DNA from: a virus
Lineage: Duplodnaviria; Caudoviricetes
Reading direction: 5' to 3' (one strand)
Virus record (IMG/VR): IMGVR_UViG_3300032288_004603
Location: 1 to 52,764 of that record
Length of the DNA: 52,764 nucleotides
Part shown: in pieces, positions 1 through 52,764 of the stretch
How the letters are laid out: each line of letters starts with the position of its first letter
Numbering within the stretch: the stretch's first letter is position 1
Made by a program: the position numbers and the translations under genes
The notes under the pieces: generated by a model
Seen by the model: only the letters and a program-made list of their open reading frames with translations
What the model was told of the DNA's origin: nothing
Databases searched by the model: none

Positions 1-1
1 A

Positions 2-193
2 AGGGATAAAAGAATTTGGGAAAAGAAAGTCGGTAAATACCACTTCTGTTTACAAATACCAAAGGTGATAACATTAAATACAGCTTATGTAGGTAAACAA
101 TTATTTGGTAGCAGAATCAATTTAACCAGATTATTCAAAAAGGACTATCACGTATATAGTTCATCAGAAAATGAAGTTTATACACAAAATTAA
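2..193 (+). CDS. hypothetical protein, 3' part (truncated by window start)
   Basis: Open frame from base 2 to TAA at 191-193, followed by the next gene at 202. Confidence 0.6.
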   Translation, partial: RDKRIWEKKVGKYHFCLQIPKVITLNTAYVGKQLFGSRINLTRLFKKDYHVYSSSENEVYTQN

Positions 194-201
194 AAATAGA
201 T

Positions 202-438
202 ATGAGTAAAGAAAAAGAAATACCAGAAATAAATTTAAAACTGGAAGAAAAAACGGTGGAAGGTAAAATAATCACAGTACCATACATGATTGTTGAAACA
301 CCATACATCGTTTATTCTGATAAAGATGGCACCAGAAAAATATGGACCAAGAATAAATGGAAAATAGTATTGTGGTATTTATACCGAATAACTAGGATAA
401 ACTGGTTCATTAAAAAATATAATAAAATACCTAGATAA
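202..438 (+). CDS. hypothetical protein
   Basis: ATG ORF of 78 aa, co-oriented and tightly packed. Confidence 0.7.
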   Translation: MSKEKEIPEINLKLEEKTVEGKIITVPYMIVETPYIVYSDKDGTRKIWTKNKWKIVLWYLYRITRINWFIKKYNKIPR

Positions 439-439
439 T

Positions 440-544
440 ATGACAAAAAAAGAAATAAAATCTTGGATTAATAGATGGAAAAAACTAAGCCCATCAACAC
501 AAAAAGATATGACCATAAAAATTTGGGAAAAATTATTAAAATAA
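440..544 (+). CDS. small hypothetical protein (34 aa, MTKKEIKSWINRW...)
   Basis: Read manually; ATG 1 nt after upstream stop; ends before next promoter. Confidence 0.55.
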   Translation: MTKKEIKSWINRWKKLSPSTQKDMTIKIWEKLLK

Positions 545-593
545 ATTTGGATAATTAAAATATTATCATACACTAATTAAAAAAATAAAAACA

Positions 594-866
594 ATGACTA
601 GAGAAAAATTAACAAATGGAAATAAATGGTGTCACATTTATACAGATACCGATGGTATTACAAATTACCACAATACCGAAACAAATGAAACTTATAGAGT
701 TATTCCTGATAAATCAGCATTAGGATTTCATCTTGAATATTATAAGGATGCAGAATTAAAAGTAAGAAATTCATTTTCATTTTATGAATTAAAATCACTT
801 GCATTATTAGCTGGAAGTAACCACTTGTTGAATAGTTTGGTGGGTGGAGAACAAAATGAAAAATAA
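594..866 (+). CDS. hypothetical protein
   Basis: ATG ORF with A-rich leader. Confidence 0.75.
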   Translation: MTREKLTNGNKWCHIYTDTDGITNYHNTETNETYRVIPDKSALGFHLEYYKDAELKVRNSFSFYELKSLALLAGSNHLLNSLVGGEQNEK

Positions 867-921
867 ATTTGGATAAGTAAAATATTATCATTATCTTTGT
901 ATAAACTTTAAATAAGATATT

Positions 922-1542
922 ATGTCAACAAAAAGATTAACAGTTGGTGATAAAGTTAAATTCGTAATAGAATATAGAACTATTAAGAAAGGCAAAACTG
1001 AAGAAGAATATTATAATGAACTGCGACAAATTAGACGTGAAAAAAAATTAACCAGTGAAGACTATAATAATATCCTCGATAAATATTATCAAAAAAAAAT
1101 TAAAACAAAATCAGGCATAAGTGAAATAATTAAGGTTGATAATTATTATCATAACAAAGATAAAGAACTACCAATATTCTATACATTAGCAAATAATGAA
1201 ATAGTTTCTGATTCTGATATAGAAAGAATACCAATACATCAAAAATTCTCAGAACTATTAAATAAATCATATCGAACCGATAGCTTCTTCACAAGAAGTG
1301 GATTATTCTATAGAATAGGAGATACCATAATATTAGAATATATTACCTCAACAAAAAACGTATGGGTGGATAAACTAATAGCTGAACAATTTGATGAAGA
1401 AGAATATAAAGACATAGAAAAAGAAATAAGAAGCTTCTTCAATGACAAAGTAAAAAATGTTAGCTTCGGATTAGAACTAAATAACCATGTAAATACATTG
1501 AAGAATTCAATCAACCAAATACTAAAAGAACATAATTTATAA
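922..1542 (+). CDS. hypothetical protein
   Basis: 206 aa ORF after TTTGG...TATCTTTG promoter (868-899). Confidence 0.8.
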   Translation: MSTKRLTVGDKVKFVIEYRTIKKGKTEEEYYNELRQIRREKKLTSEDYNNILDKYYQKKIKTKSGISEIIKVDNYYHNKDKELPIFYTLANNEIVSDSDIERIPIHQKFSELLNKSYRTDSFFTRSGLFYRIGDTIILEYITSTKNVWVDKLIAEQFDEEEYKDIEKEIRSFFNDKVKNVSFGLELNNHVNTLKNSINQILKEHNL

Positions 1543-1552
1543 TAACGTAATT

Positions 1553-2146
1553 ATGAATGATGAATTAATAGACTTGTATAAAAAAGCGGTATACGCATTC
1601 AAAGAAGTTGATGATTATGAAGAATTGAAACCAGAAATACCATATGACTATTATATGGAAAAATTATTTAATATTATAGATAACGGAGATAATATATTAT
1701 GCGGCCCACCAAGTGAAGATTTAATAGAACTATATATACTATACGGTATAGATTATAGTGGTGTTGAATATTATGATTTTCTATGGGAAGAGTTTTGGGA
1801 ATCTTATACTAACATTAAGAAAAATAATTATTCTAAGTTTACAATATTATTAGAATCATATGAATATATAGATTTTTGTCTTCATGTAAAAAAAGAATTA
1901 CCTAAATTAAAAAAAGGGCAACCTTCTAATTTAGAAAATATAAAATTAATTGCGGGTGAATTGAAGTTGAATTTTGAACTAGAGGAACAATTAGCTATTG
2001 AAGAAGAAGATTATATGATTGCTGGTAATAGTGGAGTACCAGGACCCAAGTGTTCGGATTGTGGTAGTACATACACCGAATATATGTCAGAAGATGTTTG
2101 GCACTGTGGTAATTGTGATGAATTTTTTGAACCAAAAATATGGTAA
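1553..2146 (+). CDS. acidic protein with C-terminal zinc ribbon
   Basis: CSDC...CGNC pair at the C-terminus. Confidence 0.75.
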   Translation: MNDELIDLYKKAVYAFKEVDDYEELKPEIPYDYYMEKLFNIIDNGDNILCGPPSEDLIELYILYGIDYSGVEYYDFLWEEFWESYTNIKKNNYSKFTILLESYEYIDFCLHVKKELPKLKKGQPSNLENIKLIAGELKLNFELEEQLAIEEEDYMIAGNSGVPGPKCSDCGSTYTEYMSEDVWHCGNCDEFFEPKIW

Positions 2147-2168
2147 ATAAAATAATCAGCACCCTCTT

Positions 2169-2186
2169 ATATACACAAAAGTGTAC
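2169..2186 (-). repeat. oriented palindrome GTACAC-N4-GTGTATAT, copy 1
   Basis: atatacacaaaagtgtac; same motif at 2771, 3277, 12322, 22184, 27827. Confidence 0.8.
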
Positions 2187-2770
2187 ATGAATGTCTGTCG
2201 CCATTCATGGCGTAAACGCACATAGGAAAATAATAACCACTACCACAAATCCCCTTAGAATATTTTTTCTCTGGGGATTACTTTTTTATATACTTTTTAG
2301 CCCCTTACAGACACTATCTTATATGTTCCTTATTCCTAGAATATAAATGTACTTTTTGTACCTTGTATGCCACGTTATGCTTTTTTAGGTACATTTAAGG
2401 GTTTTGTGGAAATTGGTGGGAGAAAGTGGGATTTTATGCTAAAACACGGTACAGGAAATTTGGGGATATAATTAAATACCCGCATTTATGCGATTACAGT
2501 CTGACTTGTAAAGAGATTTTATAAAAAATTTTCTGTAATTTTTTTGAATTTTGACACAAAAAGAAAAGGTTCCCCACTTTTTACCACTGGGAAAAACCGT
2601 ACCTAAAAGATATGTTATTTTATATTACATTCTGTTTTATTTAGTTCATTAATTTGTTGTTGCAATTCATAAATTTCATAACCTAGGTATGCTGCCCAGA
2701 TAATTAAAACTCCCATAACCATTTTGAGAATTCTTTCCACAATTTTAAATCCCATATTATATTATTTTAT

Positions 2771-2788
2771 ATATACACAAAAGTGTAC
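2771..2788 (-). repeat. oriented palindrome GTACAC-N4-GTGTATAT, copy 2
   Basis: atatacacaaaagtgtac, identical to copy 1. Confidence 0.8.
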
Positions 2789-2802
2789 ATGGGTGTGGTT
2801 GG

Positions 2803-3267
2803 TCATCCTTTCCACCAGTAGTCATTAATTAAAGTTATGTCGAGTTCCCATTCGTACTTACTTCTTTGGGCCCAGATATCAAAAGCATCTTCCAGGAATT
2901 TGGTAGCTTGTTTTTCTGACATGTTATTAACTTTGATAAGTTGATTAATAACGATATTAAGTTCATTATTAATTTGAGCCAGGCCAGGGTGTTTACATTT
3001 GTGACAGTATGGACATAGAGCGATGAGACCTGTTAAGGTCTGTTTTTTATTTATATCATCATAGTGCCAGATTTCGTGGCATTCGACATTATGTTTATAG
3101 CCTTGGTTCTTTCCAGTGTCGCCACATACTTGGCAGACGTGGTTTGCTCTATCATAGCATAAGTTTCTGAGCGAGTCCCATTCTGATTTGGTGACATTGC
3201 TGCGAACGTTTGTATACCAGCAAGTTTTTGGTACCAGTTCGATGGTAAGTTTATAATCCTGTTTCAT
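2803..3267 (-). CDS. HNH endonuclease-family protein
   Basis: CQVCG...ECHEIW...ALCPYCHKCKH zinc/HNH motifs; ATG start MKQDYK preferred. Confidence 0.75.
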   Translation of the reverse strand: MKQDYKLTIELVPKTCWYTNVRSNVTKSEWDSLRNLCYDRANHVCQVCGDTGKNQGYKHNVECHEIWHYDDINKKQTLTGLIALCPYCHKCKHPGLAQINNELNIVINQLIKVNNMSEKQATKFLEDAFDIWAQRSKYEWELDITLINDYWWKG

Positions 3268-3276
3268 ATTAAAAAT

Positions 3277-3294
3277 GTACACAAATGTGTATAT
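3277..3294 (+). repeat. oriented palindrome GTACAC-N4-GTGTATAT, copy 3
   Basis: gtacacaaatgtgtatat. Confidence 0.8.
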
Positions 3295-3351
3295 GCGCCC
3301 GCATGGGGAGTTGTTATATAATCGTATTTTATATTTTCATAATTATAAATT

Positions 3352-3420
3352 AGTAAAGGCCCACACATGGCGGGCCTTAAGTTAAGTGCGCCTGGAAGAG
3401 AAACTCAGGACTTTAAGGAC
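3352..3420 (-). ncRNA. putative small RNA with its own promoter and terminator
   Basis: Minus-strand TATATTTG -7 box (3423-3430), CCUG/CAGG hairpin with CU-rich loop, then AAGGCCCGC/GUGGGCCUU terminator-like stem; no ORF. Confidence 0.45.
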
Positions 3421-3502
3421 TACAAATATAGTAATAAAAAATCAAAGATGCAACTAAATGGACATATTTTTTATATGTGTTCAATTATTTTATATTATGT
3501 GG

Positions 3503-3549
3503 ACGTATATTATATTTTAGTGTTGTACGTATATTATATTTTGGTGCTG
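3503..3549. repeat. 24-bp period tandem duplication
   Basis: acgtatattatattttagtgttg / acgtatattatattttggtgctg. Confidence 0.7.
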
Positions 3550-3650
3550 ATATTATAATGGAAAAAAATTTCCAAAAGATTTGGTTTAGTGGAAAAAATT
3601 TGTTATCTTTGTAGGTTGGGGTGGTTTATAATGGAAAAAATTTATATAAA

Positions 3651-3712
3651 TAGGTTGGAGTCTACTCTCCTATCACCTTTGGGGTGCCAGCCCGTATGGT
3701 TGAATAACCTAC
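3651..3712 (-). ncRNA. dispersed structured sRNA, copy 1
   Basis: Minus-strand TACCTTTG promoter, then GGGCUGGCACCCCAAAGGUGAUAGGAGAGUAGACUCCAACCUA. Confidence 0.75.
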
Positions 3713-3816
3713 ACTACAAAGGTAAGAATAATATTTTTAATATCCTAGTAAAATAAATTTTTTTTTCTAATTTTTTTTTCTTACCTTTGTATTGTCTAAT
3801 TATTAAAACATATATT

Positions 3817-4047
3817 ATGAAAGATTTATTTGAAACACCCGAATTAATTCCCGACAATGTTCAAGCGGTATTGGAAACCTTTAATGAGGATTGTGATAAT
3901 ACCTATCACGAATTGGATAGGATATTGAGTGAGATTGAACCTTTGGGTTATACCTTTGATTATTATTTGGACGCAGAGCCTTATGGGTTAAGACCAATTG
4001 AAATGGAGTTGGTTGAATTGGAAGGTTGGGAACATATTAATGATTAA
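3817..4047 (+). CDS. acidic hypothetical protein (cassette gene)
   Basis: ATG after promoter-leader repeat; track TTG start lies inside the promoter. Confidence 0.8.
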   Translation: MKDLFETPELIPDNVQAVLETFNEDCDNTYHELDRILSEIEPLGYTFDYYLDAEPYGLRPIEMELVELEGWEHIND

Positions 4048-4050
4048 AAT

Positions 4051-4110
4051 ATTTGGATAATTAAAATATTATTCTTATCTTTGTATTGTCTAATTATTAA
4101 AACATTTATT
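4051..4110 (+). promoter_or_regulatory. representative Bacteroidota-type promoter and leader
   Basis: atttggataattaaaatattattcttatctttgtattgtctaattattaaaacatttatt before ATG. Confidence 0.85.
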
Positions 4111-5217
4111 ATGAGAAAGCAATTTAATGAATTGGTTGAAACATTGAAGCGTTGGGATTTGTACCAAAAGGACGATGAGGTTGATACGGCATTGACTAAT
4201 TTGGAAAATAAAATTGATGAGGTTGAGAAACGCATTGAGTGTGCGGTGCGAAGTTCAGCAGAAGCTAACAAGTCAATTTTACTTTATACTGAAAGGGTTG
4301 ATAACAATGAAACATTTCAAATGAACGTTGATGACCATGATTCAATTTTGAGAGGTACAAACGATGTGCTAATTGCGTTGAACATGAACGATACTGAATG
4401 TATTGATTTCAATTGGTATTGGTTATTTCAACCAAAGGAAGAACCTAAACCAATTGCAGTAGGAAATATAGAATACGATTTTCCCGAAGAAGTTTATACA
4501 ATTGGCAATGCTGATAATACTGATATAGTTGGTGATGTATATGAGAGTGATTTTATTAAACTTTGTGAATTAGGTTTAATATGGTGTGAGAGTGATAAAT
4601 TATTTCCAATTGGTGGGGGCAACAAAACAAACTATGTTGTTCGAAACAATGAGTTTATTCCAATTGTGAAATTAAAACAAATTGATTTGAGCAAAGTACC
4701 AATTAAGAATGAAGTATTTATGACTTTTGAAAGCAGTTGGGGTGAGATTGATTGTGACCGAGAGGGCAACGTGATTGAGATTAGAGGTGATGAGTATATC
4801 AATGGTGAAAGGAATTATATGTTTGACATTGATAAATTTGATTTGGTTGAGTATGGTAAGTTTTGTGAAAGCAAAAATATTACCATGGGTGAAGCTGATG
4901 ATATTTTGGTAGTAGGATTTTGGAATAAAGATTATACATATAGTGAAGCTGATATGGTTTGGAGAAAAAATATGTTTGATGATAATGATGATGATGATGA
5001 AATAGGTGCGCCGACACAATTATGCATTGACTATACTAAACATCAAATAGTAAATAATATTATTTCTCAATTGAAAGATATTGAAGTTGACGGTGAAACC
5101 ATGGAATACATATTGAAACAAGTTGGCATGGGAGACCAAGTATTGAAGCAGTTATTTGCCCAAACGACAAATGATGAAATTGATTATTTGCATGATGTGA
5201 GAAACGGAAAGGGTTAA
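4111..5217 (+). CDS. acidic hypothetical protein
   Basis: 368 aa ORF from ATG after the repeat. Confidence 0.85.
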   Translation: MRKQFNELVETLKRWDLYQKDDEVDTALTNLENKIDEVEKRIECAVRSSAEANKSILLYTERVDNNETFQMNVDDHDSILRGTNDVLIALNMNDTECIDFNWYWLFQPKEEPKPIAVGNIEYDFPEEVYTIGNADNTDIVGDVYESDFIKLCELGLIWCESDKLFPIGGGNKTNYVVRNNEFIPIVKLKQIDLSKVPIKNEVFMTFESSWGEIDCDREGNVIEIRGDEYINGERNYMFDIDKFDLVEYGKFCESKNITMGEADDILVVGFWNKDYTYSEADMVWRKNMFDDNDDDDEIGAPTQLCIDYTKHQIVNNIISQLKDIEVDGETMEYILKQVGMGDQVLKQLFAQTTNDEIDYLHDVRNGKG

Positions 5218-5321
5218 ATACTATACTATATAAAATAATTTAAAAAAAAGTGAGATTTTATTTGGAAGTCTCACTTTTATTTTTTACCTTTGTATTGTCT
5301 AATAATTAAAACATTAAAGTT

Positions 5322-6089
5322 ATGTATTCAAAACCGTTATTATCTAGCAACAATGCTAAAACTGTAAAAGGAGAAAAAAAGAATTTCAAAACGTTTATTC
5401 TTTATATGTCACCTTTCACACAAAATTCTAAAGGGGTTAACCTTTGCCCTATGGCAAGTGAGGGGTGCGCAAGTGCTTGTTTATTTGAGAGTGGGTTTGG
5501 TGGAATTTACACTACTGTAAAACAAGGTCGTATTGAAAAGACTGAATTTTATCTTTCAAATAGAATAGCATTTTTGGATAAGTTGGTAGCTGAAATTTCC
5601 AAGTTAGAAAAGAAGTTTAAAGATAGCGAATTTACTTTAGCTATTCGTTTGAATGGTACAACTGATATTTCCTATGAGAAACAAATTACTAGTAATGGTA
5701 AAACAATTTTCGATACGTTTCCTAATGTACAATTTTACGATTACACAAAGAACTATACACGTTTCAAAAAAGTGTTACCTAGCAATTATCATTTAACATT
5801 TTCACGTTCCGAAATTAACAATGATATTGCAATAGATTTGTTAAGCAAAGGACACAATGTTGCTATGGTATTTGATAAGTTACCCGAAACTTATTTAGGT
5901 TACAAAGTGATTAATGGTGACGAAACTGATTTACGTTTCTTAGATGATAACAATGTAATTGTTGGTTTGAAGTACAAAAAAGTAACTGGCAAGGGTGGTG
6001 CTGAAAAAAACAAAGAAGCTATGTTGGACGGGTTTGTAATTGTAACACAAGCCAAGGTAGATAAAAAGAAGTTAAGTAAGGTTGCTTAA
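5322..6089 (+). CDS. Gp88-like protein (Cys-cluster, radical-SAM-like fold)
   Basis: CPMASEGCASACL, RLNGTTDI, FYDYTK and NYHLTFS motifs typical of the phage GP88 family. Confidence 0.75.
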   Translation: MYSKPLLSSNNAKTVKGEKKNFKTFILYMSPFTQNSKGVNLCPMASEGCASACLFESGFGGIYTTVKQGRIEKTEFYLSNRIAFLDKLVAEISKLEKKFKDSEFTLAIRLNGTTDISYEKQITSNGKTIFDTFPNVQFYDYTKNYTRFKKVLPSNYHLTFSRSEINNDIAIDLLSKGHNVAMVFDKLPETYLGYKVINGDETDLRFLDDNNVIVGLKYKKVTGKGGAEKNKEAMLDGFVIVTQAKVDKKKLSKVA

Positions 6090-6173
6090 TTAGACAAAAA
6101 AAGTGGCATTATAATTTGGTAGTGTCACTTTTTTTCTTTATCTTTGTATTGTCTAATTATTAAAACATAAAAC

Positions 6174-6407
6174 ATGAAAGCTTTAAATTTTTTATTGCGT
6201 TCTGAAATCACAGATGTAGATATATTAAATAATATTTGTGATGATACCAAGGCGCTTTTAATTGATGAGGATAATTGTTGGATTGAAATTTCTGACAATG
6301 GGTTCTTTGTCCCTGATGGTTGGAGTGGTACTAGAACCAACGATATTGTCGAAGCAAAAACGGCTTTGATTAAATTTAAAATTGATAACGAAATTTCTTT
6401 ATTTTAA
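6174..6407 (+). CDS. hypothetical protein (cassette gene)
   Basis: ATG after repeat. Confidence 0.8.
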   Translation: MKALNFLLRSEITDVDILNNICDDTKALLIDEDNCWIEISDNGFFVPDGWSGTRTNDIVEAKTALIKFKIDNEISLF

Positions 6408-6467
6408 TTTGGAAATATAGAATAATATTATTATCTTTGTATTGTCTAATAATTAAAACATAATCTT

Positions 6468-6716
6468 ATGGCTACAAAAAGAGAATTAGCTGAAAAACAA
6501 ATTGAGTTACAATCAAGAATGATTGCATTATCCAATGTTAATCTTGTAACGTGTGGGCATTGTGGTAGCATATTGTTACACGAATTGAACGATGAAGATA
6601 TTGAGTGCTTCGCTTGTCAGAGTGTTTTAGACCAAAGTGATTGTCCCGACTTGTGGTATGAGGGTTGCCAAAACAATAGTGAGTTTGATGAGGATGAGGA
6701 TATTCAAAGTGTCTAA
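6468..6716 (+). CDS. small zinc-finger protein
   Basis: CGHC...CFAC motif; ATG after repeat. Confidence 0.8.
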   Translation: MATKRELAEKQIELQSRMIALSNVNLVTCGHCGSILLHELNDEDIECFACQSVLDQSDCPDLWYEGCQNNSEFDEDEDIQSV

Positions 6717-6735
6717 TTATATAAAACAAAATAAA

Positions 6736-7023
6736 ATGGAAAGTATTGAATACAAGGGTAAGAAATATCCTACACGATTATTCATTGTTGATAATCCCGA
6801 ATTTGGTGAACACCAAACAATAAGAATTGCAACTGATAGTTTGGATATTGCTATGGGTAATCATTTAAAACACGGTGAAGAAGAAACAAAGGTTGATGAC
6901 CAAATTTATTTCTATGTTGAGGACGAAGTAATTGAATTGTCTGCTGAAGAAATTTGTGAAAATCATTTGGATGTTCCTATGAAATTTATTGAAGAAATTA
7001 GTGAGGAATATTTGGAAAAGTAA
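6736..7023 (+). CDS. hypothetical protein
   Basis: ATG (MESIEYK) after leader-only remnant gtctaattatataaaac. Confidence 0.75.
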   Translation: MESIEYKGKKYPTRLFIVDNPEFGEHQTIRIATDSLDIAMGNHLKHGEEETKVDDQIYFYVEDEVIELSAEEICENHLDVPMKFIEEISEEYLEK

Positions 7024-7070
7024 AAAATTATTCTTATCTTTGTAGTGTCTAATAATTAAAACAAAAGAAA

Positions 7071-7430
7071 ATGGAAAATCTAGTATTGGAAAAACAAATT
7101 GCATTCTTTTCACAAGACTATTCTGATGCAATGCAAATTGAAACTTTGAAAATTCACATTACCCCAACTGATGTTGAGAACATTCGCAAGGCAATGGAAC
7201 TTGTTAAGGGTAACGATTTTATTTCAAGCATTCATATTGACTTAAACGGACACGTTGAGTATTTGAATGATGAGGGGGTTGAAGTTGAGGAATGGAGAGT
7301 TGATGTTGAAAGGTTTGTGGTATATAGTGATAGTGCTTACTACTATGCACAAAACAAATGGCATTCGGGCGACCAAATTGAAAGTGATTCTATTGAGTGT
7401 GATGATTTGGGTATTGTTGTAAAGGCATAA
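7071..7430 (+). CDS. hypothetical protein (cassette gene)
   Basis: ATG after repeat. Confidence 0.8.
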   Translation: MENLVLEKQIAFFSQDYSDAMQIETLKIHITPTDVENIRKAMELVKGNDFISSIHIDLNGHVEYLNDEGVEVEEWRVDVERFVVYSDSAYYYAQNKWHSGDQIESDSIECDDLGIVVKA

Positions 7431-7514
7431 ATAATTTTGAAAATAATCCATGGTTTATTTGGAATTGTGGATTATTTTCCTTATCTTTGAAGTGTCTAAT
7501 TAAAACAATATAAC

Positions 7515-7889
7515 ATGAAAAGTTTCAAAGTAAGATTTAATTTGGGTAGAGGTAAGAACTACATGAAGTGGAAAATCCAACACCCTGATGGTACAATTGA
7601 GTATCATTCACCAACAGATATTCAGCTATTAATGCATGACTGTATCCTCAAGAACCATAAGAAAACCGCACAAAAGATTTACGATGGAGGAGAGAAGGTT
7701 GTGTGTGCATGGGTTCTTTGCAAGTCACTAGCAATTAAGAAAGAAGCATTCATTCAAGCGGATACACACGGAGAAAGAATACGTTATAATCCGCGGGTTA
7801 CACCGCATTGGATTCTGGACGGTGAGAATGTTGATGGGATGTCAGTGGACAAGTTGGTTAGTGTGGATTTTGGATTATATAAAATATAA
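7515..7889 (+). CDS. hypothetical phage protein
   Basis: ATG after repeat; RFNLGRG and RYNPR motifs. Confidence 0.8.
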   Translation: MKSFKVRFNLGRGKNYMKWKIQHPDGTIEYHSPTDIQLLMHDCILKNHKKTAQKIYDGGEKVVCAWVLCKSLAIKKEAFIQADTHGERIRYNPRVTPHWILDGENVDGMSVDKLVSVDFGLYKI

Positions 7890-7901
7890 AACAATATTAT
7901 T

Positions 7902-8228
7902 ATGGATAATATTTCAGATTTAGATGTAGCGAAGAAATTAGTAGCTATTAAGACTTCAGCTGATTCCCGTGGAATTGAATTCAATTTAAGTTTAAAAAGG
8001 GTTCGACAGTTATTAAATACAAAACGATGTTTTATTAGTGGGGTGAAATTGAACCGTATCCAACAAGACCCGAACCAACTAACATTTGACAGGTTGGACA
8101 ATAGCAAAGGGTATACGGACGATAATGTTGTTGCCTGTTCACTGAGAGTAAATAGATTGAAGGATTCGTTAACCATTGAAGACATAACGATGTTATATAT
8201 GGCGGTTCAGAAAAAAAATAAAAAATAA
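7902..8228 (+). CDS. HNH-fold (His-Me finger) nuclease-like protein
   Basis: RGIEFNLS...CFISG...TFDRLDNSKGYTDDNVVAC...N pattern. Confidence 0.6.
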   Translation: MDNISDLDVAKKLVAIKTSADSRGIEFNLSLKRVRQLLNTKRCFISGVKLNRIQQDPNQLTFDRLDNSKGYTDDNVVACSLRVNRLKDSLTIEDITMLYMAVQKKNKK

Positions 8229-8264
8229 TTTGGTTAATTAAAAAATAATTTGTATCTTTGTATT

Positions 8265-8390
8265 GTCTAATTAATAAGCAACTTACACGACAAAAAAGAT
8301 TAAGGGTGGCAAGCTTATGTTTTAAATTAGACACCAAGAGGGCAACACATAAATTCTACAAAAGACCACCCGTTGTGTTGCCCTTTTATT
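8265..8390 (+). ncRNA. putative anti-leader small RNA
   Basis: Promoter repeat followed by no ORF; contains gttttaaattagaca (reverse complement of leader tgtctaatttaaaac) and AGGGCAACAC/GTGTTGCCCT stem + T run. Confidence 0.5.
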
Positions 8391-8405
8391 TAAATCCAAA
8401 ATAAT

Positions 8406-8627
8406 ATGTATACTTTTAAAAATGTCGTATTACAGAGAGAGCACAAAGAGTTATTAGATAGTATGGTAGACCTAGATAAGGGAACGTTAGGAGGACACTC
8501 CATAGAAATAGTAACAGACGACCCGATATCATACGAAAGCTTTTTGTACCAAGGACGAACGGCAGAATCAGACAGAGACCATGATTTTAGAATTTTGGAA
8601 GAATTAATGAAAAAAACCACCGAATAA
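8406..8627 (+). CDS. hypothetical protein
   Basis: ATG ORF of 73 aa. Confidence 0.7.
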   Translation: MYTFKNVVLQREHKELLDSMVDLDKGTLGGHSIEIVTDDPISYESFLYQGRTAESDRDHDFRILEELMKKTTE

Positions 8628-8686
8628 TTTGGTGGTTTTATTTTTTTTTATTATCTTTGTATTGTCTAATAATTAAAACATAAAAT

Positions 8687-8971
8687 ATGGCTGGGCATTT
8701 ACCTTTAGTTACAACTGATTTTCATGTTAAATTGGTTGAGGAATTTAAAAACAATCGAGAGTTACAAACTGCTAAATTCTTTGATAGAATAAGAGTTGAA
8801 GGGTTTGAAGGATATTTTCAAAGATTACCCGAAGAATATAACATGGATGAAGAAACTGGATTAAAAGATAATCATATATTCTTTTATTGTGGAAATGAAA
8901 TGAATGATGAATATTTTGAAATTCATTTGGATGATAAACTAAAAATTAACCAAGTTTATTTGGTAATGTAA
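8687..8971 (+). CDS. hypothetical protein (cassette gene)
   Basis: ATG after repeat. Confidence 0.8.
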   Translation: MAGHLPLVTTDFHVKLVEEFKNNRELQTAKFFDRIRVEGFEGYFQRLPEEYNMDEETGLKDNHIFFYCGNEMNDEYFEIHLDDKLKINQVYLVM

Positions 8972-9020
8972 GATATTATTCTTATCTTTGTATTGTCTAA
9001 TTATTTAAAACAATATTATT

Positions 9021-9287
9021 ATGGCAAAAGCATTTAGACCACAAGTAATTGTTAATGTCCCTAGAGACTACAATGGTGAATTTGGGGATAGTGTATCAAA
9101 CGGACACATTCAAAGACAATTTGCTACGTATTCGGAAGTAAAGAAACGCATGAGAGATTTGTTAGAAGTTTCAAAGAACAATGAGGTTTCTGTATACAGG
9201 CACAGGAGAGGTGAATGGGGAGAATGGTTTGAGAAGTGGGCGATGATTAATGGTAAACCACAGATTTTCAAACAAGGTTGGCAATAA
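9021..9287 (+). CDS. hypothetical protein (cassette gene)
   Basis: ATG after repeat. Confidence 0.8.
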   Translation: MAKAFRPQVIVNVPRDYNGEFGDSVSNGHIQRQFATYSEVKKRMRDLLEVSKNNEVSVYRHRRGEWGEWFEKWAMINGKPQIFKQGWQ

Positions 9288-9304
9288 TATAAAACAATAT
9301 TATT

Positions 9305-9478
9305 ATGGAAGTAGTAGCATGTAAAAAAGAATTTAGTGAGGGTAAGCGATTTGGTTACACCATTAAGCATAACCAGCCAATTGGTTGGTTGGGAACAACA
9401 GGTGATTATATTGGTTGGTATCGTTACAAAACGCATGCAATCGAAAGAATGCAAGAATTGAAAAAAAGTTTGAAATAA
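9305..9478 (+). CDS. small hypothetical protein (57 aa, MEVVACKK...)
   Basis: Read manually; leader aaaacaatattattATG. Confidence 0.7.
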   Translation: MEVVACKKEFSEGKRFGYTIKHNQPIGWLGTTGDYIGWYRYKTHAIERMQELKKSLK

Positions 9479-9540
9479 ATTTGGATATATCAATTTATAT
9501 TCTTATCTTTGTATTGTCTAATAATTAAAACTTATAAATT

Positions 9541-10395
9541 ATGCCAAATCACATTACAAACCGATTAACAATTATCGGAACAGAAGAACAAGTAAAACAA
9601 GTTCGTGAAGCAATTAAAGGGGAACGTGAAGACCAATTTATTGACTTCAATAAGATTGCACCCATACCAAAAGAATTGGAGGGTACACAAAGTCCATTAC
9701 GAATTATTTCCCAAGAGGAATATGATGAGCAAGAACGAAGAATTCGTGAGAATGATTTAACCGATAATGAGAAAAATTGGGGATTGTCAAGGGGTTTAAC
9801 AAGGGAACTTGCTGATGAATATATCGAGAAATTCGGACACGCTGAATGGTATGGTTGGCAAACTTCAAATTGGGGTACAAAGTGGAATGCTTATGACCAA
9901 ACTGAACTTGATGAAAATTGCATTGAATTTCAAACTGCGTGGGCAACACCATTTGAGGTATTGGTTAATTTGAGTAGAATGTTTCCCGAAGTAACTTTTG
10001 AAGTGAAATATGCTGATGAGGATTTTGGTTACAATGTTGGGGAGTACACATTAGAGGGTGGTGATGAAATAGACACCAATATACCTGACGGGGGAAGTGT
10101 TGAGGCATTGGAAATGGCTATGGAGATTCAATATGGTACACCCGATGAGTATTTTGATTGCAACCAAGAAATTTTTGGTGAATACATTGATGATGATGAG
10201 GAAGAATTGAGTGATTATGAATTGACAATGATTGATATTGCTTACAAGCATGGAGTACACCCCGAAGAGGATTGTGGCTACCACAGACTTGTATTGGCAA
10301 GATTTAAAGAACTTGCATTGGAAGATGAGAACTTTGAACTTGTTATTGTAATTGACAAGGAATTGAGCAAGGTTGAAAGTGAGGGAGAAGAATAA
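9541..10395 (+). CDS. Api92/YubB-like (DUF1281) ferredoxin-fold protein
   Basis: MPNH..N.L.I.G start, WYGWQTSNWGTKWNA and FQTAWATP motifs. Confidence 0.75.
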   Translation: MPNHITNRLTIIGTEEQVKQVREAIKGEREDQFIDFNKIAPIPKELEGTQSPLRIISQEEYDEQERRIRENDLTDNEKNWGLSRGLTRELADEYIEKFGHAEWYGWQTSNWGTKWNAYDQTELDENCIEFQTAWATPFEVLVNLSRMFPEVTFEVKYADEDFGYNVGEYTLEGGDEIDTNIPDGGSVEALEMAMEIQYGTPDEYFDCNQEIFGEYIDDDEEELSDYELTMIDIAYKHGVHPEEDCGYHRLVLARFKELALEDENFELVIVIDKELSKVESEGEE

Positions 10396-10484
10396 AAAAT
10401 AATATAAAAAAAGTGACACTATAATTTGGTAGTGTTATTTTTTTTTCTTACCTTTGTATTGTCTAATAATTAAAACATAAAAAA

Positions 10485-10952
10485 ATGGGAACACGTAGTT
10501 TAACAAGAGTAATCGAAACTTATCGAGATGAGAAAAAAGACAAGCAAGTAAAAGTAACGCTTGTAAATATGTATCGTCAATATGACGGATACCCCGAAGG
10601 ACATGGTACTGAATTAGCAGACTTCCTAAAAGCTGGAAAAGTTGTTAATGGAATTGGTGGTGACGATACAAATGTATTCAATGGTGCGGGTTGTTTAGCA
10701 GCACAAATGATTGCACATTTCAAAGATGGTGCTGGTGGTATTTACATTGAACCAATCACCGCAAAGAATTGCGGACAGGAATATGAGTATGAAGTTATCG
10801 TTGATTTTGATACAAAAGAGGTTACAATGAAGTGTATTGAGGTTGGTTACATTGATAGCAAAGGTAACTATAAAAACGGAAAAATAGTAATATTTGAAGG
10901 AAAACCTGTTGATTTTGAGCAATTTGTTGAAAAATTATCAGAAAAAGCATAA
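10485..10952 (+). CDS. conserved phage protein
   Basis: MGTRS and YRQYDGYPEGHG motifs of a widespread uncharacterised family. Confidence 0.8.
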   Translation: MGTRSLTRVIETYRDEKKDKQVKVTLVNMYRQYDGYPEGHGTELADFLKAGKVVNGIGGDDTNVFNGAGCLAAQMIAHFKDGAGGIYIEPITAKNCGQEYEYEVIVDFDTKEVTMKCIEVGYIDSKGNYKNGKIVIFEGKPVDFEQFVEKLSEKA

Positions 10953-11030
10953 AATAATTGGAAAAAGATTTGGAGAATAGAAATATTCTCCTTATCTTTG
11001 TATTGTCTAATTATTTAAAACTATATTATT

Positions 11031-11309
11031 ATGAAGTCAAAAAGCATTTACGTTTTACAAACAGGTGGTTTAAGCAACATTGATAACCTATTTCATTTCT
11101 ATGATATTGAGGTATTCAGTTCAAAGAAAAAGATTGAAGCTGAAATACAGAACAGGATTTTGATTAATGGTGGAACTCATGTTGTTAGGGATGAGGGATA
11201 TTGTGGTATTGGAACAAAGAGCAATGTATTGATTACTTACAATTGTTTTAGCACTGACGGAAAACCGATGAGAGTTAGGTATCAACTATTGGAAAAAAAG
11301 TTGAATTAA
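11031..11309 (+). CDS. hypothetical protein (cassette gene)
   Basis: ATG after repeat. Confidence 0.8.
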   Translation: MKSKSIYVLQTGGLSNIDNLFHFYDIEVFSSKKKIEAEIQNRILINGGTHVVRDEGYCGIGTKSNVLITYNCFSTDGKPMRVRYQLLEKKLN

Positions 11310-11452
11310 CCTTTGCAACCGCAACCAGGGTTATCATCTTTTTTTATTTCGTTTATAGTTCTTTCTTTGGTGCGTTCTTTTGAGTCTTCATCGTATTTCT
11401 TTTTGATGGTATCAAAAGCTTTCATAAATTTTTTTCTATTACCTTTTTCCAT
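11306..11452 (-). CDS. small basic protein ending in GCGCKG
   Basis: ATG (MEKGNRK) preceded by minus-strand ATATTTAT at 11457-11464. Confidence 0.65.
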   Translation of the reverse strand: MEKGNRKKFMKAFDTIKKKYDEDSKERTKERTINEIKKDDNPGCGCKG

Positions 11453-11533
11453 ATTAATAAATATTATAAAAAAATTTGGAAAAGTCAATTTTATTCCTTA
11501 TCTTTGTATTGTCTAATTATTAAAACATAAAAT

Positions 11534-11878
11534 ATGATACACGATTTATCAACACAGAAAGGTCGCAATGCTTATGTAAAAGCAATGTCAAAATCAAATG
11601 ACAAAGTTGAGAAATACAAAGTCAACATTGAAGTTAGAGATAGTTGGGGTGATATTATAAGAGACGATAATGGAAACAAAGTTACTCACATATCTTACGA
11701 TGTTGAAATGCTTACAAGCAATATGGAGTTTAACTTGCGACACCTTGCAAACTCTTTAAAAGCATTTATGCCTGACAGACGAATAAACATTGAGGTTTAT
11801 GTCCACAATAGTATTTCGGGAACGTATATGAATATGTTTTCATTCTATGTTGATGAGGACAGATTTGTTAAACATTAA
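11534..11878 (+). CDS. hypothetical protein (cassette gene)
   Basis: ATG after repeat. Confidence 0.8.
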   Translation: MIHDLSTQKGRNAYVKAMSKSNDKVEKYKVNIEVRDSWGDIIRDDNGNKVTHISYDVEMLTSNMEFNLRHLANSLKAFMPDRRINIEVYVHNSISGTYMNMFSFYVDEDRFVKH

Positions 11879-11936
11879 TTTGGATAATTAAAATATTATT
11901 CTTATCTTTGTATTGTCTAATTAAAACATTTCAATT

Positions 11937-12134
11937 ATGAATTATAGCCAGTATTTATTTTCTTGTTTAATAAAACTATTTGATGAGGAGTTTGAGCAAA
12001 TGCCTTATGATAGTCAATTTGATGAAGCTATGTATGAATATTCTATATTTGAGGATAGCAAGTTCAATGACGGAAACAAAGGTGAATATGAATGTATTGT
12101 TGAATACTTAAAAGATAAGTATGGAAAAAGATAA
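11937..12134 (+). CDS. hypothetical protein (cassette gene)
   Basis: ATG after repeat. Confidence 0.75.
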   Translation: MNYSQYLFSCLIKLFDEEFEQMPYDSQFDEAMYEYSIFEDSKFNDGNKGEYECIVEYLKDKYGKR

Positions 12135-12318
12135 AGCATTATTCGTTGCATTCTATTTTTGGGGTGGCTACCACAAACAAAGTTTATTACAAGAGTTCGA
12201 TACCATTTATGAGTTGGCTGATAAGTTTGTTCAAACATATAGTCCATATTATACATGGGAAGATGTTAGCTTTGAGGAGTACATGGATAAGTTCATTAGA
12301 GAACATATACCGCAGTAG
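12121..12318 (+). CDS. hypothetical protein
   Basis: Overlaps upstream stop, suggesting translational coupling. Confidence 0.7.
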   Translation: MEKDKALFVAFYFWGGYHKQSLLQEFDTIYELADKFVQTYSPYYTWEDVSFEEYMDKFIREHIPQ

Positions 12319-12321
12319 TAT

Positions 12322-12339
12322 GTACACAAATGTGTATAT
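12322..12339 (+). repeat. oriented palindrome GTACAC-N4-GTGTATAT, copy 4
   Basis: gtacacaaatgtgtatat. Confidence 0.8.
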
Positions 12340-12387
12340 GCGTGCGTGATAGAGCAAATAAATTGTCAAATATAAAACTATATTATT

Positions 12388-12630
12388 ATGAGCAGAATAA
12401 TTGTTGAATACAATCCACCATTGTCGATGACAGCACAAAAAATAATACGAGATGAAGTATCACCCAGTATGATTAGTAATGATGATATGAGTTCTCAATA
12501 TGATATATCAATGGTTTCAGAATGTCTATATGATATATTCTACCAAGGATTGGAAGAGGTTGAATTTAAAGCTGATTTAGAACTAATAACTAATCTAATT
12601 GATGAAGGTGTTCATTATATAGAGTTCTAG
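12388..12630 (+). CDS. hypothetical protein
   Basis: ATG after leader-like attgtcaaatataaaactatattatt. Confidence 0.75.
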   Translation: MSRIIVEYNPPLSMTAQKIIRDEVSPSMISNDDMSSQYDISMVSECLYDIFYQGLEEVEFKADLELITNLIDEGVHYIEF

Positions 12631-12705
12631 CAAAGGTACAAATAATATTTTAAATAAAAAAGCATATTTCATTTGGATTTATGCTTTTTTCTTTTTATCT
12701 TTGTA

Positions 12706-12769
12706 CCATGGTTATGCATCCATGGGCTGATAGTCACCGACTAGCGGAAGAGTAGACTCCATGCTGCAC
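12706..12769 (+). ncRNA. dispersed structured sRNA, copy 2
   Basis: TATCTTTG promoter, CCAUGG hairpin, GGGCUGAUAGUCACCGACUAGCGGAAGAGUAGACUCC. Confidence 0.75.
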
Positions 12770-12947
12770 TAATATTTCATATAAAAATTTAACAAAAAAA
12801 ATTTGGATATGTCATTTTTATTTTGTATACGTGCGTGCGCTATTATAAAGGTATGAAAAAAAAATAAAAAAAATATCGTTTTATATTTGTTTATATAAAA
12901 TAATATTCTTACCTTTGTACTGTTAATCAATTAAAACAATTTAAATT

Positions 12948-13838
12948 ATGAACAACGAAATGAAAAACAAAGTGAATGAAATCTTGGTAGCACACAACTT
13001 AGATTTCCGTATTGAGAAAGAACAATTGCTTTCAGCAACAGGAAAGCCTACACCGTTTTACGGTTTGTTTAACGACAAAACAGGTGAGTGTATTAATTCT
13101 GTAAAAGAGGGTTACACAGTGTCTCAAAATGATGAGGTTGTTGAACTAGTATTAGAGGGAATGCAAGGCTTCGGAGAGTTGTCAGTATCAAAAGCTGGTG
13201 CATTGAATGGTGGACGTAAAGTGTTTATCCAATTGGGAATTGAGGGGATGTCACTAGTTGGTGATGAGCGTATTAAAAGATACGTGACTGTTATTGATAG
13301 CAATGACGGTAGTACAGGGTTGTCAGTTGGTATCGGGGAACTTGTTATGAGTTGCCAAAACCAATTCTTTAAGTTTTACAAAAGTGGGCAGTCAAAACTT
13401 CGCCATACAGCGAGTTTAACACAGCGTATTAAGGAAATACCTTTCCTTATTGAACAAGCGTTGTCACAGAGCCTTATTTTGACTGAAACGTATAAGCAAT
13501 TTCAGTCTACACCTGTTAGCAAAGCGTTGGCAGATGAAATGGTGAAACACATTTTAGGGTTTGACAGAACAATGTCTATTAAGACAGAAGCTGAATTGTC
13601 CACACGTTCCTTGAACGCAATGGAAACTTTGTATGACCACATTACAAAGGAAACCAATCAGAAAGGTATGAACCTATTTGGGTTATTCAGTGGGGTTACT
13701 TCTTGGACTACACACGAAAAGTCAGCACCACGCAGAGAGAATGGGCGTGAGGAAAGTATTATGACGGGAACTAACTACCGCACCAATGAGCAAGGGTTGG
13801 AATTTGCCCTTAACAAACTAGGGTTGGTAATGGCATAA
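12948..13838 (+). CDS. DUF932 (TIGR03299-like) phage/plasmid protein
   Basis: GALNGGRKVFI, DSNDGSTG, SCQN and RHT motifs. Confidence 0.8.
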   Translation: MNNEMKNKVNEILVAHNLDFRIEKEQLLSATGKPTPFYGLFNDKTGECINSVKEGYTVSQNDEVVELVLEGMQGFGELSVSKAGALNGGRKVFIQLGIEGMSLVGDERIKRYVTVIDSNDGSTGLSVGIGELVMSCQNQFFKFYKSGQSKLRHTASLTQRIKEIPFLIEQALSQSLILTETYKQFQSTPVSKALADEMVKHILGFDRTMSIKTEAELSTRSLNAMETLYDHITKETNQKGMNLFGLFSGVTSWTTHEKSAPRRENGREESIMTGTNYRTNEQGLEFALNKLGLVMA

Positions 13839-13847
13839 GGAATGGAA

Positions 13848-13867
13848 AGGGGGTTGAAAAACCCCCA
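13848..13867 (+). terminator. intrinsic terminator-like hairpin
   Basis: GGGGGTT-GAA-AACCCCC after the DUF932 stop. Confidence 0.6.
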
Positions 13868-13963
13868 CCATTTTGTTAATAACTTTTTGATTAAAAATTT
13901 GCAAGGGTCGATTATTTTTTGTACCTTTGCAAATTTTTTTTATATGGGTAAAAAAAAATATAA

Positions 13964-14019
13964 GGTAGGTTGGAGTCTACTCTACTACCACCTTGTGAGT
14001 GTCAGCCCGTCCATCGACA
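13964..14019 (-). ncRNA. dispersed structured sRNA, copy 3
   Basis: Minus-strand TACCTTTG promoter, GGGCUGACACUCACAAGGUGGUAGUAGAGUAGACUCCAACCUACC. Confidence 0.75.
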
Positions 14020-14160
14020 TAACAAAGGTAAGAATAATTTTTGACACCACCAAATTTTTTTAATATTATTTTATATTTTTTTTCAATGTAGACAATTGTC
14101 CGTTGTGGGAGTTAAATTATGTCCTTATCTTTGTGGTATAACTTTAAAAAACAAATAGAT

Positions 14161-14385
14161 ATGTTGCACGATTTAATTACAGAAGAAACAGAAGTATTTT
14201 ATACGAATGATGAACAATTATCGTATGAGTTTTATAGTAGTGATTATGACTACGTTGAATTATATATTGATGATTTTTATATTGGTGTGTGTGAAGTTTG
14301 GTTGGACGCTGAAATGGATTATAGACAATATATAATACTGAATTATGCAATAGTATATTTAGATACAATAAAATTAAAATGCTAA
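14161..14385 (+). CDS. acidic hypothetical protein
   Basis: ATG after variant promoter. Confidence 0.75.
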   Translation: MLHDLITEETEVFYTNDEQLSYEFYSSDYDYVELYIDDFYIGVCEVWLDAEMDYRQYIILNYAIVYLDTIKLKC

Positions 14386-14451
14386 CTTTAGTATGTTGTG
14401 GGGGTGAAATATAGTCTTTATCTTTGTAGTGTAACTTTAAAACATATTATT

Positions 14452-14724
14452 ATGAATTTAATTGAAAGAGTTGTTGAACAGATTAAGAGTGATTTGTTTA
14501 ATGGTTGGGAAGAAAGTATTGAAGAATTATTATCATTTGTACCAAGAGAGAACCTTATAGGTTTTTTGCCCGAAGAGGAATGGGAAAAGTATGAGAATGA
14601 GTATTGTTGCGACAATTGTGGTGGTGGGTTTATTGCGGAAGAAATGGACTTTGATGTTAACGACCAGGACTTATGCAAGAATTGTAACCATAAAACTTTT
14701 AATGAAGCACCTTATGGAGAATAA
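14452..14724 (+). CDS. hypothetical protein with CxxC pairs
   Basis: CDNC...CKNC; ATG after variant promoter. Confidence 0.75.
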   Translation: MNLIERVVEQIKSDLFNGWEESIEELLSFVPRENLIGFLPEEEWEKYENEYCCDNCGGGFIAEEMDFDVNDQDLCKNCNHKTFNEAPYGE

Positions 14725-14878
14725 TAAATGCAAATGTTATTGGTGCAACAATAAAGCGACCAAGATAGACTTTCGCACCATTGATAGAATAACAAGTAAA
14801 ATAGTGAGTTGTGATAGTTGCTTTGAATTGTCTACAAAAAAACTTTTAAATAAAATAGGAAAAGATTTGGATAAGTGA
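14714..14878 (+). CDS. small zinc-finger protein
   Basis: MENNKCKCYWC...CDSC; overlaps upstream stop. Confidence 0.65.
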   Translation: MENNKCKCYWCNNKATKIDFRTIDRITSKIVSCDSCFELSTKKLLNKIGKDLDK

Positions 14879-14921
14879 AAACTTATCCTTATCTTTGTAT
14901 TGTCTAATTAAAACAAACGTT

Positions 14922-15383
14922 ATGGAAAATTTAGTATTACAAGCATTAGGAAATTCAGAAGTTGAAAAAATCAACAAAATTAAAAGAAACAAGGAGTTCT
15001 TAAGACGACTTATCAATGATTTGCAACAAGTATATACTTTGTATGTATCTAATCGTGATGATATGGATAGTACAAAATATAGTATTAAAAGACAACCCAA
15101 TTACATGGATACAATGTTTTTTACTGCAAATGAAAATGATTGTGTATTCAGAACAAAAATTTTGGGTTATAGAAAGGGTGCAAGACCCGAATGGAACTTG
15201 GGTTGGATTATTGAAAAATACGATACTTGCAAAGGGGATGCTAGTTTTATGCGTGAAGAAGATGCACCACATGGACACGTTGAAGTAGAAATTAGGTTTA
15301 CTGATGTTAGTGCAAACTTAATGGATATTATCAAAGATATTACAAGAATCTTTGATAGAGAAAAAGTTTCAAAAAAATTCTAA
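14922..15383 (+). CDS. hypothetical protein (cassette gene)
   Basis: ATG after repeat. Confidence 0.8.
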   Translation: MENLVLQALGNSEVEKINKIKRNKEFLRRLINDLQQVYTLYVSNRDDMDSTKYSIKRQPNYMDTMFFTANENDCVFRTKILGYRKGARPEWNLGWIIEKYDTCKGDASFMREEDAPHGHVEVEIRFTDVSANLMDIIKDITRIFDREKVSKKF

Positions 15384-15456
15384 AATAATTGCATAAAGAT
15401 TTGGATAAGTGAAAACTTATCCTTATCTTTGTATTGTCTAATTAAAACAAGTTATT

Positions 15457-16116
15457 ATGGAAAAGTTTGAGCAACTAACAAAAGTGCAACAAGGATTGGT
15501 AAATGGACTAATCTCTGAATTTACAAAAATCAACCCAAAACCAACTAACGGAGTTAAACGTTTTGGTTTTGATACTATCAATGATTGTGTGGAAGAAGAA
15601 CAGCGTTTTAAACAAACGATTGCCAAACACAATAGAACAATGATGAAAGTTTTTGCTGACCAATTAAAAGCTGACATTAAAGAGTTCAAAAAAGAATTTG
15701 GTAAAGTGATTGATATTGAATTGGGGCATTCTTATAATGGTGGTAGTGAAAGACAACACACCTTAGAGAAATTAATTGAGCAATGTGAAAAACAACCAAT
15801 TAGTGACAACCGAAGTACCGAAATTAAATTGTTTTTTGTAAGCAAAGTAAAAAAGTATCAAAGTAGTGATAGTAGATATGACTACTTTGATAATAAACAA
15901 TATCAAGGTATTTTTGTTACTTTCAAACGTGAGAGAGTTGATGTAAAGTTGGAAAGTGGTAAAGGTGTTACTGCATTTAAAATTGTGGGATTGGTTTACA
16001 AAAATTACGATTGGTTGGGGGATGATAGAGATTTTTGTAAAAAGTTTTCAACATTAGATGAAATGGTGCAAAACCACAAACCTTTGCAACAACAAATAGT
16101 TGGGTTGGTACAATAA
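15457..16116 (+). CDS. hypothetical protein (cassette gene)
   Basis: 219 aa; ATG after repeat. Confidence 0.85.
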   Translation: MEKFEQLTKVQQGLVNGLISEFTKINPKPTNGVKRFGFDTINDCVEEEQRFKQTIAKHNRTMMKVFADQLKADIKEFKKEFGKVIDIELGHSYNGGSERQHTLEKLIEQCEKQPISDNRSTEIKLFFVSKVKKYQSSDSRYDYFDNKQYQGIFVTFKRERVDVKLESGKGVTAFKIVGLVYKNYDWLGDDRDFCKKFSTLDEMVQNHKPLQQQIVGLVQ

Positions 16117-16189
16117 AAAAGTTAACAAAAGATTTGGAGAATTGAAAAATTCTCCTTATCTTTGTATTGTCTAATTAAAACTTATTATT

Positions 16190-16573
16190 ATGTTTACACT
16201 TGTTAATCTTATTGAGAATAAAGTAATCGCTGAACCAAAAACAACTTTTAAACTAATAAACAAAGTTGATAAAATTCGTATTGAGAACGAAGACTTTGAT
16301 TTTAGTATTTTGGGGTTATCCGATGCAATAGAATATCTTGAGGACTATTGCGACAATTTGGCTTTGCTTAAAGATAGTGAAGTGGAGAAATTTTTATCCA
16401 ATCATGGGTTTGGTGTTAGGGAAAATGAGCCTGACCACTATGTAGAATTGATGATGGACAACCACAAATGTGCTGAATGGAAAGGTAAACAATACTACAT
16501 TAGTGATAGCTTAAGTTTAAACGAAGACGAAGAAAAAATTTATGACGTATTGGCTTATGCGTTACACGTATAA
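16190..16573 (+). CDS. hypothetical protein (cassette gene)
   Basis: ATG after repeat. Confidence 0.8.
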   Translation: MFTLVNLIENKVIAEPKTTFKLINKVDKIRIENEDFDFSILGLSDAIEYLEDYCDNLALLKDSEVEKFLSNHGFGVRENEPDHYVELMMDNHKCAEWKGKQYYISDSLSLNEDEEKIYDVLAYALHV

Positions 16574-16647
16574 AAAAACTTTCCAATAAATTTGGAAATA
16601 TCGTTTTATATTATTATCTTTGTATTGTCTAATTAAAACAACAAGTT

Positions 16648-16977
16648 ATGGAAATCAATGTAGAAAATAAATTTAGTGGTGCTGAAAATTATGTTACTAA
16701 AAACATTTTGGAATGTGTTAAGTTTTGGAATAGCGAGGGGATAATTGCATACGAAAATAATAAGTCTGGAGTTTGGGGAGATAAAAGCACCCAAGAAAGA
16801 GCCTTAACAACACCTTACGATGATTTTGTATTGCATATGTTATTGTGCGATTGTCAAGCATTTTGCAATTCAAAATTTGCAAGAGAAAGTGGGGATAAAT
16901 ACGAATGTGGTAGAACAAGAAGTCATGTTTGGGTTCATTTGAATGATGAAAGAATTTTCATGTTTTTTGTTAAATAA
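16648..16977 (+). CDS. hypothetical protein (cassette gene)
   Basis: ATG after repeat. Confidence 0.8.
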   Translation: MEINVENKFSGAENYVTKNILECVKFWNSEGIIAYENNKSGVWGDKSTQERALTTPYDDFVLHMLLCDCQAFCNSKFARESGDKYECGRTRSHVWVHLNDERIFMFFVK

Positions 16978-17033
16978 TTTGGAAATATCATTTTATATTA
17001 TTATCTTTGTATTGTCTAATTAAAATAAACATT

Positions 17034-17231
17034 ATGGAAAATTTGAATTTAACAAAAGACCAACATTTAATGAGTATTAGAAGTAATGGTCAAGAAATGG
17101 GTCACATTGAAATTGAGGGTGGTAAAATTGTCACAAATGGTTTGATTGGTGAGAACACCTATAATAACTTTGTTGAACTTATTCGTGGACTTCAAGGTCA
17201 TGGGATTAAAGTTGATGATTTTTTCTTTTAA
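17034..17231 (+). CDS. hypothetical protein (cassette gene)
   Basis: ATG after repeat. Confidence 0.75.
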   Translation: MENLNLTKDQHLMSIRSNGQEMGHIEIEGGKIVTNGLIGENTYNNFVELIRGLQGHGIKVDDFFF

Positions 17232-17290
17232 TGTTTGGATAATTAAAAAATTATTCTTATCTTTGTATTGTCTAATTAAAACAAGAAATC

Positions 17291-17467
17291 ATGACTAAAG
17301 AAATCACAGCACAAGACGTAGCACAAGTTGCAATTGATTTGGGAATGGATATTACCATTGGTCAAGTTAATCAAGTATTGGAAATGTACGATGATGAAGC
17401 TGACAACGATACAACGGCAACATGGGATTTAATTGTGGAAAATTGCTTATATAATTTGCAAGATTAA
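17291..17467 (+). CDS. small acidic protein (58 aa, MTKEITAQ...)
   Basis: Read manually; ATG after repeat. Confidence 0.75.
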   Translation: MTKEITAQDVAQVAIDLGMDITIGQVNQVLEMYDDEADNDTTATWDLIVENCLYNLQD

Positions 17468-17495
17468 ATAATTATTACTATATTTGTAAAACAAT

Positions 17496-17522
17496 GGACT
17501 TCTAGCTCATTCGGTTAGAGTG
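17496..17522 (+). pseudogene. truncated tRNA 5' fragment
   Basis: ggacttc-ta-gctcattcggttagagt = acceptor 5' strand + D arm only. Confidence 0.55.
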
Positions 17523-17530
17523 TTTATTTA

Positions 17531-17604
17531 GGTCTTGTGGCGCAATTGGTTAGCGCAAATCGCTCATAACGATGAGGTTTAGGGTTCGAGTCCCTACGAG
17601 ACCA
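17531..17604 (+). tRNA. tRNA with CAT anticodon (Met or Ile2)
   Basis: GGTCTTG/CGAGACC acceptor, CTCATAA loop, GGTTCGAGTCC T arm; no encoded CCA. Confidence 0.9.
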
Positions 17605-17611
17605 CTTAAAA

Positions 17612-17624
17612 AAGTTCTTTGAAT
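17612..17624 (+). promoter_or_regulatory. boxA-like antitermination motif
   Basis: aagttctttgaat; also at 18532 and 18750, only in the tRNA region. Confidence 0.5.
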
Positions 17625-17671
17625 TATGAGTCTTTTCATAATTTTTTAGATATTTATAGTTAAAAGAAACT

Positions 17672-18088
17672 ATGAGTACTAAAAAATGTGTAGTATGCTC
17701 AATTGAATTGAGTGGACAAAAAACAATGTATTGTGGTAATACTTGTAAACAAAAACACCATTATCATCGTGTTAAAGAACAAACTAATACTTACCATTCA
17801 CAAACAATTAGAAGTTTAAAAAGGAAGTTAGAGTTAATTGAATTGAAAGGTGGTGGTTGTGAAGTTTGTGGGTATAATAAAAATTTATCAGCATTACAAT
17901 TTCACCATAGAAACCCAAATGATAAAGAATTTGGTTTGGATGCCAGAACACTTGGTAATTTAAAAATGGAAACAATACTTAATGAATTAGCTAAGTGTGA
18001 TTTATTATGTGCAAATTGTCATTTAGAAGAACACCACCAAGAGTACACTAAGGAAAAGATTAAATTAATTGTTGAAAATAAAAAATAA
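17672..18088 (+). CDS. HNH endonuclease between tRNA genes
   Basis: CEVCG...LQFHH...LLCANCHLEEH plus N-terminal CxxC zinc finger. Confidence 0.85.
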   Translation: MSTKKCVVCSIELSGQKTMYCGNTCKQKHHYHRVKEQTNTYHSQTIRSLKRKLELIELKGGGCEVCGYNKNLSALQFHHRNPNDKEFGLDARTLGNLKMETILNELAKCDLLCANCHLEEHHQEYTKEKIKLIVENKK

Positions 18089-18093
18089 TATTT

Positions 18094-18167
18094 GGCTTCG
18101 TAGCTCAGCTGGATAGAGCAACGCACTTCTAATGCGTAGGTCGAAGGTTCGAATCCTTCCGAAGTCA
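18094..18167 (+). tRNA. tRNA-Arg (TCT)
   Basis: GGCTTCG/CGAAGTC acceptor, ACGCA-CTTCTAA-TGCGT anticodon arm, GGTTCGAATCC. Confidence 0.95.
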
Positions 18168-18245
18168 CAAAAAAAAGATTAAGAAAAATTTGGTAGTTAC
18201 AAATAAATGTATTATTTTTACATAAACAAATAAACAATAGAAATT

Positions 18246-18485
18246 ATGTTATTTCAAATAAACGAAGACGGAGAATCAATGGGGTTGGTACAAGTAACCA
18301 AAAACCATACAGAAATATCAAAAGATAGATATTCTGAAATAATTAGCAAATCATTAGAAAACTTCAAAGACAATGGAGAAGACGATGGTTTTGACCCTTA
18401 CAATTTGAGTGACTTTGTAACGTACCACAACTTACGTAGTGTGTTAATTATCGAGAGAGTTTTTACAGAAGAAATTGAAATTTAA
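18246..18485 (+). CDS. hypothetical protein
   Basis: ATG ORF after degenerate promoter. Confidence 0.75.
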   Translation: MLFQINEDGESMGLVQVTKNHTEISKDRYSEIISKSLENFKDNGEDDGFDPYNLSDFVTYHNLRSVLIIERVFTEEIEI

Positions 18486-18546
18486 ACCATGAAAAATTTG
18501 GTAGTTACAAAAATTATTCTTATCTTTGTTAAAGTTCTTTGAATAA

Positions 18547-18672
18547 TGCACCATTCCTGATTCCCAAGGTCAGGCAGTTGTAATAATGAAAGAGAAAGGA
18601 TAGAGGAACTATTTATAGTTGGCTTATCAAGGCTCATAATGTAGTGGAACTCTACTATTACAACTGAGTGCA
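18547..18672 (+). ncRNA. putative structured ncRNA (~125 nt)
   Basis: Own promoter + boxA-like motif; TGCAC/GTGCA closing stem, CAGTTGTAATA/TATTACAACTG 11-bp stem, CCTGA/TCAGG hairpin. Confidence 0.6.
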
Positions 18673-18763
18673 GAGGGGTAAAAAAAAGTTTAAAAAAGAT
18701 TTGGTAGTTAGAAAAATTATTCTTATCTTTGTTTTAACAAAAAGAAAACGTTCTTTGAATAAT

Positions 18764-19180
18764 AAAACCATAAAGTGCCACGACTTGCCGTCATTCCGTG
18801 AGCAGAATTTGTCGGTATGGTTTTTTAAGATACTATAGTAGAAGTTTAAGCCTTGGCGATTTCAGACTAACAAGACGAGATACAGCCTCTGTCTTTTAAT
18901 CTAACGTAGACGAGATACAGCCTCTGCCTTGAACCACATTACTAATCTTCGGAAAGGTAGTGTTTGAATTAATCTGTATTGGTTAATGAGGTCGGTATGC
19001 GGAACTCTAACTTGACGAGCACTTTGGGTTATTGCGGAACTCTAATGGTGATGAGTACTTGGTTGCTTATGGGGTTTAAACGGAAACGCTTTGTTCAGCG
19101 GAAAATAAAGTGAGGGGTGCGCACCCCTCATGGAACTTGGGTATCGGGAGAGTGGTAGCGCAACTGCTCTCACGATATCT
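18764..19180 (+). ncRNA. putative long structured ncRNA upstream of tRNA-Leu
   Basis: Own promoter + boxA-like motif, no ORF, multiple stems, two pairs of 35-nt period repeats, 20-bp perfect palindrome at 19111-19130. Confidence 0.55.
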
Positions 19181-19184
19181 TTTT

Positions 19185-19269
19185 GGTCGGGTGGTGGAAT
19201 AGGTAGACACGAGGGACTTAAAATCCCTTGCCACTAAATGGCGTGAGGGTTCGATTCCCTCCTCGACTA
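19185..19269 (+). tRNA. tRNA-Leu (TAA)
   Basis: AGGGA-CTTAAAA-TCCCT anticodon arm, long variable arm GCCA/TGGC, GGTTCGATTCC. Confidence 0.95.
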
Positions 19270-19315
19270 CAAAACGTCCATAATGGTAGTTTTAAATTGA
19301 CAAACAAAGAAGAAC

Positions 19316-19346
19316 AATGGGAGCAGAAATGTTCCCATTTTTTTTT
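19316..19346 (+). terminator. intrinsic terminator
   Basis: AATGGGAGCA-GAAA-TGTTCCCATT + T run. Confidence 0.75.
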
Positions 19347-19414
19347 GTTAAATAATTTGGAAATATAAAATAATATTCTTATCTTTGTATTGTCTAATTA
19401 TTAAAACAATGGTC

Positions 19415-19696
19415 ATGAGAAAGATGTTAGTTATCTGTAACGAAAAAGAATATGATTTTGATATTGATGAGGAGGAATACTCAATATTAAATGAGGAATA
19501 TCCATACGATTGTGATGATGATGAGTTTGATGATAATGAATTTGCACAATTCCTTATTGAAATAGATAACTTGGTTATCGAACTTATAGAATATACAGAA
19601 CCATTTGATAATATGAATTTAGATGATATTCATATTGAATACTTTGTGTCTAGGGATAATTACGATATTGTGGTTAATATTATTGATTTTAATTAG
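19415..19696 (+). CDS. highly acidic hypothetical protein
   Basis: ATG after repeat (alternative start 19409); D/E-rich. Confidence 0.75.
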   Translation: MRKMLVICNEKEYDFDIDEEEYSILNEEYPYDCDDDEFDDNEFAQFLIEIDNLVIELIEYTEPFDNMNLDDIHIEYFVSRDNYDIVVNIIDFN

Positions 19697-19750
19697 GATA
19701 TATCATTTTATATCCTTATCTTTGTATTGTCTAATTTAAAAACATATCTT

Positions 19751-19975
19751 ATGAAAGTAAAAGATTTAATCAAGCAACTTGAAGAATTAAACAAACCCGA
19801 TGCTGAAATAACATTGTTGGGTAATGTTGGTCATCCAGAAGATGAAGAAACTGATATATATTTTGACCTTGCTGAAATTTGGAATGATGGCGAAGATAGT
19901 ATTACTTTATTCGTTGGTTTAAGTGATGAAACTTTGGAACAAATAAATAATCAACAAAGAAATTTGGATATATAA
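19751..19975 (+). CDS. hypothetical protein (MKVKDLIKQL type)
   Basis: ATG after repeat. Confidence 0.8.
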   Translation: MKVKDLIKQLEELNKPDAEITLLGNVGHPEDEETDIYFDLAEIWNDGEDSITLFVGLSDETLEQINNQQRNLDI

Positions 19976-20021
19976 AAAATTATTCTTATCTTTGTATTGT
20001 CTAATTTAAAAACAATAAGTT

Positions 20022-20333
20022 ATGGGAAAGAAACTAAACGAAGAAGAAATCGAACAAGCGATTATCAATGACCCTAACACAATGTTTGAAACTTGTTGTT
20101 ATTGTGGTGGTGTTGAGGAAGGCATGGTTATGCACGAAGTTGATTATGAAAGTTTTGATGTTTGTTGTGATGAGTGCAACGACATGAAAGAAGCGTTTGA
20201 TGAATGGATTGAGGACGGAAATGTAATCGAATTTAAAGATGGTTACGGAACGCAAGACGCACAGTATTGTAACAGATTAAAAGATGAAAAAGAATTGTAC
20301 AAATATTTTATCAAAGAATTTTTTAGTGAATAA
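20022..20333 (+). CDS. hypothetical protein with CxxC pairs
   Basis: CCYC...CDEC; ATG after repeat. Confidence 0.8.
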   Translation: MGKKLNEEEIEQAIINDPNTMFETCCYCGGVEEGMVMHEVDYESFDVCCDECNDMKEAFDEWIEDGNVIEFKDGYGTQDAQYCNRLKDEKELYKYFIKEFFSE

Positions 20334-20407
20334 AAAGTTCATAAAAGATTTGGAAATATAAAATATTATTCTTATCTTTGTATTGTCTAATTTAAAAACA
20401 TATTATT

Positions 20408-20644
20408 ATGAATACACAAATTGTTCTTATTTCAGTTGATTACGATAACGCAAGAAAAGTGTGTGAGCGACTTGAAAATATGGTTTATCCAACCTTTGGT
20501 GCATTACACGATAAATTGATTGAAGAATTGGGTAGTAATGAGGGTTTTTTAATCTTTACTATTAGTCAATTTATGGATGAAGTGAATGACCAAATTTTGG
20601 ATAATTTAGAAAATTATTTTATGACCTATGTAAAAATTGGCTAA
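20408..20644 (+). CDS. hypothetical protein (cassette gene)
   Basis: ATG after repeat. Confidence 0.8.
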   Translation: MNTQIVLISVDYDNARKVCERLENMVYPTFGALHDKLIEELGSNEGFLIFTISQFMDEVNDQILDNLENYFMTYVKIG

Positions 20645-20704
20645 ATAATTTGGAAATATCATTTTATATTCTTATCTTTGTATTGTCTAATTAAAACAAG
20701 AAAC

Positions 20705-21004
20705 ATGGTAACAAAAACATTTAAGATTGGTGAGTACTGCAAAGGTGGAGTTATTACCGTTGAAGTAACTGCAAAGAAAGTAGCCGTTATTGCTAAAGAA
20801 TGGGATACTTCAAAGGGTTATAACAAAGGTAGTGACCAAAGTAAAGCGAAAGAATGGAATCGTTTAGAAGTATCAACTACTGATAGTGATGCTAGAAGCA
20901 AAGTAGATTGGTTTTTATTCGATTTAACAACGTCTTACTATGCCGATGAGGTAATGAAGTGGATTGAGTCAAAAGTATCGTTTAAAAGAGAATTTAATTG
21001 GTAA
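20705..21004 (+). CDS. hypothetical protein (cassette gene)
   Basis: ATG after repeat. Confidence 0.8.
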   Translation: MVTKTFKIGEYCKGGVITVEVTAKKVAVIAKEWDTSKGYNKGSDQSKAKEWNRLEVSTTDSDARSKVDWFLFDLTTSYYADEVMKWIESKVSFKREFNW

Positions 21005-21104
21005 AACACTAAAAAAAGGGTAAAATTTGCCCTTTTTTGCTCAAAAATTTGGAAAATTCGATTATTTTTATTATCTTTGTAGTGTCTAATTAAAACAAAA
21101 TATT

Positions 21105-21407
21105 ATGCAAAAGAGAACAATCATTAAAAACATTAAAGGTATCATTCTGAAACATGGTAGTTTTAGTGTAGCAGAAGTTGGGGGTGAATCAAGTCCATGT
21201 GTTGAATCAATAGGTAATACAATTGTATTGGCTGAATCATTTGATAGTAATTGTGCAACTTTAGTTACTTATGTGAATGATGAAGAAGTTGATGAAAATT
21301 ATGTTGTCTATCACGAACTATCAAAAGATGTGTTGGAAGAAATTTTAATCATTGCTGAAATGTACGAAGTTGACCAAGAAAAAACTTTAAAAAGAATTTC
21401 AAATTAA
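21105..21407 (+). CDS. hypothetical protein (cassette gene)
   Basis: ATG after repeat. Confidence 0.8.
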   Translation: MQKRTIIKNIKGIILKHGSFSVAEVGGESSPCVESIGNTIVLAESFDSNCATLVTYVNDEEVDENYVVYHELSKDVLEEILIIAEMYEVDQEKTLKRISN

Positions 21408-21467
21408 TTTGGAATTGTCAAAATAAATTCTTATCTTTGTAATGTCTAATAATTAAAACTTAAAAAC

Positions 21468-22103
21468 ATGGGACAGTATTTCACACCAGTAATTTTAAAA
21501 GAGGATAAAAAAACACCGATAGGGTTTGCGTATTCTCACGACTTCGGAAGCGGACTTAAACTAATGGAGCATTCGTGGATGAAAAATGACTTCGTTGGAT
21601 TCATTGAAAGTCTATTAACAAGGGGTAGACCATTTCACAAGTCACCGATAGTTTGGGCGGGCGACTATGCAGATGAAGAACCATTTGAAAGCATACCAAA
21701 GGAAGTAATTGATATGTTAGTTGAAAACGGTTACGAATTGGAAGACCTAAAAGAACGTGGAGCGAATACACAAAGTATTGCTGAACATTCAGCACCAAAG
21801 TTAAGACCTAACACACACAAAATTGAGGACTTTGATGCACTACCAATTGCAAAAACAAAGTACATTGTTAACCACGACAAAAAACAATTTGTTGATAAAA
21901 CAAAAGTACCTAAAGATTCAGACGGTTGGAGAATACACCCACTACCACTATTAACTTGTGAGGGTAACGGCAGAGGTGGTGGAGATTTCAGAGGGGAAAG
22001 TGATTTAGTTGGTAGTTGGGCGAGAGATGTTATTTCAGTTGAAAGCAAAAAAGCTGATATACCAAAAGACTATACAGAAATAATCTTTGATTTGGTCGAA
22101 TAA
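21468..22103 (+). CDS. conserved phage protein
   Basis: MGQYF, GLKLMEHSW, WAGDYAD, IHPLPLLTCEGNGRGGGDF and GSWARD motifs. Confidence 0.85.
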   Translation: MGQYFTPVILKEDKKTPIGFAYSHDFGSGLKLMEHSWMKNDFVGFIESLLTRGRPFHKSPIVWAGDYADEEPFESIPKEVIDMLVENGYELEDLKERGANTQSIAEHSAPKLRPNTHKIEDFDALPIAKTKYIVNHDKKQFVDKTKVPKDSDGWRIHPLPLLTCEGNGRGGGDFRGESDLVGSWARDVISVESKKADIPKDYTEIIFDLVE

Positions 22104-22154
22104 GACAAAGATACAACGTGTAAGGTTGTTTTAATAGACAAACAAAGAAGTGAG

Positions 22155-22178
22155 AGGGGAACGGTATGTTCCCCTTTT
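22155..22178 (+). terminator. intrinsic terminator
   Basis: GAGGGGAAC-GGTAT-GTTCCCCTT + T run. Confidence 0.7.
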
Positions 22179-22183
22179 GCTGT

Positions 22184-22201
22184 GTACACATATGTGTATA
22201 T
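22184..22201 (+). repeat. oriented palindrome GTACAC-N4-GTGTATAT, copy 5
   Basis: gtacacatatgtgtatat. Confidence 0.8.
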
Positions 22202-22265
22202 ACGTGTGTGGGTTGTTGGCTTTTTACTATCTGTTAAGATATTTACTATTATATTATTTTAAATA

Positions 22266-22463
22266 ATGGATAAATTAATAAATAAAAATATAGGATTGCA
22301 AAACTCTGGGATTAATGAGGATGAAGCTTGGTTAAGTATGTTAAAGAAAGCTCAAACCAAATTATTCAATGCTTATAAGAGAAAAGATACTGAAGCAATC
22401 GATAATAATCAAAAGGAAGTTGATTTCATTCAAAAGCAACTTATTAGGTTGTCACAAAGATAA
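22266..22463 (+). CDS. hypothetical protein
   Basis: No cassette promoter; preceded by GATATTTACT, a variant of the ATATTTAT motif. Confidence 0.65.
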   Translation: MDKLINKNIGLQNSGINEDEAWLSMLKKAQTKLFNAYKRKDTEAIDNNQKEVDFIQKQLIRLSQR

Positions 22464-22541
22464 TAATATTATTTTATATTTCCAAATGTTTTTTGATTAT
22501 TTTGTTTACAGTAGGTTGTTTACTGTAAATTAAACTTTATT

Positions 22542-22602
22542 GTAGGTTGGAGTCTACTCTTCTGTTCCTCTCGGCTCAGCCCATTGTCGTTTTATTGACA
22601 AT
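22542..22602 (-). ncRNA. dispersed structured sRNA, copy 4
   Basis: Minus-strand TATCTTTG, AUUGUC/GACAAU hairpin, GGGCUGAGCCGAGAGGAACAGAAGAGUAGACUCCAACCUAC. Confidence 0.75.
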
Positions 22603-22732
22603 ACAAAGATAAGGATAATAAATAATATATCCAAATTATTTAACAAAAAAAATAAATAAAAAAATATTGTTTTATATTTGGTAGTTTAAAAAATAATCCT
22701 TACCTTTGTAAGGTCAATTTAAAACAATAACA

Positions 22733-23278
22733 ATGGGAACAATTAAAGATGTAATTAACCTAGTTGAAACTTTACTAGCAAAGGAATTTACAATTAGTAC
22801 TTATTATGGTGAGCATAAAATTAGTGCTAAAGAAATTGGTTATCGTTTTGAGTTTAATAACAAGAAAAAAGCGTTTGGTACTTGTTATTATGGTCAAAAG
22901 AAAATATCTTTATCATTACCTTTATGTAGTGAGAATTTGGATAAGATTTATCCTAATATACAAAACACTATTTTACACGAAATTGCACACGCTTTTTCAG
23001 TCCACGTTTACGGAATTAGATTTGGTAGTGGACATGGGGATAATTGGAAATCTATTGCAAGACAAATTGGTTGTAATGGGGAAAGATGTTTCAATAGTAA
23101 TGAGGTAAATTTACCAAAAAGCAAATATAAATTGGTTTGCGATACTTGTGGATATGAAACGCCAAAATACAAATTAACAAGTAGGATAAACGACTTTGCT
23201 TGTGGTAGATGTTGTAAACAACATAACAACGGAAAATTTAGTGAAAAATATAAACTAAGATTATTGCAAAATTATTAA
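22733..23278 (+). CDS. SprT-like zinc metalloprotease
   Basis: TILHEIAH, GHGDNWK, C-terminal CDTC/CGRC zinc ribbon. Confidence 0.85.
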   Translation: MGTIKDVINLVETLLAKEFTISTYYGEHKISAKEIGYRFEFNNKKKAFGTCYYGQKKISLSLPLCSENLDKIYPNIQNTILHEIAHAFSVHVYGIRFGSGHGDNWKSIARQIGCNGERCFNSNEVNLPKSKYKLVCDTCGYETPKYKLTSRINDFACGRCCKQHNNGKFSEKYKLRLLQNY

Positions 23279-23344
23279 AAAAGATTTGGATAATTGAAAA
23301 ATTATCCTTATCTTTGTATTGTATAATTATTAAAACATAAACAA

Positions 23345-23557
23345 ATGGAAAAGATACCAACAGCAGAAGAGTTTATTGAAACGCACAATAGATTGAATGA
23401 TTCCTCAACAGAATTATTAATGATTGAATTTGCTAAACTTCACGTAAAAGCTACGTGTGAAGCTATTGCTAACGAGTATTATCCAAAGGATAAGGAAAAC
23501 TTTGAGATAGTTGCTGCAAGATTTATCAATGCTTATCCACTAAAAAACATTAAATAA
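23345..23557 (+). CDS. conserved small phage protein
   Basis: IPTAEE...MIEFAKLHV...NAYPLKNIK pattern. Confidence 0.8.
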   Translation: MEKIPTAEEFIETHNRLNDSSTELLMIEFAKLHVKATCEAIANEYYPKDKENFEIVAARFINAYPLKNIK

Positions 23558-23615
23558 ATTTGGAATTGTCAAAATAAATTCTTATCTTTGTATTGTCAAT
23601 TTAAAACAAGTAATT

Positions 23616-23813
23616 ATGAATGCAAAGGTAGAACAAATTTTAAGAAAGTCAGCTTACGATTTCGCAATCATGTGTGGTGCATCTGAAGCTGAAGCATTAG
23701 TCGAAGCAGACAATAAGATTAAGAGTGTAAATAAGGTCACTGAACAAGAGAAAAAACAAAAGTGGGTAGATATTACCACTGGAAAAAAACACACACCTAA
23801 AACCCCTTATTAA
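23616..23813 (+). CDS. hypothetical protein (cassette gene)
   Basis: ATG after repeat; terminator AAACCCC/GGGGTTT at its end. Confidence 0.75.
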   Translation: MNAKVEQILRKSAYDFAIMCGASEAEALVEADNKIKSVNKVTEQEKKQKWVDITTGKKHTPKTPY

Positions 23814-23847
23814 GGGGTTTTTTATATTTGAATAAACTTAAGTATAA

Positions 23848-23906
23848 GGTAGGTCGGAGTCTACTCTCCTGTTCCTTTCGGCTCAGCCCTTATCGTTCAT
23901 TGACAT
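23848..23906 (-). ncRNA. dispersed structured sRNA, copy 5
   Basis: Minus-strand TACCTTTG, GGGCUGAGCCGAAAGGAACAGGAGAGUAGACUCCGACCUACC. Confidence 0.75.
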
Positions 23907-24038
23907 AACAAAGGTAAGTATAATTTTTTAATCTACCAAATTATTTCACAACTTTTTTTAAAAATTATTTTCATTAAAAATTTGGAAATATCAAATAATA
24001 TATTTATCTTTGTATTAACAATTTAAAACAACAAAACA

Positions 24039-24323
24039 ATGAGTGCAATTTATGTATCCCCGATTGGGTTAAGCGTTTTTGATGACAAAAAAGAATTTGG
24101 TTATTTTACCATTACAGGAAACGCAAAAAGAAGTGAAACGATTGTTGAATTTGATTCAGCATACGACTTTGAAGAATTTATTCAAGAAAAAGTTAATTGC
24201 AAGGATATTCAATTCGATAGCGAGTTTTGTCAATTCTTTGCTTATGCAAAAACAAGGGCAACTGCTATGAGGTTTGTTACTGCTATTGAAAAACATTTTG
24301 ACAAAGTGAAAAAAATGTTGTAA
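24039..24323 (+). CDS. hypothetical protein (cassette gene)
   Basis: ATG after repeat. Confidence 0.8.
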   Translation: MSAIYVSPIGLSVFDDKKEFGYFTITGNAKRSETIVEFDSAYDFEEFIQEKVNCKDIQFDSEFCQFFAYAKTRATAMRFVTAIEKHFDKVKKML

Positions 24324-24382
24324 AACATTTGGAAATATCAAATAATATATTTATCTTTGTATTGTTCAATTAAAAACACATT

Positions 24383-24646
24383 ATGAAAAAAGTAAAAAAT
24401 AAGCACACAGTTTTGAAAGGTGAGGGTGCAAATCAACACACAATTTATGGCAATTTCAAAGTTGAAAGTGAAACTGCTGATTTTTCAGTAATTTCAGTAA
24501 AGGAAGATGCCGAGCTACGACACGAAGAACCCAATGGGGAATTTGCCGAGCATAACACATTGAAAGTTGATAAGGGAGTTTGGATTATGGGCAAACAAGT
24601 TGAGTATAACCCATTCAAAAGAACGATTAGTCAAGTTTGGGATTAA
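24383..24646 (+). CDS. conserved His-containing protein, typical DUF6745 partner
   Basis: LKGEGANQH...LRHEE...EH.TL...G.W...QVEY.P...V.D pattern. Confidence 0.7.
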   Translation: MKKVKNKHTVLKGEGANQHTIYGNFKVESETADFSVISVKEDAELRHEEPNGEFAEHNTLKVDKGVWIMGKQVEYNPFKRTISQVWD

Positions 24647-24720
24647 CTTTTTTTGAAAAAAATTTGGTTATATCATTTTTTATTCTTATCTTTGTAAGGT
24701 CAATTTAAAACAACAAAACA

Positions 24721-25125
24721 ATGGCTAATCCTTTAATTCATTCAAAATCCAGCGTTAAGCGTTGGGGTGGTAAAGTAGAAGATTATATTGCAATCCACGA
24801 ACTTATTGATAGTCCAAAGGCTACAATGAACAATAATTCATCAAGAGCATTAACCCACAATACTTGGTTTGCTTATACGATTATACCTAAAATTTTTGGT
24901 TACAATATAGTAAATTCAGACGGAAGAAGTGTTGATACCGTTGATATTGCTATGTTGCATATTGCCGAAGATTTCCGTATGAAATTCGTTCCGACACCAC
25001 AAGACTATTTAAAGCACATGGTTGTTCAACCTTGGTTTAACAATGGAGTGAAAGATATTGAGAACCCCGAAGCAACAAAGGTTGCAGAAGAATTTTTAGA
25101 AAAACTAAGAACTGAAAATAATTGA
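24721..25125 (+). CDS. DUF6915-like protein
   Basis: HSKSSVKRWGGKVEDYIAIH, RALTH and HIAED...PT..D.L motifs. Confidence 0.7.
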   Translation: MANPLIHSKSSVKRWGGKVEDYIAIHELIDSPKATMNNNSSRALTHNTWFAYTIIPKIFGYNIVNSDGRSVDTVDIAMLHIAEDFRMKFVPTPQDYLKHMVVQPWFNNGVKDIENPEATKVAEEFLEKLRTENN

Positions 25126-25189
25126 TAAATAATTTGGTCAATTAAAAAATTATACTTATATTTGTATTGTTAATTTAAAAAAAAAGAAA

Positions 25190-25831
25190 ATGATAACACA
25201 AGAAGAAGCAATTAAACTTTGGAAAGAACTTGGGGTTGAAAGTTGCACAATGGATTTTTATTGTGGTGGGGATAGTATGGGCGATACCTCATTTGTTTTG
25301 CTTGGTAGTGAGGGAATGATTGATTGTGATGAATTGTTAGACTTTTTTGAAGATGAAGTTTACAAGCACGTTGATTTTTATGTAAATTCAGACGGACACT
25401 ATCAAGGGGAAAGTGGGAATGTTGAAATTGTCTTGGAAGATTATGACGGTGAAGAAGAATTTAGTTACTCAAAGTCAGCAACAAGTGAGTGGAGTGAAAC
25501 TATTGACAATACATTGGAAGTTAAACTAACAGACGAAATGGTTAGTTTTATTGTGAACAATGTTTTAAACATTCGTGGTGGTTATGACGATAAACCTATT
25601 GTGAATTTCAAACAAGATTTCATAATGTCAGATGAAGAAGAAAAAATACTAAATGATATTAGTAACTTAATTGATAAAACTTGCGAAGATTTTGTGCCTG
25701 AAACTGATGATGAATTGGAAGAATGGTATAACTACACCACAAACGAAAGAGGGGAAGAAATTATCATTAAGGATAACAAGCTACAAATACAAATTTCAAA
25801 TAGTGTAATAGTTTTTACTGAAAGTGATTAA
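25190..25831 (+). CDS. DUF6878-like acidic protein
   Basis: F.CGGDS.G motif; adjacent to DUF6915-like gene. Confidence 0.55.
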   Translation: MITQEEAIKLWKELGVESCTMDFYCGGDSMGDTSFVLLGSEGMIDCDELLDFFEDEVYKHVDFYVNSDGHYQGESGNVEIVLEDYDGEEEFSYSKSATSEWSETIDNTLEVKLTDEMVSFIVNNVLNIRGGYDDKPIVNFKQDFIMSDEEEKILNDISNLIDKTCEDFVPETDDELEEWYNYTTNERGEEIIIKDNKLQIQISNSVIVFTESD

Positions 25832-25905
25832 AACTTTTGTATAAATTATTTGGAAATGTTATTTTATATTCTTATCTTTGTATTGTCTAATTAAAACAAC
25901 AAAAA

Positions 25906-26580
25906 ATGAAAGTAGTTATTGAGAATGTTATTTTTGATAAAGAAGTTGGTAGCAGACTTTTGAAGTTGAAACACGAAACTTGCCCTTATCCACAATTAGA
26001 GAATGAATGGGATAGTATTGTTCCTTTGTCATTCAAAGATATTGCCAAAATGAAAAACTTGGAAGAAAGGCGAATTGGTATTGTTTGTCTTGGGTTGGAT
26101 AGACTTATTAAGGAAGTAAACCCAAAACTTATTTCAAGTAAAACATTGAAGAAAAAAGCTAACTATATTGATAAAGACGGAAACCACATTAAAAAAACTT
26201 ACGAAGATACTTACGAACTTTACGAAGTGAGTGGGGAACAATTTAGTGAGGGGTTGGATAGTTGGCGAACTGCAAGTAATTCACACTATGTAAAATGTAA
26301 GGACACCTCAACGGATAGAGAATATCTTATTTGGGTTGATATTAGAGAAGTAAGTAGAACAAATGGGGGTAGTGGTTGGAGTGTTGAGGCAAAAGACGTA
26401 AACCCTATTCAATGTATTGCTTGGACTATTCAAACAAATGTTAAAGAGGGTAACATTGAAAAGATTATTCGACAAGGGGATTGTGTTTTGGTTAAACCGA
26501 TTAACCCTAATGATTTGTTGGATAACCCACGACACCTAACCGAAAAAGAATATAAAAAATTGCTTGTTGCAGAAAGTTAA
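25906..26580 (+). CDS. DUF6745-like protein with C-terminal RQGD motif
   Basis: NLEERR, YVKCKDTSTDREYLIWV, IAWT and IIRQGD motifs. Confidence 0.65.
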   Translation: MKVVIENVIFDKEVGSRLLKLKHETCPYPQLENEWDSIVPLSFKDIAKMKNLEERRIGIVCLGLDRLIKEVNPKLISSKTLKKKANYIDKDGNHIKKTYEDTYELYEVSGEQFSEGLDSWRTASNSHYVKCKDTSTDREYLIWVDIREVSRTNGGSGWSVEAKDVNPIQCIAWTIQTNVKEGNIEKIIRQGDCVLVKPINPNDLLDNPRHLTEKEYKKLLVAES

Positions 26581-26679
26581 ATTGTTGTTGTTTTAAGTTG
26601 ATGAAAAAAAGTGGCACTATTATTTGGTAGTGTCATTTTTTTTTCTTATCTTTGTATTAACAATTTAAAACAATAAACA

Positions 26680-26920
26680 ATGAGAAAAATTTCAACATTC
26701 GTATTTCTTTTTATCATTTCATTAATAGGTTTTGGGAATGAGTAATTGGAATCCAAATAGTGCAAAGCACAAGGCACAACATTGTGGTTACAAGGGTAAA
26801 CCAACAAAACAAAGTGTAAACGCTTTATTGAGCCTTTATTCAGCTTGTGTGGTAGTTAAGGAAACACCAAACCCAGTTTCAAAAAAAGAAATTGGCAAAC
26901 AATTAAAATTTGATTTTTAA
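26680..26920 (+). pseudogene. frameshifted secreted/membrane protein gene
   Basis: Signal-like 21 aa ORF (26680-26745) and downstream ORF in +1 frame; removing one T in ggttttggga fuses them. Confidence 0.5.
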
Positions 26921-26997
26921 CAAAAAAATATCGTTTTTTATTTGGTAGTTTCAAAAATAATCCTTATCTTTGTATTGTCTAATTAAAACAACAACTT

Positions 26998-27318
26998 ATG
27001 TCAGCAACAAATTTCCCAAAAGATGAAGTTACTTTCTTCGCAACAGATTTAACTATTAATGAAATGGTTAAACATTACACTTTCCAAGAACTTATGGCTA
27101 TGTTCCTATTCGGAAAGAATACAATTGAAAAGTTAGATTATATTGTTAAAAATAATCTTTTTGATGAATGCGAAGTACACCCTTTGGAAGTCCTTAAAGA
27201 TAAACTATACTTTCAGACAAAAACATTCATTGTGCAATTAGCACTTGAAAAAATGAATACTTGTGAAATAGTATTAATTGAATCAATGTGTAATGTAGCA
27301 ACATTATTTAAAAACTAA
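26998..27318 (+). CDS. hypothetical protein (cassette gene)
   Basis: ATG after repeat. Confidence 0.8.
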   Translation: MSATNFPKDEVTFFATDLTINEMVKHYTFQELMAMFLFGKNTIEKLDYIVKNNLFDECEVHPLEVLKDKLYFQTKTFIVQLALEKMNTCEIVLIESMCNVATLFKN

Positions 27319-27323
27319 TTAAG

Positions 27324-27470
27324 ATGAACGAGGAAGTTTCAGCACTATATTTAGATGAACAAGGTTGTTTATCTATTGACTACGGAACAACACCAATGTT
27401 TGTTGAGGGATTTGGGGAATGTGTATTCGGAGATTATATTGTTTACACCCAGAAAAAAAATCAAAAATAA
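27324..27470 (+). CDS. small hypothetical protein (48 aa)
   Basis: Read manually; fills gap before next promoter. Confidence 0.6.
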   Translation: MNEEVSALYLDEQGCLSIDYGTTPMFVEGFGECVFGDYIVYTQKKNQK

Positions 27471-27527
27471 TTAGGAAATATCGTTTTATATTATTATCTT
27501 TGTAGTGTCACTTTAAAACAATAAGAA

Positions 27528-27815
27528 ATGAAAGCAGAAATTAAAATTACAAGCAGTTACGGATTTGACCGCAATTGGACGTTGGTTGTATCAACGGCAA
27601 AAAAAACAAAGTCTTTCTATTTAGGACAAGACGTTAAGTTTTGCAGTAGAGTATTGGGTATGGAGCCTTCATACATTGTTCAACAAATTGGAACGTCAAC
27701 AATTGGGGAAGGAACAAGAGGTAACAAAAGACTTGCTAAATTCATTTGTAACGAACTTGGATTGAACGGAAGAAACATTGATAAGATTGAGCCTTGGGGG
27801 TTGTGTTGCCAATAG
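27528..27815 (+). CDS. hypothetical protein (cassette gene)
   Basis: ATG after repeat; FYLGQDVKFCSRVLG motif. Confidence 0.8.
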   Translation: MKAEIKITSSYGFDRNWTLVVSTAKKTKSFYLGQDVKFCSRVLGMEPSYIVQQIGTSTIGEGTRGNKRLAKFICNELGLNGRNIDKIEPWGLCCQ

Positions 27816-27826
27816 CACACAGCCTT

Positions 27827-27844
27827 GTACACAATTGTGTATAT
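27827..27844 (+). repeat. oriented palindrome GTACAC-N4-GTGTATAT, copy 6
   Basis: gtacacaattgtgtatat. Confidence 0.8.
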
Positions 27845-27856
27845 GCGCATACAAGA

Positions 27857-27878
27857 AAGGGGACAATTTAGTCCCCTT
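27857..27878. terminator. hairpin between convergent genes
   Basis: AAGGGGAC-AATTTA-GTCCCCTT. Confidence 0.65.
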
Positions 27879-27901
27879 AATTATTTAATCTTATTTTATT
27901 T

Positions 27902-28111
27902 TTAATTACTTAAACATTCGGATTGTTGGAAGTGTAATCTTGCAACTTGTAAGAAAACATAGTCAGGAAGTTTCATCATCGAATCTTTAATCTCATCGTC
28001 AAACCAAAATGATAATTCACCAGTTTTTTCGTTGTATAGGTTATTTAAACCTTTAGCCATTAGGTTGCCCTCATTAAGTTGAACATCACCCACTTTTCTT
28101 AATACATTCAT
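27902..28111 (-). CDS. hypothetical protein (inverted cassette)
   Basis: Full promoter-leader repeat on minus strand at about 28120-28170. Confidence 0.8.
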   Translation of the reverse strand: MNVLRKVGDVQLNEGNLMAKGLNNLYNEKTGELSFWFDDEIKDSMMKLPDYVFLQVARLHFQQSECLSN

Positions 28112-28221
28112 ATTGTTTTGTTTTAAATAGACAATACAAAGATAATAATATAAAATGATATAACCAAATTTTTTATCGTTTATTTTAACGATATTTTTAA
28201 TTATCGTCTAATTTAACGATA

Positions 28222-28280
28222 GTGCGTGTTGGAGTCTACTCTCTCGTTCCTCTCGGCTCGACCCTTACCTTATTGGTACA
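28222..28280 (-). ncRNA. dispersed structured sRNA, copy 6
   Basis: GGGUCGAGCCGAGAGGAACGAGAGAGUAGACUCCAAC; compensatory UCG/CGA stem. Confidence 0.75.
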
Positions 28281-28413
28281 CTACAAAGATAAGAATAATA
28301 ATTGACACCACCAAATTATTTGACAAAAAAAATAAATAAAAAATTATCCTATTTTATTTGGAGAATTGAAAAAGATTCCTTATCTTTGTATTGTCAATTT
28401 AAAACAACGAATT

Positions 28414-28686
28414 ATGAAAATGGAACAATTCTTAAAAGAAATCAAAGGAACTCAATTTGAAGCTGACTTTGCAAAGTCAGCTGAGTTGAATGTTAATGGT
28501 GCGCCAACTAGCAAAGCATATTGGAACTTAATCCTTTCAATCAGAGATTGCAAGTTATATTCAAAAGGTATCAAACCACACAGATTTTGGAAAATAAGCG
28601 ATGTTAAAGCGTATTTTGGTGTTAAAGGTAATGCACAAGGTATTGCAGAAAAATTAGAGCAATACAAAGCAGTTTTGGTGGCTTAA
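28414..28686 (+). CDS. hypothetical protein (cassette gene)
   Basis: ATG after repeat. Confidence 0.8.
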   Translation: MKMEQFLKEIKGTQFEADFAKSAELNVNGAPTSKAYWNLILSIRDCKLYSKGIKPHRFWKISDVKAYFGVKGNAQGIAEKLEQYKAVLVA

Positions 28687-28748
28687 AAAAAATCAAAAAT
28701 AATTGCAAAAAGATTTGGAGAATTGAAAAATTCTCCTTATCTTTGTTA

Positions 28749-28801
28749 TAACAAAAAGGGGCTGACACGAGAGTGGTAGTAGAGTAGACTCCGACCTACC
28801 C
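28749..28801 (+). ncRNA. dispersed structured sRNA, copy 7
   Basis: TATCTTTG promoter, GGGCUGACACGAGAGUGGUAGUAGAGUAGACUCCGACCUACC. Confidence 0.75.
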
Positions 28802-28903
28802 TAAAAAAACATATTATAAATTAATTTAAAAAATTATCCTATTTTATTTGGATAATTGAAAAAGATTCCTTACCTTTGTAGAGTCAATTTAAAACAATAA
28901 GAT

Positions 28904-29119
28904 ATGTCAGTAAATGCTAGTTTAGAAATCGCTAATGAGTTAATGAACAACAAAACAGTATTAACCAAAGAAGAGCGTGATGTGTGCGTACAATTTATGC
29001 CTGAAATGGCTAAAGAATACTTATTTCATAATTCTTGGAATAACACTTGGTTAAACCTTAATGTGTATTCTGAGATTGAAAAAGAAGAATCCGATTTACG
29101 TAAAGAAATAGGTTTTTAA
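28904..29119 (+). CDS. hypothetical protein (cassette gene)
   Basis: ATG after repeat. Confidence 0.75.
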   Translation: MSVNASLEIANELMNNKTVLTKEERDVCVQFMPEMAKEYLFHNSWNNTWLNLNVYSEIEKEESDLRKEIGF

Positions 29120-29154
29120 TAAACCTATTTTTATATACCAAAAAAAAATATAAA

Positions 29155-29212
29155 GTGGGTCGGAGTCTACTCTTCTGTTCCTCTCGGCTCAGCCCCTTGT
29201 CATCCATTGACT
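29155..29212 (-). ncRNA. dispersed structured sRNA, copy 8
   Basis: GGGCUGAGCCGAGAGGAACAGAAGAGUAGACUCCGACCCAC after minus-strand promoter. Confidence 0.75.
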
Positions 29213-29344
29213 ATACAAAGATAAGAATAATAATTGAAACTACCAAATTTTTTAACAAAAAAATAAATAAAAAAATTATCCTATTTTATTTGGATAATTG
29301 AAAAAGATTCCTTACCTTTGTAGTGTCAATTTAAACAACAAACA

Positions 29345-29815
29345 ATGAAAAATTTATTATTTCGCTTATTCATCTTAATTTCAATAGGGTTAATTATCTT
29401 TTTTGCTATTTCAACTAAAACAAATAAGGTATCAAAAGAAATTGTAAATATAACAAATGAAGTTGATACAACAACTGAAACTTTTGAAGAAACTGAAACC
29501 AATGATGAAATAGTTGAAACGAAGAAAGAAAAAGAATTTAATAATTTTTTAGTTAAAGGTCAAATCAATACTTATTCAAATGGTGTTGATACCTATGTTG
29601 TTGAATTAGATACTTTGGATAGAATTGTAATTACACAACCAAATAATTTAACTAATGGTCATTTTTGGGATAAAAATAATTGCGTATTTAAAAATGATTA
29701 CATTTATGTTGATTGGGTAACTTATGTTGATTGGGTAACTACTGAATACTATATTAAAAATACTGAATTAATCATTGTTAAAAATGGTAAATCCACAAAA
29801 TATAAATTAATTTAA
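29345..29815 (+). CDS. membrane-anchored protein
   Basis: N-terminal hydrophobic helix; internal 18-nt tandem duplication (YVDWVT x2, 29705-29740). Confidence 0.8.
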   Translation: MKNLLFRLFILISIGLIIFFAISTKTNKVSKEIVNITNEVDTTTETFEETETNDEIVETKKEKEFNNFLVKGQINTYSNGVDTYVVELDTLDRIVITQPNNLTNGHFWDKNNCVFKNDYIYVDWVTYVDWVTTEYYIKNTELIIVKNGKSTKYKLI

Positions 29816-29892
29816 AAAAATATAGTTTTATATTTGGTTATATCAAAAATAATCCTTATCTTTGTATTGTCTAATTATTAAAACATAAAACA

Positions 29893-30006
29893 ATGGTAGT
29901 ATTCTTAACACTTTTGGCACTGGCTTTTTATTGGGTGCATAAACACGAAGAAAAAGAGGATGATAATTTAAGCGATGAAGCTTGGAATGAAAAATATAAC
30001 CGATAA
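29893..30006 (+). CDS. small membrane peptide (37 aa)
   Basis: Read manually; ATG after repeat. Confidence 0.65.
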   Translation: MVVFLTLLALAFYWVHKHEEKEDDNLSDEAWNEKYNR

Positions 30007-30074
30007 AATTTGGTTATATCAAAAATAATCCTTAACTTTGTATTCACTAATCACTTAAAACTAAAATTAAAAAA

Positions 30075-30461
30075 ATGGAAAATCTAAAAAAATCAAAATT
30101 ACTTAATGGTGTGTTATTCATCTTTTCGTTTCTTGTTTGCACACTAATAACATTCCCAATTGCACAAGAATTGGACGGCACTTTATCATTCATTATTTTA
30201 TTAATTATTGTCACAATTGGAATTATTGTTCTAACAAAAACACTTGAACAAAAATTGGATGAACACGTATTTTCAGAAATTGAAAGGCATAAATATAAAC
30301 ATATTAGTCAGTTCTTTGATACTATGGAAGATGATAAAGAATTTAGTAAGAATGTATTAAGAGAAACGATACCGATATATAACGATGATAGGGAGAAAAT
30401 CGGGGAACAAACTGTTTATAGTGCAATATCACAAAAGAAACAAAGATTTTTAAGATTATAG
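30075..30461 (+). CDS. two-TM membrane protein
   Basis: Two hydrophobic segments; ATG after repeat. Confidence 0.8.
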   Translation: MENLKKSKLLNGVLFIFSFLVCTLITFPIAQELDGTLSFIILLIIVTIGIIVLTKTLEQKLDEHVFSEIERHKYKHISQFFDTMEDDKEFSKNVLRETIPIYNDDREKIGEQTVYSAISQKKQRFLRL

Positions 30462-30559
30462 TTGTTGTTTTAAGTTGATGAAAAAAAGTGAGGTAATTAT
30501 TTGGTTATCTCATTTTTTTTATTTATCTTTGTATTGTCTAATTATTAAAACTTAAAATT

Positions 30560-30700
30560 ATGTTAGTATTAGTTTGTTCTTTAGTTTGGTCTGTTGGATT
30601 TGTTGTCAGCATGGTTGGTATGTATTTAGTTAAAGATTATCGAAATGGTATAATCTATAATGGTTTTGTTGGTAAAATACAAAACTTAATAAAACATTAA
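30560..30700 (+). CDS. small membrane peptide (46 aa)
   Basis: Read manually; ATG after repeat. Confidence 0.65.
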   Translation: MLVLVCSLVWSVGFVVSMVGMYLVKDYRNGIIYNGFVGKIQNLIKH

Positions 30701-30773
30701 AAAAAACCAAAATAAATTTGGTAGATTAAAAAATTATTCTTATCTTTGTAGTGTCTAATTAAAACAACTAAAA

Positions 30774-30890
30774 ATGAAAACAATTCAAATCACACAACAC
30801 GAACTTCAACAAACTATGAAACATAGCATACACAAATCAAAAAAAGATTATTCAAGAAAATCAAAACATAAAAATAAAGGGTGGGATTAA
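30774..30890 (+). CDS. small basic peptide (38 aa, ...KSKKDYSRKSKHK...)
   Basis: Read manually; ATG after repeat. Confidence 0.7.
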   Translation: MKTIQITQHELQQTMKHSIHKSKKDYSRKSKHKNKGWD

Positions 30891-30962
30891 TTTCCCGCTC
30901 AAAAATTTGGAAATGTCATTTTTATTTTGTATCTTTGTATTGTCAATTTAAAACAATATATT

Positions 30963-31154
30963 ATGAATGCTATTCAGGAATTAGAAACCAACTTTAAAAA
31001 ACAATTTAATAAAGTATTTAGAAAATTAAATTACATTATCTCATATAGTGAATGCGTTATATTACTAGACACATTGAAAGGTGTCAAATATAACCCAATT
31101 GAGAATGAATATGCTTATAGGTGGCAATTAAAATTCAACGAATTGTTAGCGTAA
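30963..31154 (+). CDS. hypothetical protein (cassette gene)
   Basis: ATG after repeat. Confidence 0.75.
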   Translation: MNAIQELETNFKKQFNKVFRKLNYIISYSECVILLDTLKGVKYNPIENEYAYRWQLKFNELLA

Positions 31155-31213
31155 AATTTGCATATATCAAAACTATTCATTATCTTTGTAAGGTCAATTT
31201 AAAACAATATACA

Positions 31214-31423
31214 ATGAGCAAAACATTAAACATTTCAGGAGTACAAGAAAGACTTATCGAATATCACCGCAAACCAACAGCCTACGAAATCAAATTTGGT
31301 TATGGTGCAACACATTATAAAACATTTGCTGAATCAGCTTGTACCGATAAAAATGGGCGTGTTAAAAAGCGTTTAAAATGTCCTATTGATGGACTAATCT
31401 ACACACAAAATTACACAAGTTAA
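31214..31423 (+). CDS. hypothetical protein (cassette gene)
   Basis: ATG after repeat; EIKFGYGATHY motif. Confidence 0.75.
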   Translation: MSKTLNISGVQERLIEYHRKPTAYEIKFGYGATHYKTFAESACTDKNGRVKKRLKCPIDGLIYTQNYTS

Positions 31424-31501
31424 TAAAAAAGTTACCAAAAAATTTGGTAGATTAAAAAATAATCCTTATCTTTGTATTGTCTAATTAAAACAACAGAAAA
31501 A

Positions 31502-31642
31502 ATGAGAAAAAATCTAGTAATTGAAGGTCTGCAAGTAGTAACATTGAAAACTTTACAAGTTGCATCAGTTTGCTTTGGTGCAATCGCTTTCGGTGGTATT
31601 GGTTATGCGTTTTATCGAATCATTACCGATAATATAGCATAA
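31502..31642 (+). CDS. small membrane peptide (46 aa)
   Basis: Read manually; ATG after repeat. Confidence 0.65.
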   Translation: MRKNLVIEGLQVVTLKTLQVASVCFGAIAFGGIGYAFYRIITDNIA

Positions 31643-31752
31643 CAAATAATTACATTATTTAATTGTAACCCCTATCAAAAGTAGGGGTATTTTTTTTTAA
31701 AAATAATTCATAATTTATTTGGTCAATTCAAAAATTATTCTTACCTTTACAA

Positions 31753-31810
31753 TATCAAACAAAGGGGCTGACACTTACAAGGTGGTAGTAGAGTAGACTC
31801 CAACCTACCT
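31753..31810 (+). ncRNA. dispersed structured sRNA, copy 9
   Basis: TACCTTTA promoter variant, GGGCUGACACUUACAAGGUGGUAGUAGAGUAGACUCCAACCUACC. Confidence 0.75.
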
Positions 31811-31912
31811 TATATTATTATACGAAAAAAAAAATTAAAAATAATTCATAAAAAATTTGGTGGTATCAAAAATAATCCCTATCTTTGTAAGGTCAATTTA
31901 AAACAATATATT

Positions 31913-32146
31913 ATGAATGCAAGACCTATTTATGTTATCGCAAATGAAATTAAAAAAGATTGGGTTAAACCAAACTATGCCGCAAAGCCTTATTTAGAAG
32001 CTATGGAATGTTTAAATTCCATTAATGATAAGTATGGTTGGGATAGTGGTAAATCGGTTGTCTTATACTTCCTATGTAACGCAAACACTTGGAAAGGTGA
32101 AACTGCAAAACGTATCAAAGCTGAATTAAAGTCCCTTACAAAATAA
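31913..32146 (+). CDS. conserved small phage protein
   Basis: RP...IA.EI..DW...AKPYL.AM...YFL.NA..W.G..A.RIKAEL pattern. Confidence 0.85.
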   Translation: MNARPIYVIANEIKKDWVKPNYAAKPYLEAMECLNSINDKYGWDSGKSVVLYFLCNANTWKGETAKRIKAELKSLTK

Positions 32147-32240
32147 GGGACAAAAAAAAATTAAAAATAATTCATAAAAAATTTGGTGGATTCAAAAATA
32201 ATCCTTACCTTTACAATATCAAATTAAAACACTTAAAAAA

Positions 32241-32798
32241 ATGGAAACAACTTTAAACAAATCAATCGAGGCACTAAAAGTAATTAACGCTATTTCATCA
32301 GTATTGGCAAAATCCCCTACTGGCGTTTCTTTCGTATCTATCAAAGGTTATACTAACTCTTATGGCGAAGTATCTAATAACCTTGTAAATGTTGGTGCAA
32401 GTCTTGAAAACGCAAAGAAAAAAGATATTGAAACTTTGCAAAGTTTAGACGTTACTACTTTGAACGGAGATAGTATCTTACTTGAAACTGCAAAGGTAGA
32501 ATTAATTAACTCTTTCATCAAGCCTGACGAAAATAGAAGTCAAGGACAAATTGACGCTTACACTATCGTAGCCAAAGGAATTAAAGTACACAACCAAACA
32601 GGCGAAATTTACGTTTTCGGCTTACGTAACAGCAAAACAGTTGTTGTTGAGGGTGTTTATCCACAAGTGAAGTCAAGACCTCTTACAATCGCTAAAAATC
32701 AATTAAGAAAGGAATTGAAATCAAACAAGTTTACTCAATACAAACTTTCTTCAACTGCCGTAATGAAAATGAATGGCGAAGAACTAATCTTTGAATGA
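32241..32798 (+). CDS. hypothetical protein (last cassette gene)
   Basis: 185 aa; ATG after repeat variant. Confidence 0.85.
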   Translation: METTLNKSIEALKVINAISSVLAKSPTGVSFVSIKGYTNSYGEVSNNLVNVGASLENAKKKDIETLQSLDVTTLNGDSILLETAKVELINSFIKPDENRSQGQIDAYTIVAKGIKVHNQTGEIYVFGLRNSKTVVVEGVYPQVKSRPLTIAKNQLRKELKSNKFTQYKLSSTAVMKMNGEELIFE

Positions 32799-32820
32799 TT
32801 AGCTTTAAGCAAAAATAATC

Positions 32821-32843
32821 AAGTCCCGAAAGGGACTTTTTTT
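32821..32843 (+). terminator. intrinsic terminator closing the cassette array
   Basis: AAGTCCC-GAAA-GGGACTT + T run. Confidence 0.8.
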
Positions 32844-32933
32844 GTTAATAACTTTTTTTATTATTTTACTTGCATATATAAATTATTTTACATAACCTTA
32901 AATAATGCGTTTTAAGACACTTTAATTACTAAA

Positions 32934-33200
32934 CGGGGTGTTACCCCTCCCCCCTTGAGAACGTAGGGGAGGGTGGGTATATGACCCCCCATACCCCTCC
33001 CCCCGTGAACCCTCTTTAGACCCCCCCCGTTCGGGGGTGTTTTGGGTGGGTCGGATTTGTAAAGAAATTTTTTGGGTAAATTTTCACATCTATTATTAGG
33101 ACCCCTATATATAAAAAATTTTTTTGGGTAATTTTTTCAATCAATATTTAGCTACCCCATTTTTCAAAAAATTTTTTGGAAAAAAATTCAAGTAAATTTT
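32934..33200. other. G/C homopolymer hairpin cluster followed by A/T-tract repeats
   Basis: CCCTCCCCC..GGGGGAGGG and CCCCCG-TT-CGGGGG stems; aaattttttgggtaa(a/t)tttt repeated at about 33065 and 33116. Confidence 0.7.
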
Positions 33201-33242
33201 TAGGTCCTTATATATTACACCATATACTTTATATTTATTATT

Positions 33243-33719
33243 ATGGAATCTAGAGTGAGTGATATGGTATTAAGGTTTGCAGTTGTATTACTTGCATTAT
33301 TACAACCATTAATTATAGTCTTATGTTTTGGTGTTGATGTTCATTCGATATCTGCGATGTGGTTAACTTATTTACAACCTTTATTTATTGTTACCAATGC
33401 TGCAACCAGTTATTTATTATTCAGTATTAGAAGGTGGAGGATTCCCAGTTTGTTTTTATTGTTACTAACTGCTTTTTCTGTTCAGTTCAGTATGTTATCT
33501 CACAATATATTTGCTGGGATATTTTTTGTTAGTTGTGTATATTCTTTATATGGTATAAAGAGATTGAGATGGTATATAATACCTTATGTTTGTTCTGCTT
33601 TGGTATTATTGGTATCTAGTATATTTTGGGCTGAGGTAGCTGCGGTTATTGTGATATGCGCATATCATTTTAATTTATTGGTTGGTGTATTAAAGATAAG
33701 GAATAAAAAAAGGGGTTAA
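33243..33719 (+). CDS. multi-pass membrane protein
   Basis: Five to six hydrophobic segments; ATATTTAT upstream. Confidence 0.8.
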   Translation: MESRVSDMVLRFAVVLLALLQPLIIVLCFGVDVHSISAMWLTYLQPLFIVTNAATSYLLFSIRRWRIPSLFLLLLTAFSVQFSMLSHNIFAGIFFVSCVYSLYGIKRLRWYIIPYVCSALVLLVSSIFWAEVAAVIVICAYHFNLLVGVLKIRNKKRG

Positions 33720-33743
33720 TTAGTTTTTAAGATATTTATTATT

Positions 33744-34388
33744 ATGAAATCTTATATTCAAAAATTATTAAGGGAGAGTTTAGTTGGTGAGGATTATCCG
33801 TCTAGCTGGAATATTGAAGAATTTAAAAAATTAAATTCATTTGCAAAGCGTGTTGAGTATTGTAATACGCACCTTAAAAGAATTTCTTCTGGGTCAAGTA
33901 GAATTGTTTATATGGTGGATAATGAGAAGGTGCTTAAATTGGCCAAGAATAAAAAGGGATTAGCTCAGAACGAGGTTGAGATAGAATATAGTGGTTATTA
34001 TGATATTGAGGACATTGTTGCCAAAGTATTTGAATCAGATGAAAACAGTTTATGGGTTGAGATGGAATTGGCCAAGAAAGTTACACCAAATATTTTTAAG
34101 AGCGTTGTTGGGGTTAGTTTTGAGGATTATGCTGCTGCTATGCATTATCATTACCATACAAATATTAAACCTAGTAGATACTCACCTAAAAAACCAGAGA
34201 ATATGGATGAATTGTGGGAAAACGAATTTACTTATAGTATGTTAGATTTTATGGCCAATTATGATATTCCAGTTGGTGATTTAGGTAGATTATCAACGTA
34301 TGGTTTAGTTAAAAGAGATGGTCATGATACAATAGTTATGATTGATTATGGTTTAACTCACGATGTTTACGGAACTTATTACAGTTAA
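33744..34388 (+). CDS. protein kinase-like fold protein
   Basis: SSGSSRIVY Gly-loop, VLKLA lysine, QNEVE, GDL..STYG and MIDYG motifs. Confidence 0.65.
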   Translation: MKSYIQKLLRESLVGEDYPSSWNIEEFKKLNSFAKRVEYCNTHLKRISSGSSRIVYMVDNEKVLKLAKNKKGLAQNEVEIEYSGYYDIEDIVAKVFESDENSLWVEMELAKKVTPNIFKSVVGVSFEDYAAAMHYHYHTNIKPSRYSPKKPENMDELWENEFTYSMLDFMANYDIPVGDLGRLSTYGLVKRDGHDTIVMIDYGLTHDVYGTYYS

Positions 34389-34601
34389 TTATTTTTCTTT
34401 AAATTTAACGGTATTTTCTTTATTTGAGTTTTTCTCAAATTCATCTTTTTCTATAAAGCCCCAAATTTCGGAACCTTTTTTTCTTTTATAATATACATCA
34501 CCACCACCAATATCTCTCATTTGATATTCGTATTCGGTTTTCTTCGCTTCATTTAATAGCGATTCTCTTAGTTTGTATTTAATTACAGATTTAATCATCA
34601 T
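34389..34601 (-). CDS. hypothetical protein with LRE/LNE N-terminal motif
   Basis: ATATTTAT upstream on minus strand. Confidence 0.7.
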   Translation of the reverse strand: MMIKSVIKYKLRESLLNEAKKTEYEYQMRDIGGGDVYYKRKKGSEIWGFIEKDEFEKNSNKENTVKFKEK

Positions 34602-34723
34602 TATATAAATATAAAAAACCCCATAAAAAATATGGGGTTATTGATATATAATGGTCGGTAAAAAATTTAAATTTTACCGTTTGTTCCTAATTTGACGGTA
34701 ATTCGGTAATAACCATCAAGTTT

Positions 34724-35065
34724 TTATGCTTTACTAAAATAAATAATTTTTGGAAATTTACCGAATACGAATTTGGTTACATCACATAACCAAATATCCA
34801 AGTTAAATTCAAGACCCATATAGGATTCCATGTGGTAATAAGCACCTTCACCATGTTCTGGTGTTTCATGCAAGAAAATAAGCATCTCATAACCATCTTC
34901 TGGTTCTGTTAACATATATAATGTAACTTCACCTTCACCTTGCGCTAGTATGTCTAGCATGGTATCGGCACCCATAACCATTTCCAGGGCGGCTTTGGGG
35001 CCTTCCCATTCAGGAAGGTCCACATACCACTTATTATCTGGTTCTTTATAAAATTTAAGTTCCAT
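34724..35065 (-). CDS. DUF6717-like protein
   Basis: WYVDLPEWEG..A.LEMV.GADTMLD motif. Confidence 0.65.
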   Translation of the reverse strand: MELKFYKEPDNKWYVDLPEWEGPKAALEMVMGADTMLDILAQGEGEVTLYMLTEPEDGYEMLIFLHETPEHGEGAYYHMESYMGLEFNLDIWLCDVTKFVFGKFPKIIYFSKA

Positions 35066-36603
35066 TATACTAGCTCTACTAATTTACCAAGTTTACCTCT
35101 GATTTCAGTTAAGGTTGTTGTGTTATAGAAATTACCATCTGAATAGATTGTTTTTAATTCACCAGTATTTTCACCTTCCCATGTGCACCTATCGATTAGA
35201 TAATAATCACCATCCACATCTTTTTTAACACATAGTAAACCAGTTGCTGATTTCTTTGTCCCATCATCAGTGATTGGGTCTTTGAAGATTTCTCTACCTT
35301 CAGGGTTGAAGTCACCATCAAACTTAGGTTTGTTAACTTCAACGTATGTCGCTTTCATTGCAAATCCGAAAGTATCTCTGGTATTGTATTGGTAAGTGAA
35401 TGAACCGATACCTAATACTACGTTTGTTGATGCAAATCCTTTTGCTTCTAATCTTCTACAGATTTCATCTGCTCTATCGATTGTGATTGAGTCACCGTAG
35501 ATTGCTCCGATGTGTGGGTCAATAACTTTGTAACCTTGTTCGTTGATTGTTCCACCGAATACATCCCAAAGCAATTCAACTACACCTTTGTATTTTGGGT
35601 GTGTTAAATCTAAATCAGCATTTTCGACAACATCTCTGTAATCACGAGATATAACTTGTTCACCACAAAGAATATCTACTGGGTCACCAGAGTCAGGACG
35701 AATAACCAATTTACCATCACGATTCATAATTTCTTCTTTCAAAGTAACTATGTGTTCAGTACATACTTTCCATAAGTCCCAAGTATCAGATACAACTGAT
35801 AGGATTCCAGTTGGGTATGTTTCCAATAATCTTCTGAATGTATCGATTTCATCTTCTTTACCACCAGCACACATAACTGAGTGTTCTGTTGCATTAACTG
35901 AACCAGCGATAAATCCAGTTTCACCATAGTATTTTCTTGCACCATAGATTGCTGGAAGAGAATCTGAACCAGAGAATGATGTTAGGTGACCAATACCAGA
36001 TGATACAGTTGCATCGATTGAATCCATACCTCTCATTGAGAAATCGTGACCTTGCCAGTCAATAAACCAACCTTTTTCAGCATCAGTTTTTTCTTGCCAT
36101 TTTGTTAATACCTTTCTGTAGTTATGTGCAATGGTTGCTGAAGTCATTGGTTTCCACAATAAGTTGGAAATGATTGTTTCCAAATAGTTGGTAATCCAAT
36201 AGAACTCTGGAATTGTGTTATAGATTGTAAGCACTGGAACCTTAGCTGGTACAACTGTACCTTCTTCGATTGCTTTAACTTTGATTGGTAGATAACCTAA
36301 ATCGTGTAATGCTTCAAAGTGTGACACATCGTAATCTGTGTTAAGATACATTGATAATTCACGTTTCATTTCACCACAAACAACTTCTTTTGGTTGTGAG
36401 AAGAAATCTCTATCGAAAGATTCGTGGATTATTTTCATAACCATTTGTTGTCCAAACGAAACGATTTCGTTGCAATGTTTTGGCGCATGTTTCAAGCTTC
36501 TTGGTGTGAAGTTTGAATAAACTAATGTTGTACCCTTTGGGTACATATTATGATGAGCCGTTTTATACCCATCAGTAAGTAATAAAGGATTTATGTTTTT
36601 CAT
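35065..36603 (-). CDS. nadV: nicotinamide phosphoribosyltransferase family (NAMPT / Namat-like)
   Basis: TDGYK, HDFSMRG, ATEHSVM, SVVSDTWD, VIRPDSGDP, IYGDSI and RDTFGFAMK motifs. Confidence 0.95.
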   Translation of the reverse strand: MKNINPLLLTDGYKTAHHNMYPKGTTLVYSNFTPRSLKHAPKHCNEIVSFGQQMVMKIIHESFDRDFFSQPKEVVCGEMKRELSMYLNTDYDVSHFEALHDLGYLPIKVKAIEEGTVVPAKVPVLTIYNTIPEFYWITNYLETIISNLLWKPMTSATIAHNYRKVLTKWQEKTDAEKGWFIDWQGHDFSMRGMDSIDATVSSGIGHLTSFSGSDSLPAIYGARKYYGETGFIAGSVNATEHSVMCAGGKEDEIDTFRRLLETYPTGILSVVSDTWDLWKVCTEHIVTLKEEIMNRDGKLVIRPDSGDPVDILCGEQVISRDYRDVVENADLDLTHPKYKGVVELLWDVFGGTINEQGYKVIDPHIGAIYGDSITIDRADEICRRLEAKGFASTNVVLGIGSFTYQYNTRDTFGFAMKATYVEVNKPKFDGDFNPEGREIFKDPITDDGTKKSATGLLCVKKDVDGDYYLIDRCTWEGENTGELKTIYSDGNFYNTTTLTEIRGKLGKLVELV

Positions 36604-36616
36604 TTTTTATGTTTTT

Positions 36617-36685
36617 TTAAATAAACATATGGATATAATTAAAAGTCTTATAGCCATCCGTTAAAAGTAATGGATTGATTCTCAT
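36617..36685 (-). pseudogene. truncated duplicate of the NAMPT N-terminus
   Basis: Encodes MRINPLLLTDGYKTFNYIHMFI*, versus MKNINPLLLTDGYKT of the downstream gene. Confidence 0.8.
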
Positions 36686-36690
36686 ATTAT

Positions 36691-36864
36691 TTATTTTTCT
36701 TTTTGGATTACCACTGCAAACTTACCATTAAGTTTTTCTGACCAACTGTGGCTACCTGATAGTGCCACATATTGTGCGGTTACTGAAACTACTTCCCAAC
36801 CTTCCTCTAACCAGTCGTTCACTTCTTCTTCAGATTCCACAATTAAAAATTTTTGTTCTTTCAT
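36691..36864 (-). CDS. small hypothetical protein
   Basis: MKEQKF...GWEVVSV; packed in operon. Confidence 0.7.
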   Translation of the reverse strand: MKEQKFLIVESEEEVNDWLEEGWEVVSVTAQYVALSGSHSWSEKLNGKFAVVIQKEK

Positions 36865-36865
36865 A

Positions 36866-37348
36866 TTATTTATTTTCCACAAAGGTAGTAATAAAAAAGT
36901 TATCATGCAAGAGATTTTCAATATTTTCGTATAAAGGTATGTTAAATCTTTCGCAAACTATCTCAACATTACCTTTTCTCCAGAAACCTTCTGGGCAGCA
37001 AACCAATAATTTACCGCTTGAAGCATATAGACCCAACTCAAGTAACGATATTGGTGATTTTGAGTCTGGTAATAGGTATAAGATGATAATGTCTGATTTA
37101 TTTAAGGCATCCAATTCCCAATTAACTTGTTGGTAGAATTGTGGGTTTTCGATTCTTTGTTCCCAAGATGAATCCCATTCTTCACGTCTAGGATTTAGAA
37201 TAGTATAAGGTCTATCAGATAATGCTTCAGTGATTTTTGTTTGCCAATCTTCTGAATTACCCATTTCTATGGTACCAGCCAAAAATATTTTGAGGTGGTT
37301 TTTTCTACTGTTTTTGACAACAGAATGTGGTGGTTTAATTACGTTCAT
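36866..37348 (-). CDS. nucleoside 2-deoxyribosyltransferase-like protein
   Basis: IFLAGTI, WQ, NPRR, QVNWE, SPISLLELG and RKGNV motifs. Confidence 0.85.
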   Translation of the reverse strand: MNVIKPPHSVVKNSRKNHLKIFLAGTIEMGNSEDWQTKITEALSDRPYTILNPRREEWDSSWEQRIENPQFYQQVNWELDALNKSDIIILYLLPDSKSPISLLELGLYASSGKLLVCCPEGFWRKGNVEIVCERFNIPLYENIENLLHDNFFITTFVENK

Positions 37349-37349
37349 A

Positions 37350-38249
37350 TTAGTATACATTTATTTGGGTTACATAATCATTTGTAACTGTATAATCTGA
37401 ATCCGATTCAACATTAATATCATATACGGAATTAGTACAATATATATGGTTTATGTGTTTATTTAATTCGTGAAAACCATTTGAAAATATACCGTGGGTA
37501 ATTGCTAACGATACTTTGGCTTGTGGTCTCATTTCGTGAATTGCTTTTGCAATTTCAATGAATGTTCTACCACCATCACAAATATCATCAACGATTAAGA
37601 AATTGTTATTTGTGTGTTCACCAGCTTTAAGTGGAACATAAGTACTCAATATCTTACCTGTTTCAATATCTCTATGTTTTGATGCGATTAAGATATCTTT
37701 TTTATAGTCTAATTTTTCAGCTAAATTATAAATTTTCTTAAGTGCCCCAGCATCTGGTGAGATTAATGTGAATGAATCAACAGCATTTTGCAAACTAATT
37801 TGATTTTGTTTTGTTAAAGCAATTTTAATAAACCAAGAGTTATCCACAACTTCAAGATTATTTATACATGCTGCCGCAACATCACTGTGTGCATCAATAC
37901 AAGTTACTGTAGTGTAATTTTGTGCATTTAATATTGGTGCTATAACATCTCTCAAATAGGATGTACCACCTTCAAGAAATTTTCTATCACTTCTTGCACC
38001 CAAAATATATGGAATGTACAAGTGAATTTTTTCAACTTTTAAATTTCTAAGTGCCTTTGTTGCACATATTATTAACTCAAAATCTTTAAAATTATTGAAA
38101 CTTGACTTGATTATGACCTCATTAACTGGTTTTACAGGTGTAACTGCACCCATTTTTGTTATGGTAACATCTTGTTGACCATCTGGGAATTTTGATATTT
38201 TGTATTTAATATCACTAGACTCCTGGTAAACTAAATTTAATTCTAACAT
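37350..38249 (-). CDS. prs: ribose-phosphate pyrophosphokinase family (Prs / Adps-like)
   Basis: FPDGQ, PYILGARSDR, DAHS, SPDAGA, VDDICDGGRTF and THGIF motifs. Confidence 0.9.
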   Translation of the reverse strand: MLELNLVYQESSDIKYKISKFPDGQQDVTITKMGAVTPVKPVNEVIIKSSFNNFKDFELIICATKALRNLKVEKIHLYIPYILGARSDRKFLEGGTSYLRDVIAPILNAQNYTTVTCIDAHSDVAAACINNLEVVDNSWFIKIALTKQNQISLQNAVDSFTLISPDAGALKKIYNLAEKLDYKKDILIASKHRDIETGKILSTYVPLKAGEHTNNNFLIVDDICDGGRTFIEIAKAIHEMRPQAKVSLAITHGIFSNGFHELNKHINHIYCTNSVYDINVESDSDYTVTNDYVTQINVY

Positions 38250-38252
38250 AAT

Positions 38253-38477
38253 TTATTTATTATTTTCTATATTATTGGGAAATGTGTGGAATTCTAATGA
38301 ATCCAAATCTATTTTATCTTCTTTAAATCGGTTATGCCTTTTTACCGTGGTATTAATAGCTTGGTTTGTTTTATTAATTATTTTGGTTGTCAATTCATTT
38401 AAGGTGTATTCATTATCAATAGTAAATTCTGATAATGACACCTTTATGGTTATTGTTTTATATTTTCTTTTAAACAT
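38253..38477 (-). CDS. hypothetical protein
   Basis: Overlapping start/stop with neighbour. Confidence 0.6.
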   Translation of the reverse strand: MFKRKYKTITIKVSLSEFTIDNEYTLNELTTKIINKTNQAINTTVKRHNRFKEDKIDLDSLEFHTFPNNIENNK

Positions 38478-38664
38478 CATCAGTAGCTTTAAATGAAACG
38501 GAAAGTATAAAAAGTTCAAAAAATACTAATATTATTCTACCAACTGCATTATTAATTAACCACCAATTTGATGGATTTAAGTCAAAAGCAATGAATGAAC
38601 CTATTAAGTACCAAAATAAGTTACCAGCTAAAAACCACAATAATAATTTACCAAAAAACCCCAT
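38470..38664 (-). CDS. small two-TM membrane protein
   Basis: Hydrophobic, FDLNPSNW loop. Confidence 0.7.
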   Translation of the reverse strand: MGFFGKLLLWFLAGNLFWYLIGSFIAFDLNPSNWWLINNAVGRIILVFFELFILSVSFKATDDV

Positions 38665-38667
38665 AGT

Positions 38668-39015
38668 TTATTTTTTATAAAGTAATACACCACAACAATT
38701 ATCTAAGTTTTGGTTGATTAACTCAATTTCTAATTCATCATCATCAAAATGTATATCAAAATTATATAATGATTTCCATTTATCTTCACCTTCTGTAAAT
38801 TTAATTCTATCAACTGGTATTCCAACCTGTTCAGCGATTTCAAATAGAAACTCATTTTGGGTGATAATCCATGGCCAACCTTTGGACCTACCATGTTCAG
38901 ATGATAATCTGGATGTTGTAATCCAAACTTCATGACCAGCATCTATAAATTTTTTGGCTAACTTTTGGTTTTTTTCTTCTGATAAGGTTGAATCAAAGTC
39001 AAATGATATTTTCAT
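38668..39015 (-). CDS. HAD-superfamily phosphatase-like protein
   Basis: ISFDFDSTL (DxD), ITTSR and HFDDD motifs. Confidence 0.75.
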   Translation of the reverse strand: MKISFDFDSTLSEEKNQKLAKKFIDAGHEVWITTSRLSSEHGRSKGWPWIITQNEFLFEIAEQVGIPVDRIKFTEGEDKWKSLYNFDIHFDDDELEIELINQNLDNCCGVLLYKK

Positions 39016-39269
39016 AAACGATTTGCGATTACTTTAATAATTTCTTCTTCTTCATTTGTTAACCTATGGCGTGATTTTCCTAGTTTAAATAAAGCTTCCA
39101 AAAACATTTCATCATGTATGGATTTTGCATCATCTTGAACTACGATTATATCGTTTAAATAACCATCCTCCTTTAATACTTCAATAAGTTCAGTTATTTC
39201 ACGTTCTGAACATGCATCAACAAAATCACTTGGTGATATATCCAAGTCATCAACATAAAAATCTGGCAT
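39012..39269 (-). CDS. hypothetical protein
   Basis: ATG MPDFYV downstream of minus-strand TATATTTG. Confidence 0.75.
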   Translation of the reverse strand: MPDFYVDDLDISPSDFVDACSEREITELIEVLKEDGYLNDIIVVQDDAKSIHDEMFLEALFKLGKSRHRLTNEEEEIIKVIANRL

Positions 39270-39386
39270 AATAATTAATTTTAGGATACAAATATATGAG
39301 TATTTTTTTAATTGTGCAATTTTTTTTGATTTTTTTTTGTAGATTAGAAAATAATTTTTATCTTTGTAAAAATAAATGTTATAATT

Positions 39387-40547
39387 ATGAGTGAAAAAGT
39401 TGTTTATAAAGAATTGTATTCTTACCAACCACAATCGGTTGACACATTATTTAAGATTTACGAAAAAAGTAAATTTAATGCTAGGGTATATTTTATGAAT
39501 GAAAATCCATCAATATTTCATAAAACCAGATTGGGCATTTTTGAGGAACCAAATGGTGATTTTAGTATTGTATATTTTAGAAGAAATTATGGTATAAGTA
39601 AAACTAGTAAAATGTATAATAGAGAATCTAGGGTATTTTCTATTATAAAAAAGGGTAATAAATTCTATTTTAAAAATAGATTGGGTATTAAACCATTAAT
39701 TCATAACCATTTAAAAAATTGTGAACATTATAAGCTTATTGTATCTGAAATGGTTAGCAAATTACCATGGTTGAGATATTTGACTGAACATGATGTTATA
39801 TCGTCAGTTTCATTTAACACAATATATAGTAAGAAAATATTTTCATTGGATAAGGCATTAAAGTATCAGTATAAACTACCATCACCAGCCGCAAAATTGC
39901 TACATGGGTTAAAAAATTACAGTCACCAAGCTAATTATTTGAGATATTATATTGAATATTTGGTTAATATTGAGAACTTACATAACACATTACCCACTTA
40001 TGATTTTGGTATTTTCTATGATACAGTAAAAATGGCAAAAACATTGGATAGGAAGGTTAATTGTTCTTGGTCAGCAAGAAGATTAAAGGAAGAACATGAT
40101 GAATGGTCAAAAGAAATAACTGATATTGTATTTACTGAAGGTGATAGGTTAATGTCTATTAATGATATATTTGTTAGATTTGCGGATAGTAGCGGTTTTA
40201 AATTATTAAGAACCACTAAGGAAATGAATATTGAAGGTAGGAAAAATGACCATTGTGTTGCAACATATGTTAATAAAGTTGACAATGGTAGTTGTGGTAT
40301 TTATAGTATTAATGGTTATACTTTAGAATTAAACACAAAATGGGTTAATAATCACACTAGTTTGACGTTGATGATTGTGCAATTCAGAGGTTATAAGAAT
40401 TGTAATGCACCTAAAGAATTATATGATATGGTAAAAATGGAATTATACAAATTTAATGGTGTGGAAGTACATGTTAAACAAGAATTTAGTGATATTTTTG
40501 AACTTGGGTTTGAATTACCAGGTGATTTATTAAATGACCCATTTTAA
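39387..40547 (+). CDS. PcfJ-like domain protein
   Basis: C-terminal EGRKNDHCVATY...TLEL...QFRGYKN. Confidence 0.75.
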   Translation: MSEKVVYKELYSYQPQSVDTLFKIYEKSKFNARVYFMNENPSIFHKTRLGIFEEPNGDFSIVYFRRNYGISKTSKMYNRESRVFSIIKKGNKFYFKNRLGIKPLIHNHLKNCEHYKLIVSEMVSKLPWLRYLTEHDVISSVSFNTIYSKKIFSLDKALKYQYKLPSPAAKLLHGLKNYSHQANYLRYYIEYLVNIENLHNTLPTYDFGIFYDTVKMAKTLDRKVNCSWSARRLKEEHDEWSKEITDIVFTEGDRLMSINDIFVRFADSSGFKLLRTTKEMNIEGRKNDHCVATYVNKVDNGSCGIYSINGYTLELNTKWVNNHTSLTLMIVQFRGYKNCNAPKELYDMVKMELYKFNGVEVHVKQEFSDIFELGFELPGDLLNDPF

Positions 40548-40942
40548 GATTCGTAAATCTCAGGATTTTGTCTACCGAATATTCTGATTAATTCACCAGC
40601 TTTAGCGTTTGCTTCATTTTCTTGTGGTGAACCATCATCACCAGCATGTGGGTTATTATCAAGTTCTCCACGCTGACTTTGTTTGTGATGAACCATTTCA
40701 TGAGCTAATGACCTTAACACGTCAACTAACGCTCTATTTTTAATATATACCTTTATAGAAGCTTCTGAATTATTATATACTGCGGTAGTTCTTATACCAT
40801 CTTTTTTATTTGTTAAAATAGCATTTACTTCACCTTCTATACCTAAATGGTCAATTACAAATTCCAAGAATTTTTGAACGATTGCTTTTTTAGGCATCAT
40901 TTCAATTTCTTCTCTTAATAATCCCCTTATAAATGTTTTCAT
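40544..40942 (-). CDS. HExxH zinc metallopeptidase-like protein
   Basis: LRSLAHEMVHHKQ...ENEANAKAG. Confidence 0.75.
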   Translation of the reverse strand: MKTFIRGLLREEIEMMPKKAIVQKFLEFVIDHLGIEGEVNAILTNKKDGIRTTAVYNNSEASIKVYIKNRALVDVLRSLAHEMVHHKQSQRGELDNNPHAGDDGSPQENEANAKAGELIRIFGRQNPEIYES

Positions 40943-41715
40943 ATATTACTACTTAACCTTTTTCTTCTTTCTTTTTCAATATTAATCAATTCTTGTTTTA
41001 ACTCCCTTTCCATATTTTTAATAATTTTGAATTGGGGGTCTTTTGGGGTTAATTTTCGTCTTTGAGCTGTCAAATCGTTTAATTTATTTCTTATTTCTTG
41101 CTCATCACCAAAATAACCTTTTTCAGATTTTGATTTCTTTGTATATAAATCTTCTTTACCCGCTAATTTTGCTAATTCATCTGGTGACATTTTAGATGCT
41201 CTAATTTCTTCACCTTTATCATCTAAATAACCCATATTATCTTTTAAAAATGAAATTATATCATCACCCATAAAAATCCTAACTTTTAATAAAGCATCAG
41301 ACATTGGTGAACTACCAATTGTGTAACCAACTCTTGTTTCATCATCATATTCTGGATGAGATATACCTCTATTTGCCGCAACATAAAAATATCTTTTATT
41401 TGGGTTTGGGTCATTATAAGTTCCTAATTGAGCTTTATTAATGATTCTATTTTCCTTACCCCTTAAATCACCATTTTTACTTAATTGTATTTCATATAAC
41501 CCATCACCAGTGTAGACATCACCCAACATTTGTTGTTCTTCTCTTGATAATGAATTAAATAATGTTTTTGCTTGATTTATTTTATTTACAGCATTAAATA
41601 ATTGACTTTGAGTGGTGTCAGAATTATCAATAGGTCCACTTGGATTAGCACTTGAATGAGTTGCTAATCTACCTTCTAGTAATATTCTAAGTTTATTTTG
41701 TATAAAATGTTTCAT
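40939..41715 (-). CDS. hypothetical protein with LLE N-terminal motif
   Basis: 258 aa; ATATTTAT upstream. Confidence 0.8.
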   Translation of the reverse strand: MKHFIQNKLRILLEGRLATHSSANPSGPIDNSDTTQSQLFNAVNKINQAKTLFNSLSREEQQMLGDVYTGDGLYEIQLSKNGDLRGKENRIINKAQLGTYNDPNPNKRYFYVAANRGISHPEYDDETRVGYTIGSSPMSDALLKVRIFMGDDIISFLKDNMGYLDDKGEEIRASKMSPDELAKLAGKEDLYTKKSKSEKGYFGDEQEIRNKLNDLTAQRRKLTPKDPQFKIIKNMERELKQELINIEKERRKRLSSNI

Positions 41716-41767
41716 TGTTGACTATAAATATTTGTTTTTTGGTTAAAAAATTAATATATTTGCATAT

Positions 41768-42256
41768 ATGGCAAATTATAATTTTAATAAGGATATTGAA
41801 ATAGGTGAAGCTGGTGAAGGTATTGTTAGACTTGATTTGGAATCAGTAGGTGGTAAATTTATTGGTGACAATAAAAATAACACACATGATTTAGTAATGG
41901 AAATGCCTAAAAGGGGTGGTAATGGTTGTAATTTAGTTAGTTATGAGATAAAAACTGATGTATTTTGTAGACCAGATTCAGATACTGGTAATTTATTTAT
42001 TGAATTTGAATCCAGGGGTAAGCAAAGTGGTGTAAGTGTAACCAAAGCTGAATGGTTTGTCACTTATTTCAAACATTTTAGAGAAATATGGTATATAAAA
42101 TCTGATAAATTGCGTCAATTGATATCAAATAATGAGTTTAGAATGACTGAATTAAGTGGTGATTTAAATAGTAATACCAAAGGGTATTTAATACCGAGAT
42201 ATCAGTTTAAAAAACATTTTAAAGTTAGGAAGGTTCCAAAAAATTTAACAAAATAA
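41768..42256 (+). CDS. PD-(D/E)XK nuclease-like protein
   Basis: HDL...EIKTD...TGNLFIEFE..GK.SG...TKAEW pattern. Confidence 0.7.
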   Translation: MANYNFNKDIEIGEAGEGIVRLDLESVGGKFIGDNKNNTHDLVMEMPKRGGNGCNLVSYEIKTDVFCRPDSDTGNLFIEFESRGKQSGVSVTKAEWFVTYFKHFREIWYIKSDKLRQLISNNEFRMTELSGDLNSNTKGYLIPRYQFKKHFKVRKVPKNLTK

Positions 42257-42303
42257 TTTTATATCTTAGTTTATTTTCAGATATTTATCAATAAACAGTT
42301 ATT

Positions 42304-42747
42304 ATGAAAATTATACTTACCGAAAAACAATTAGAGTTATTAAAGTTGATTACTGAGAATGAAGATGTTATTAATCAATTTACAAATAGAATAAATGCGA
42401 TTAATGGTTCACTTAATAAACTTTACACTGATATTAATTTCATAAGTATCGCTGAATTATTAAATGGTGAAGTTGATTTATCTAATTTTACAGGTAGACT
42501 TGATAAAATTGAGGACTTGTATCATGCATTATCAAATGAGATGACCAAATATTTTAATTCATTCGGTGAAGATGCTTATTTTGATAAATGGGTGTCGATA
42601 CATGATAAGTTAGATGATATAAATCATAAAAATTTTGATAAAAGCAATGTAATATCCTCAATATTAATGGATTTGGATTCATTAGTTATTGACAATGAAA
42701 ATACTAAAAATTTATTTTCTGATATTAAATCAATAAATTTATCTTAA
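42304..42747 (+). CDS. hypothetical protein with ILTEKQ N-terminal motif
   Basis: ATATTTAT upstream. Confidence 0.8.
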   Translation: MKIILTEKQLELLKLITENEDVINQFTNRINAINGSLNKLYTDINFISIAELLNGEVDLSNFTGRLDKIEDLYHALSNEMTKYFNSFGEDAYFDKWVSIHDKLDDINHKNFDKSNVISSILMDLDSLVIDNENTKNLFSDIKSINLS

Positions 42748-42803
42748 GAAGTTTGGTGGTTTGAAAAATTATTCTTATCTTTGTTTTATAAACAAATAAA
42801 GAT

Positions 42804-43379
42804 ATGAAAAATTTAATTTATTTATTAGCAGTATCACTAGTTTTAATTACTAGTTCTTGTCAAAAAGAAAACATACAACCAACTGTTCAGCAAGAACAAA
42901 CCATTCAACAAATAAGATTATATGGTAAATGGTTATTAGTTGGCGGTTCTATGTATATGACTAATTTAGAAACTGGACAAAAAACAAAATATAACCATTT
43001 TGGACCTAATAAAACAACTAGTAGTTTAGATTACAATGGTTCTGATATTGAACTTGAGACTATTGAAGTTAATGTTACAACTTGGTCATTTTACCAACCA
43101 CCAGCAGTTCCTGGATATGGTAACTTTGTTTTAAATGGTGATATGCAAAATCCTTATGGTTTTTATGTAACCAAAAATAACTGGACAATTATGGAGCACC
43201 CACAGGCGACATCATCAAATATGCAAATGGGTGGTTCGTCTAGACCAATAAGTTCTGAACTTTGTAATATTTCAGATTCTACAGCATATTTTTACATACA
43301 AGAAGGTTATACTTCTATAAATGGTCAAAACTACACATATATTTCAGAATTGAAATTTCGCAAAATTGAATCATGGTAA
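42804..43379 (+). CDS. lipoprotein, lipocalin-like
   Basis: Signal peptide II ...LITSS-C-QKE; LYGKWLL motif; cassette-type promoter. Confidence 0.8.
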   Translation: MKNLIYLLAVSLVLITSSCQKENIQPTVQQEQTIQQIRLYGKWLLVGGSMYMTNLETGQKTKYNHFGPNKTTSSLDYNGSDIELETIEVNVTTWSFYQPPAVPGYGNFVLNGDMQNPYGFYVTKNNWTIMEHPQATSSNMQMGGSSRPISSELCNISDSTAYFYIQEGYTSINGQNYTYISELKFRKIESW

Positions 43380-43525
43380 CTAAATTTATTTTGCACATGA
43401 TGATTATAGCATCTTTATGGATTATGTATTCATCAGACAATATAACCGAATTCATTGTTGGTATTTTGTTTTGGTTATATTATATGCGTAGATTATATAC
43501 CCATAATACTACTGATAGTCCCTAA
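43373..43525 (+). CDS. small membrane protein (50 aa)
   Basis: Read manually; overlaps upstream stop. Confidence 0.5.
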   Translation: MVTKFILHMMIIASLWIMYSSDNITEFIVGILFWLYYMRRLYTHNTTDSP

Positions 43526-43826
43526 TTTTAAAATAATTAAATATAATTAATTTAGATTCATATTGGGTTAAGTCAAATGTGTTTGAAACATTATTAATTA
43601 ATACTTGTAGAAATTGTTTTTTTTCTGTTGAAACTAGGTATAAACTCCCATTAACAAATATGGTTCTCTTAAATTTACCATTAATTTTGTTTCTTAATAT
43701 TGGGTATGCTAGTTTTAAATATCTAAATGCTAATGAATTTATAACTTCATCAGAATGTAGTAATACAGTGGTCTCCAAAATCATCCCACTCGTCTTGTTC
43801 ATATTTTTCTTTGGTCTTAACTTCAT
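43509..43826 (-). CDS. hypothetical protein
   Basis: ATG after minus-strand TATCTTTG. Confidence 0.65.
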   Translation of the reverse strand: MKLRPKKNMNKTSGMILETTVLLHSDEVINSLAFRYLKLAYPILRNKINGKFKRTIFVNGSLYLVSTEKKQFLQVLINNVSNTFDLTQYESKLIIFNYFKIRDYQ

Positions 43827-43903
43827 TATTCATTTTTTATAGTTTTTACAAAGATAAATATGGTTTTTTAAAAATAAAGTTAGTATTTTTACAAAAAAAA
43901 ATT

Positions 43904-44062
43904 ATGTTATTATATTTTTTAATTTATTGTTTATTTGGTATGTTATGGTTTGGTATTATTCACAAACGTATTAGTATAACAAATATGTTACAACCAACAT
44001 TTTTAATTATTATGTGGCCATTACATGTTATCATTTTTTTATTTCCAAAAACATGGTATTGA
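43904..44062 (+). CDS. small membrane protein
   Basis: Hydrophobic, WP motif. Confidence 0.6.
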   Translation: MLLYFLIYCLFGMLWFGIIHKRISITNMLQPTFLIIMWPLHVIIFLFPKTWY

Positions 44063-44388
44063 CTTATTTTGATAAAATAGTGCATTATCAGATATGTGAT
44101 TTTTTATATGATGAATTTGTAAAATCACAAAAAGGTAAAGTTAGTTATCAAACATTCACCAGTATGTGTAATGTATTAAGTAAAAAAATAAAGAATGGTG
44201 TGCTTTTAAGTAAATCTGAGCGAGCAATAGTTGCTAGAGTTATGGAAAGGTTAGGTTTATTTTTTGGGTTCAATGATAATGAATCTGTTAATTATACTTA
44301 CGAATTCTTTGTTGATGAAGTTTGGGGTAAATATCATTCATCAGTAAATGCAATTAATTCGGTTTTTTATCAAGCCAAAAATATTTAA
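44053..44388 (+). CDS. hypothetical protein
   Basis: ATG overlapping upstream gene end. Confidence 0.7.
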   Translation: MVLTYFDKIVHYQICDFLYDEFVKSQKGKVSYQTFTSMCNVLSKKIKNGVLLSKSERAIVARVMERLGLFFGFNDNESVNYTYEFFVDEVWGKYHSSVNAINSVFYQAKNI

Positions 44389-44403
44389 TAATAAAGTAAA
44401 GTT

Positions 44404-44712
44404 ATGAAAGTAGTAGAATTAAACTCAGAAAATTTTGAAGATTTAGTGTTAAAATCTGAAACACCAGTTTTAGTTGATTTTTGGGCACCATGGTGTGGTC
44501 CTTGTAGAATGTTGACACCAACATTAGAAAAATTAGCTGATGAAACTGAATCAGTAGTTGTTGCAAAGCTAAATGTTGATGAAAATCAGGCGTTGGCGGC
44601 CAAATATCAAGTTAGGGGTATACCAACATTAATGTTATTTAAAGGTGGTAATTTAGATAAAAAAGTATCTGGAGTCCAAACCTTAGATAATTTAAAACAA
44701 TTCATTAATTAA
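44404..44712 (+). CDS. trxA: thioredoxin
   Basis: VDFWAPWCGPC, IPTL. Confidence 0.95.
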   Translation: MKVVELNSENFEDLVLKSETPVLVDFWAPWCGPCRMLTPTLEKLADETESVVVAKLNVDENQALAAKYQVRGIPTLMLFKGGNLDKKVSGVQTLDNLKQFIN

Positions 44713-44715
44713 TTT

Positions 44716-44739
44716 AAAGCGGGGTTACCCGCTTTTTTT
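44716..44739 (+). terminator. intrinsic terminator
   Basis: AAAGCGGG-GTTA-CCCGCTTT + T run. Confidence 0.8.
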
Positions 44740-44762
44740 ATATTAATTAAATATTTATTGAT

Positions 44763-45104
44763 ATGTCAAAGAAGATTATAATTACCGAATCACAATATAA
44801 TAAATTATTATCATTTATTAATGAAGGTGATTTTCACATTATTTTAAATGATATTCTTGATGATTTGAATAAAAATTATGAACCTGTTAAAGCAGTTGTA
44901 AAAGATTACCATGACTATAATGAAGAACCAAGAATTAAAGTTATGGTTGATGATAGTGTAATTAGTGATTTAGATTTATTAAATTATATGAAATATAAGT
45001 ATCACGCTGTCTGTGGTGAAAATTTTTTAAAACAAGTTATTGATGATTGGTACCACGGTAGGATAAAGGATGGTATGTTATCTAAAAATATAACATTAAA
45101 GTAA
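44763..45104 (+). CDS. hypothetical protein with IITESQ N-terminal motif
   Basis: ATATTTAT immediately upstream. Confidence 0.8.
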   Translation: MSKKIIITESQYNKLLSFINEGDFHIILNDILDDLNKNYEPVKAVVKDYHDYNEEPRIKVMVDDSVISDLDLLNYMKYKYHAVCGENFLKQVIDDWYHGRIKDGMLSKNITLK

Positions 45105-45114
45105 TCACGATGTA

Positions 45115-45438
45115 GTGAATATAAAAGCTAAAATAAGGCAAAAGTTAATAGAGGTTTATGGTGAACCGTTTAACACTTATTTAGAACATGAATATGAAAA
45201 AAAAATCACAGAAAATTTAATAAATGGTGATTTAAAATCAAAGAAAGAATGGGTCACTTATAATCAAGTAATTTTAGAGTTAAAACATAATATAAAAGAC
45301 GCTTTAAAAGTCAAAGAATTACAATATAAACTAACTGATAATCAACCACCTAGTAAAGCTTGTATAGAAGTTATTAAAGAAGTTAAAGTATTAAGTCCCG
45401 AATTATTCAGGTTGTATGAAAAAATAATAAATTTTTAA
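45115..45438 (+). CDS. hypothetical protein (paralog of 45518-45856)
   Basis: W..YN..I.EL...E.QY..TD...P motif shared. Confidence 0.75.
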   Translation: MNIKAKIRQKLIEVYGEPFNTYLEHEYEKKITENLINGDLKSKKEWVTYNQVILELKHNIKDALKVKELQYKLTDNQPPSKACIEVIKEVKVLSPELFRLYEKIINF

Positions 45439-45517
45439 CTTTAAAATATACCAAAAAGTTGTAACTTATGGTGATTGAATGATATTTATGAGTATATAAC
45501 ATGACTAAAAATATCGT

Positions 45518-45856
45518 GTGATGGAAGAGTTTAATTTAAACATTAAAAGCGGCTCTGGTAGATTAAAAAAACTAGATAAGTTATACAGAGATTTCGTTAA
45601 AGATTCCCTTAATAAATTTGATGAGGATAGTGTTGCCAGATGGGAAGTTTACAATGCAATAATAAGTGAATTACATGGGCTTGGTGAATACAAATTATTC
45701 CAAGAAATACAATATAGGTTTACAGATGGGGAAAACCCAAACTTAGTTATGATAGATATTGCTAATAGACTATCTGATGATAATTATTTAATATGGTTAA
45801 TGAAACCAAATTTATTATCATTCATAGAAGAAGATTTTAAAAAAGAACTAACTTAA
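45518..45856 (+). CDS. hypothetical protein (paralog of 45115-45438)
   Basis: Shared motif; ATATTTAT upstream. Confidence 0.75.
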   Translation: MMEEFNLNIKSGSGRLKKLDKLYRDFVKDSLNKFDEDSVARWEVYNAIISELHGLGEYKLFQEIQYRFTDGENPNLVMIDIANRLSDDNYLIWLMKPNLLSFIEEDFKKELT

Positions 45857-45906
45857 ATAGTTGTTTTTTTTATTTTTATTTCATAACTTTGATAAAATTA
45901 ATAATT

Positions 45907-47298
45907 GTGGCGTTAAATATAACCGAGCGTTTAAAATTTCTATTAACCAAATTTAATGTTTTTGATGAGACTTTTTTATTGTCAAAAACAAAGAAACTGG
46001 AAGGTGATGGGTATGATGTATCAAGGATATTATCACATGATGATGATTGTTTGGCCATTGTTTCAAAAAAGGAAGAAAATGGTAAATTAAGGACTGAGAT
46101 TAATATCTCTAAAACTGTGTTTGATTTAATGGTTGACTCTGACCCAGCACCAAATAAAATGTATACACAATGGATGCTAACCACATTTAATAGGATGTTA
46201 AAGGAAGATAATTACACAAACGCCATTAGATTCGCATCTGAGGATTTACCATTAGCTAGTAATTATTTGATTATTTTTGAATCTAATAAACGAAAACAAA
46301 AATTTAAAGAATTATGTGCTAGTAGTTTTATATTAAAAGATATTAATGACCCAACAGATATAAATCAATATAAATCATTAAGTCAATTATTTGATGCTGT
46401 TGACCCATTTATCGTTAAAGATTCATCTGAAATTGAAAGTCTATTATATAGATTTGTTGATTCAAAACAAGCTGAGATTGGTGTTAGGGATAGGAAATTT
46501 ACAGTTTATATACCTTTAACTAGGGATGCGAGTGTTGTATTTGATTCATTTGCTAACTGGTGCACATGTAAAGAAGGTAATGGTATGTTTCAACATTATA
46601 CCACAAATTATAAAACACCAATTGGTAGGAAATCAAAAATTTATATAATTATAAATAACGAATTTTTTAATGGTGTTATTAATGATGATACATTATTTCA
46701 AATTCATTTTGAATCAAACCAAATAAAGAATAGGAAAAATACCCATTCAAATGTTAGTATTTATGATTCATTATCATCAAGTGAAAATGTGTTAAATTTT
46801 TTCCACGATGAATTAATTAATTTATCTAAAGAGTTTAGAAATTTAAATAAAAACTTATATTTGGATAACTTAATAAAATTTGGATTTAGTGATAGTTTAT
46901 TTGAAGTTATTGAAGAAACTACACCGATGATAATATTTAAAGATAAAGAAGTACCAAAAATGGGAGATTTGACTAGATTTAATAATTTACAAACTTTTGA
47001 GATGAATAATACTAAGTTAATTAATATTCACCCATCAGTGTGTAATTTAAATAATTTAGAGGTTATGGTGTTAAGGGATAACAGAATAACCACCTTACCA
47101 AATGAAATTGGTAATTTAAAAAATTTAATATTTATGAATATTTTGGGTAATAAAATTGTTGATATACCTGAGACTATTAAATATCTGGATAAATCGAACG
47201 GGGGAAATCTTCATAGATTGGCGGTTAGTCAAAAAGATATTGGGGAAGATAATTATAAAAAATTGAAAAGGTTGTTACCAAATACAATTTTAAATTAA
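45907..47298 (+). CDS. leucine-rich-repeat protein
   Basis: C-terminal LxxLxxLxLxxNxIxxLPxEIGxLxxL repeats; N-terminal DINQYKSL and NWCT motifs; start uncertain (GTG 45907). Confidence 0.8.
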   Translation: MALNITERLKFLLTKFNVFDETFLLSKTKKLEGDGYDVSRILSHDDDCLAIVSKKEENGKLRTEINISKTVFDLMVDSDPAPNKMYTQWMLTTFNRMLKEDNYTNAIRFASEDLPLASNYLIIFESNKRKQKFKELCASSFILKDINDPTDINQYKSLSQLFDAVDPFIVKDSSEIESLLYRFVDSKQAEIGVRDRKFTVYIPLTRDASVVFDSFANWCTCKEGNGMFQHYTTNYKTPIGRKSKIYIIINNEFFNGVINDDTLFQIHFESNQIKNRKNTHSNVSIYDSLSSSENVLNFFHDELINLSKEFRNLNKNLYLDNLIKFGFSDSLFEVIEETTPMIIFKDKEVPKMGDLTRFNNLQTFEMNNTKLINIHPSVCNLNNLEVMVLRDNRITTLPNEIGNLKNLIFMNILGNKIVDIPETIKYLDKSNGGNLHRLAVSQKDIGEDNYKKLKRLLPNTILN

Positions 47299-47350
47299 AC
47301 CCCCAAAAACTTGGGGGTTTTTTTATAACAAAAAAATTAAAATTAAGATT

Positions 47351-47875
47351 ATGAAATGGAAACGGGTTTCAAAGGGTTACATTGATGAACCACTTATAGA
47401 ATATTTAGAAAAAATATTTGATGAAGAAATGGCAAATGGCCATGAAATTAAAGTATGTATAGGTACTGATTCAAAAAGACGTGGTGGTGGTTATCAATTT
47501 GCTACAGCAATTGTTATTGCTTTAAGTGAGTGTGTTGGTAAAGATAAATTTGGTAGAGATACTTACAAAGGTAAAGGTGGTATTTTACTTGGTGCAGCAT
47601 ATTTTGACGGTACCCAAGTTAAAGGTAAAGCTGGTGTTAAAGAAAGAATGATTAAAGAAGTATCAAAAACAATTGAAGTTGCTTGTGAAATATCACCATT
47701 ATTAGATTTATATGATATAAAACTAGAAATACATGCTGATATTAACCCAGATATTAAATTTGACTCAAACAAGGCTTTAAATGAAGCTGTTGGCTATATG
47801 CTTGGTATGGGTTATGATTTTAAGTTAAAACCAGATGCCTGGGCTGCTAGTAAAGGTGCCGATAGATTATGTTAA
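47351..47875 (+). CDS. RNase H-like YkuK (DUF458) family protein
   Basis: IGTDS, EIHADIN and KPDAWAAS..AD motifs. Confidence 0.8.
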   Translation: MKWKRVSKGYIDEPLIEYLEKIFDEEMANGHEIKVCIGTDSKRRGGGYQFATAIVIALSECVGKDKFGRDTYKGKGGILLGAAYFDGTQVKGKAGVKERMIKEVSKTIEVACEISPLLDLYDIKLEIHADINPDIKFDSNKALNEAVGYMLGMGYDFKLKPDAWAASKGADRLC

Positions 47876-47961
47876 TTTTTTTTGATATTTTTTGGTTTTT
47901 ACCAAAAAAAGACATATTTATAAAATACCAGAGTAATAAAAATTTTTATAAACTTTAAGAC

Positions 47962-48162
47962 ATGTCAAATACAGCAAAAAAAACAGTTAAAATTACAGAA
48001 TCAGCATTAGTTGATTTAATTGATAACATCGTAAAAGAAGCAGTTGAAAAACAAAAAGTTCAGTGGATTGCGGAACAAGAAGCAAAAAAAGCTAGTTTGT
48101 TAGAATCTAAAATCGCTAAACTAGAAAGAACAATTGCTGAAATATCAAAAGTTAGTAGATAA
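47962..48162 (+). CDS. small coiled-coil protein with ITES/LLES motifs
   Basis: ATATTTAT upstream. Confidence 0.75.
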   Translation: MSNTAKKTVKITESALVDLIDNIVKEAVEKQKVQWIAEQEAKKASLLESKIAKLERTIAEISKVSR

Positions 48163-48230
48163 TATTTAATTTAATTTATTAAAATAAGCTGTGGGTAATA
48201 ATATCCACGGCTATTTTATTGCCATATAAT

Positions 48231-48617
48231 TTAGATATTTAACAGTTTGTTTCTTAATAAATTCTTTATAATTTTTTTAGACTCTGATAATTGGTTTATT
48301 TTAGGCCATCTAATCATAGTATCCATATATTCATAACTCTTATGAACACCTTTATTCATTTTAAAACCAAATCTTTTATAGAATTGAACTAATCTGTTTT
48401 TATTGCCACCAAAATCACCAGAAGGTGTTAATGTGATAATTTTTTTATTTTTGTCAGCGTAATTAATTAAGTCATTCATTATATCAGTACCGACACCACC
48501 ACCCCTAAATTCAGGATTAATTATAATTCTAGACAATTTTAAGCTTTTACCATCTTCATAAATGTCCAAACCGATTAATTCATCTTTATATTTATCTTCT
48601 AAAGTTTTTTCAATCAT
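48231..48617 (-). CDS. GNAT acetyltransferase
   Basis: INPEFRGGGVGT motif A, FYKRFGF; ATATTTAT upstream. Confidence 0.85.
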   Translation of the reverse strand: MIEKTLEDKYKDELIGLDIYEDGKSLKLSRIIINPEFRGGGVGTDIMNDLINYADKNKKIITLTPSGDFGGNKNRLVQFYKRFGFKMNKGVHKSYEYMDTMIRWPKINQLSESKKIIKNLLRNKLLNI

Positions 48618-48657
48618 ATTAATAAATATAAAAAAACCCACTAATGTGGGTTTTATT

Positions 48658-51177
48658 TTATTTTGATTTTTCGCTTTTTAAAACTATTTCATTTTTTGTT
48701 TTATCAAATGTGACATTTATAGTTTCACCTTCTTTTATATTACCACTTAATATTTCATCCGCAATTGGGTCTTCAATGTATCTTTGAATTGCTCTATTTA
48801 ATGGTCTGGCACCGTATGCTTCATCATATCCATTTTTTGCAACGTATTCAATCGCAGATTTTTGTATTTTCATATCATAACCCATTTCTTTAACTCTATC
48901 TTTTAATTTATCAAGTTCATTGTAGATTATTTTATGTATATCTTCTTCTTTTAAACTATTAAACACAATAATTTCATCAATTCGGTTTAAGAATTCTGGT
49001 TTAAATTTCTTTTTAAGTGCTTTTTCAATTATTGACCTTGTTCTTTCTTCTTCATTGGCGATTACAGCATCAGTTTGGAATCCCATTGATTTACCAAAAC
49101 TACTTAATTCTTTAGCACCAACATTAGATGTTAGGATTATTAATGAATTTTTAAAGTTTATTTTTCTACCAAAACTATCAGTCAATTGCCCCTCATCTAA
49201 AACTTGTAATAATATATTAAATACATCATCATGGGCTTTTTCAATTTCATCAAATAATACAACTGAATATGGTTTTCTTCTAATTTTTTCAGTTAATTGA
49301 CCACCTTGTTCAAAACCAACGTAACCTGGAGGGGAACCAATTAATTTTGATACTGAATGTTTTTCCATAAATTCACTCATATCAACTCTAATAAGTGATT
49401 CTGAATCACCAAATATTTCATCAGTTAATAATTTAGTTAAATGCGTTTTACCAACACCAGTTGGTCCTAAGAATATAAACGAACCAATTGGTTTATTTCT
49501 GTTTCTTATACCAAGTCTATTTCTTTTGATTGCTTTAATAACTTTTAACACAGCATCATCTTGACCAATAACTTTACCCATTAAGGTTTTGTCCATAGCC
49601 ATTAATCTTTTGTTTTCTTGTGATGAAATTTTACTTAGTGGGATACCAGTCATCATAGATACTGTTTCAGCAATTAAATCAACATCAACTGTAGTTTTCT
49701 TTTTATCTAATGAATCTAACCAATTTTTTTTAGCTTTATCAAGTTCTTCATTTAATTTTCTTTCTTCATCTCTTAATTCAGCAGCTTCTTCATATTTTTG
49801 TTTTTGGACAACTTCTAATTTTCGTTTAAGAATTTCTTCTTTTTTAAGTTCCAATTTTTTTATGTTTTCTGGTAATTCGTGTGATGTGTTTGTGCTAGCA
49901 CCAGCTTCATCTAATACATCAATAGCCTTATCTGGCATTGCTCTATCAGTTATATATCTGTCAGCCATTTTAACACATTCTTCGATTGCTTCATCAGTAT
50001 AACTAACTCTATGATATTTTTCATATTTTTCTTTAATATTATTTAATATCATTTTTGTTTCTTCAGATGTGGTTGCTTCAACTAATACTTGTTGGAATCT
50101 TCTGGTTAAAGCACCATCTTTTTCAATATGCTCTCTAAATTCATCTAATGTTGTTGCACCGATTACTTGTATTTCACCTCTAGCTAATGCTGGTTTAAAT
50201 ATATTTGATGCATCTAATGAACCAGAAGCATTACCAGCACCAATAAACGTATGTAATTCATCAATGAATAAAATAATATCAGTATTCGCTTTTAATTCAT
50301 CCAATATTGCTTTTATTCTTTCTTCAAATTGACCTCTATATTTGGTACCAGCAACAACTGATGCCAAATCCAATGAATATATTTTTTTATCTATTAAAGT
50401 TCTTGGTGCTGAACCACTTTTTATTAATAAAGCAATACCTTCAGCAATACTACTTTTACCAACACCAGCTTCACCTATTAATACTGGGTTGTTCTTTTTT
50501 CTTCTAGATAAAATCTGAACAACTCTTTTTATTTCTTTTGACCTACCAATAACTGGGTCAATTTTATTTTCATCAACTAATTTAGTTATATCTGTGCAAA
50601 AATTATCTAATACTGGTGTTTTGCTCGGTGTGTTTCTTTTTGATTTTTTATCTTTTTTATCTTCACCTGGTCCAGAATAATCAAAATCATCATCCTCTGA
50701 TGAATTTTTAACTTGGTCTAACATATCTCTCATATTTTTTACCGTTTTAACAAACTTTTCGTAAGTAAGATTATATTCTTTATTTAAAAGTTTTTTTATT
50801 GTTATTTTATTATTACTATTTAAGATAGCCATCATTATATGTGTGGTATCAATATGGTTATCACCCATATTTTCTGACTCATGGTCAACCGAATTAAATA
50901 ATTTTCTACTTTCTTTACTAAATGGTACACTTACTTTGGTACCTTTTTGTAATTTTGGTATTAAATCAGTGTTATTTAAAGACAAATAAAGATTATCATT
51001 TAATTCACTAAGATTTACACCTAAATTTTTAAGTGCATCAGTACACCCATTATTATTGTCCGCTATTATTGATATTATTAAATGCTCTGGTTTAACCTGA
51101 GCATCACCCATTTCTCTAGCTTCTTTAACCGCCTCACCAATTATAATCTTAAGTTTTGGTATGATTTCTCTATTCAT
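48658..51177 (-). CDS. clpC: ATP-dependent Clp protease ATP-binding subunit ClpC
   Basis: Clp-N domain, GEAGVGKS and GPTGVGKT Walker A motifs, UVR-like middle (YEEAAELRD), MGF ClpP-docking loop. Confidence 0.95.
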   Translation of the reverse strand: MNREIIPKLKIIIGEAVKEAREMGDAQVKPEHLIISIIADNNNGCTDALKNLGVNLSELNDNLYLSLNNTDLIPKLQKGTKVSVPFSKESRKLFNSVDHESENMGDNHIDTTHIMMAILNSNNKITIKKLLNKEYNLTYEKFVKTVKNMRDMLDQVKNSSEDDDFDYSGPGEDKKDKKSKRNTPSKTPVLDNFCTDITKLVDENKIDPVIGRSKEIKRVVQILSRRKKNNPVLIGEAGVGKSSIAEGIALLIKSGSAPRTLIDKKIYSLDLASVVAGTKYRGQFEERIKAILDELKANTDIILFIDELHTFIGAGNASGSLDASNIFKPALARGEIQVIGATTLDEFREHIEKDGALTRRFQQVLVEATTSEETKMILNNIKEKYEKYHRVSYTDEAIEECVKMADRYITDRAMPDKAIDVLDEAGASTNTSHELPENIKKLELKKEEILKRKLEVVQKQKYEEAAELRDEERKLNEELDKAKKNWLDSLDKKKTTVDVDLIAETVSMMTGIPLSKISSQENKRLMAMDKTLMGKVIGQDDAVLKVIKAIKRNRLGIRNRNKPIGSFIFLGPTGVGKTHLTKLLTDEIFGDSESLIRVDMSEFMEKHSVSKLIGSPPGYVGFEQGGQLTEKIRRKPYSVVLFDEIEKAHDDVFNILLQVLDEGQLTDSFGRKINFKNSLIILTSNVGAKELSSFGKSMGFQTDAVIANEEERTRSIIEKALKKKFKPEFLNRIDEIIVFNSLKEEDIHKIIYNELDKLKDRVKEMGYDMKIQKSAIEYVAKNGYDEAYGARPLNRAIQRYIEDPIADEILSGNIKEGETINVTFDKTKNEIVLKSEKSK

Positions 51178-51285
51178 CGTTAATTATTTTTTTTAGTAAA
51201 ATTAGTTATTTTTTTTTAAAAATCAACAGTTGTTTTTTTCAATAAATATTAATATATTTGCATTGAATGTAAATAAAAAAATAAT

Positions 51286-51489
51286 ATGACTAATAATTTA
51301 CCCTTATTTAAGAAAATAGAAATAACCAAAAAAAATGGTTCTATATTATCTATAAGTGATGCAAGTATTTTATTAACTGGTAATTTTTTAATTATTATTA
51401 AAAAAGATTATTCTAATACAAATTATTTAAATTATGAGCAACATGATGTTTATAATTTAAATGATATTAAATATTATAAAGTTAAATAA
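51286..51489 (+). CDS. hypothetical protein
   Basis: ATG after TATATTTG promoter. Confidence 0.7.
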   Translation: MTNNLPLFKKIEITKKNGSILSISDASILLTGNFLIIIKKDYSNTNYLNYEQHDVYNLNDIKYYKVK

Positions 51490-51490
51490 T

Positions 51491-51688
51491 ATGGCAAAAA
51501 TAGTTAGAGAAATTGAGATTTCAATTGATGAAATTATGGAATTAATCAGAGCCAAATACGGTGATAATATAAAGGAAGAGAATTTTGAATCTAACCCCTA
51601 TTTAGAAATTGGTGAAACTGGTGATTATGATAGGGGTGACTGGTCTAGAACATTAAAATCAATAACCTTTTATATAAGGGAACAGTAA
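51491..51688 (+). CDS. hypothetical protein
   Basis: ATG 1 nt after upstream stop. Confidence 0.7.
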   Translation: MAKIVREIEISIDEIMELIRAKYGDNIKEENFESNPYLEIGETGDYDRGDWSRTLKSITFYIREQ

Positions 51689-51700
51689 AACAAATAAATT

Positions 51701-52135
51701 ATGTTATTAAAAAGAGTAGAAAAAGAAAGTATGGTTAAGGCGATTTATGATTCGTCAAATATTTTGGCATCAAAATATGATAAAAAAACTAAAGATTTAA
51801 CAATAACATTTAAGCGTGGGGCTCAATATAAATATGTTGGTGTATCAGCTTCTGATTATTTGCGTTTTGAAACGGCAGAAAGTCAAGGTGCTATTTTAAA
51901 TTCACATATTAAACCATATTCATTTGAAAAGTGTGATGCAATTGATGCTAACGTTATTGTTGAGGAAATCAACAAGTTAAAAAATGAAGAAGTTATTAAA
52001 CGACAAGAATCAATAATAGCTGATATGGAAAGAATTGTTTCAGATTTTGACCAAAACCAAACATTTAATGAGGTTACTTTGATGGTACTTGCTAAAAGAA
52101 TAACTAATTATTTTAATCCAGTTGTAAATGAATAG
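51701..52135 (+). CDS. KTSC domain protein
   Basis: SSNI...YD....L.I.FK.G..Y.Y.GV....Y..F..AES.G. Confidence 0.85.
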   Translation: MLLKRVEKESMVKAIYDSSNILASKYDKKTKDLTITFKRGAQYKYVGVSASDYLRFETAESQGAILNSHIKPYSFEKCDAIDANVIVEEINKLKNEEVIKRQESIIADMERIVSDFDQNQTFNEVTLMVLAKRITNYFNPVVNE

Positions 52136-52764
52136 TTTAGATAAACAATATCAAACATTACTTCAAACAATTTTGGATTTTGGTGTTGAAAAAAAAGATA
52201 GGACTGGTACTGGAACCAAATCGATTTTTGGTTATACAATTCGTCATAAAATGAGTGAGGGATTTCCATTACTTACAACAAAGAAGATGGCATTCAAGAC
52301 GATGGTGACGGAATTACTGTGGTTCCTACGAGGTGATACCAACATTAAATTCCTTGTTGATAATAATTGTCATATTTGGGATGGTGATGCGTATAAGAAT
52401 TATTTGAAAGAGCACTTACCTGAGAATGGAACCTTAACTATGGAAGAGTTCATTGAGTTAATAAAGCAAAATGAAAAACCTGAGTATCACGAACTTGGAG
52501 ATTTAGGTCCAATTTATGGCAAACAATGGAGAAGTTGGGGCAGAAAGAATGTGGTAAATTATGATTTAGAAAATGTAAAATGGTCAGACAAGGATAAGGT
52601 TATGGAACTAATTAAAAATGGTGGAGATTATAGTAAGTATGATGTTAAAGTAACATACCAAAATAATTCAATAGACCAAATCCAAAACCTAATCAACGAA
52701 CTAAAAACAAATCCTGATAGTAGAAGATTAATGGTTAGTGCTTGGAATGTAGGTGAATTAGACC
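52128..52764 (+). CDS. thyA: thymidylate synthase (5' part, truncated by window end)
   Basis: DRTGTGT, FPLLTTKK, ELLWFLRG, LGPIYGKQWR and NPDSRRLMVSAWN motifs; absent from the ORF track because there is no stop. Confidence 0.95.
   Translation, partial: MNSLDKQYQTLLQTILDFGVEKKDRTGTGTKSIFGYTIRHKMSEGFPLLTTKKMAFKTMVTELLWFLRGDTNIKFLVDNNCHIWDGDAYKNYLKEHLPENGTLTMEEFIELIKQNEKPEYHELGDLGPIYGKQWRSWGRKNVVNYDLENVKWSDKDKVMELIKNGGDYSKYDVKVTYQNNSIDQIQNLINELKTNPDSRRLMVSAWNVGELD

What the first reader, a model, noticed from the sequence alone, without database searches (positions are those of the whole stretch)
3651..31810. Nine individually promoted copies of an unrecognised structured small RNA
Seen: nine intergenic elements (3651-, 12706+, 13964-, 22542-, 23848-, 28222-, 28749+, 29155-, 31753+) each start just after a Bacteroidota promoter and have no ORF. 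Shared layout: optional 5' hairpin (7 of 9) - GGG - variable hairpin - invariant AGAGUAGACUCC - usually RACCUAC. The variable hairpin keeps its pairing while its sequence changes: basal CUG/CAG, UCG/CGA, CUG/UAG, CUG/CGG; a purine-rich mismatch or internal loop; upper stems CC/GG, CAC/GUG, CACC/GGUG, UAGUC/GACUA. Five copies have GNRA loops (GAGA, GAAA). GNRA loops and G-U pairs work only on the promoter strand, which points to RNA. Inference: a multicopy, early-expressed phage ncRNA family, probably a decoy, sponge or antisense RNA whose dose is raised by duplication. I do not recognise it as a described family.
Basis: partly seen in the sequence, partly recalled or inferred. Interest (0 to 1): 0.92.

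Follow-up and report, generated by a model that had tools for sequence, protein, structure and literature searches.

The report
Multicopy early small RNA of Bacteroidota phages
Nine separately promoted copies of a roughly 70-base structured RNA gene sit in the early region of a large Bacteroidota phage; the same undescribed RNA family occurs in many other such phages but not in their hosts, and what it does is still unknown.

Summary
AGAGTAGACTCC occurs 9 times exactly (0.03 expected), at the stated places. Each copy follows a Bacteroidota-type -33/-7 promoter: 7 of 9 by a strict pattern, 2 of 9 relaxed.

It is a real, widespread RNA family. A covariance model found it in 70 records. These include the cultured lytic Tenacibaculum phage Larrie (4 copies) and a complete 288-kb phage whose 9 copies all lie at 8-36 kb. 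The variable hairpin covaries at 7 of 7 pairs. Its closing pair is C-G 59, U-A 45 and G-G 3 of 107 rows with letters at both positions. G-U outnumbers A-C 58 to 9, which fixes the strand.

The core layout is A-N-GGG, hairpin, one base, AGA, then a 4-bp hairpin whose 8-nt loop ACUCCRAC is nearly invariant.

There is no Rfam match. None of 151 Bacteroidota genomes has a hit at E<=0.01. Four phage records hold no reverse transcriptase.

Function is not shown. My best guess, about 0.4, is an abundant early trans-acting RNA whose invariant loop and junction bind a conserved host factor as a decoy, for takeover or counter-defence. No RNA data exist.

The parts
3635..3751 (-). Copy 1: relaxed promoter 3717-3751, RNA about 3635-3712, motif 3657-3668
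   Evidence: CM R1 hit 3645-3698, E 5.6e-8
12672..12780 (+). Copy 2: promoter 12672-12703, RNA about 12708-12780, motif 12749-12760; most divergent copy (tail AUGCUGC)
   Evidence: CM R1 hit E 0.0073
13950..14054 (-). Copy 3: promoter 14023-14054, RNA about 13950-14018, motif 13972-13983, U9 run
   Evidence: CM R1 E 4.7e-8
22529..22635 (-). Copy 4: promoter 22604-22635, RNA about 22529-22599, motif 22549-22560
   Evidence: CM R1 E 1.1e-16 (in seed)
23836..23940 (-). Copy 5: promoter 23909-23940, RNA about 23836-23904, motif 23856-23867; G+C-rich terminator-like hairpin 23803-23816 further downstream
28211..28315 (-). Copy 6: promoter 28284-28315, RNA about 28211-28279, motif 28231-28242; tail of the ACACG class
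28714..28812 (+). Copy 7: promoter 28714-28745, RNA about 28750-28812, motif 28781-28792; no 5' hairpin
   Evidence: CM R1 E 3.3e-13
29140..29247 (-). Copy 8: promoter 29216-29247, RNA about 29140-29211, motif 29162-29173, U9 run
31718..31821 (+). Copy 9: relaxed promoter 31718-31749 (-7 box ends TTTA), RNA about 31754-31821, motif 31790-31801; no 5' hairpin
   Evidence: CM R1 E 3.3e-9

Best explanation
These are nine genes of one family of phage small RNAs. The estimated length is about 60-80 nt; the ends are not mapped.

Each is transcribed by the host RNA polymerase from the same Bacteroidota-type promoter class as the surrounding early genes.

The fold is:
- an optional 5' hairpin (P0);
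- a conserved single strand A-N-GGG;
- a hairpin (P2) of free sequence but conserved pairing, often with an A-rich or GNRA loop;
- exactly one linker base, then AGA;
- a short hairpin (P3, GUAG paired with CURC) that presents the nearly invariant 8-nt loop ACUCCRAC;
- often a U run.

Inferred, not shown: the RNA acts in trans, early and in high amounts. Its invariant loop and junction, possibly folded together through GGG pairing with the loop's CC, would form the surface bound by a factor conserved across Bacteroidota hosts. The RNA would then work as a decoy or sponge for host takeover or counter-defence.

Sub-odds: real transcribed structured RNA family 0.85-0.9; acts in trans through the loop or junction 0.55; decoy for a host factor 0.3-0.4.
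For: Repeat: the motif occurs 9 times against 0.03 expected.

Family size: CM R1 gave 177 hits at E<=1 in 920 kb of fetched loci. The best 150 were aligned, giving 115 distinct rows. After I dropped 12 loci by eye, these lie in 70 records: the window, 61 further IMG/VR contigs, 6 MAGs and 2 GenBank phages. 21 of the 70 hold 2 or more copies.

Structure:
- P2 has changes on both sides at 7 of 7 pairs; 0 of 500 shuffles reach the observed covariation score.
- The closing pair is C-G 59, U-A 45, G-G 3.
- G-U/U-G 58 against A-C/C-A 9 fixes the strand.
- P3's inner four pairs are paired in 94, 93, 114 and 107 of 115 rows. Position 18 is only A or G (63/47 of 111) and position 19 is mostly C or U (106 of 111). 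The next positions use all four bases.
- 4 of 5 variants at motif position 4 fall in the 18-member ACACG tail class, where that base would not be paired.

Loop invariance without selecting on the motif:
- The scan of flank plus tail gave 8 real copies. All 8 keep ACUCC, and 6 of 8 have the full motif.
- The scan with positions 9-12 left free found no variant in 16 stretches.

Transcription signals in 116 unique copies:
- -7 box in 100, against 164 of 580 random sites.
- Full -33/-7 promoter in 70, against 50 of 580.
- A run of 5 or more U within 30 nt in 52, against 67 of 580.

Early region: in a complete 287,855-bp phage with terminal repeats, all 9 hits lie at 8.4-35.6 kb. The window copies lie among about 54 genes that share one promoter-leader cassette.

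Phage-only distribution:
- The exact 19-mer was found in 7 stretches from 185,579 species genomes, all MAG contigs.
- 0 of 151 Bacteroidota genomes have a hit at E<=0.01.

Independent genes: orientation against the local coding strand is opposite in 53, the same in 23, mixed in 24 and too few ORFs in 12, of 112 copies.

Neighbours are accessory early genes (DUF932, SprT-like, PcfJ-like, Api92-like).
Against: - No transcript data: no RNA run is listed for this DNA.
- No partner was identified. No neighbouring protein family is shared by more than 13 of about 75 contigs.
- P3 and the GGG:CC contact have no true covariation, because one side is invariant.
- Seven copies have GUG in place of GGG with an unchanged loop.
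- Three copies have GUAU with an unchanged CUGC partner.
- About 16% of copies (the ACACG tails) cannot form the same P3.
- Only 3 of 9 window copies, and 62 of 116 overall, have a nearby U run, so 3' ends and size are uncertain.
- The alignment behind the pair counts was fitted to the P2 structure.
- The decoy idea rests on invariance, copy number and location alone.
Confidence: 0.4

Rival explanations
1. A base-pairing (antisense) regulator. The exposed loop ACUCCRAC, or the whole invariant 12-mer, pairs with a conserved host or phage RNA and changes its translation, stability or processing.
For: The most conserved bases lie in a hairpin loop or single strand, which is typical of sRNA seeds. 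There is a 9-nt complement in the 16S rRNA of one Bacteroidota genome.
Against: The 16S/23S duplex energy is not better than for shuffled queries: -21.5 against a mean of -19.0, with a best shuffle of -25.0. A 9-mer match is expected about 0.2 times by chance. The phage's own leaders have no GGAG-type site (0 of 54). No target was found.
Confidence: 0.15
2. A cis-acting transcription module. A strong promoter plus a short structured transcript plus a terminator is placed mostly against the flow of the genes. It would block or collide with read-through, insulate early units, or make R-loop primers.
For: Orientation is opposite to the local coding strand in 53 copies against 23 the same, of 112. 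Three of four Larrie copies oppose a genome that is almost entirely on one strand. P3 followed by a U run looks like an intrinsic terminator in about half the copies.
Against: An insulator would not need an invariant 8-nt loop, a conserved A-N-GGG or a covarying P2 across unrelated phages. 23 copies are co-oriented with the genes. About half the copies lack a nearby U run.
Confidence: 0.12
3. A small ligand-binding aptamer (for example a sponge for a nucleotide signal) or a new self-cleaving ribozyme.
For: The core is about 45-50 nt, with invariant purine-rich junctions, a possible pseudoknot, and A-rich or GNRA loops on the variable hairpin. High copy number suits stoichiometric capture. The same phage carries NAD salvage genes.
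Against: No match to any Rfam riboswitch or ribozyme, even at E<=10. No ligand or cleavage site can be inferred. Most copies have no same-strand downstream gene to regulate.
Confidence: 0.08
4. A mimic of a host RNA that feeds a defence system: a CRISPR repeat (RNA anti-CRISPR), a type III antitoxin, or a template for a reverse transcriptase.
For: Known phage RNAs of these kinds are short, structured and sometimes multicopy. UG27 RNA arrays occur in Bacteroidota phages (section read).
Against: Hosts hold nothing similar: 7 MAG stretches out of 185,579 species genomes, and 0 of 151 genomes at E<=0.01. The copies are dispersed and singly promoted, not tandem. RVT_1 is absent from 4 of 4 records searched, two of them complete genomes.
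Confidence: 0.05
5. A DNA-level repeat (a protein-binding site, recombination site or small mobile element) that is not functional as RNA.
For: It is an exact 12-mer repeat on both strands of an AT-rich genome.
Against: The strand-specific G-U excess is 58 to 9. There is a fixed position downstream of promoters. Compensatory changes occur in P2. No terminal inverted repeats were seen around copies (reading).
Confidence: 0.03

Closest known systems
UG27 reverse-transcriptase-associated ncRNA arrays of phages (bioRxiv 10.64898/2026.09.22.753630; section 9 and passages read)
   Same: Multicopy phage ncRNA units, found mainly in phages of Bacteroidota and Bacillota. The units are diverse in sequence but share a fold with short conserved motifs and a pseudoknot.
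   Different: UG27 units are 135-167 nt, lie in tandem next to an RT and two accessory genes, and template cDNA. Here the core is about 45-50 nt, the copies are dispersed with one promoter each, and no RVT_1 is present in 4 of 4 records.
RNA anti-CRISPRs (solitary repeat units; recalled, no paper read here)
   Same: Short promoter-driven phage RNAs proposed to act as decoys in early or anti-defence regions.
   Different: Those copy the host's CRISPR repeat. Nothing like this RNA is present in host genomes, and the hairpin sequence varies freely within one phage.
Phage tRNA gene clusters and tRNA-like RNAs
   Same: Small structured RNAs, multicopy, in the same early region (three tRNAs at 17.5-19.3 kb). 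The order GG-containing strand, 13-24-nt hairpin, 4-nt linker, hairpin with a U-C-C-R-A loop segment recalls the D-loop, anticodon arm, variable loop and T-arm. This is my reading; the T-loop consensus is recalled.
   Different: There is no acceptor stem. The loop is 8 nt rather than 7, with C in place of U at its second position. It is not detected by ARAGORN or by the Rfam tRNA model.
Type III antitoxin RNAs (ToxI-like; recalled)
   Same: Units of about 35-45 nt, pseudoknotted and protein-binding. Phages can carry mimics of them.
   Different: Those are tandem repeats next to a toxin gene and are cut by it. Here the copies are dispersed and no host counterpart was found.
Catalogue of 8,495 candidate structured RNAs from IMG/VR (PMC10690425; abstract and passages read)
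   Same: It uses the same sequence collection and the same kind of evidence (covariation). This family may be one of its unnamed entries.
   Different: The passages read do not mention Bacteroidota, promoters or multicopy families. The supplements that list the candidates are closed, so I could not check.

Membership tests
Any Rfam 15 family | Covariance-model match at or near the gathering score | tested here: not met
   The whole window at gathering score gave only 3 tRNAs. E<=10 over 22400-32000 (6 copies) and E<=5 over 7 other loci gave no hit at any copy.
tRNA / tRNA-like | Cloverleaf with acceptor stem; detection by ARAGORN or RF00005 | tested here: not met
   ARAGORN found only the 3 true tRNAs. 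There is no RF00005 hit at the copies. The 5' end to tail pairing is not better than in mismatched controls: -9.48 against -9.57 kcal/mol, p 0.50.
tRNA / tRNA-like | T-loop-type pentad (U-N-N-R-A) contacted by a GG strand | tested here: inconclusive
   The loop segment U-C-C-R-A is kept: position 13 is R in 109 of 111 and position 14 is A in 105 of 111. GGG is kept in more than 90%. Neither side varies, so no covariation is possible, and 7 GUG variants are not compensated.
RNA anti-CRISPR (repeat mimic) | Sequence likeness to a CRISPR repeat of the host group | tested here: not met
   The 19-mer scan of 185,579 species genomes gave 7 stretches, all single MAG contigs. 0 of 151 Bacteroidota genomes have a hit at E<=0.01. 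CRISPR arrays were not inspected one by one.
Type III antitoxin RNA | Tandem repeats beside a toxin endoribonuclease gene | tested here: not met
   Copies lie 0.4-9 kb apart, each with its own promoter. There is no tandem array.
UG27 / retron-type RT template RNA | Adjacent reverse transcriptase; unit of 135-167 nt in an array | tested here: not met
   RVT_1 was found in 0 of 4 records: the window, the complete 288-kb phage G162, Larrie and LR745206. A fifth record, L031, was not held and so was not searched.
put/nut-type antitermination RNA | Lies in cis, co-oriented, between a promoter and the operon it serves | tested here: not met
   53 copies oppose the local coding strand against 23 co-oriented, of 112. 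Downstream genes have promoters of their own.
Plain intrinsic terminator | G+C-rich hairpin directly followed by a U run; sequence otherwise free | tested here: inconclusive
   P3 plus a U run (4 or more) occurs in 62 of 116 copies. The loop and the 5' strand are invariant, which a terminator does not require.

The most novel reading that the evidence does not exclude
This would be an RNA-only effector family of Bacteroidota phages: a compact fold in which A-N-GGG docks on the invariant ACUCCRAC loop (a tRNA-elbow-like contact), made in large amounts in the first minutes of infection. It would titrate a factor conserved across the phylum, such as a defence nuclease or an RNA-processing or translation component. 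That would make it the first widespread phage RNA decoy that is not a copy of a host CRISPR repeat or antitoxin.
Probability: 0.2. Interest if true: 0.9.

Novelty: new variant of a known kind. Interest (0 to 1): 0.72.

Why it matters
Early regions of phages are where host takeover and counter-defence functions sit, and almost all known ones are proteins. This is an RNA gene family with the following properties:
- It has an invariant 8-nt loop.
- It is present in at least 70 records, from a 77-kb siphovirus to 288-kb and 635-kb phages.
- It reaches up to nine separately promoted copies per genome.
- It is absent from the hosts.

That pattern points to a conserved host target for which nothing is known in Bacteroidota, a phylum without Hfq or ProQ (recalled).

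One carrier, Tenacibaculum phage Larrie, is cultured, strictly lytic and has a described host (PMC10013915, passages read). The question can therefore be tested at the bench now.

The family should also be added to RNA family databases, so that these intergenic stretches stop being read as empty or as spurious ORFs.

Tried and rejected
1. Pairing of the 5' flank with the tail (a closing helix or 'acceptor'). Duplex energies of matched flank and tail pairs were no better than mismatched ones: -9.48 against -9.57, Wilcoxon p 0.50, 95 copies. Mutual information between flank and tail columns was at most 0.24. Some copies (5' GUAGGU with ACCUAC) could pair, but this is not general.

2. A search for compensated changes in P3 or in CUCC by three motif-relaxed scans.
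- With GUAG and CUAC left free, there were 6 new loci. Three are chance hits and 3 carry GUAU with an unchanged partner.
- With positions 9-12 left free, there were 0 new loci.
- With flank plus tail only, there were 2 new variants.
No double change was found.

3. rRNA as a target: not better than shuffles.

4. Shine-Dalgarno mimicry: 0 of 54 phage leaders carry GGAG, GAGG or AGGA.

5. A protein partner among neighbours. All-against-all BLAST of 2,133 ORFs showed no family in more than 13 contigs. The only family shared with Larrie in several loci is SprT-like.

6. Expression: no RNA holder is listed among 15 runs. Read laying was not used, because only DNA contigs were on offer.

7. Megablast of 12 kb against GenBank phages gave no match.

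8. K-turn, loop-E, hammerhead, Cas12a-handle and Cas13b-repeat likenesses were considered from memory and dropped. The bases concerned are not conserved across the family, or the likeness was 6 nt or less. None of these was tested with a tool.

10. Rows dropped by eye as chance hits before counts: L014, L023, L027, L037, L038, L042, L043, L056, L067, L068, L073, L076, L077, L086. These have no promoter and no GGG-hairpin. L014/L067/L076 and L086 still scored E 4e-4 to 1e-3 with the model and may be degenerate copies.

Full report
**Observation.** The window is a whole IMG/VR virus record of 52,764 bases that CheckV rates 16% complete, so it is a piece of a very large phage. Shuffles give 0.03, and no copy has one or two mismatches. 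Reading the copies side by side confirms the layout:
- GGG, a hairpin, one base, the 12-mer and a tail.
- GAGA or GAAA loops in 5 of 9.
- RACCUAC exact in 5 of 9.
- A 5' hairpin in 7 of 9, one of them weak.

A strict Bacteroidota promoter pattern (TTTG, 17-23 bases, TAnnTTTG; the consensus is recalled) matches 65 times on the + strand and 9 times on the - strand. Seven of the nine copies sit just downstream of such a match. The other two have near-matches.

**A family, not a local repeat.** A scan of IMG/VR for the motif plus four tail positions gave 90 stretches. By eye, 14 of these loci are chance hits with no promoter or hairpin; I dropped them, as listed under Tried and rejected. The rest show the same layout with quite different hairpin sequences.

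I built a covariance model from ten gap-free copies. It found 177 matches at E<=1 in 920 kb of fetched DNA. The 150 best, 115 of them distinct, lie in 70 records: the window, 61 further IMG/VR contigs, 6 MAGs and 2 GenBank phages. 21 of these records hold two or more copies. These are lower bounds, since only flanks were searched.

The GenBank carriers are:
- Tenacibaculum phage Larrie, with one exact and three AGGG-variant copies.
- A 634,780-bp uncultured phage, with one copy.

Larrie is a cultured, strictly lytic 77.5-kb siphovirus (PMC10013915, passages read). In a complete 287,855-bp phage with terminal repeats, the model finds nine copies, all between 8.4 and 35.6 kb. That matches the 3.6-31.8 kb spread in the window.

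**Structure: what is well supported.**
- *P2, the variable hairpin.* All seven modelled pairs change on both sides. 0 of 500 column shuffles reach the observed covariation score, and sliding the partners drops pairing from 85% to 35-51%. The closing pair is C-G 59, U-A 45 and G-G 3 of the 107 rows that have letters at both positions. The caveat is that this alignment was fitted to that hairpin.
- *Strand.* G-U/U-G pairs number 58 against 9 A-C/C-A. The hairpin therefore works on the promoter strand.
- *Spacing and flank.* Exactly one base separates P2 from the motif. The 5' flank is A-N-GGG, with A in 106 of 111 copies.

**Structure: what is weaker.**
- *P3.* G4-U5-A6-G7 of the motif can pair with tail positions 16-19, leaving the loop A8-C15 (ACUCCRAC). 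The four pairs hold in 94, 93, 114 and 107 of 115 rows. The partners vary only in pairing-compatible ways: A or G opposite U, mostly C or U opposite G. The next tail positions use all four bases.
- *Motif position 4.* Four of five variants at this position occur in the 18-member ACACG tail class, where that base would be unpaired.
- *Limits.* The motif side never varies in step with its partner. Three copies carry GUAU with an unchanged partner. The ACACG class needs a different 3' fold.
- *GGG with loop CC.* A contact between GGG and the loop's U-C-C is possible (93% of cells) but rests on invariant bases only, and seven GUG variants are not compensated.
- *Invariance.* Scans that did not select on the motif show that ACUCC is the part that never changes.

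**Transcription signals.** Of 116 unique copies:
- 100 have a -7 box within 110 nt upstream; random sites give 164 of 580.
- 70 have the full -33/-7 promoter; random sites give 50 of 580.
- 52 have five or more U within 30 nt downstream; random sites give 67 of 580. The run starts a median of 13 nt after the motif.

In the window only 3 of 9 copies have such a run. Two others have G+C-rich terminator-like hairpins 40-95 nt further on. The 3' ends are therefore open.

The window's early genes share one promoter-leader cassette, and the RNA genes begin with the same first transcribed bases. No sequencing run on record as RNA holds this DNA, so expression is inferred only.

**Where it is not.**
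- No Rfam 15 family matches, at gathering score or at permissive E-values over 13 loci in all.
- The exact 19-mer is in 7 stretches of 185,579 species genomes. All are MAG contigs, and the model hits are confined to one or two contigs per MAG.
- None of 151 Bacteroidota genomes has a hit at E<=0.01. 22 have weak hits between 0.03 and 1, as chance would give.
- RVT_1 is absent from 4 of 4 records searched.
- The motif as a word is in 0 papers of the library.
- Four further searches listed no description of the family.
- A catalogue of 8,495 IMG/VR candidates may contain it unnamed, but its supplements are closed (PMC10690425).

**Context.** The copies oppose the local coding strand in 53 cases and follow it in 23. 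24 are mixed and 12 have too few ORFs, of 112 in all. No neighbouring protein family recurs in more than 13 contigs. The recurrent neighbours are accessory early proteins such as DUF932, SprT-like, GP88, Api92-like and PcfJ-like.

**Mechanism.**
- *Shown:* a phage-only, multicopy family with a covarying hairpin, strand polarity and promoter association.
- *Inferred:* it is an early, abundant, trans-acting RNA. Its conserved single-stranded and loop bases, which are the same in phages as different as a 77-kb siphovirus and 288-kb and 635-kb phages, are read by something conserved in Bacteroidota hosts.

A decoy or sponge role best fits the invariance, the dosage and the location, but no partner is known. 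I put the whole chain at about 0.4.

The order of the parts (GG strand, hairpin of 13-24 nt, 4-nt linker, hairpin with a U-C-C-R-A loop segment) recalls the tRNA core. That makes a tRNA-elbow mimic the most concrete version of the idea. It fails the tRNA tests I could run, so it stays a lead.

The rivals are ranked in their own section: antisense seed, cis-acting promoter-terminator module, aptamer or ribozyme, mimic of a host defence RNA, and DNA repeat.

**Verdict.** The interpretation as an undescribed phage ncRNA family is supported, and the proposed function is open. It is not a member of any family I could test.

Noticed in passing
window 868-31887, + strand: The strict Bacteroidota promoter pattern matches 65 times on the + strand, about 60 of them at 868-31887. 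In 54 cases an ORF of 40 aa or more follows, mostly after a near-identical leader of 20-30 nt (TATTGTCTAATT..AAAACA type). Almost every small early gene has its own copy of one promoter-leader cassette.
   Followed up: partly
window 14869-14888, 15403-15422, 16136-16155, 28717-28736: Several promoter spacers are perfect 8-bp palindromes with a 4-nt centre, lying between the -33 and -7 boxes. They may be an operator or a hairpin. The terminator scan picked them up by accident.
   Followed up: no
window 17614-17627, 18534-18547, 18750-18763, + strand: GTTCTTTGAATWAT occurs three times (0.26 expected), just after tRNA-Met and just after two promoters in the tRNA region. It resembles the boxA element of rRNA antitermination; that likeness is recalled, not tested.
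   Followed up: partly
window 8261-8390, 18529-18700, 18732-18900, + strand: Strict promoters are followed by 130 nt or more without an ORF and without the motif. The first stretch ends in a G+C-rich hairpin with a U run. These may be further small RNA genes of other families.
   Followed up: no
window 35065-36603 (-) and 37350-38249 (-): Nicotinamide phosphoribosyltransferase (E 6e-191) and ribose-phosphate pyrophosphokinase (E 3e-65) by PHROGs. This is an NAD salvage pair, a kind of gene set that phages use against NAD-depleting defences (recalled).
   Followed up: no
window 48658-51177 (-): An 839-aa ATP-dependent protease (PHROG 4871, E 8e-255), which is unusual cargo for a phage.
   Followed up: no
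window 9541-10395, 12948-13838, 22733-23278, 39387-40547: Api92-like, DUF932, SprT-like and PcfJ-like domains. This set is typical of the first-entering regions of conjugative elements (recalled). The SprT-like gene also recurs near the RNA in 9 loci and in phage Larrie.
   Followed up: partly
L106 (ON950054.1 16963-17029): In phage Larrie two copies face each other. Their motifs are only 43 nt apart, so read-through transcripts would be complementary at their 3' ends.
   Followed up: no
window 3669-3712 (-); L106 2940-2990: In some copies the 5' hairpin looks like a worn copy of the 3' hairpin (GUAG..., loop...CCAUAC). Its 5' arm could instead pair with the tail, which hints at internal duplication or alternative folds.
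   Followed up: partly
L121 (16S rRNA of genome G009), about position 1298: There is a 9-nt perfect complement to AGACUCCAA of the motif in a conserved 16S hairpin. It is not significant against shuffles.
   Followed up: yes

Follow-up and report, generated by a model that had tools for sequence, protein, structure and literature searches.

A dense array of promoter-led single-gene cassettes in a putative T4-like jumbo phage of Bacteroidota

The stretch of DNA analysed here, 52,764 nucleotides long and hereafter called the window, contains a promoter-per-gene repeat array, an observation that our analysis confirmed. We consider it likely that this array is a hyperplastic, probably early region of a T4-like jumbo phage of Bacteroidota, in which every gene is provided with an element for both expression and recombination. 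The array and the region used for comparison are as follows.

3731..32240, plus strand: the array, made up of 51 leader-type copies of the promoter repeat (56 strict promoter matches) on a single strand, with a gene or short operon behind each
33243..52135, no strand assigned: flanking non-array region with gene order conserved with the relatives G003 and G004, used as internal control

The repeat was far more frequent than expected by chance and was confined to one region. Its 17-mer core, TTTGTATTGTCTAATTA, had 46 matches with up to three mismatches against 1.87 expected, a number reached in none of 100 shuffles; 42 of them lay on the plus strand at 3786-31487, three on the minus strand and one outside the array at 37699. 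An 18-mer searched with up to four mismatches gave 52 plus-strand matches, of which 50 were true copies (3785-31883), the sites at 14821 (without -33/-7 context) and 37698 (outside the array) being excluded. The generic pattern TTTG-N18-21-TAnnTTTG occurred 61 times on the plus strand and eight times on the minus strand, and these 69 matches compare with 4.4 +/- 1.9 for the two strands together in 100 dinucleotide shuffles. The region from 3.7 to 32.3 kb held 56 plus-strand TTTG-N20-TAnnTTTG sites, where about four would be expected on both strands. The spacer from TTTG to TA was exactly 20 nt in 59 of the 61 plus-strand sites, and the leader TATTGTCTAATTA(TTA)AAAC was present at 51 of the 56 strict promoter sites. 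An earlier note on this DNA had reported the repeat, and these counts show that it is real. The figure of about 60 copies given there is correct for the promoter part (61 on the plus strand, 56 in the array), but the full leader is found in about 51, and the gap after TTTGG, given as about 17 nt, was measured as 19 nt.

Most of the units in the array are single genes. When ORFs of at least 35 aa were counted, the 51 intervals between leader-type copies held one ORF in 42 cases, two in six, three in one and seven in two. The only 'paralogues' among the 71 array ORFs were three probably spurious ones overlapping a small-RNA repeat, so the array genes are mutually unrelated, and the view of the array as one-gene cassettes with mostly unrelated genes is upheld. 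Among 65 cassette proteins, six passed a Pfam cut-off and 11 had a PHROG match, and only two such matches carried a functional name. The cassette genes may have roles in host takeover or anti-defence. Those with recognizable matches, together with other contents of the array, are listed below.

5322..6089, plus strand: cassette gene of the GP88 family, near the array start in the window and after cluster 32 in two relatives
7902..8228, plus strand: gene without its own repeat, matching PHROG families named Srd anti-sigma, HNH endonuclease and endonuclease VII
9541..10395, plus strand: cassette gene for an Api92-like DUF1281_C protein of 284 aa, with a different pair of neighbours in the window and in each of three relatives
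12948..13838, plus strand: cassette gene with a DUF932 domain match
17531..19270, plus strand: tRNA block inside the array (tRNA-Met 17531-17605, tRNA-Arg 18094-18168, tRNA-Leu 19185-19270)
17672-18088, plus strand: HNH endonuclease gene between the tRNAs of this block
22733..23278, plus strand: cassette gene with a SprT-like metalloprotease domain match

The Api92-like gene moves together with its own terminator hairpin and leader variant. Promoters in the tRNA block do not have the array leader, and three HNH endonuclease-like genes are situated in or beside the array. A multicopy small RNA is co-resident with the array. A 14-bp palindrome is present in four copies in the window, and all seven of its copies in G004 lie within or adjoin the array of that genome.

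The anatomy of the repeat can be illustrated by five copies.

3758..3816, plus strand: first copy, ahead of gene 3817-4047, with a degenerate -33 element and an intact -7 box and leader
6088..6173, plus strand: reference copy of the terminator type, comprising an A-run, a stem, a loop with the -33 TTTGG (6115-6119), a stem and a T-run
14848..14921, plus strand: spacer-hairpin-type copy, with GGATAAGtgaaaaCTTATCC between the -33 and -7 elements, then a T-rich -7 box
31838..31912, plus strand: last leader-type copy, variant TAAGGTCAATTTAAAAC, ahead of gene 31913-32146
32162-32230, plus strand: degenerate copy, ahead of gene 32241-32798

In the reference copy, which folds at -19.4 kcal/mol, the -7 box TATCTTTG lies at 6139-6146, followed by a start site predicted at G 6151 (by the rule in PMC6847099), the leader GTCTAATTATTAAAAC and the ATG at 6174. 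The spacer-hairpin copy recurs identically at 15382-15455, with gene 14922-15383 between the two. We propose that a composite element, about 85-100 bp long, stands ahead of every gene or short operon. It would begin with an A-run, accompanied in a subset by a hairpin resembling an intrinsic terminator of the upstream gene, and continue with what appears to be a near-perfect promoter for the host primary sigma (the -33 element ATTTGG and the -7 element TTATCTTTG, with a spacer of 20 nt). The G of TATTG is the predicted start site, after which the element would comprise the conserved initial transcribed stretch GTCTAATTA and an A-rich, putative translation signal free of Shine-Dalgarno sequence (AAAAC at -13 to -9) before the ATG. 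Terminator-like sites numbered 24 at 3.7-23.6 kb, against 6.2 +/- 2.7 in shuffles, and the mean fold energy of the copies was -9.4 kcal/mol, against -5.8 in shuffles, with 16 of 56 copies at -14 or lower. A convincing hairpin was seen in a minority of copies only, where the stem-loop overlaps the promoter and does not precede it; hairpins with compensatory changes were found in some spacers.

Judged by its sequence, the array motif is a Bacteroidota primary-sigma (sigma-A) promoter with a predictable start site. According to PMC6847099, promoters of the Bacteroidetes primary sigma (sigma-ABfr) have TTTG at -33 and TAnnTTTG (TAHHTTTG) at -7, transcription starts 4-5 nt past the -7 box, and adenines at -12/-13 promote initiation. 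In the array, the two middle bases of the -7 box are TC, CC, TA, AC or TT and never include G. In 45 of the 50 array copies having a downstream ORF, the distance from the -7 box to the ATG is 24-30 nt, AAAAC starts 12-14 nt ahead of the ATG in 41 of 48 copies, and no Shine-Dalgarno sequence is visible in the array leaders. The array resembles the promoters described in PMC6847099 in both boxes (-7 TAHHTTTG, -33 TTTG), in a leader of about 20-26 nt, in adenines near -12/-13 and in having no Shine-Dalgarno sequence. It differs from them in its nearly invariant -33 element and spacer length, whereas the -33 element is weak in host promoters and 'much less evident' in ordinary Flavobacterium promoters (PMC6847099). 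The sequence flanking the -7 box (TTATCTTTGTA) is likewise fixed in the array, and so are the first nine transcribed bases. Conservation past the -7 box into the 5' UTR, as had been claimed, is genuine: from the first base after the box through +19 the information content is 0.3-1.85 bits per position, comparable to the box, and at +1 to +9 the conservation equals that of the box. The promoter had been taken for a strong one of the sigma70 type; its grammar is that of a strong host-type promoter, but of the Bacteroidota sigma-A type instead of sigma-70. Promoters outside the array have the same -33/-7 elements and do not have the array leader.

On sequence grounds, we assign the window, as a fragment, to a T4-like jumbo phage of a Bacteroidota host; its T4 type is taken from the complete relative G004 and not from genes in the window. 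This genome has 287,855 bp, and its 'terminal repeat' is only an 87-bp assembly overlap. It carries a gp23-family capsid gene (PF07068, E 1.6e-63), for which the closest cultured match is a Flavobacterium phage (38%), and a full-length RpoD/RpoS-like sigma factor of 291 aa that is 37-41% identical to Bacteroidota sigmas. A UvsX-like recombinase was found as a weak match (phrog_97, E 6.7e-8; the Pfam RecA match is below cut-off). Outside the array, 18 of the 29 window ORFs have homologues in G004, and their order is unchanged. Strong repeat matches in G004 are also gathered in one 26-kb region (29 of 31 at 8.5-34.9 kb), and 52 of its 80 generic promoter matches lie in the first 40 kb.

We compared the window with four related contigs sharing the repeat, all five being metagenome contigs with identities of 65-90%. 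In the array, the five differ in the order of their genes. Genes with a repeat between them stayed adjacent in 18 of 71 comparisons, and those with no intervening repeat in 25 of 38 (Fisher 7e-5, on counts that pool non-independent genome pairs). Between G000 and G003, 13 of 20 shared adjacencies were broken in the array and none of 14 outside it. Ends of homologous blocks fell within -65 to +35 of a -7 box in 58 of 94 cases, a zone that makes up 21% of array positions. The earlier note had asked for such a comparison of breakpoints between relatives, and the outcome agrees with what it proposed, as gene order is not fixed in the array, is fixed outside, and breaks at the repeat. Because these contigs are not near-identical pairs, the shuffling events are old, and their breakpoints are resolved no more finely than to the repeat. 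The k=31 contigs of public runs are interrupted at every repeat, with joints that have short ambiguous sides, and the cassette order is taken from the window assembly alone. Among the listed sequencing runs, none of RNA contained this DNA.

Linkage switches inside the repeat core. The last 14 nt ahead of the ATG track the downstream gene (0.64 against a baseline of 0.54), the stretch from -60 to -33 tracks the upstream gene (0.59 against 0.43), with the spacer falling between the two. Each genome also has a favoured variant, TATCTTTG in the window, TATATTTG in G004 and GTTTTG in G003. In their variable parts, adjacent copies resemble each other more closely than random pairs do, the observed value being reached in 3 of 5000 permutations. 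Other lineages have one-promoter-per-gene arrays too, in which the leaders are different and less uniform.

We suggest that host RNA polymerase, carrying the host sigma factor, would read every copy upon entry of the DNA, and that promoters of their own would give each small gene strong and independent expression, probably early in infection. Homologous recombination by phage enzymes would then pair unequal copies, which is possible because about 50 copies in the same orientation have a nearly identical core. Such pairing could delete, insert, move or replace single cassettes, perhaps through circular intermediates, and each cassette would stay expressible. The same exchange would homogenise the repeats within a genome.

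It is unlikely, in our opinion, that the repeats are expression signals only, kept alike by selection for maximal independent expression, with breakpoints at gene ends and with the shuffling due to other processes, among them homing endonucleases, illegitimate recombination or the swapping of larger blocks when phages co-infect a cell. Nearly every intergenic space in the array is a repeat, and selection for intact genes alone would place breakpoints there. The three HNH endonuclease-like genes mentioned above would suit this explanation, as would the short exact homology between copies (median longest shared run of 15 nt; 14% of pairs share 25 nt or more), and operon partners may be kept together for functional reasons. 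Genes without an intervening repeat parted as well, in 13 of 38 comparisons, but repeat junctions were broken in 53 of 71. Recombination between such elements has been demonstrated experimentally in T4-type phages, as described in PMC2839356. The switch of linkage inside the core also argues against signals for expression only, the genome-specific variants and the similarity of neighbours point to exchange among copies, and the lineage-specific uniformity of the leader speaks against a pure functional need.

An addition to the recombining-cassette model, not an alternative, would be that the transcribed stretch GUCUAAUUA is a site at which a phage factor tunes or shuts off all array mRNAs, which we hold to be quite unlikely. 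T4 RegB and RegA act in this way on early mRNAs. The conservation of +1 to +9 at the level of the -7 box favours such a site, being unexplained by the promoter and translation determinants described in PMC6847099. However, related lineages use other leaders, the plus strand holds a single reverse-complement copy of the leader against 25 sense copies, and the predicted pairing of the co-resident small RNAs with the leaders was clearly stronger than that of shuffled RNAs in only two of nine cases. A search for RegB-family proteins gave no match in G004, G000 or G003, and it was uninformative as it matched nowhere.

We regard it as very unlikely that a phage-encoded sigma reads the array, instead of or besides the host primary sigma, in which case the array would be a delayed class and the extended conservation around and after the -7 box a specificity mark. 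The sigma factor of G004 could be such a protein, and the -33 element and -7 flanks are far more uniform than in ordinary Flavobacterium promoters (PMC6847099). However, since the match to the host consensus is exact in both elements, reading of the array by the host enzyme would be expected; the promoters outside it have the same -33/-7 elements without its leader. Moreover, the G004 sigma gene itself lies behind a host-type -7 box without the array leader, and the window has no sigma gene.

It is hardly credible that cassettes are captured and excised, as in an integron, by a site-specific tyrosine recombinase acting on the repeat or on TGTACACAwwTGTGTA palindromes in the array: the palindrome copies, the compensatory changes in some spacer hairpins and the single, Xer-like tyrosine recombinase of G004 (best NCBIfam models XerA, 'site-specific tyrosine recombinase/integron integrase', and integron integrase) could be cited for it, but this protein of 270 aa, encoded about 20 kb from the array, was rejected as an IntI since all its scores fall short of the curated cut-offs (for the integron-integrase models, 151.7 bits where 265 are required and 94.6 where 435 are), and exchange points are spread across the promoter and not at one site. 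Neither tyrosine nor serine recombinases were found in the window or G003, where PF00589 had no match, in accordance with the earlier statement that no integrase is visible in the window.

Among known systems, the terminal-redundancy genes of Bacillus phage SPO1 form a host-takeover module with many strong early promoters. Like the array, itself probably early, that module groups numerous small early genes whose functions are unknown, with a strong host-type promoter ahead of each or nearly each. It belongs to another phage family and another host phylum, and we know of no report of SPO1 promoters as shuffling points.

Integrons share with the array the one-orientation arrangement of single-gene cassettes split by a repeated element, with contents varying between relatives. 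However, integron cassettes are promoterless and depend on one common Pc promoter, whereas those of the array have their own; the array repeat, located 5' of the gene, is a promoter instead of an attC recombination site, and no attC-like site was found; IntI, attI and a common Pc promoter are absent; and exchange looks homologous and is spread over the repeat. 'Integron-like', as the array had been called, is therefore a loose analogy only.

The PeSL (promoter-early stem-loop) cassettes of the T4-type phages RB49/phi1, T4/PST and KVP40/nt-1, with which the array had also been compared, are an apt parallel, as the nearest complete relative, with which the window shares synteny, is a T4-type phage carrying a capsid gene of the gp23 family. 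In the literature searched, we found no report of PeSL-like elements in Bacteroidota phages. As described in PMC2839356 and PMC4122927, PeSLs differ in having a sigma-70 promoter, against the Bacteroidota -33 TTTG and -7 TAnnTTTG in the array, and a stem-loop upstream of the promoter, whereas that of the array is inside it (around -33 or in the spacer) and strong in a minority of copies. The array also has an A-rich signal at -13 to -9 in place of a Shine-Dalgarno sequence, conserves its initial transcribed sequence and is very dense, with 51 copies in 29 kb and 42 single-gene units. Both belong to the T4-type lineage (here through G004), and in both the repeated composite joins a host-type early promoter to a translation signal and the ATG, together with a terminator-like stem-loop that the array has in a subset of copies; the early timing is probable in the array. 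In both, copies are gathered in a hyperplastic region of small orphan genes, and relatives differ by indels, replacements and displacements that fall at the elements. Mini-circles or deletions arise during infection when PeSL copies recombine, and may do so in the array. The crossovers of RB49 and phi1 were mapped between the -10 box and the ATG, within the element, and in the array linkage switches between the -33 region and the leader. The array is thus a PeSL-like hyperplastic region in a new host phylum, not an integron.

The promoter-leader array is a real and striking feature of the window. With up to three mismatches, the core TTTGTATTGTCTAATTA matched 46 times in the window against 1.87 expected, and 42 of these matches lay on the + strand between 3786 and 31487. 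An 18-mer of the repeat, allowed four mismatches, gave 50 true + strand copies from 3785 to 31883, after exclusion of one match without promoter context (14821) and one outside the array (37698). The wider pattern TTTG-N18-21-TAnnTTTG was present 61 times on the + strand and 8 times on the - strand, compared to 4.4 +/- 1.9 on both strands together in 100 dinucleotide shuffles; 56 of the 61 + strand sites were inside the array, and the spacer was exactly 20 nt in 59 of the 61. Aligned on the -7 box, the repeat consensus reads A-run, ATTTGG, 19 nt, TTATCTTTG, and then TATTGTCTAATTA, an optional TTA or ATT, AAAAC, 6-10 nt and ATG, with an information content as high 3' of the -7 box as inside it. 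The leader, the conserved stretch between this box and the ATG, is present in 51 copies; a single ORF occupies 42 of the 51 intervals. Among the 71 ORFs of the array, the sole similar ones are three that overlap a small-RNA repeat. The earlier note had described an array of one-gene units whose conservation extends past the -7 box, and these counts bear it out; the repeat layout that it gave also stands, except that the gap after TTTGG is 19 nt and not about 17.

Together, a -33 TTTG and a -7 TAnnTTTG are the promoter consensus for the primary sigma factor of Bacteroidetes, as described in the available text of PMC6847099. The same text places the G of the -7 box at -5 and the start 4-5 nt past the box in Flavobacterium johnsoniae, gives the two middle bases of the Bacteroidetes box as never G, and describes F. 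johnsoniae mRNAs without a Shine-Dalgarno sequence, in which initiation is promoted by adenines at -3, -6, -12 and -13 (PMC6847099). In the array of the window, the middle bases of the -7 boxes are never G, no Shine-Dalgarno sequence is present in the repeat copies, and AAAAC starts 12-14 nt 5' of the ATG in 41 of 48 copies. The transcription start is predicted to be the G of TATTG. Because the repeat matches the published promoter and initiation rules, most of it is accounted for by a promoter close to the consensus, a short leader and an initiation region that is optimal, and the part left unexplained by these rules is the fixed stretch from +1 to +9, GTCTAATTA. At 868, 3580, 39336, 41731 and 42752, all outside the array, and also before the tRNA region, the promoters share the -33/-7 part and lack the leader, so the leader is a separate module belonging to the array. 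Two ideas about partners of the leader were rejected: the reverse complement of GTCTAATTA was found just once on the + strand, and the duplex energies of small RNAs with the leader clearly beat shuffled controls for only two of nine RNAs. An Rfam search of the window (E <= 1) returned three tRNAs only, and no family for the repeat or the small RNA.

Terminator-like hairpins accompany part of the copies. A terminator scan of 3.7-23.6 kb found 24 sites, compared to 6.2 +/- 2.7 in shuffles. In one design, an A-run, a stem and a T-run hold the -33 TTTGG in the loop, as in the following examples.

Hairpins with the -33 TTTGG in the loop
5246-5278, first example
6096-6135, second example
7439-7479, third example
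8613-8639, fourth example

In a second design, the hairpin fills the spacer and is followed by a T-rich -7 box; in the examples GGATAAGtgaaaaCTTATCC and GGAGAATtgaaaaATTCTCC the pairing is kept through changes on both sides. The fold energy of the 66 nt around each copy averaged -9.4 kcal/mol, compared to -5.8 in shuffled sequence. Since just 16 of 56 copies reached -14 kcal/mol or lower, the terminator counts as optional within the element.

The window is an entire IMG/VR virus record, its completeness estimated at 16%, and four related viral contigs (G001-G004) carry the same repeat. The 18-mer matched 16 times in G001 (12 kb), 26 times in G002 (18 kb) and 22 times in G003 (40 kb). In G004, a complete record of 287,855 bp, there were 29 matches, 26 of them at 12.1-34.8 kb. 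The 'direct terminal repeat' of G004 is only an 87-bp overlap, and its map is therefore circular; of the 29 window ORFs that lie outside the array, 18 have G004 homologues in the same order, running across the map origin. Because 29 of 31 strong promoter matches in G004 fell at 8.5-34.9 kb and 52 of 80 generic ones in the first 40 kb, this promoter class marks one region. The early promoters of T4 likewise mark one region.

The major capsid protein of G004 belongs to the gp23 family (E 1.6e-63), and among cultured phages its closest match is that of a Flavobacterium phage (38%). G004 also has a weak match to a UvsX-like recombinase. Its RpoD/RpoS-like sigma factor is full-length (291 aa), shares 37-41% identity with sigmas from Bacteroidales and Flavobacteriales bins, and has a host-type -7 box in front of its gene. 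Directly upstream of this gene is the single Xer-like tyrosine recombinase (270 aa) of G004, in which no serine recombinase was found.

Recombinase and sigma gene pair of G004
L120:852-2620 (about 54.3-56.1 kb of G004), - strand, Xer-like recombinase and sigma factor

From the promoter grammar and these relatives we infer a distant jumbo phage of the T4 type with a Bacteroidota host. The array is absent from the cultured Flavobacterium phage immuto (MW353176), which gave 0 matches with a 20-nt spacer and 4 with a variable spacer, against 3 in the control. No near-identical phage genomes were found in the phage collection searched. The window also has a full-length ClpB-type AAA+ chaperone gene (48658-51177, - strand, 839 aa), 73% identical to its G004 homologue; two uncultured phage records of 635-642 kb have genes that match it at 57% identity over 81% of its length. 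As a host marker this gene was rejected as weak: its best matches (51%), in Bacteroidia and Flavobacteriales bins, are themselves maybe phage DNA.

To compare gene order, the + strand ORFs of the five contigs were grouped into 71 clusters, all comparisons being between metagenome contigs 65-90% identical. The order was similar in outline, with many single genes moved. The neighbours of the Api92-like gene (9541-10395 of the window) are clusters 10 and 12 in the window, 26 and 27 in G001, 21 and 28 in G003, and 23 and 69 in G004. Close to the array start in the window, the GP88 gene follows cluster 32 in G002 and G004. In counts pooled over all ordered genome pairs, which are not independent comparisons, adjacency was retained in 18 of 71 cases with a repeat between the genes and in 25 of 38 without one (Fisher 7e-5). 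When the window was compared with G003, breaks affected 13 of 20 shared adjacencies in the array and 0 of 14 elsewhere. Nucleotide homology blocks of 250 nt or longer had 58 of their 94 ends within -65 to +35 of a -7 box, a zone that makes up 21% of array positions. This is the outcome expected from the earlier note, which had proposed that related genomes would differ in gene order with breakpoints at the repeat.

Breakpoints lying between genes would also be expected from selection for intact genes. The comparison of junctions from different genomes was rated the most telling test. Where the downstream gene alone was shared, the last 14 nt before the ATG were alike (0.64, compared to 0.54 in unrelated junctions); where the upstream gene alone was shared, the region from -60 to -33 was alike (0.59 compared to 0.43) and the leader was not (0.53). 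The similarity of the spacer was intermediate. The leader thus tracks the downstream gene and the -60 to -33 region the upstream one, so that the linkage changes over within the promoter core. The available text of PMC2839356 places the crossovers of sequenced mini-circles from RB49 and phi1 between the -10 box and the ATG, and the switch in the array, between the -33 region and the leader within the repeat, is comparable. The cassette order, a cassette being one repeat copy with its gene, is that of the window record, the public k=31 contigs ending in every repeat and giving no independent confirmation. None of the public runs listed as holding this DNA is an RNA run. The 'joints' listed in four public runs of such contigs were rejected, as their sides are 23-51 nt long, lie inside repeats and are indistinguishable from alignment to another copy, and low cover of single cassettes in the second public run (e.g. 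9704-10370) was left out as evidence.

Each genome has its favoured variant of the repeat: TATCTTTG in the window, TATATTTG in G004, and GTTTTG for GTATTG in G003. Promoters of orthologous genes were only slightly more similar than those of non-orthologous genes (0.74 and 0.67). In their variable parts, neighbouring copies scored 0.549 compared to 0.504 for random pairs, a value reached in 3 of 5000 permutations. Some genes are flanked by identical repeat copies, the sequence of which differs from genome to genome. Exact homology between copies is short (median 15 nt, maximum 56 nt) and amounts to at least 25 nt in 14% of copy pairs. A layout of one promoter for each gene, at 8-10 per 4.8 kb, is also present in other lineages, found via the Api92-like gene, with different and less uniform leaders such as the TAATCAA class, a minority in the window. 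Because the leaders of these lineages differ, leader uniformity is a lineage trait, and it fits homogenisation better than a universal functional need. Lineage-specific uniformity of this kind is a viral signature of concerted evolution that can be measured.

Several other elements occur in or near the array. A small RNA gene of about 60-75 nt has nine copies in the window, in either orientation, and 35 across the five contigs.

Small RNA copies in the window
3648-3708, - strand
12709-12769, + strand
13963-14018, - strand
22540-22599, - strand
23847-23904, - strand
28222-28279, - strand
28750-28801, + strand
29153-29211, - strand
31754-31810, + strand

Every copy has its own TTTG-N20-TAnnTTTG promoter. 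A T-run ends most of the 35 RNAs at the 3' side, and none is clear in roughly one in three, four of the nine copies in the window among them. The layout is a variable 5' hairpin, GGG, a stem CUG/YAG around a variable hairpin, the invariant AGAGUAGACUCC and RACCUACC. In stems drawn by hand, pairing in the outer stem was 91.4% and 11 cells had changes on both sides, a result reached by 0 of 500 shuffles; a rival stem around the invariant 12-mer was weaker (63% paired). RNAalifold on a MAFFT alignment gave no consensus. In the complete G004, seven of eight copies are with the array, and many large viral contigs have several copies within a few kb. The core 15-mer matched unrelated phyla of bacterial genomes at about the estimated chance rate and was uninformative. 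FopS RNAs are multicopy sRNAs of Bacteroides with a model deposited in Rfam, as the available text of PMC11697453 has it; neither FopS nor any other Rfam family matched the small RNA (Rfam, E <= 1).

A conserved palindrome, tgTACACAwwTGTGTAtatgcg, lies 3' of genes that have no downstream repeat, and could be an operator or a recombinase site. In G004, all seven copies are at 8.8-36.8 kb, inside or next to the array.

Palindrome copies in the window (also at the orthologous positions of G001-G003)
3278, + strand
12323, + strand
22185, + strand
27828, + strand

At the right array edge (about 32935-33040), the AT-rich genome has a stretch of ~100 nt rich in G/C runs, containing ccctcccccc, gggagggtggg and cccccccgttcggggg and followed by several short A/T-run units. 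Further right are three adjacent genes and two copies, 70% identical, of a 67-nt intergenic element, each between divergently oriented genes. The first and third of the three adjacent genes resemble the pair (Adps and Namat) of the phage NAD+ reconstitution pathway NARP1, as far as the available description goes.

Features right of the array
35065-36603, - strand, NAMPT-like gene
36866-37360, - strand, nucleoside 2-deoxyribosyltransferase-like gene
37350-38249, - strand, PRPP-synthetase-like gene
41715-41781, 67-nt element
51213-51279, 67-nt element

Six of the 65 cassette proteins passed the Pfam cut-off (GP88, L5 gp82, Api92-like DUF1281_C, DUF932, SprT-like and DUF6915), and 11 had a PHROG match (E <= 1e-5). 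Only two of the latter were functionally named, both HNH endonuclease-like, one of them also matching the Srd anti-sigma family. A search for the RegB family, uninformative because it gave no signal anywhere, found no match in the window, G003 or G004. Roles in host takeover or counter-defence are plausible by analogy, and about 65 small proteins are marked as candidates in a phylum with few such tools. It is conceivable, and we think rather unlikely, that the array is a self-contained, integrase-free cassette exchange system that a clade of jumbo phages of Bacteroidota has in common. As a pairing site, the repeat would then be kept uniform beyond the needs of expression, and single promoter-plus-gene units would leave as small circles and re-insert, within one genome and between co-infecting phages. 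The array would serve as a library of genes for host takeover and counter-defence that can be reconfigured rapidly, with the multicopy small RNA and the array-restricted palindrome as further parts of the same early regulatory module.

The integron-like behaviour suggested in the earlier note is no more than a loose analogy: the cassettes own their promoters, the repeat is 5' of the gene and IntI is absent, so the array is not an integron. The earlier note's comparison with PeSLs, the promoter-early stem-loop cassettes of T4-type phages, was apt. According to the available text of two reports (PMC4122927; PMC2839356), a PeSL combines an AT-rich stretch and stem-loop with an early promoter of host type, a ribosome-binding site and the ATG; PeSLs are concentrated in hyperplastic regions of orphan genes and are tied to indels, replacements and displacements. 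The array element matches this description. However, its promoter and initiation grammar is that of another phylum, its stem-loop is nested in the promoter and not placed before it, its density is high, and it has a fixed initial transcribed sequence. In the literature searched, 'PeSLs' appeared only in T4-like phages of Proteobacteria, a cyanophage and reviews, and publications on the Bacteroidetes promoter or on jumbo phages and early promoters did not describe such arrays. With 51 copies and 42 single-gene units, the array is an unusually clean and dense example, and a concrete route to asking how giant phages gain and lose orphan early genes. Its repeats are also a natural set of near-consensus promoter and leader modules, candidate expression parts for Flavobacteria or Bacteroides. 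We regard as well supported the reading of the array as a PeSL-type shuffling region of probably early genes in a new phage-host setting. The idea of a regulatory element that doubles as a recombination hot spot is thereby extended from T4-type phages of Proteobacteria and cyanobacteria to an uncultured jumbo-phage clade of Bacteroidota, where promoters and translation signals obey different rules.

Follow-up and report, generated by a model that had tools for sequence, protein, structure and literature searches.

The c4 antisense RNA of phages P1 and P7 (RF01695) pairs with the translation start region of genes that lie downstream in its own transcription unit. A viral DNA of 52,764 nucleotides (IMGVR_UViG_3300032288_004603:1-52764; 'the window', meaning the whole stretch analysed) may encode phage RNAs that, like c4, would come from the same transcription unit as the translation start region they face. 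However, c4 acts on one operon, whereas the complement here is a leader common to many cassettes. Nor does the window hold an Rfam match to c4: only three tRNAs reach the gathering score, and at E up to 0.5 nothing, C4 RF01695 included, lies over the elements termed sites A, B and C below. In T4, RegA and RegB exert post-transcriptional control at the initiation regions of many early mRNAs (PMC3014915). These effectors are proteins, whereas the candidate effector here is RNA, and no RegA or RegB homologue was identified.

A closer parallel in position is 3′ETS(leuZ) of E. coli, a pairing RNA formed by the 3′ external spacer of a tRNA operon whose last tRNA is a tRNA-Leu; its end is the operon terminator, RNase E releases it, and it acts as a sponge for the sRNAs RyhB and RybB (bioRxiv 10.1101/2021.04.25.441314). 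Site B likewise lies between the last tRNA and the terminator, and does so behind other tRNAs in relatives. In contrast to 3′ETS(leuZ), its predicted partners are the phage's own mRNA 5′ leaders, and the two sequences are unrelated. The array as a whole resembles the PeSLs of T4-like phages, which place a repeated stem-loop, an early promoter and a translation start between small accessory genes, with conserved modules beside swapped gene content and occasional degraded copies (PMC4122927). PeSLs have sigma-70-like -35/-10 promoters and Shine-Dalgarno sequences, whereas this array has Bacteroidota -33/-7 promoters and no Shine-Dalgarno sequence. Unlike PeSLs, the anti-leaders described here are inverted, promoter-dead copies before terminators; the PeSL paper has 0 occurrences of 'inverted' (PMC4122927).

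Leader cassettes and their inverted copies

Each cassette of the early array (Table 1) consists of a -33 box (ATTTGG), a spacer that often forms a hairpin, a -7 box (TAtCTTTG), TATT, a leader, 6-10 nt and ATG. Hairpins lie in or before the -33/-7 spacer, and no Shine-Dalgarno sequence accompanies these boxes in the window's cassettes. Allowing three mismatches, promoter plus leader (TANNTTTGTATTGTCTAAT) matches the window 45 times against 1.69 expected, 42 of the 45 on the plus strand. Two leader classes can be told apart: class 1, GTCTAATT(ATT)AAAAC, and class 2, GTCAATTTAAAAC, the latter exact in eight of the nine class-2 cassettes (six in another count), all at 22.7-31.9 kb. In F. johnsoniae position -5 is the G of TAnnTTTG, and initiation is tuned by TIR structure (PMC6847099). 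By that rule the mRNA would start at the G of GTC, and the TATTGT upstream of this inferred +1 is invariant across most promoters. Intact inverted cassettes occur at 3710-3724, 22594-22611, 28116-28144, 28277-28291 and 29213-29223; the third is a complete minus-strand promoter and leader, so cassette inversion does happen in the array.

Table 1. Coordinates of the array, the anti-leader sites and neighbouring features in the window
Feature	Position	Strand	Remarks
Early cassette array	3782..31910	+	~45 cassettes
HNH-type endonuclease gene	7902..8228	+	just 5′ of site-A promoter
Site E	6086..6140	+	TTAATTAGACAA, A-run, terminator/-33 hairpin; outside the earlier list
Site-A unit, -7 box (8253-8260) and class-1-like leader	8253..8275	+	specific to this window
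Site A, conserved structured element	8300..8392	+	AAGGGTGG 8302-8309; anti-leader 8319-8333
73-aa gene, no standard promoter	8406..8627	+	downstream of site A
tRNA-Leu(UAA)	19185..19270	+	last gene of tRNA/ncRNA block
Site B, trailer module	19269..19350	+	directly after tRNA-Leu; fold z -5.5
Site C, module	22108..22181	+	fold z -4.4; homologues in G001, G004, G003
Palindromic motif TGTACACAnnTGTGTATATnCGTG	22183..22206	+	directly 3′ of site C
Nine class-2 cassettes	22713, 23595, 24699, 27507, 28393, 28883, 30942, 31193, 31892 (span 22713..31904)	+	
Site D1	26584..26644	+	TTGTTGTTTTAAGTTGATGAAAAAAAGTG after stop codon, runs into terminator/-33 hairpin
Intact inverted promoter and leader	28116..28144	-	drives minus-strand gene 27902-28111
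Site D2	30461..30522	+	same 29-nt block as D1, behind another gene's stop codon

An earlier note on this DNA had listed five plus-strand sites carrying the reverse complement of the leader, and all five lie where it placed them, letter for letter: gttttaaattagaca (8319-8333, site A), cataatggtagttttaaattgacaaacaaaga (19279-19310, site B), gttgttttaatagacaaacaaaga (22125-22148, site C) and gttgttgttttaagttgatg (at 26584 and 30461, sites D1 and D2). It was also right that they precede terminators, since a hairpin and T-run stand directly 3′ of each, and that the -7 TA is missing on the minus strand, where sites B and C read CTTCTTTG and not TAnnTTTG. No -33 box was found on the minus strand at B or C, and the -7 TA that a functional minus-strand promoter would carry is present in 0 of 12 aligned site-B copies, which read CTTCTTTG, TCTCTTTG, GTTCTTTG or CCCTTTTG. 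On the plus strand GTTTTAAATTGACA occurs exactly once, at 19289; GACAAACAAAGAAG is exact at 19299 and 22137 and, with up to two mismatches, has five matches against 1.06 expected. Leader cores without a -7 box are a feature of the antisense strand (2/3, 1/1, 2/6 and 2/2 in the window and its relatives G001, G003 and G004) and are absent from the sense strand (0/41, 0/15, 0/17 and 0/21, respectively).

The same sites emerge when predicted duplex energy against eight representative leaders is scanned over 5,800 30-nt windows of the plus strand at 3.4-32.4 kb (mean -4.67, sd 1.55 kcal/mol). The best six of the 5,800 are the five noted sites and one real minus-strand promoter: 19266-19315 (-17.8 kcal/mol), 28096-28145 (-17.7, the true inverted promoter of its minus-strand gene), 30446-30495 (-15.5), 8306-8345 (-14.8), 22106-22155 (-13.9) and 26571-26615 (-12.3). 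A weaker sixth anti-leader appears at 6086-6097. A separate scan for terminators lists hairpins at 19316-19339 and 22156-22173. Of 50 cassette leaders, 32-40 are predicted to form duplexes of -12 kcal/mol or lower, whereas shuffled anti-leaders (100 shuffles each) reach a mean of 0.2-2.0 leaders; these energies lend no independent support, because they derive from the complementarity itself.

The sequence shows the anti-leaders to be inverted copies of the promoter-leader-ATG module, minus the -7 TA. Their complementarity continues beyond the leader into the -7 box, which is not transcribed; this points to inverted DNA copies of promoters, not designed antisense RNA, as their origin. They might be nothing but recombination scars, dead modules left by cassette inversion or shuffling and silenced by loss of the -7 TA, with site B kept for an unrelated reason. 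Such scars would explain why the homology spans the -7 TTTG, leader and ATG as a DNA-level copy does, and would sit well with the intact inverted cassettes, with the degraded half-PeSLs known near indels in T4-like phages (PMC4122927), and with the differing genes that flank conserved modules. For example, unrelated genes come after the conserved tRNA-trailer-terminator-promoter module in the window, G001, G003 and G004. Even so, conservation at sites B and A makes scars without present function rather unlikely.

Conservation of the trailer behind tRNA-Leu

The tRNA-Leu gene does not encode CCA, and ACA follows its acceptor stem. The predicted fold of site B opens with a small hairpin, which pairs 19271-19275 with 19289-19293 and has an inner stem (19278-19280/19284-19286) closed by a UAA loop. 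Next, AAAUUGACA (19294-19302) is left unpaired, and an A-rich linker leads to the terminator hairpin (19316-19339) and its T-run; the 5′ half of the anti-leader (GUUUU) would lie inside the small hairpin. Its only exact match is to the class-2 leader GTCAATTTAAAAC of eight cassettes, a complementarity of 13 nt.

Copies of site B were found in 11 distinct related contigs, with one diverged copy in a 287-kb relative (G002). Between the window and G003 the trailer is identical at 43 of 44 positions amid flanks of 74-79% identity (tRNA 70/89, linker and terminator 31/42, -33 to -7 32/42, nearby gene 494/640), which argues against a scar. Across their first 38 positions the 11 close copies show two substituted columns (G/A at 8, A/G at 20), both at unpaired positions of the predicted hairpin, and one change in A-run length. 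The trailer stands behind different tRNAs in L158, L160/G001 and L167, with unrelated genes downstream, and thus appears to be kept as a module. Judged from these alignments, site B is under strong constraint and presumably not dead. Within the close group CAAAG, which complements the -7 box, is conserved to the same degree as the remaining trailer; mRNA pairing is no explanation for this, because the -7 box is untranscribed.

In G002 the inner stem CCA/UGG has become AUACA/UGUAU around an unchanged UAA loop, a compensatory change. The anti-leader there is the complement of CCGTTATCAATTAAAAC and fits a G002-specific leader, (C)GTTAATCAATTAAAAC, present in 11 copies in its array, while the window's copy fits the window's own GTCAATTTAAAAC. 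This tracking of leader class is the behaviour expected of an RNA pairing partner, and together with the compensatory change it counts against scars, although the co-variation is seen in a single diverged relative. G002 has not kept the complement of the -7 box, so that conservation stops close to the inferred +1. Compared with G002, the trailer matches at 34 of 45 positions and is no more conserved than its surroundings. The leaders of G002 are homogenised (11 identical copies), and gene conversion acting on the inverted copy as well could mimic co-variation. Of three minus-strand tRNA trailers examined in G002, one carries the anti-leader, that of the single tRNA inside the early array, whereas neither of the two large tRNA clusters ends in such a trailer; the site-B trailer is not a general tRNA-end signal.

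Sites A, C, D and E

Site A was described earlier as a unit with a promoter and terminator and no ORF, at 8265-8390. The promoter and terminator are there, and the sole ATG in 8253-8390 opens a two-codon frame. The unit is not an autonomous sRNA gene, because its conserved part begins at about 8300: the upstream promoter part is absent before the G002 copy, which follows a gene, and in contigs from runs X4 and X5 position 8158 is joined to 8304. In both genomes site A precedes a homologous small gene without its own promoter, of 73 aa here and 69 aa in G002, with shared GGHSIE and HDF..L.E.L motifs and the same neighbourhood. The HNH gene (phrog_3118, phrog_3322 and phrog_1035 in PHROG, E 1e-11 to 1e-22) is not at the corresponding place in G002 and was probably inserted together with the site-A promoter. 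The site-A hairpin (8339-8348/8374-8383) encloses a 25-nt loop with conserved AATTCTACAAAA and is followed by a T-run. Stem letters differ in the G002 homologue, which keeps the anti-leader and loop while the remainder is about 69% identical, a pattern that scars would not predict. Site A matches class-1 leaders; its fold z is -4.0, and in the window its own 5′ leader is predicted to pair with the anti-leader in cis.

Site C is predicted to form a small hairpin (22113-22117/22125-22129), an unpaired anti-leader with GACAAACAAAGAAG and a terminator hairpin (22149-22181). It shares a 14-nt block with site B and matches class-1 leaders. Conservation in related phages, clear for site B against G003 and for site A in G002, is mixed here: site C is conserved in three relatives and decaying in one (G003), which has lost the portion complementary to the mRNA 5′ end, as a scar might. 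The 29-nt block of D1 and D2 has a third copy in G003.

Candidate 3′-end RNA modules

The best explanation, to which we lean tentatively and at somewhat short of an even chance, is that some inverted copies have been exapted and now form the 3′ ends of certain transcription units, all built from a small hairpin, a single-stranded anti-leader and an intrinsic terminator, and that RNA from these ends pairs with the 5′-terminal leader of cassette mRNAs in a class-specific, not global, manner. From the sequence we infer discrete RNAs, pairing in trans and a direction of effect. In the clearest case, excision of the CCA-less tRNA-Leu from its precursor would set free a trailer of ~80 nt. Since mRNAs of the Bacteroidota type lack a Shine-Dalgarno sequence and rely on an unstructured A-rich leader, a duplex from +1 to AUG would be expected to lower translation or alter decay of the leader mRNAs. 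The targets of site B would be the class-2 cassettes (8-9, at 22.7-31.9 kb), whereas sites A and C would act on class-1 leaders. Several points count against such pairing: one trailer RNA would confront many abundant mRNAs, the GUUUU half of the site-B anti-leader is predicted to sit inside its hairpin and the site-A anti-leader to be tied up in cis, site C has decayed in G003, the trailer does not stand out from its surroundings against G002, and the conserved CAAAG has no partner in mRNA. The earlier proposal of trans-acting or 3′-derived RNAs that pair with initiation regions thus keeps its footing in part: the elements are real, non-random and before terminators, site B is constrained, and in one diverged relative it tracks that genome's own leader class.

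Should pairing between the trailer RNA and the shared leaders be real, a whole early-gene class would be governed by one small RNA, in a phylum with SD-independent initiation and poorly known sRNA biology. It would also mean that promoter cassettes that shuffle and invert can become regulators of their own kin. The object is well defined, an RNA of ~80 nt with an exact 13-nt target in eight cassettes. The wider proposition, that antisense RNAs from tRNA trailers and 3′UTRs form a family in large phages of Bacteroidota-type hosts, co-evolve with the class-shared leaders of early cassettes and time or stop their translation, as an RNA counterpart of T4 RegA/RegB where translation works without Shine-Dalgarno pairing, is doubtful at present.

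The anti-leaders could instead insulate in cis. In read-through transcripts the anti-leader would pair with the next cassette's leader, extending the hairpin and hiding the start, so that translation of a cassette is confined to transcripts from its own promoter (c4-like) or the RNA is cut by a double-strand RNase. Predicted folds of read-through junctions pair anti-leader with next leader in four of five cases (D1, D2, E and B, not G004 13197), inverted repeats I2, I3 and I15 flank terminators, and in G002 GUCUAUC, a partner for the site-A anti-leader GAUAGAC, lies downstream of it, before the small gene. However, site C has no downstream cassette leader, and in L159 the site-B trailer is intact although the adjacent promoter lacks such a leader. 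In both the window and G002 the leader 3′-adjacent to site B is class 1, so the leaders that the anti-leader matches lie at other places; this speaks for action in trans rather than in cis. We regard insulation in cis as improbable.

Still less probable is the full version proposed earlier, in which anti-leader RNAs jointly stop translation of the whole early array. The 32-40 leaders within energetic reach and the coverage of classes 1 and 2 by at least one module each speak for it. Exact matches are nonetheless class-limited, B to class 2 in eight cassettes and A and C to class 1; site A is predicted to be self-paired, and the modules share early-type promoters with their targets, so timing offers no obvious switch.

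A role at the DNA level, as protein binding sites on promoter-proximal DNA (TATTGTCTAATT / GTCAATTT) or as a T-rich tail with which the hairpins would terminate minus-strand transcription, is very unlikely. In its favour, a double-stranded site functions in either orientation, the invariant TATTGT suggests recognition beyond sigma, the CAAAG of site B is kept in the close group, and the units on either side of site C are convergent, with minus-strand promoters at 22611 and about 22470. Against it, G002 has not kept the stretch upstream of +1, no minus-strand promoter faces site B, and box-less copies are almost only antisense, a bias that a symmetric DNA site does not need. The palindrome TGTACACAnnTGTGTATATnCGTG has five copies in the window against 0 expected and is kept after site C in relatives.

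Reverse-complement leader copies in the early array

The window, a large-phage fragment that makes up the whole of its 52,764-base record, encodes a nicotinamide phosphoribosyltransferase, a ribose-phosphate pyrophosphokinase and a Lon-like protease. Among its closest relatives is G002, a complete contig of 287,855 bases with terminal repeats. GenBank phages yielded no near match, and a distant search of them returned the tRNA-Leu as the sole match. The -33 and -7 boxes of the early cassettes are of the Bacteroidota type. PMC6847099 places the G of TAnnTTTG at -5 in F. johnsoniae, and thus the cassette mRNAs would start at the G of GTCTAATT. The two leader classes lie apart in space (22713-31904 versus 3782-21450): every class-2 leader is found 3′ of site C. 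This separation hints that the early cassettes fall into two temporal or regulatory sets.

Features of the early region (plus-strand coordinates; anti-leader sites A to E)
Feature	Position	Strand	Remark
Early cassettes	3.8-31.9 kb		~45, small; each with -33 ATTTGG, spacer, -7 TAtCTTTG, TATT, leader, ATG
Class-1 leader	throughout array		GTCTAATT(ATT)AAAAC
Class-2 leader	all within 22.7-31.9 kb		GTCAATTTAAAAC; 8 exact copies and 1 variant
Site E	6086-6140	+	
HNH-type endonuclease gene	7902-8228		
Site A	~8300-8392	+	
73-aa gene	8406-8627	+	3′ of site A; own promoter absent in window and G002
Truncated tRNA 5′ half	17497-17525		ggacttctagctcattcggttagag
tRNA-Met	17531-17605		
Two standard promoters with ORF-free sequence	18497-19185	+	-7 boxes at 18517 and 18723
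tRNA-Leu	19185-19270		
Site B	19269-19350	+	trailer of tRNA-Leu
Site C	22108-22181	+	
65-aa gene	22266-22463		
Further -33/-7 pair	22440-22490	-	overlaps stop codon of 65-aa gene
ORF-free unit	22480-22611	-	
Site D1	26584-26644	+	
Genuine inverted promoter	28116-28144		minus-strand gene 27902-28111
ORF-free unit	28150-28291	-	
Site D2	30461-30522	+	
TGTACACAnnTGTGTATATnCGTG copies	2164-2187	-	
	3276-3299, 12321-12344, 22183-22206, 27826-27849	+	

Reverse-complement copies of the common leader (anti-leaders) occur on the sense strand of this array. The earlier note had reported five, at sites A, B, C, D1 and D2, and each lies where it had placed them. When 5,800 plus-strand windows were scanned for predicted duplex energy with eight representative leaders, the top six were these five sites and one genuine inverted promoter (-12.3 to -17.8 kcal/mol; background -4.67 ± 1.55 kcal/mol); exact-word statistics agreed, and a weaker sixth anti-leader was found at 6086-6097 (site E). 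A hairpin and T-run stand directly 3′ of each site, sites B and C share a 14-nt block, and every site read backwards lacks the TA of the -7 box. This TA is missing from 12/12 aligned copies of site B, where a live antisense promoter was accordingly rejected.

Leader cores without a -7 box are confined to the antisense orientation in the window and three related phage genomes or contigs: box-less cores number 0/41 in the window, 0/15 in G001, 0/17 in G003 and 0/21 in G004 in the sense orientation, and 2/3, 1/1, 2/6 and 2/2, respectively, in the antisense one. In G002, 3/18 sense cores lack the box pattern used, two of which carry the TATCTTCG variant. Rfam held no family for sites A, B or C or the neighbouring ORF-free units.

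The trailer of tRNA-Leu

Comparison with relatives argues against site B being a dead relic. Over the 43-44 bases that follow the tRNA, the window and G003 agree at 43/44 positions; the same comparison gives 70/89 for tRNA-Leu, 31/42 for the linker and terminator, 32/42 for the -33 to -7 stretch and 494/640 for a nearby 211-codon gene. Within the close group, 11 distinct contigs carry the trailer; substitutions are confined to two columns, both unpaired positions of the predicted hairpin. Other tRNAs precede it in contig loci L158, L160/G001 and L167, and the gene 3′ of the module varies between phages. In G001 (L035 ~8150-8253) and L160, the preceding tRNA carries ~40-50 extra bases around the anticodon region, either an intron-like insert or the sign of a broken gene.

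A diverged copy follows the sole tRNA inside the early array of G002. It retains the predicted fold, with the inner stem changed from CCA/UGG to AUACA/UGUAU and the UAA loop unchanged. Its anti-leader is the complement of CCGTTATCAATTAAAAC, which, one base short, fits the leader (C)GTTAATCAATTAAAAC present in 11 G002 cassettes; the window's site B matches the window's own class-2 leader exactly. The G002 copy no longer has the complement of the -7 box, so that its retained part stops close to the inferred transcription start. The cassette 3′ of the module has a class-1 leader in both phages.

Two other roles for the trailer were rejected: (i) a general tRNA-processing signal, as the ends of G002's two large tRNA clusters lack it; (ii) pairing with the 5′ end of the precursor it comes from, as the promoters 5′ of the tRNA carry other leaders in the window and G002. 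With a tRNA-Leu anticodon-arm pattern, the trailer appeared in only one (G003) among 80 of 110 loci. A relaxed hairpin pattern gave 15 loci, three of them true (G001, G002 and G003); the hairpin part served as anchor for the metagenome scan, to which its loss is therefore invisible.

The remaining sites and the origin of the copies

The conserved part of site A begins at ~8300 (AAGGGTGG). Its syntenic counterpart in G002 is promoter-less, directly 3′ of a gene and upstream of the homologue of the 73-aa gene; between these two sequences the hairpin stems differ and the loop AATTCTACAAAA..CCA is retained. The window has, in front of site A, a promoter and a small HNH-type endonuclease gene, which sits between two cassettes and is missing from the syntenic place in G002. 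The leader of this promoter is predicted to pair in cis with the anti-leader (window; z -4.0), and pairing of AAGGGUGG with the loop CCACCC is possible. Contigs of two DNA runs join 8158 to 8304 and so lack the promoter; many contig joints fall at promoter repeats and may have arisen in assembly. Site A may accordingly be either an sRNA or, just as well, a 5′ leader that regulates the small gene. Changes listed from contigs of four DNA runs include those at 8312, 8336 and 8343, the last a C>T that would leave a G-U pair in the stem, and single-base gaps at 8360, 8389 and 19315; none of those listed falls inside 8319-8333, which is no basis for a claim of conservation. Further site-A homologues were sought in viral contigs with two patterns; one of eight loci and one of four were true, both G002. 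Locus L046 has AAGGGTGG and AATTCTACAAAA, is otherwise unlike site A and was left aside.

Site C is built like site B. Homologues occur in G001, G004 and G003, and the one in G003 has lost the GAC opposite the mRNA 5′ end. The palindromic motif TGTACACAnnTGTGTATATnCGTG always follows it. This motif, with five copies in the window against 0 expected, is placed after gene ends and before genes without a standard promoter, is kept after site C in relatives, and may represent an operator or a second class of promoter. A 29-nt block is common to D1, D2 and a G003 copy, each after an unrelated stop codon.

Read backwards, site B is CTTTG-TTT-GTCAATTTAAAAC-TACCATT-ATGG: the -7 box TTTG, a four-base spacer, the class-2 leader and a start codon. 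The same TTT variant occurs in a forward promoter of G003. As the mRNAs do not include the -7 box, the match to it can come only from copying DNA. Intact inverted cassettes occur at five places, and thus cassette inversion occurs in the window. Among described systems, the PeSL cassettes of T4-like phages come closest, and PMC4122927 describes degraded copies of them near indels.

Possible pairing with cassette leaders and its rivals

The reading that we rank first, tentatively and short of an even chance, is that anti-leader RNA pairs with the cassette leaders. It leads because sequence-level constraint falls on a stretch known solely for being complementary to a conserved leader, the hairpin is kept by compensation, divergence follows the genome's own leader class, and the match is to distant, not adjacent, leaders. 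In this phylum, a leader free of structure is important for initiation (PMC6847099). Predicted energies of -12 kcal/mol or lower with 32-40 of 50 leaders add little, since they follow from complementarity. Precursors of CCA-less tRNAs generally release their 3′ trailers by an endonucleolytic cut; because this tRNA-Leu has no encoded CCA, such a cut would be expected to free the site-B trailer. However, the co-variation rests on one relative, G002, and gene conversion could yield it in an array so clearly homogenised. Leader pairing also leaves the conserved CAAAG unaccounted for, half of the site-B anti-leader lies within a predicted stem, site A is predicted to be self-paired in the window, and site C decays.

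This decay and the inverted-cassette origin sit well with functionless scars, a reading that the conservation of site B makes unlikely. Cis insulation of read-through transcripts draws on sites D and E, where a terminator is flanked by the anti-leader and the next leader and read-through RNA is predicted to pair the two in 4/5 folded junctions; given the distant match of site B, we consider it improbable. The global shut-off of the array proposed in the earlier note overlaps with leader pairing and is, in that form, slightly more improbable still. Least probable is a DNA-level site or the tail of a minus-strand terminator.

For regulatory logic, the nearest known system is P1 c4 RNA. For the position of site B it is the tRNA-operon trailer 3'ETS(leuZ), and for the target set T4 RegA/RegB (PMC3014915). 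The part of the literature covered offered no account of inverted leader copies upstream of terminators in arrays of this kind, nor of phage anti-leader sRNAs or phage tRNA-trailer elements of this sort.

Other candidate RNAs lie nearby. The two promoters before tRNA-Leu are followed by ORF-free stretches of ~170 and ~450 nt, richer in G+C, that run into that tRNA; the longer one is conserved in G003 and has repeats of gacgagatacagcctctg. The stretches match no Rfam family and are candidates for one or more large non-coding RNAs of the phage. At 17614, 18534 and 18750, the motif (AC)GTTCTTTGA/A stands after tRNAs or at the start of ORF-free units; it follows tRNA-Leu in many unrelated viral contigs and may be a spacer or processing signal common in Bacteroidota. 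The truncated tRNA half just upstream of tRNA-Met is full length in G004. A core GAGCCGAGAGGAAC..GAGAGTAGACTCCA is common to three promoter-driven ORF-free units, two in the window and one in locus L034 (860-1010, +), a candidate second small-RNA family of the phage group; the unit at 22611 converges on site C. Finally, the further minus-strand -33/-7 pair would yield RNA antisense to the 65-aa gene.
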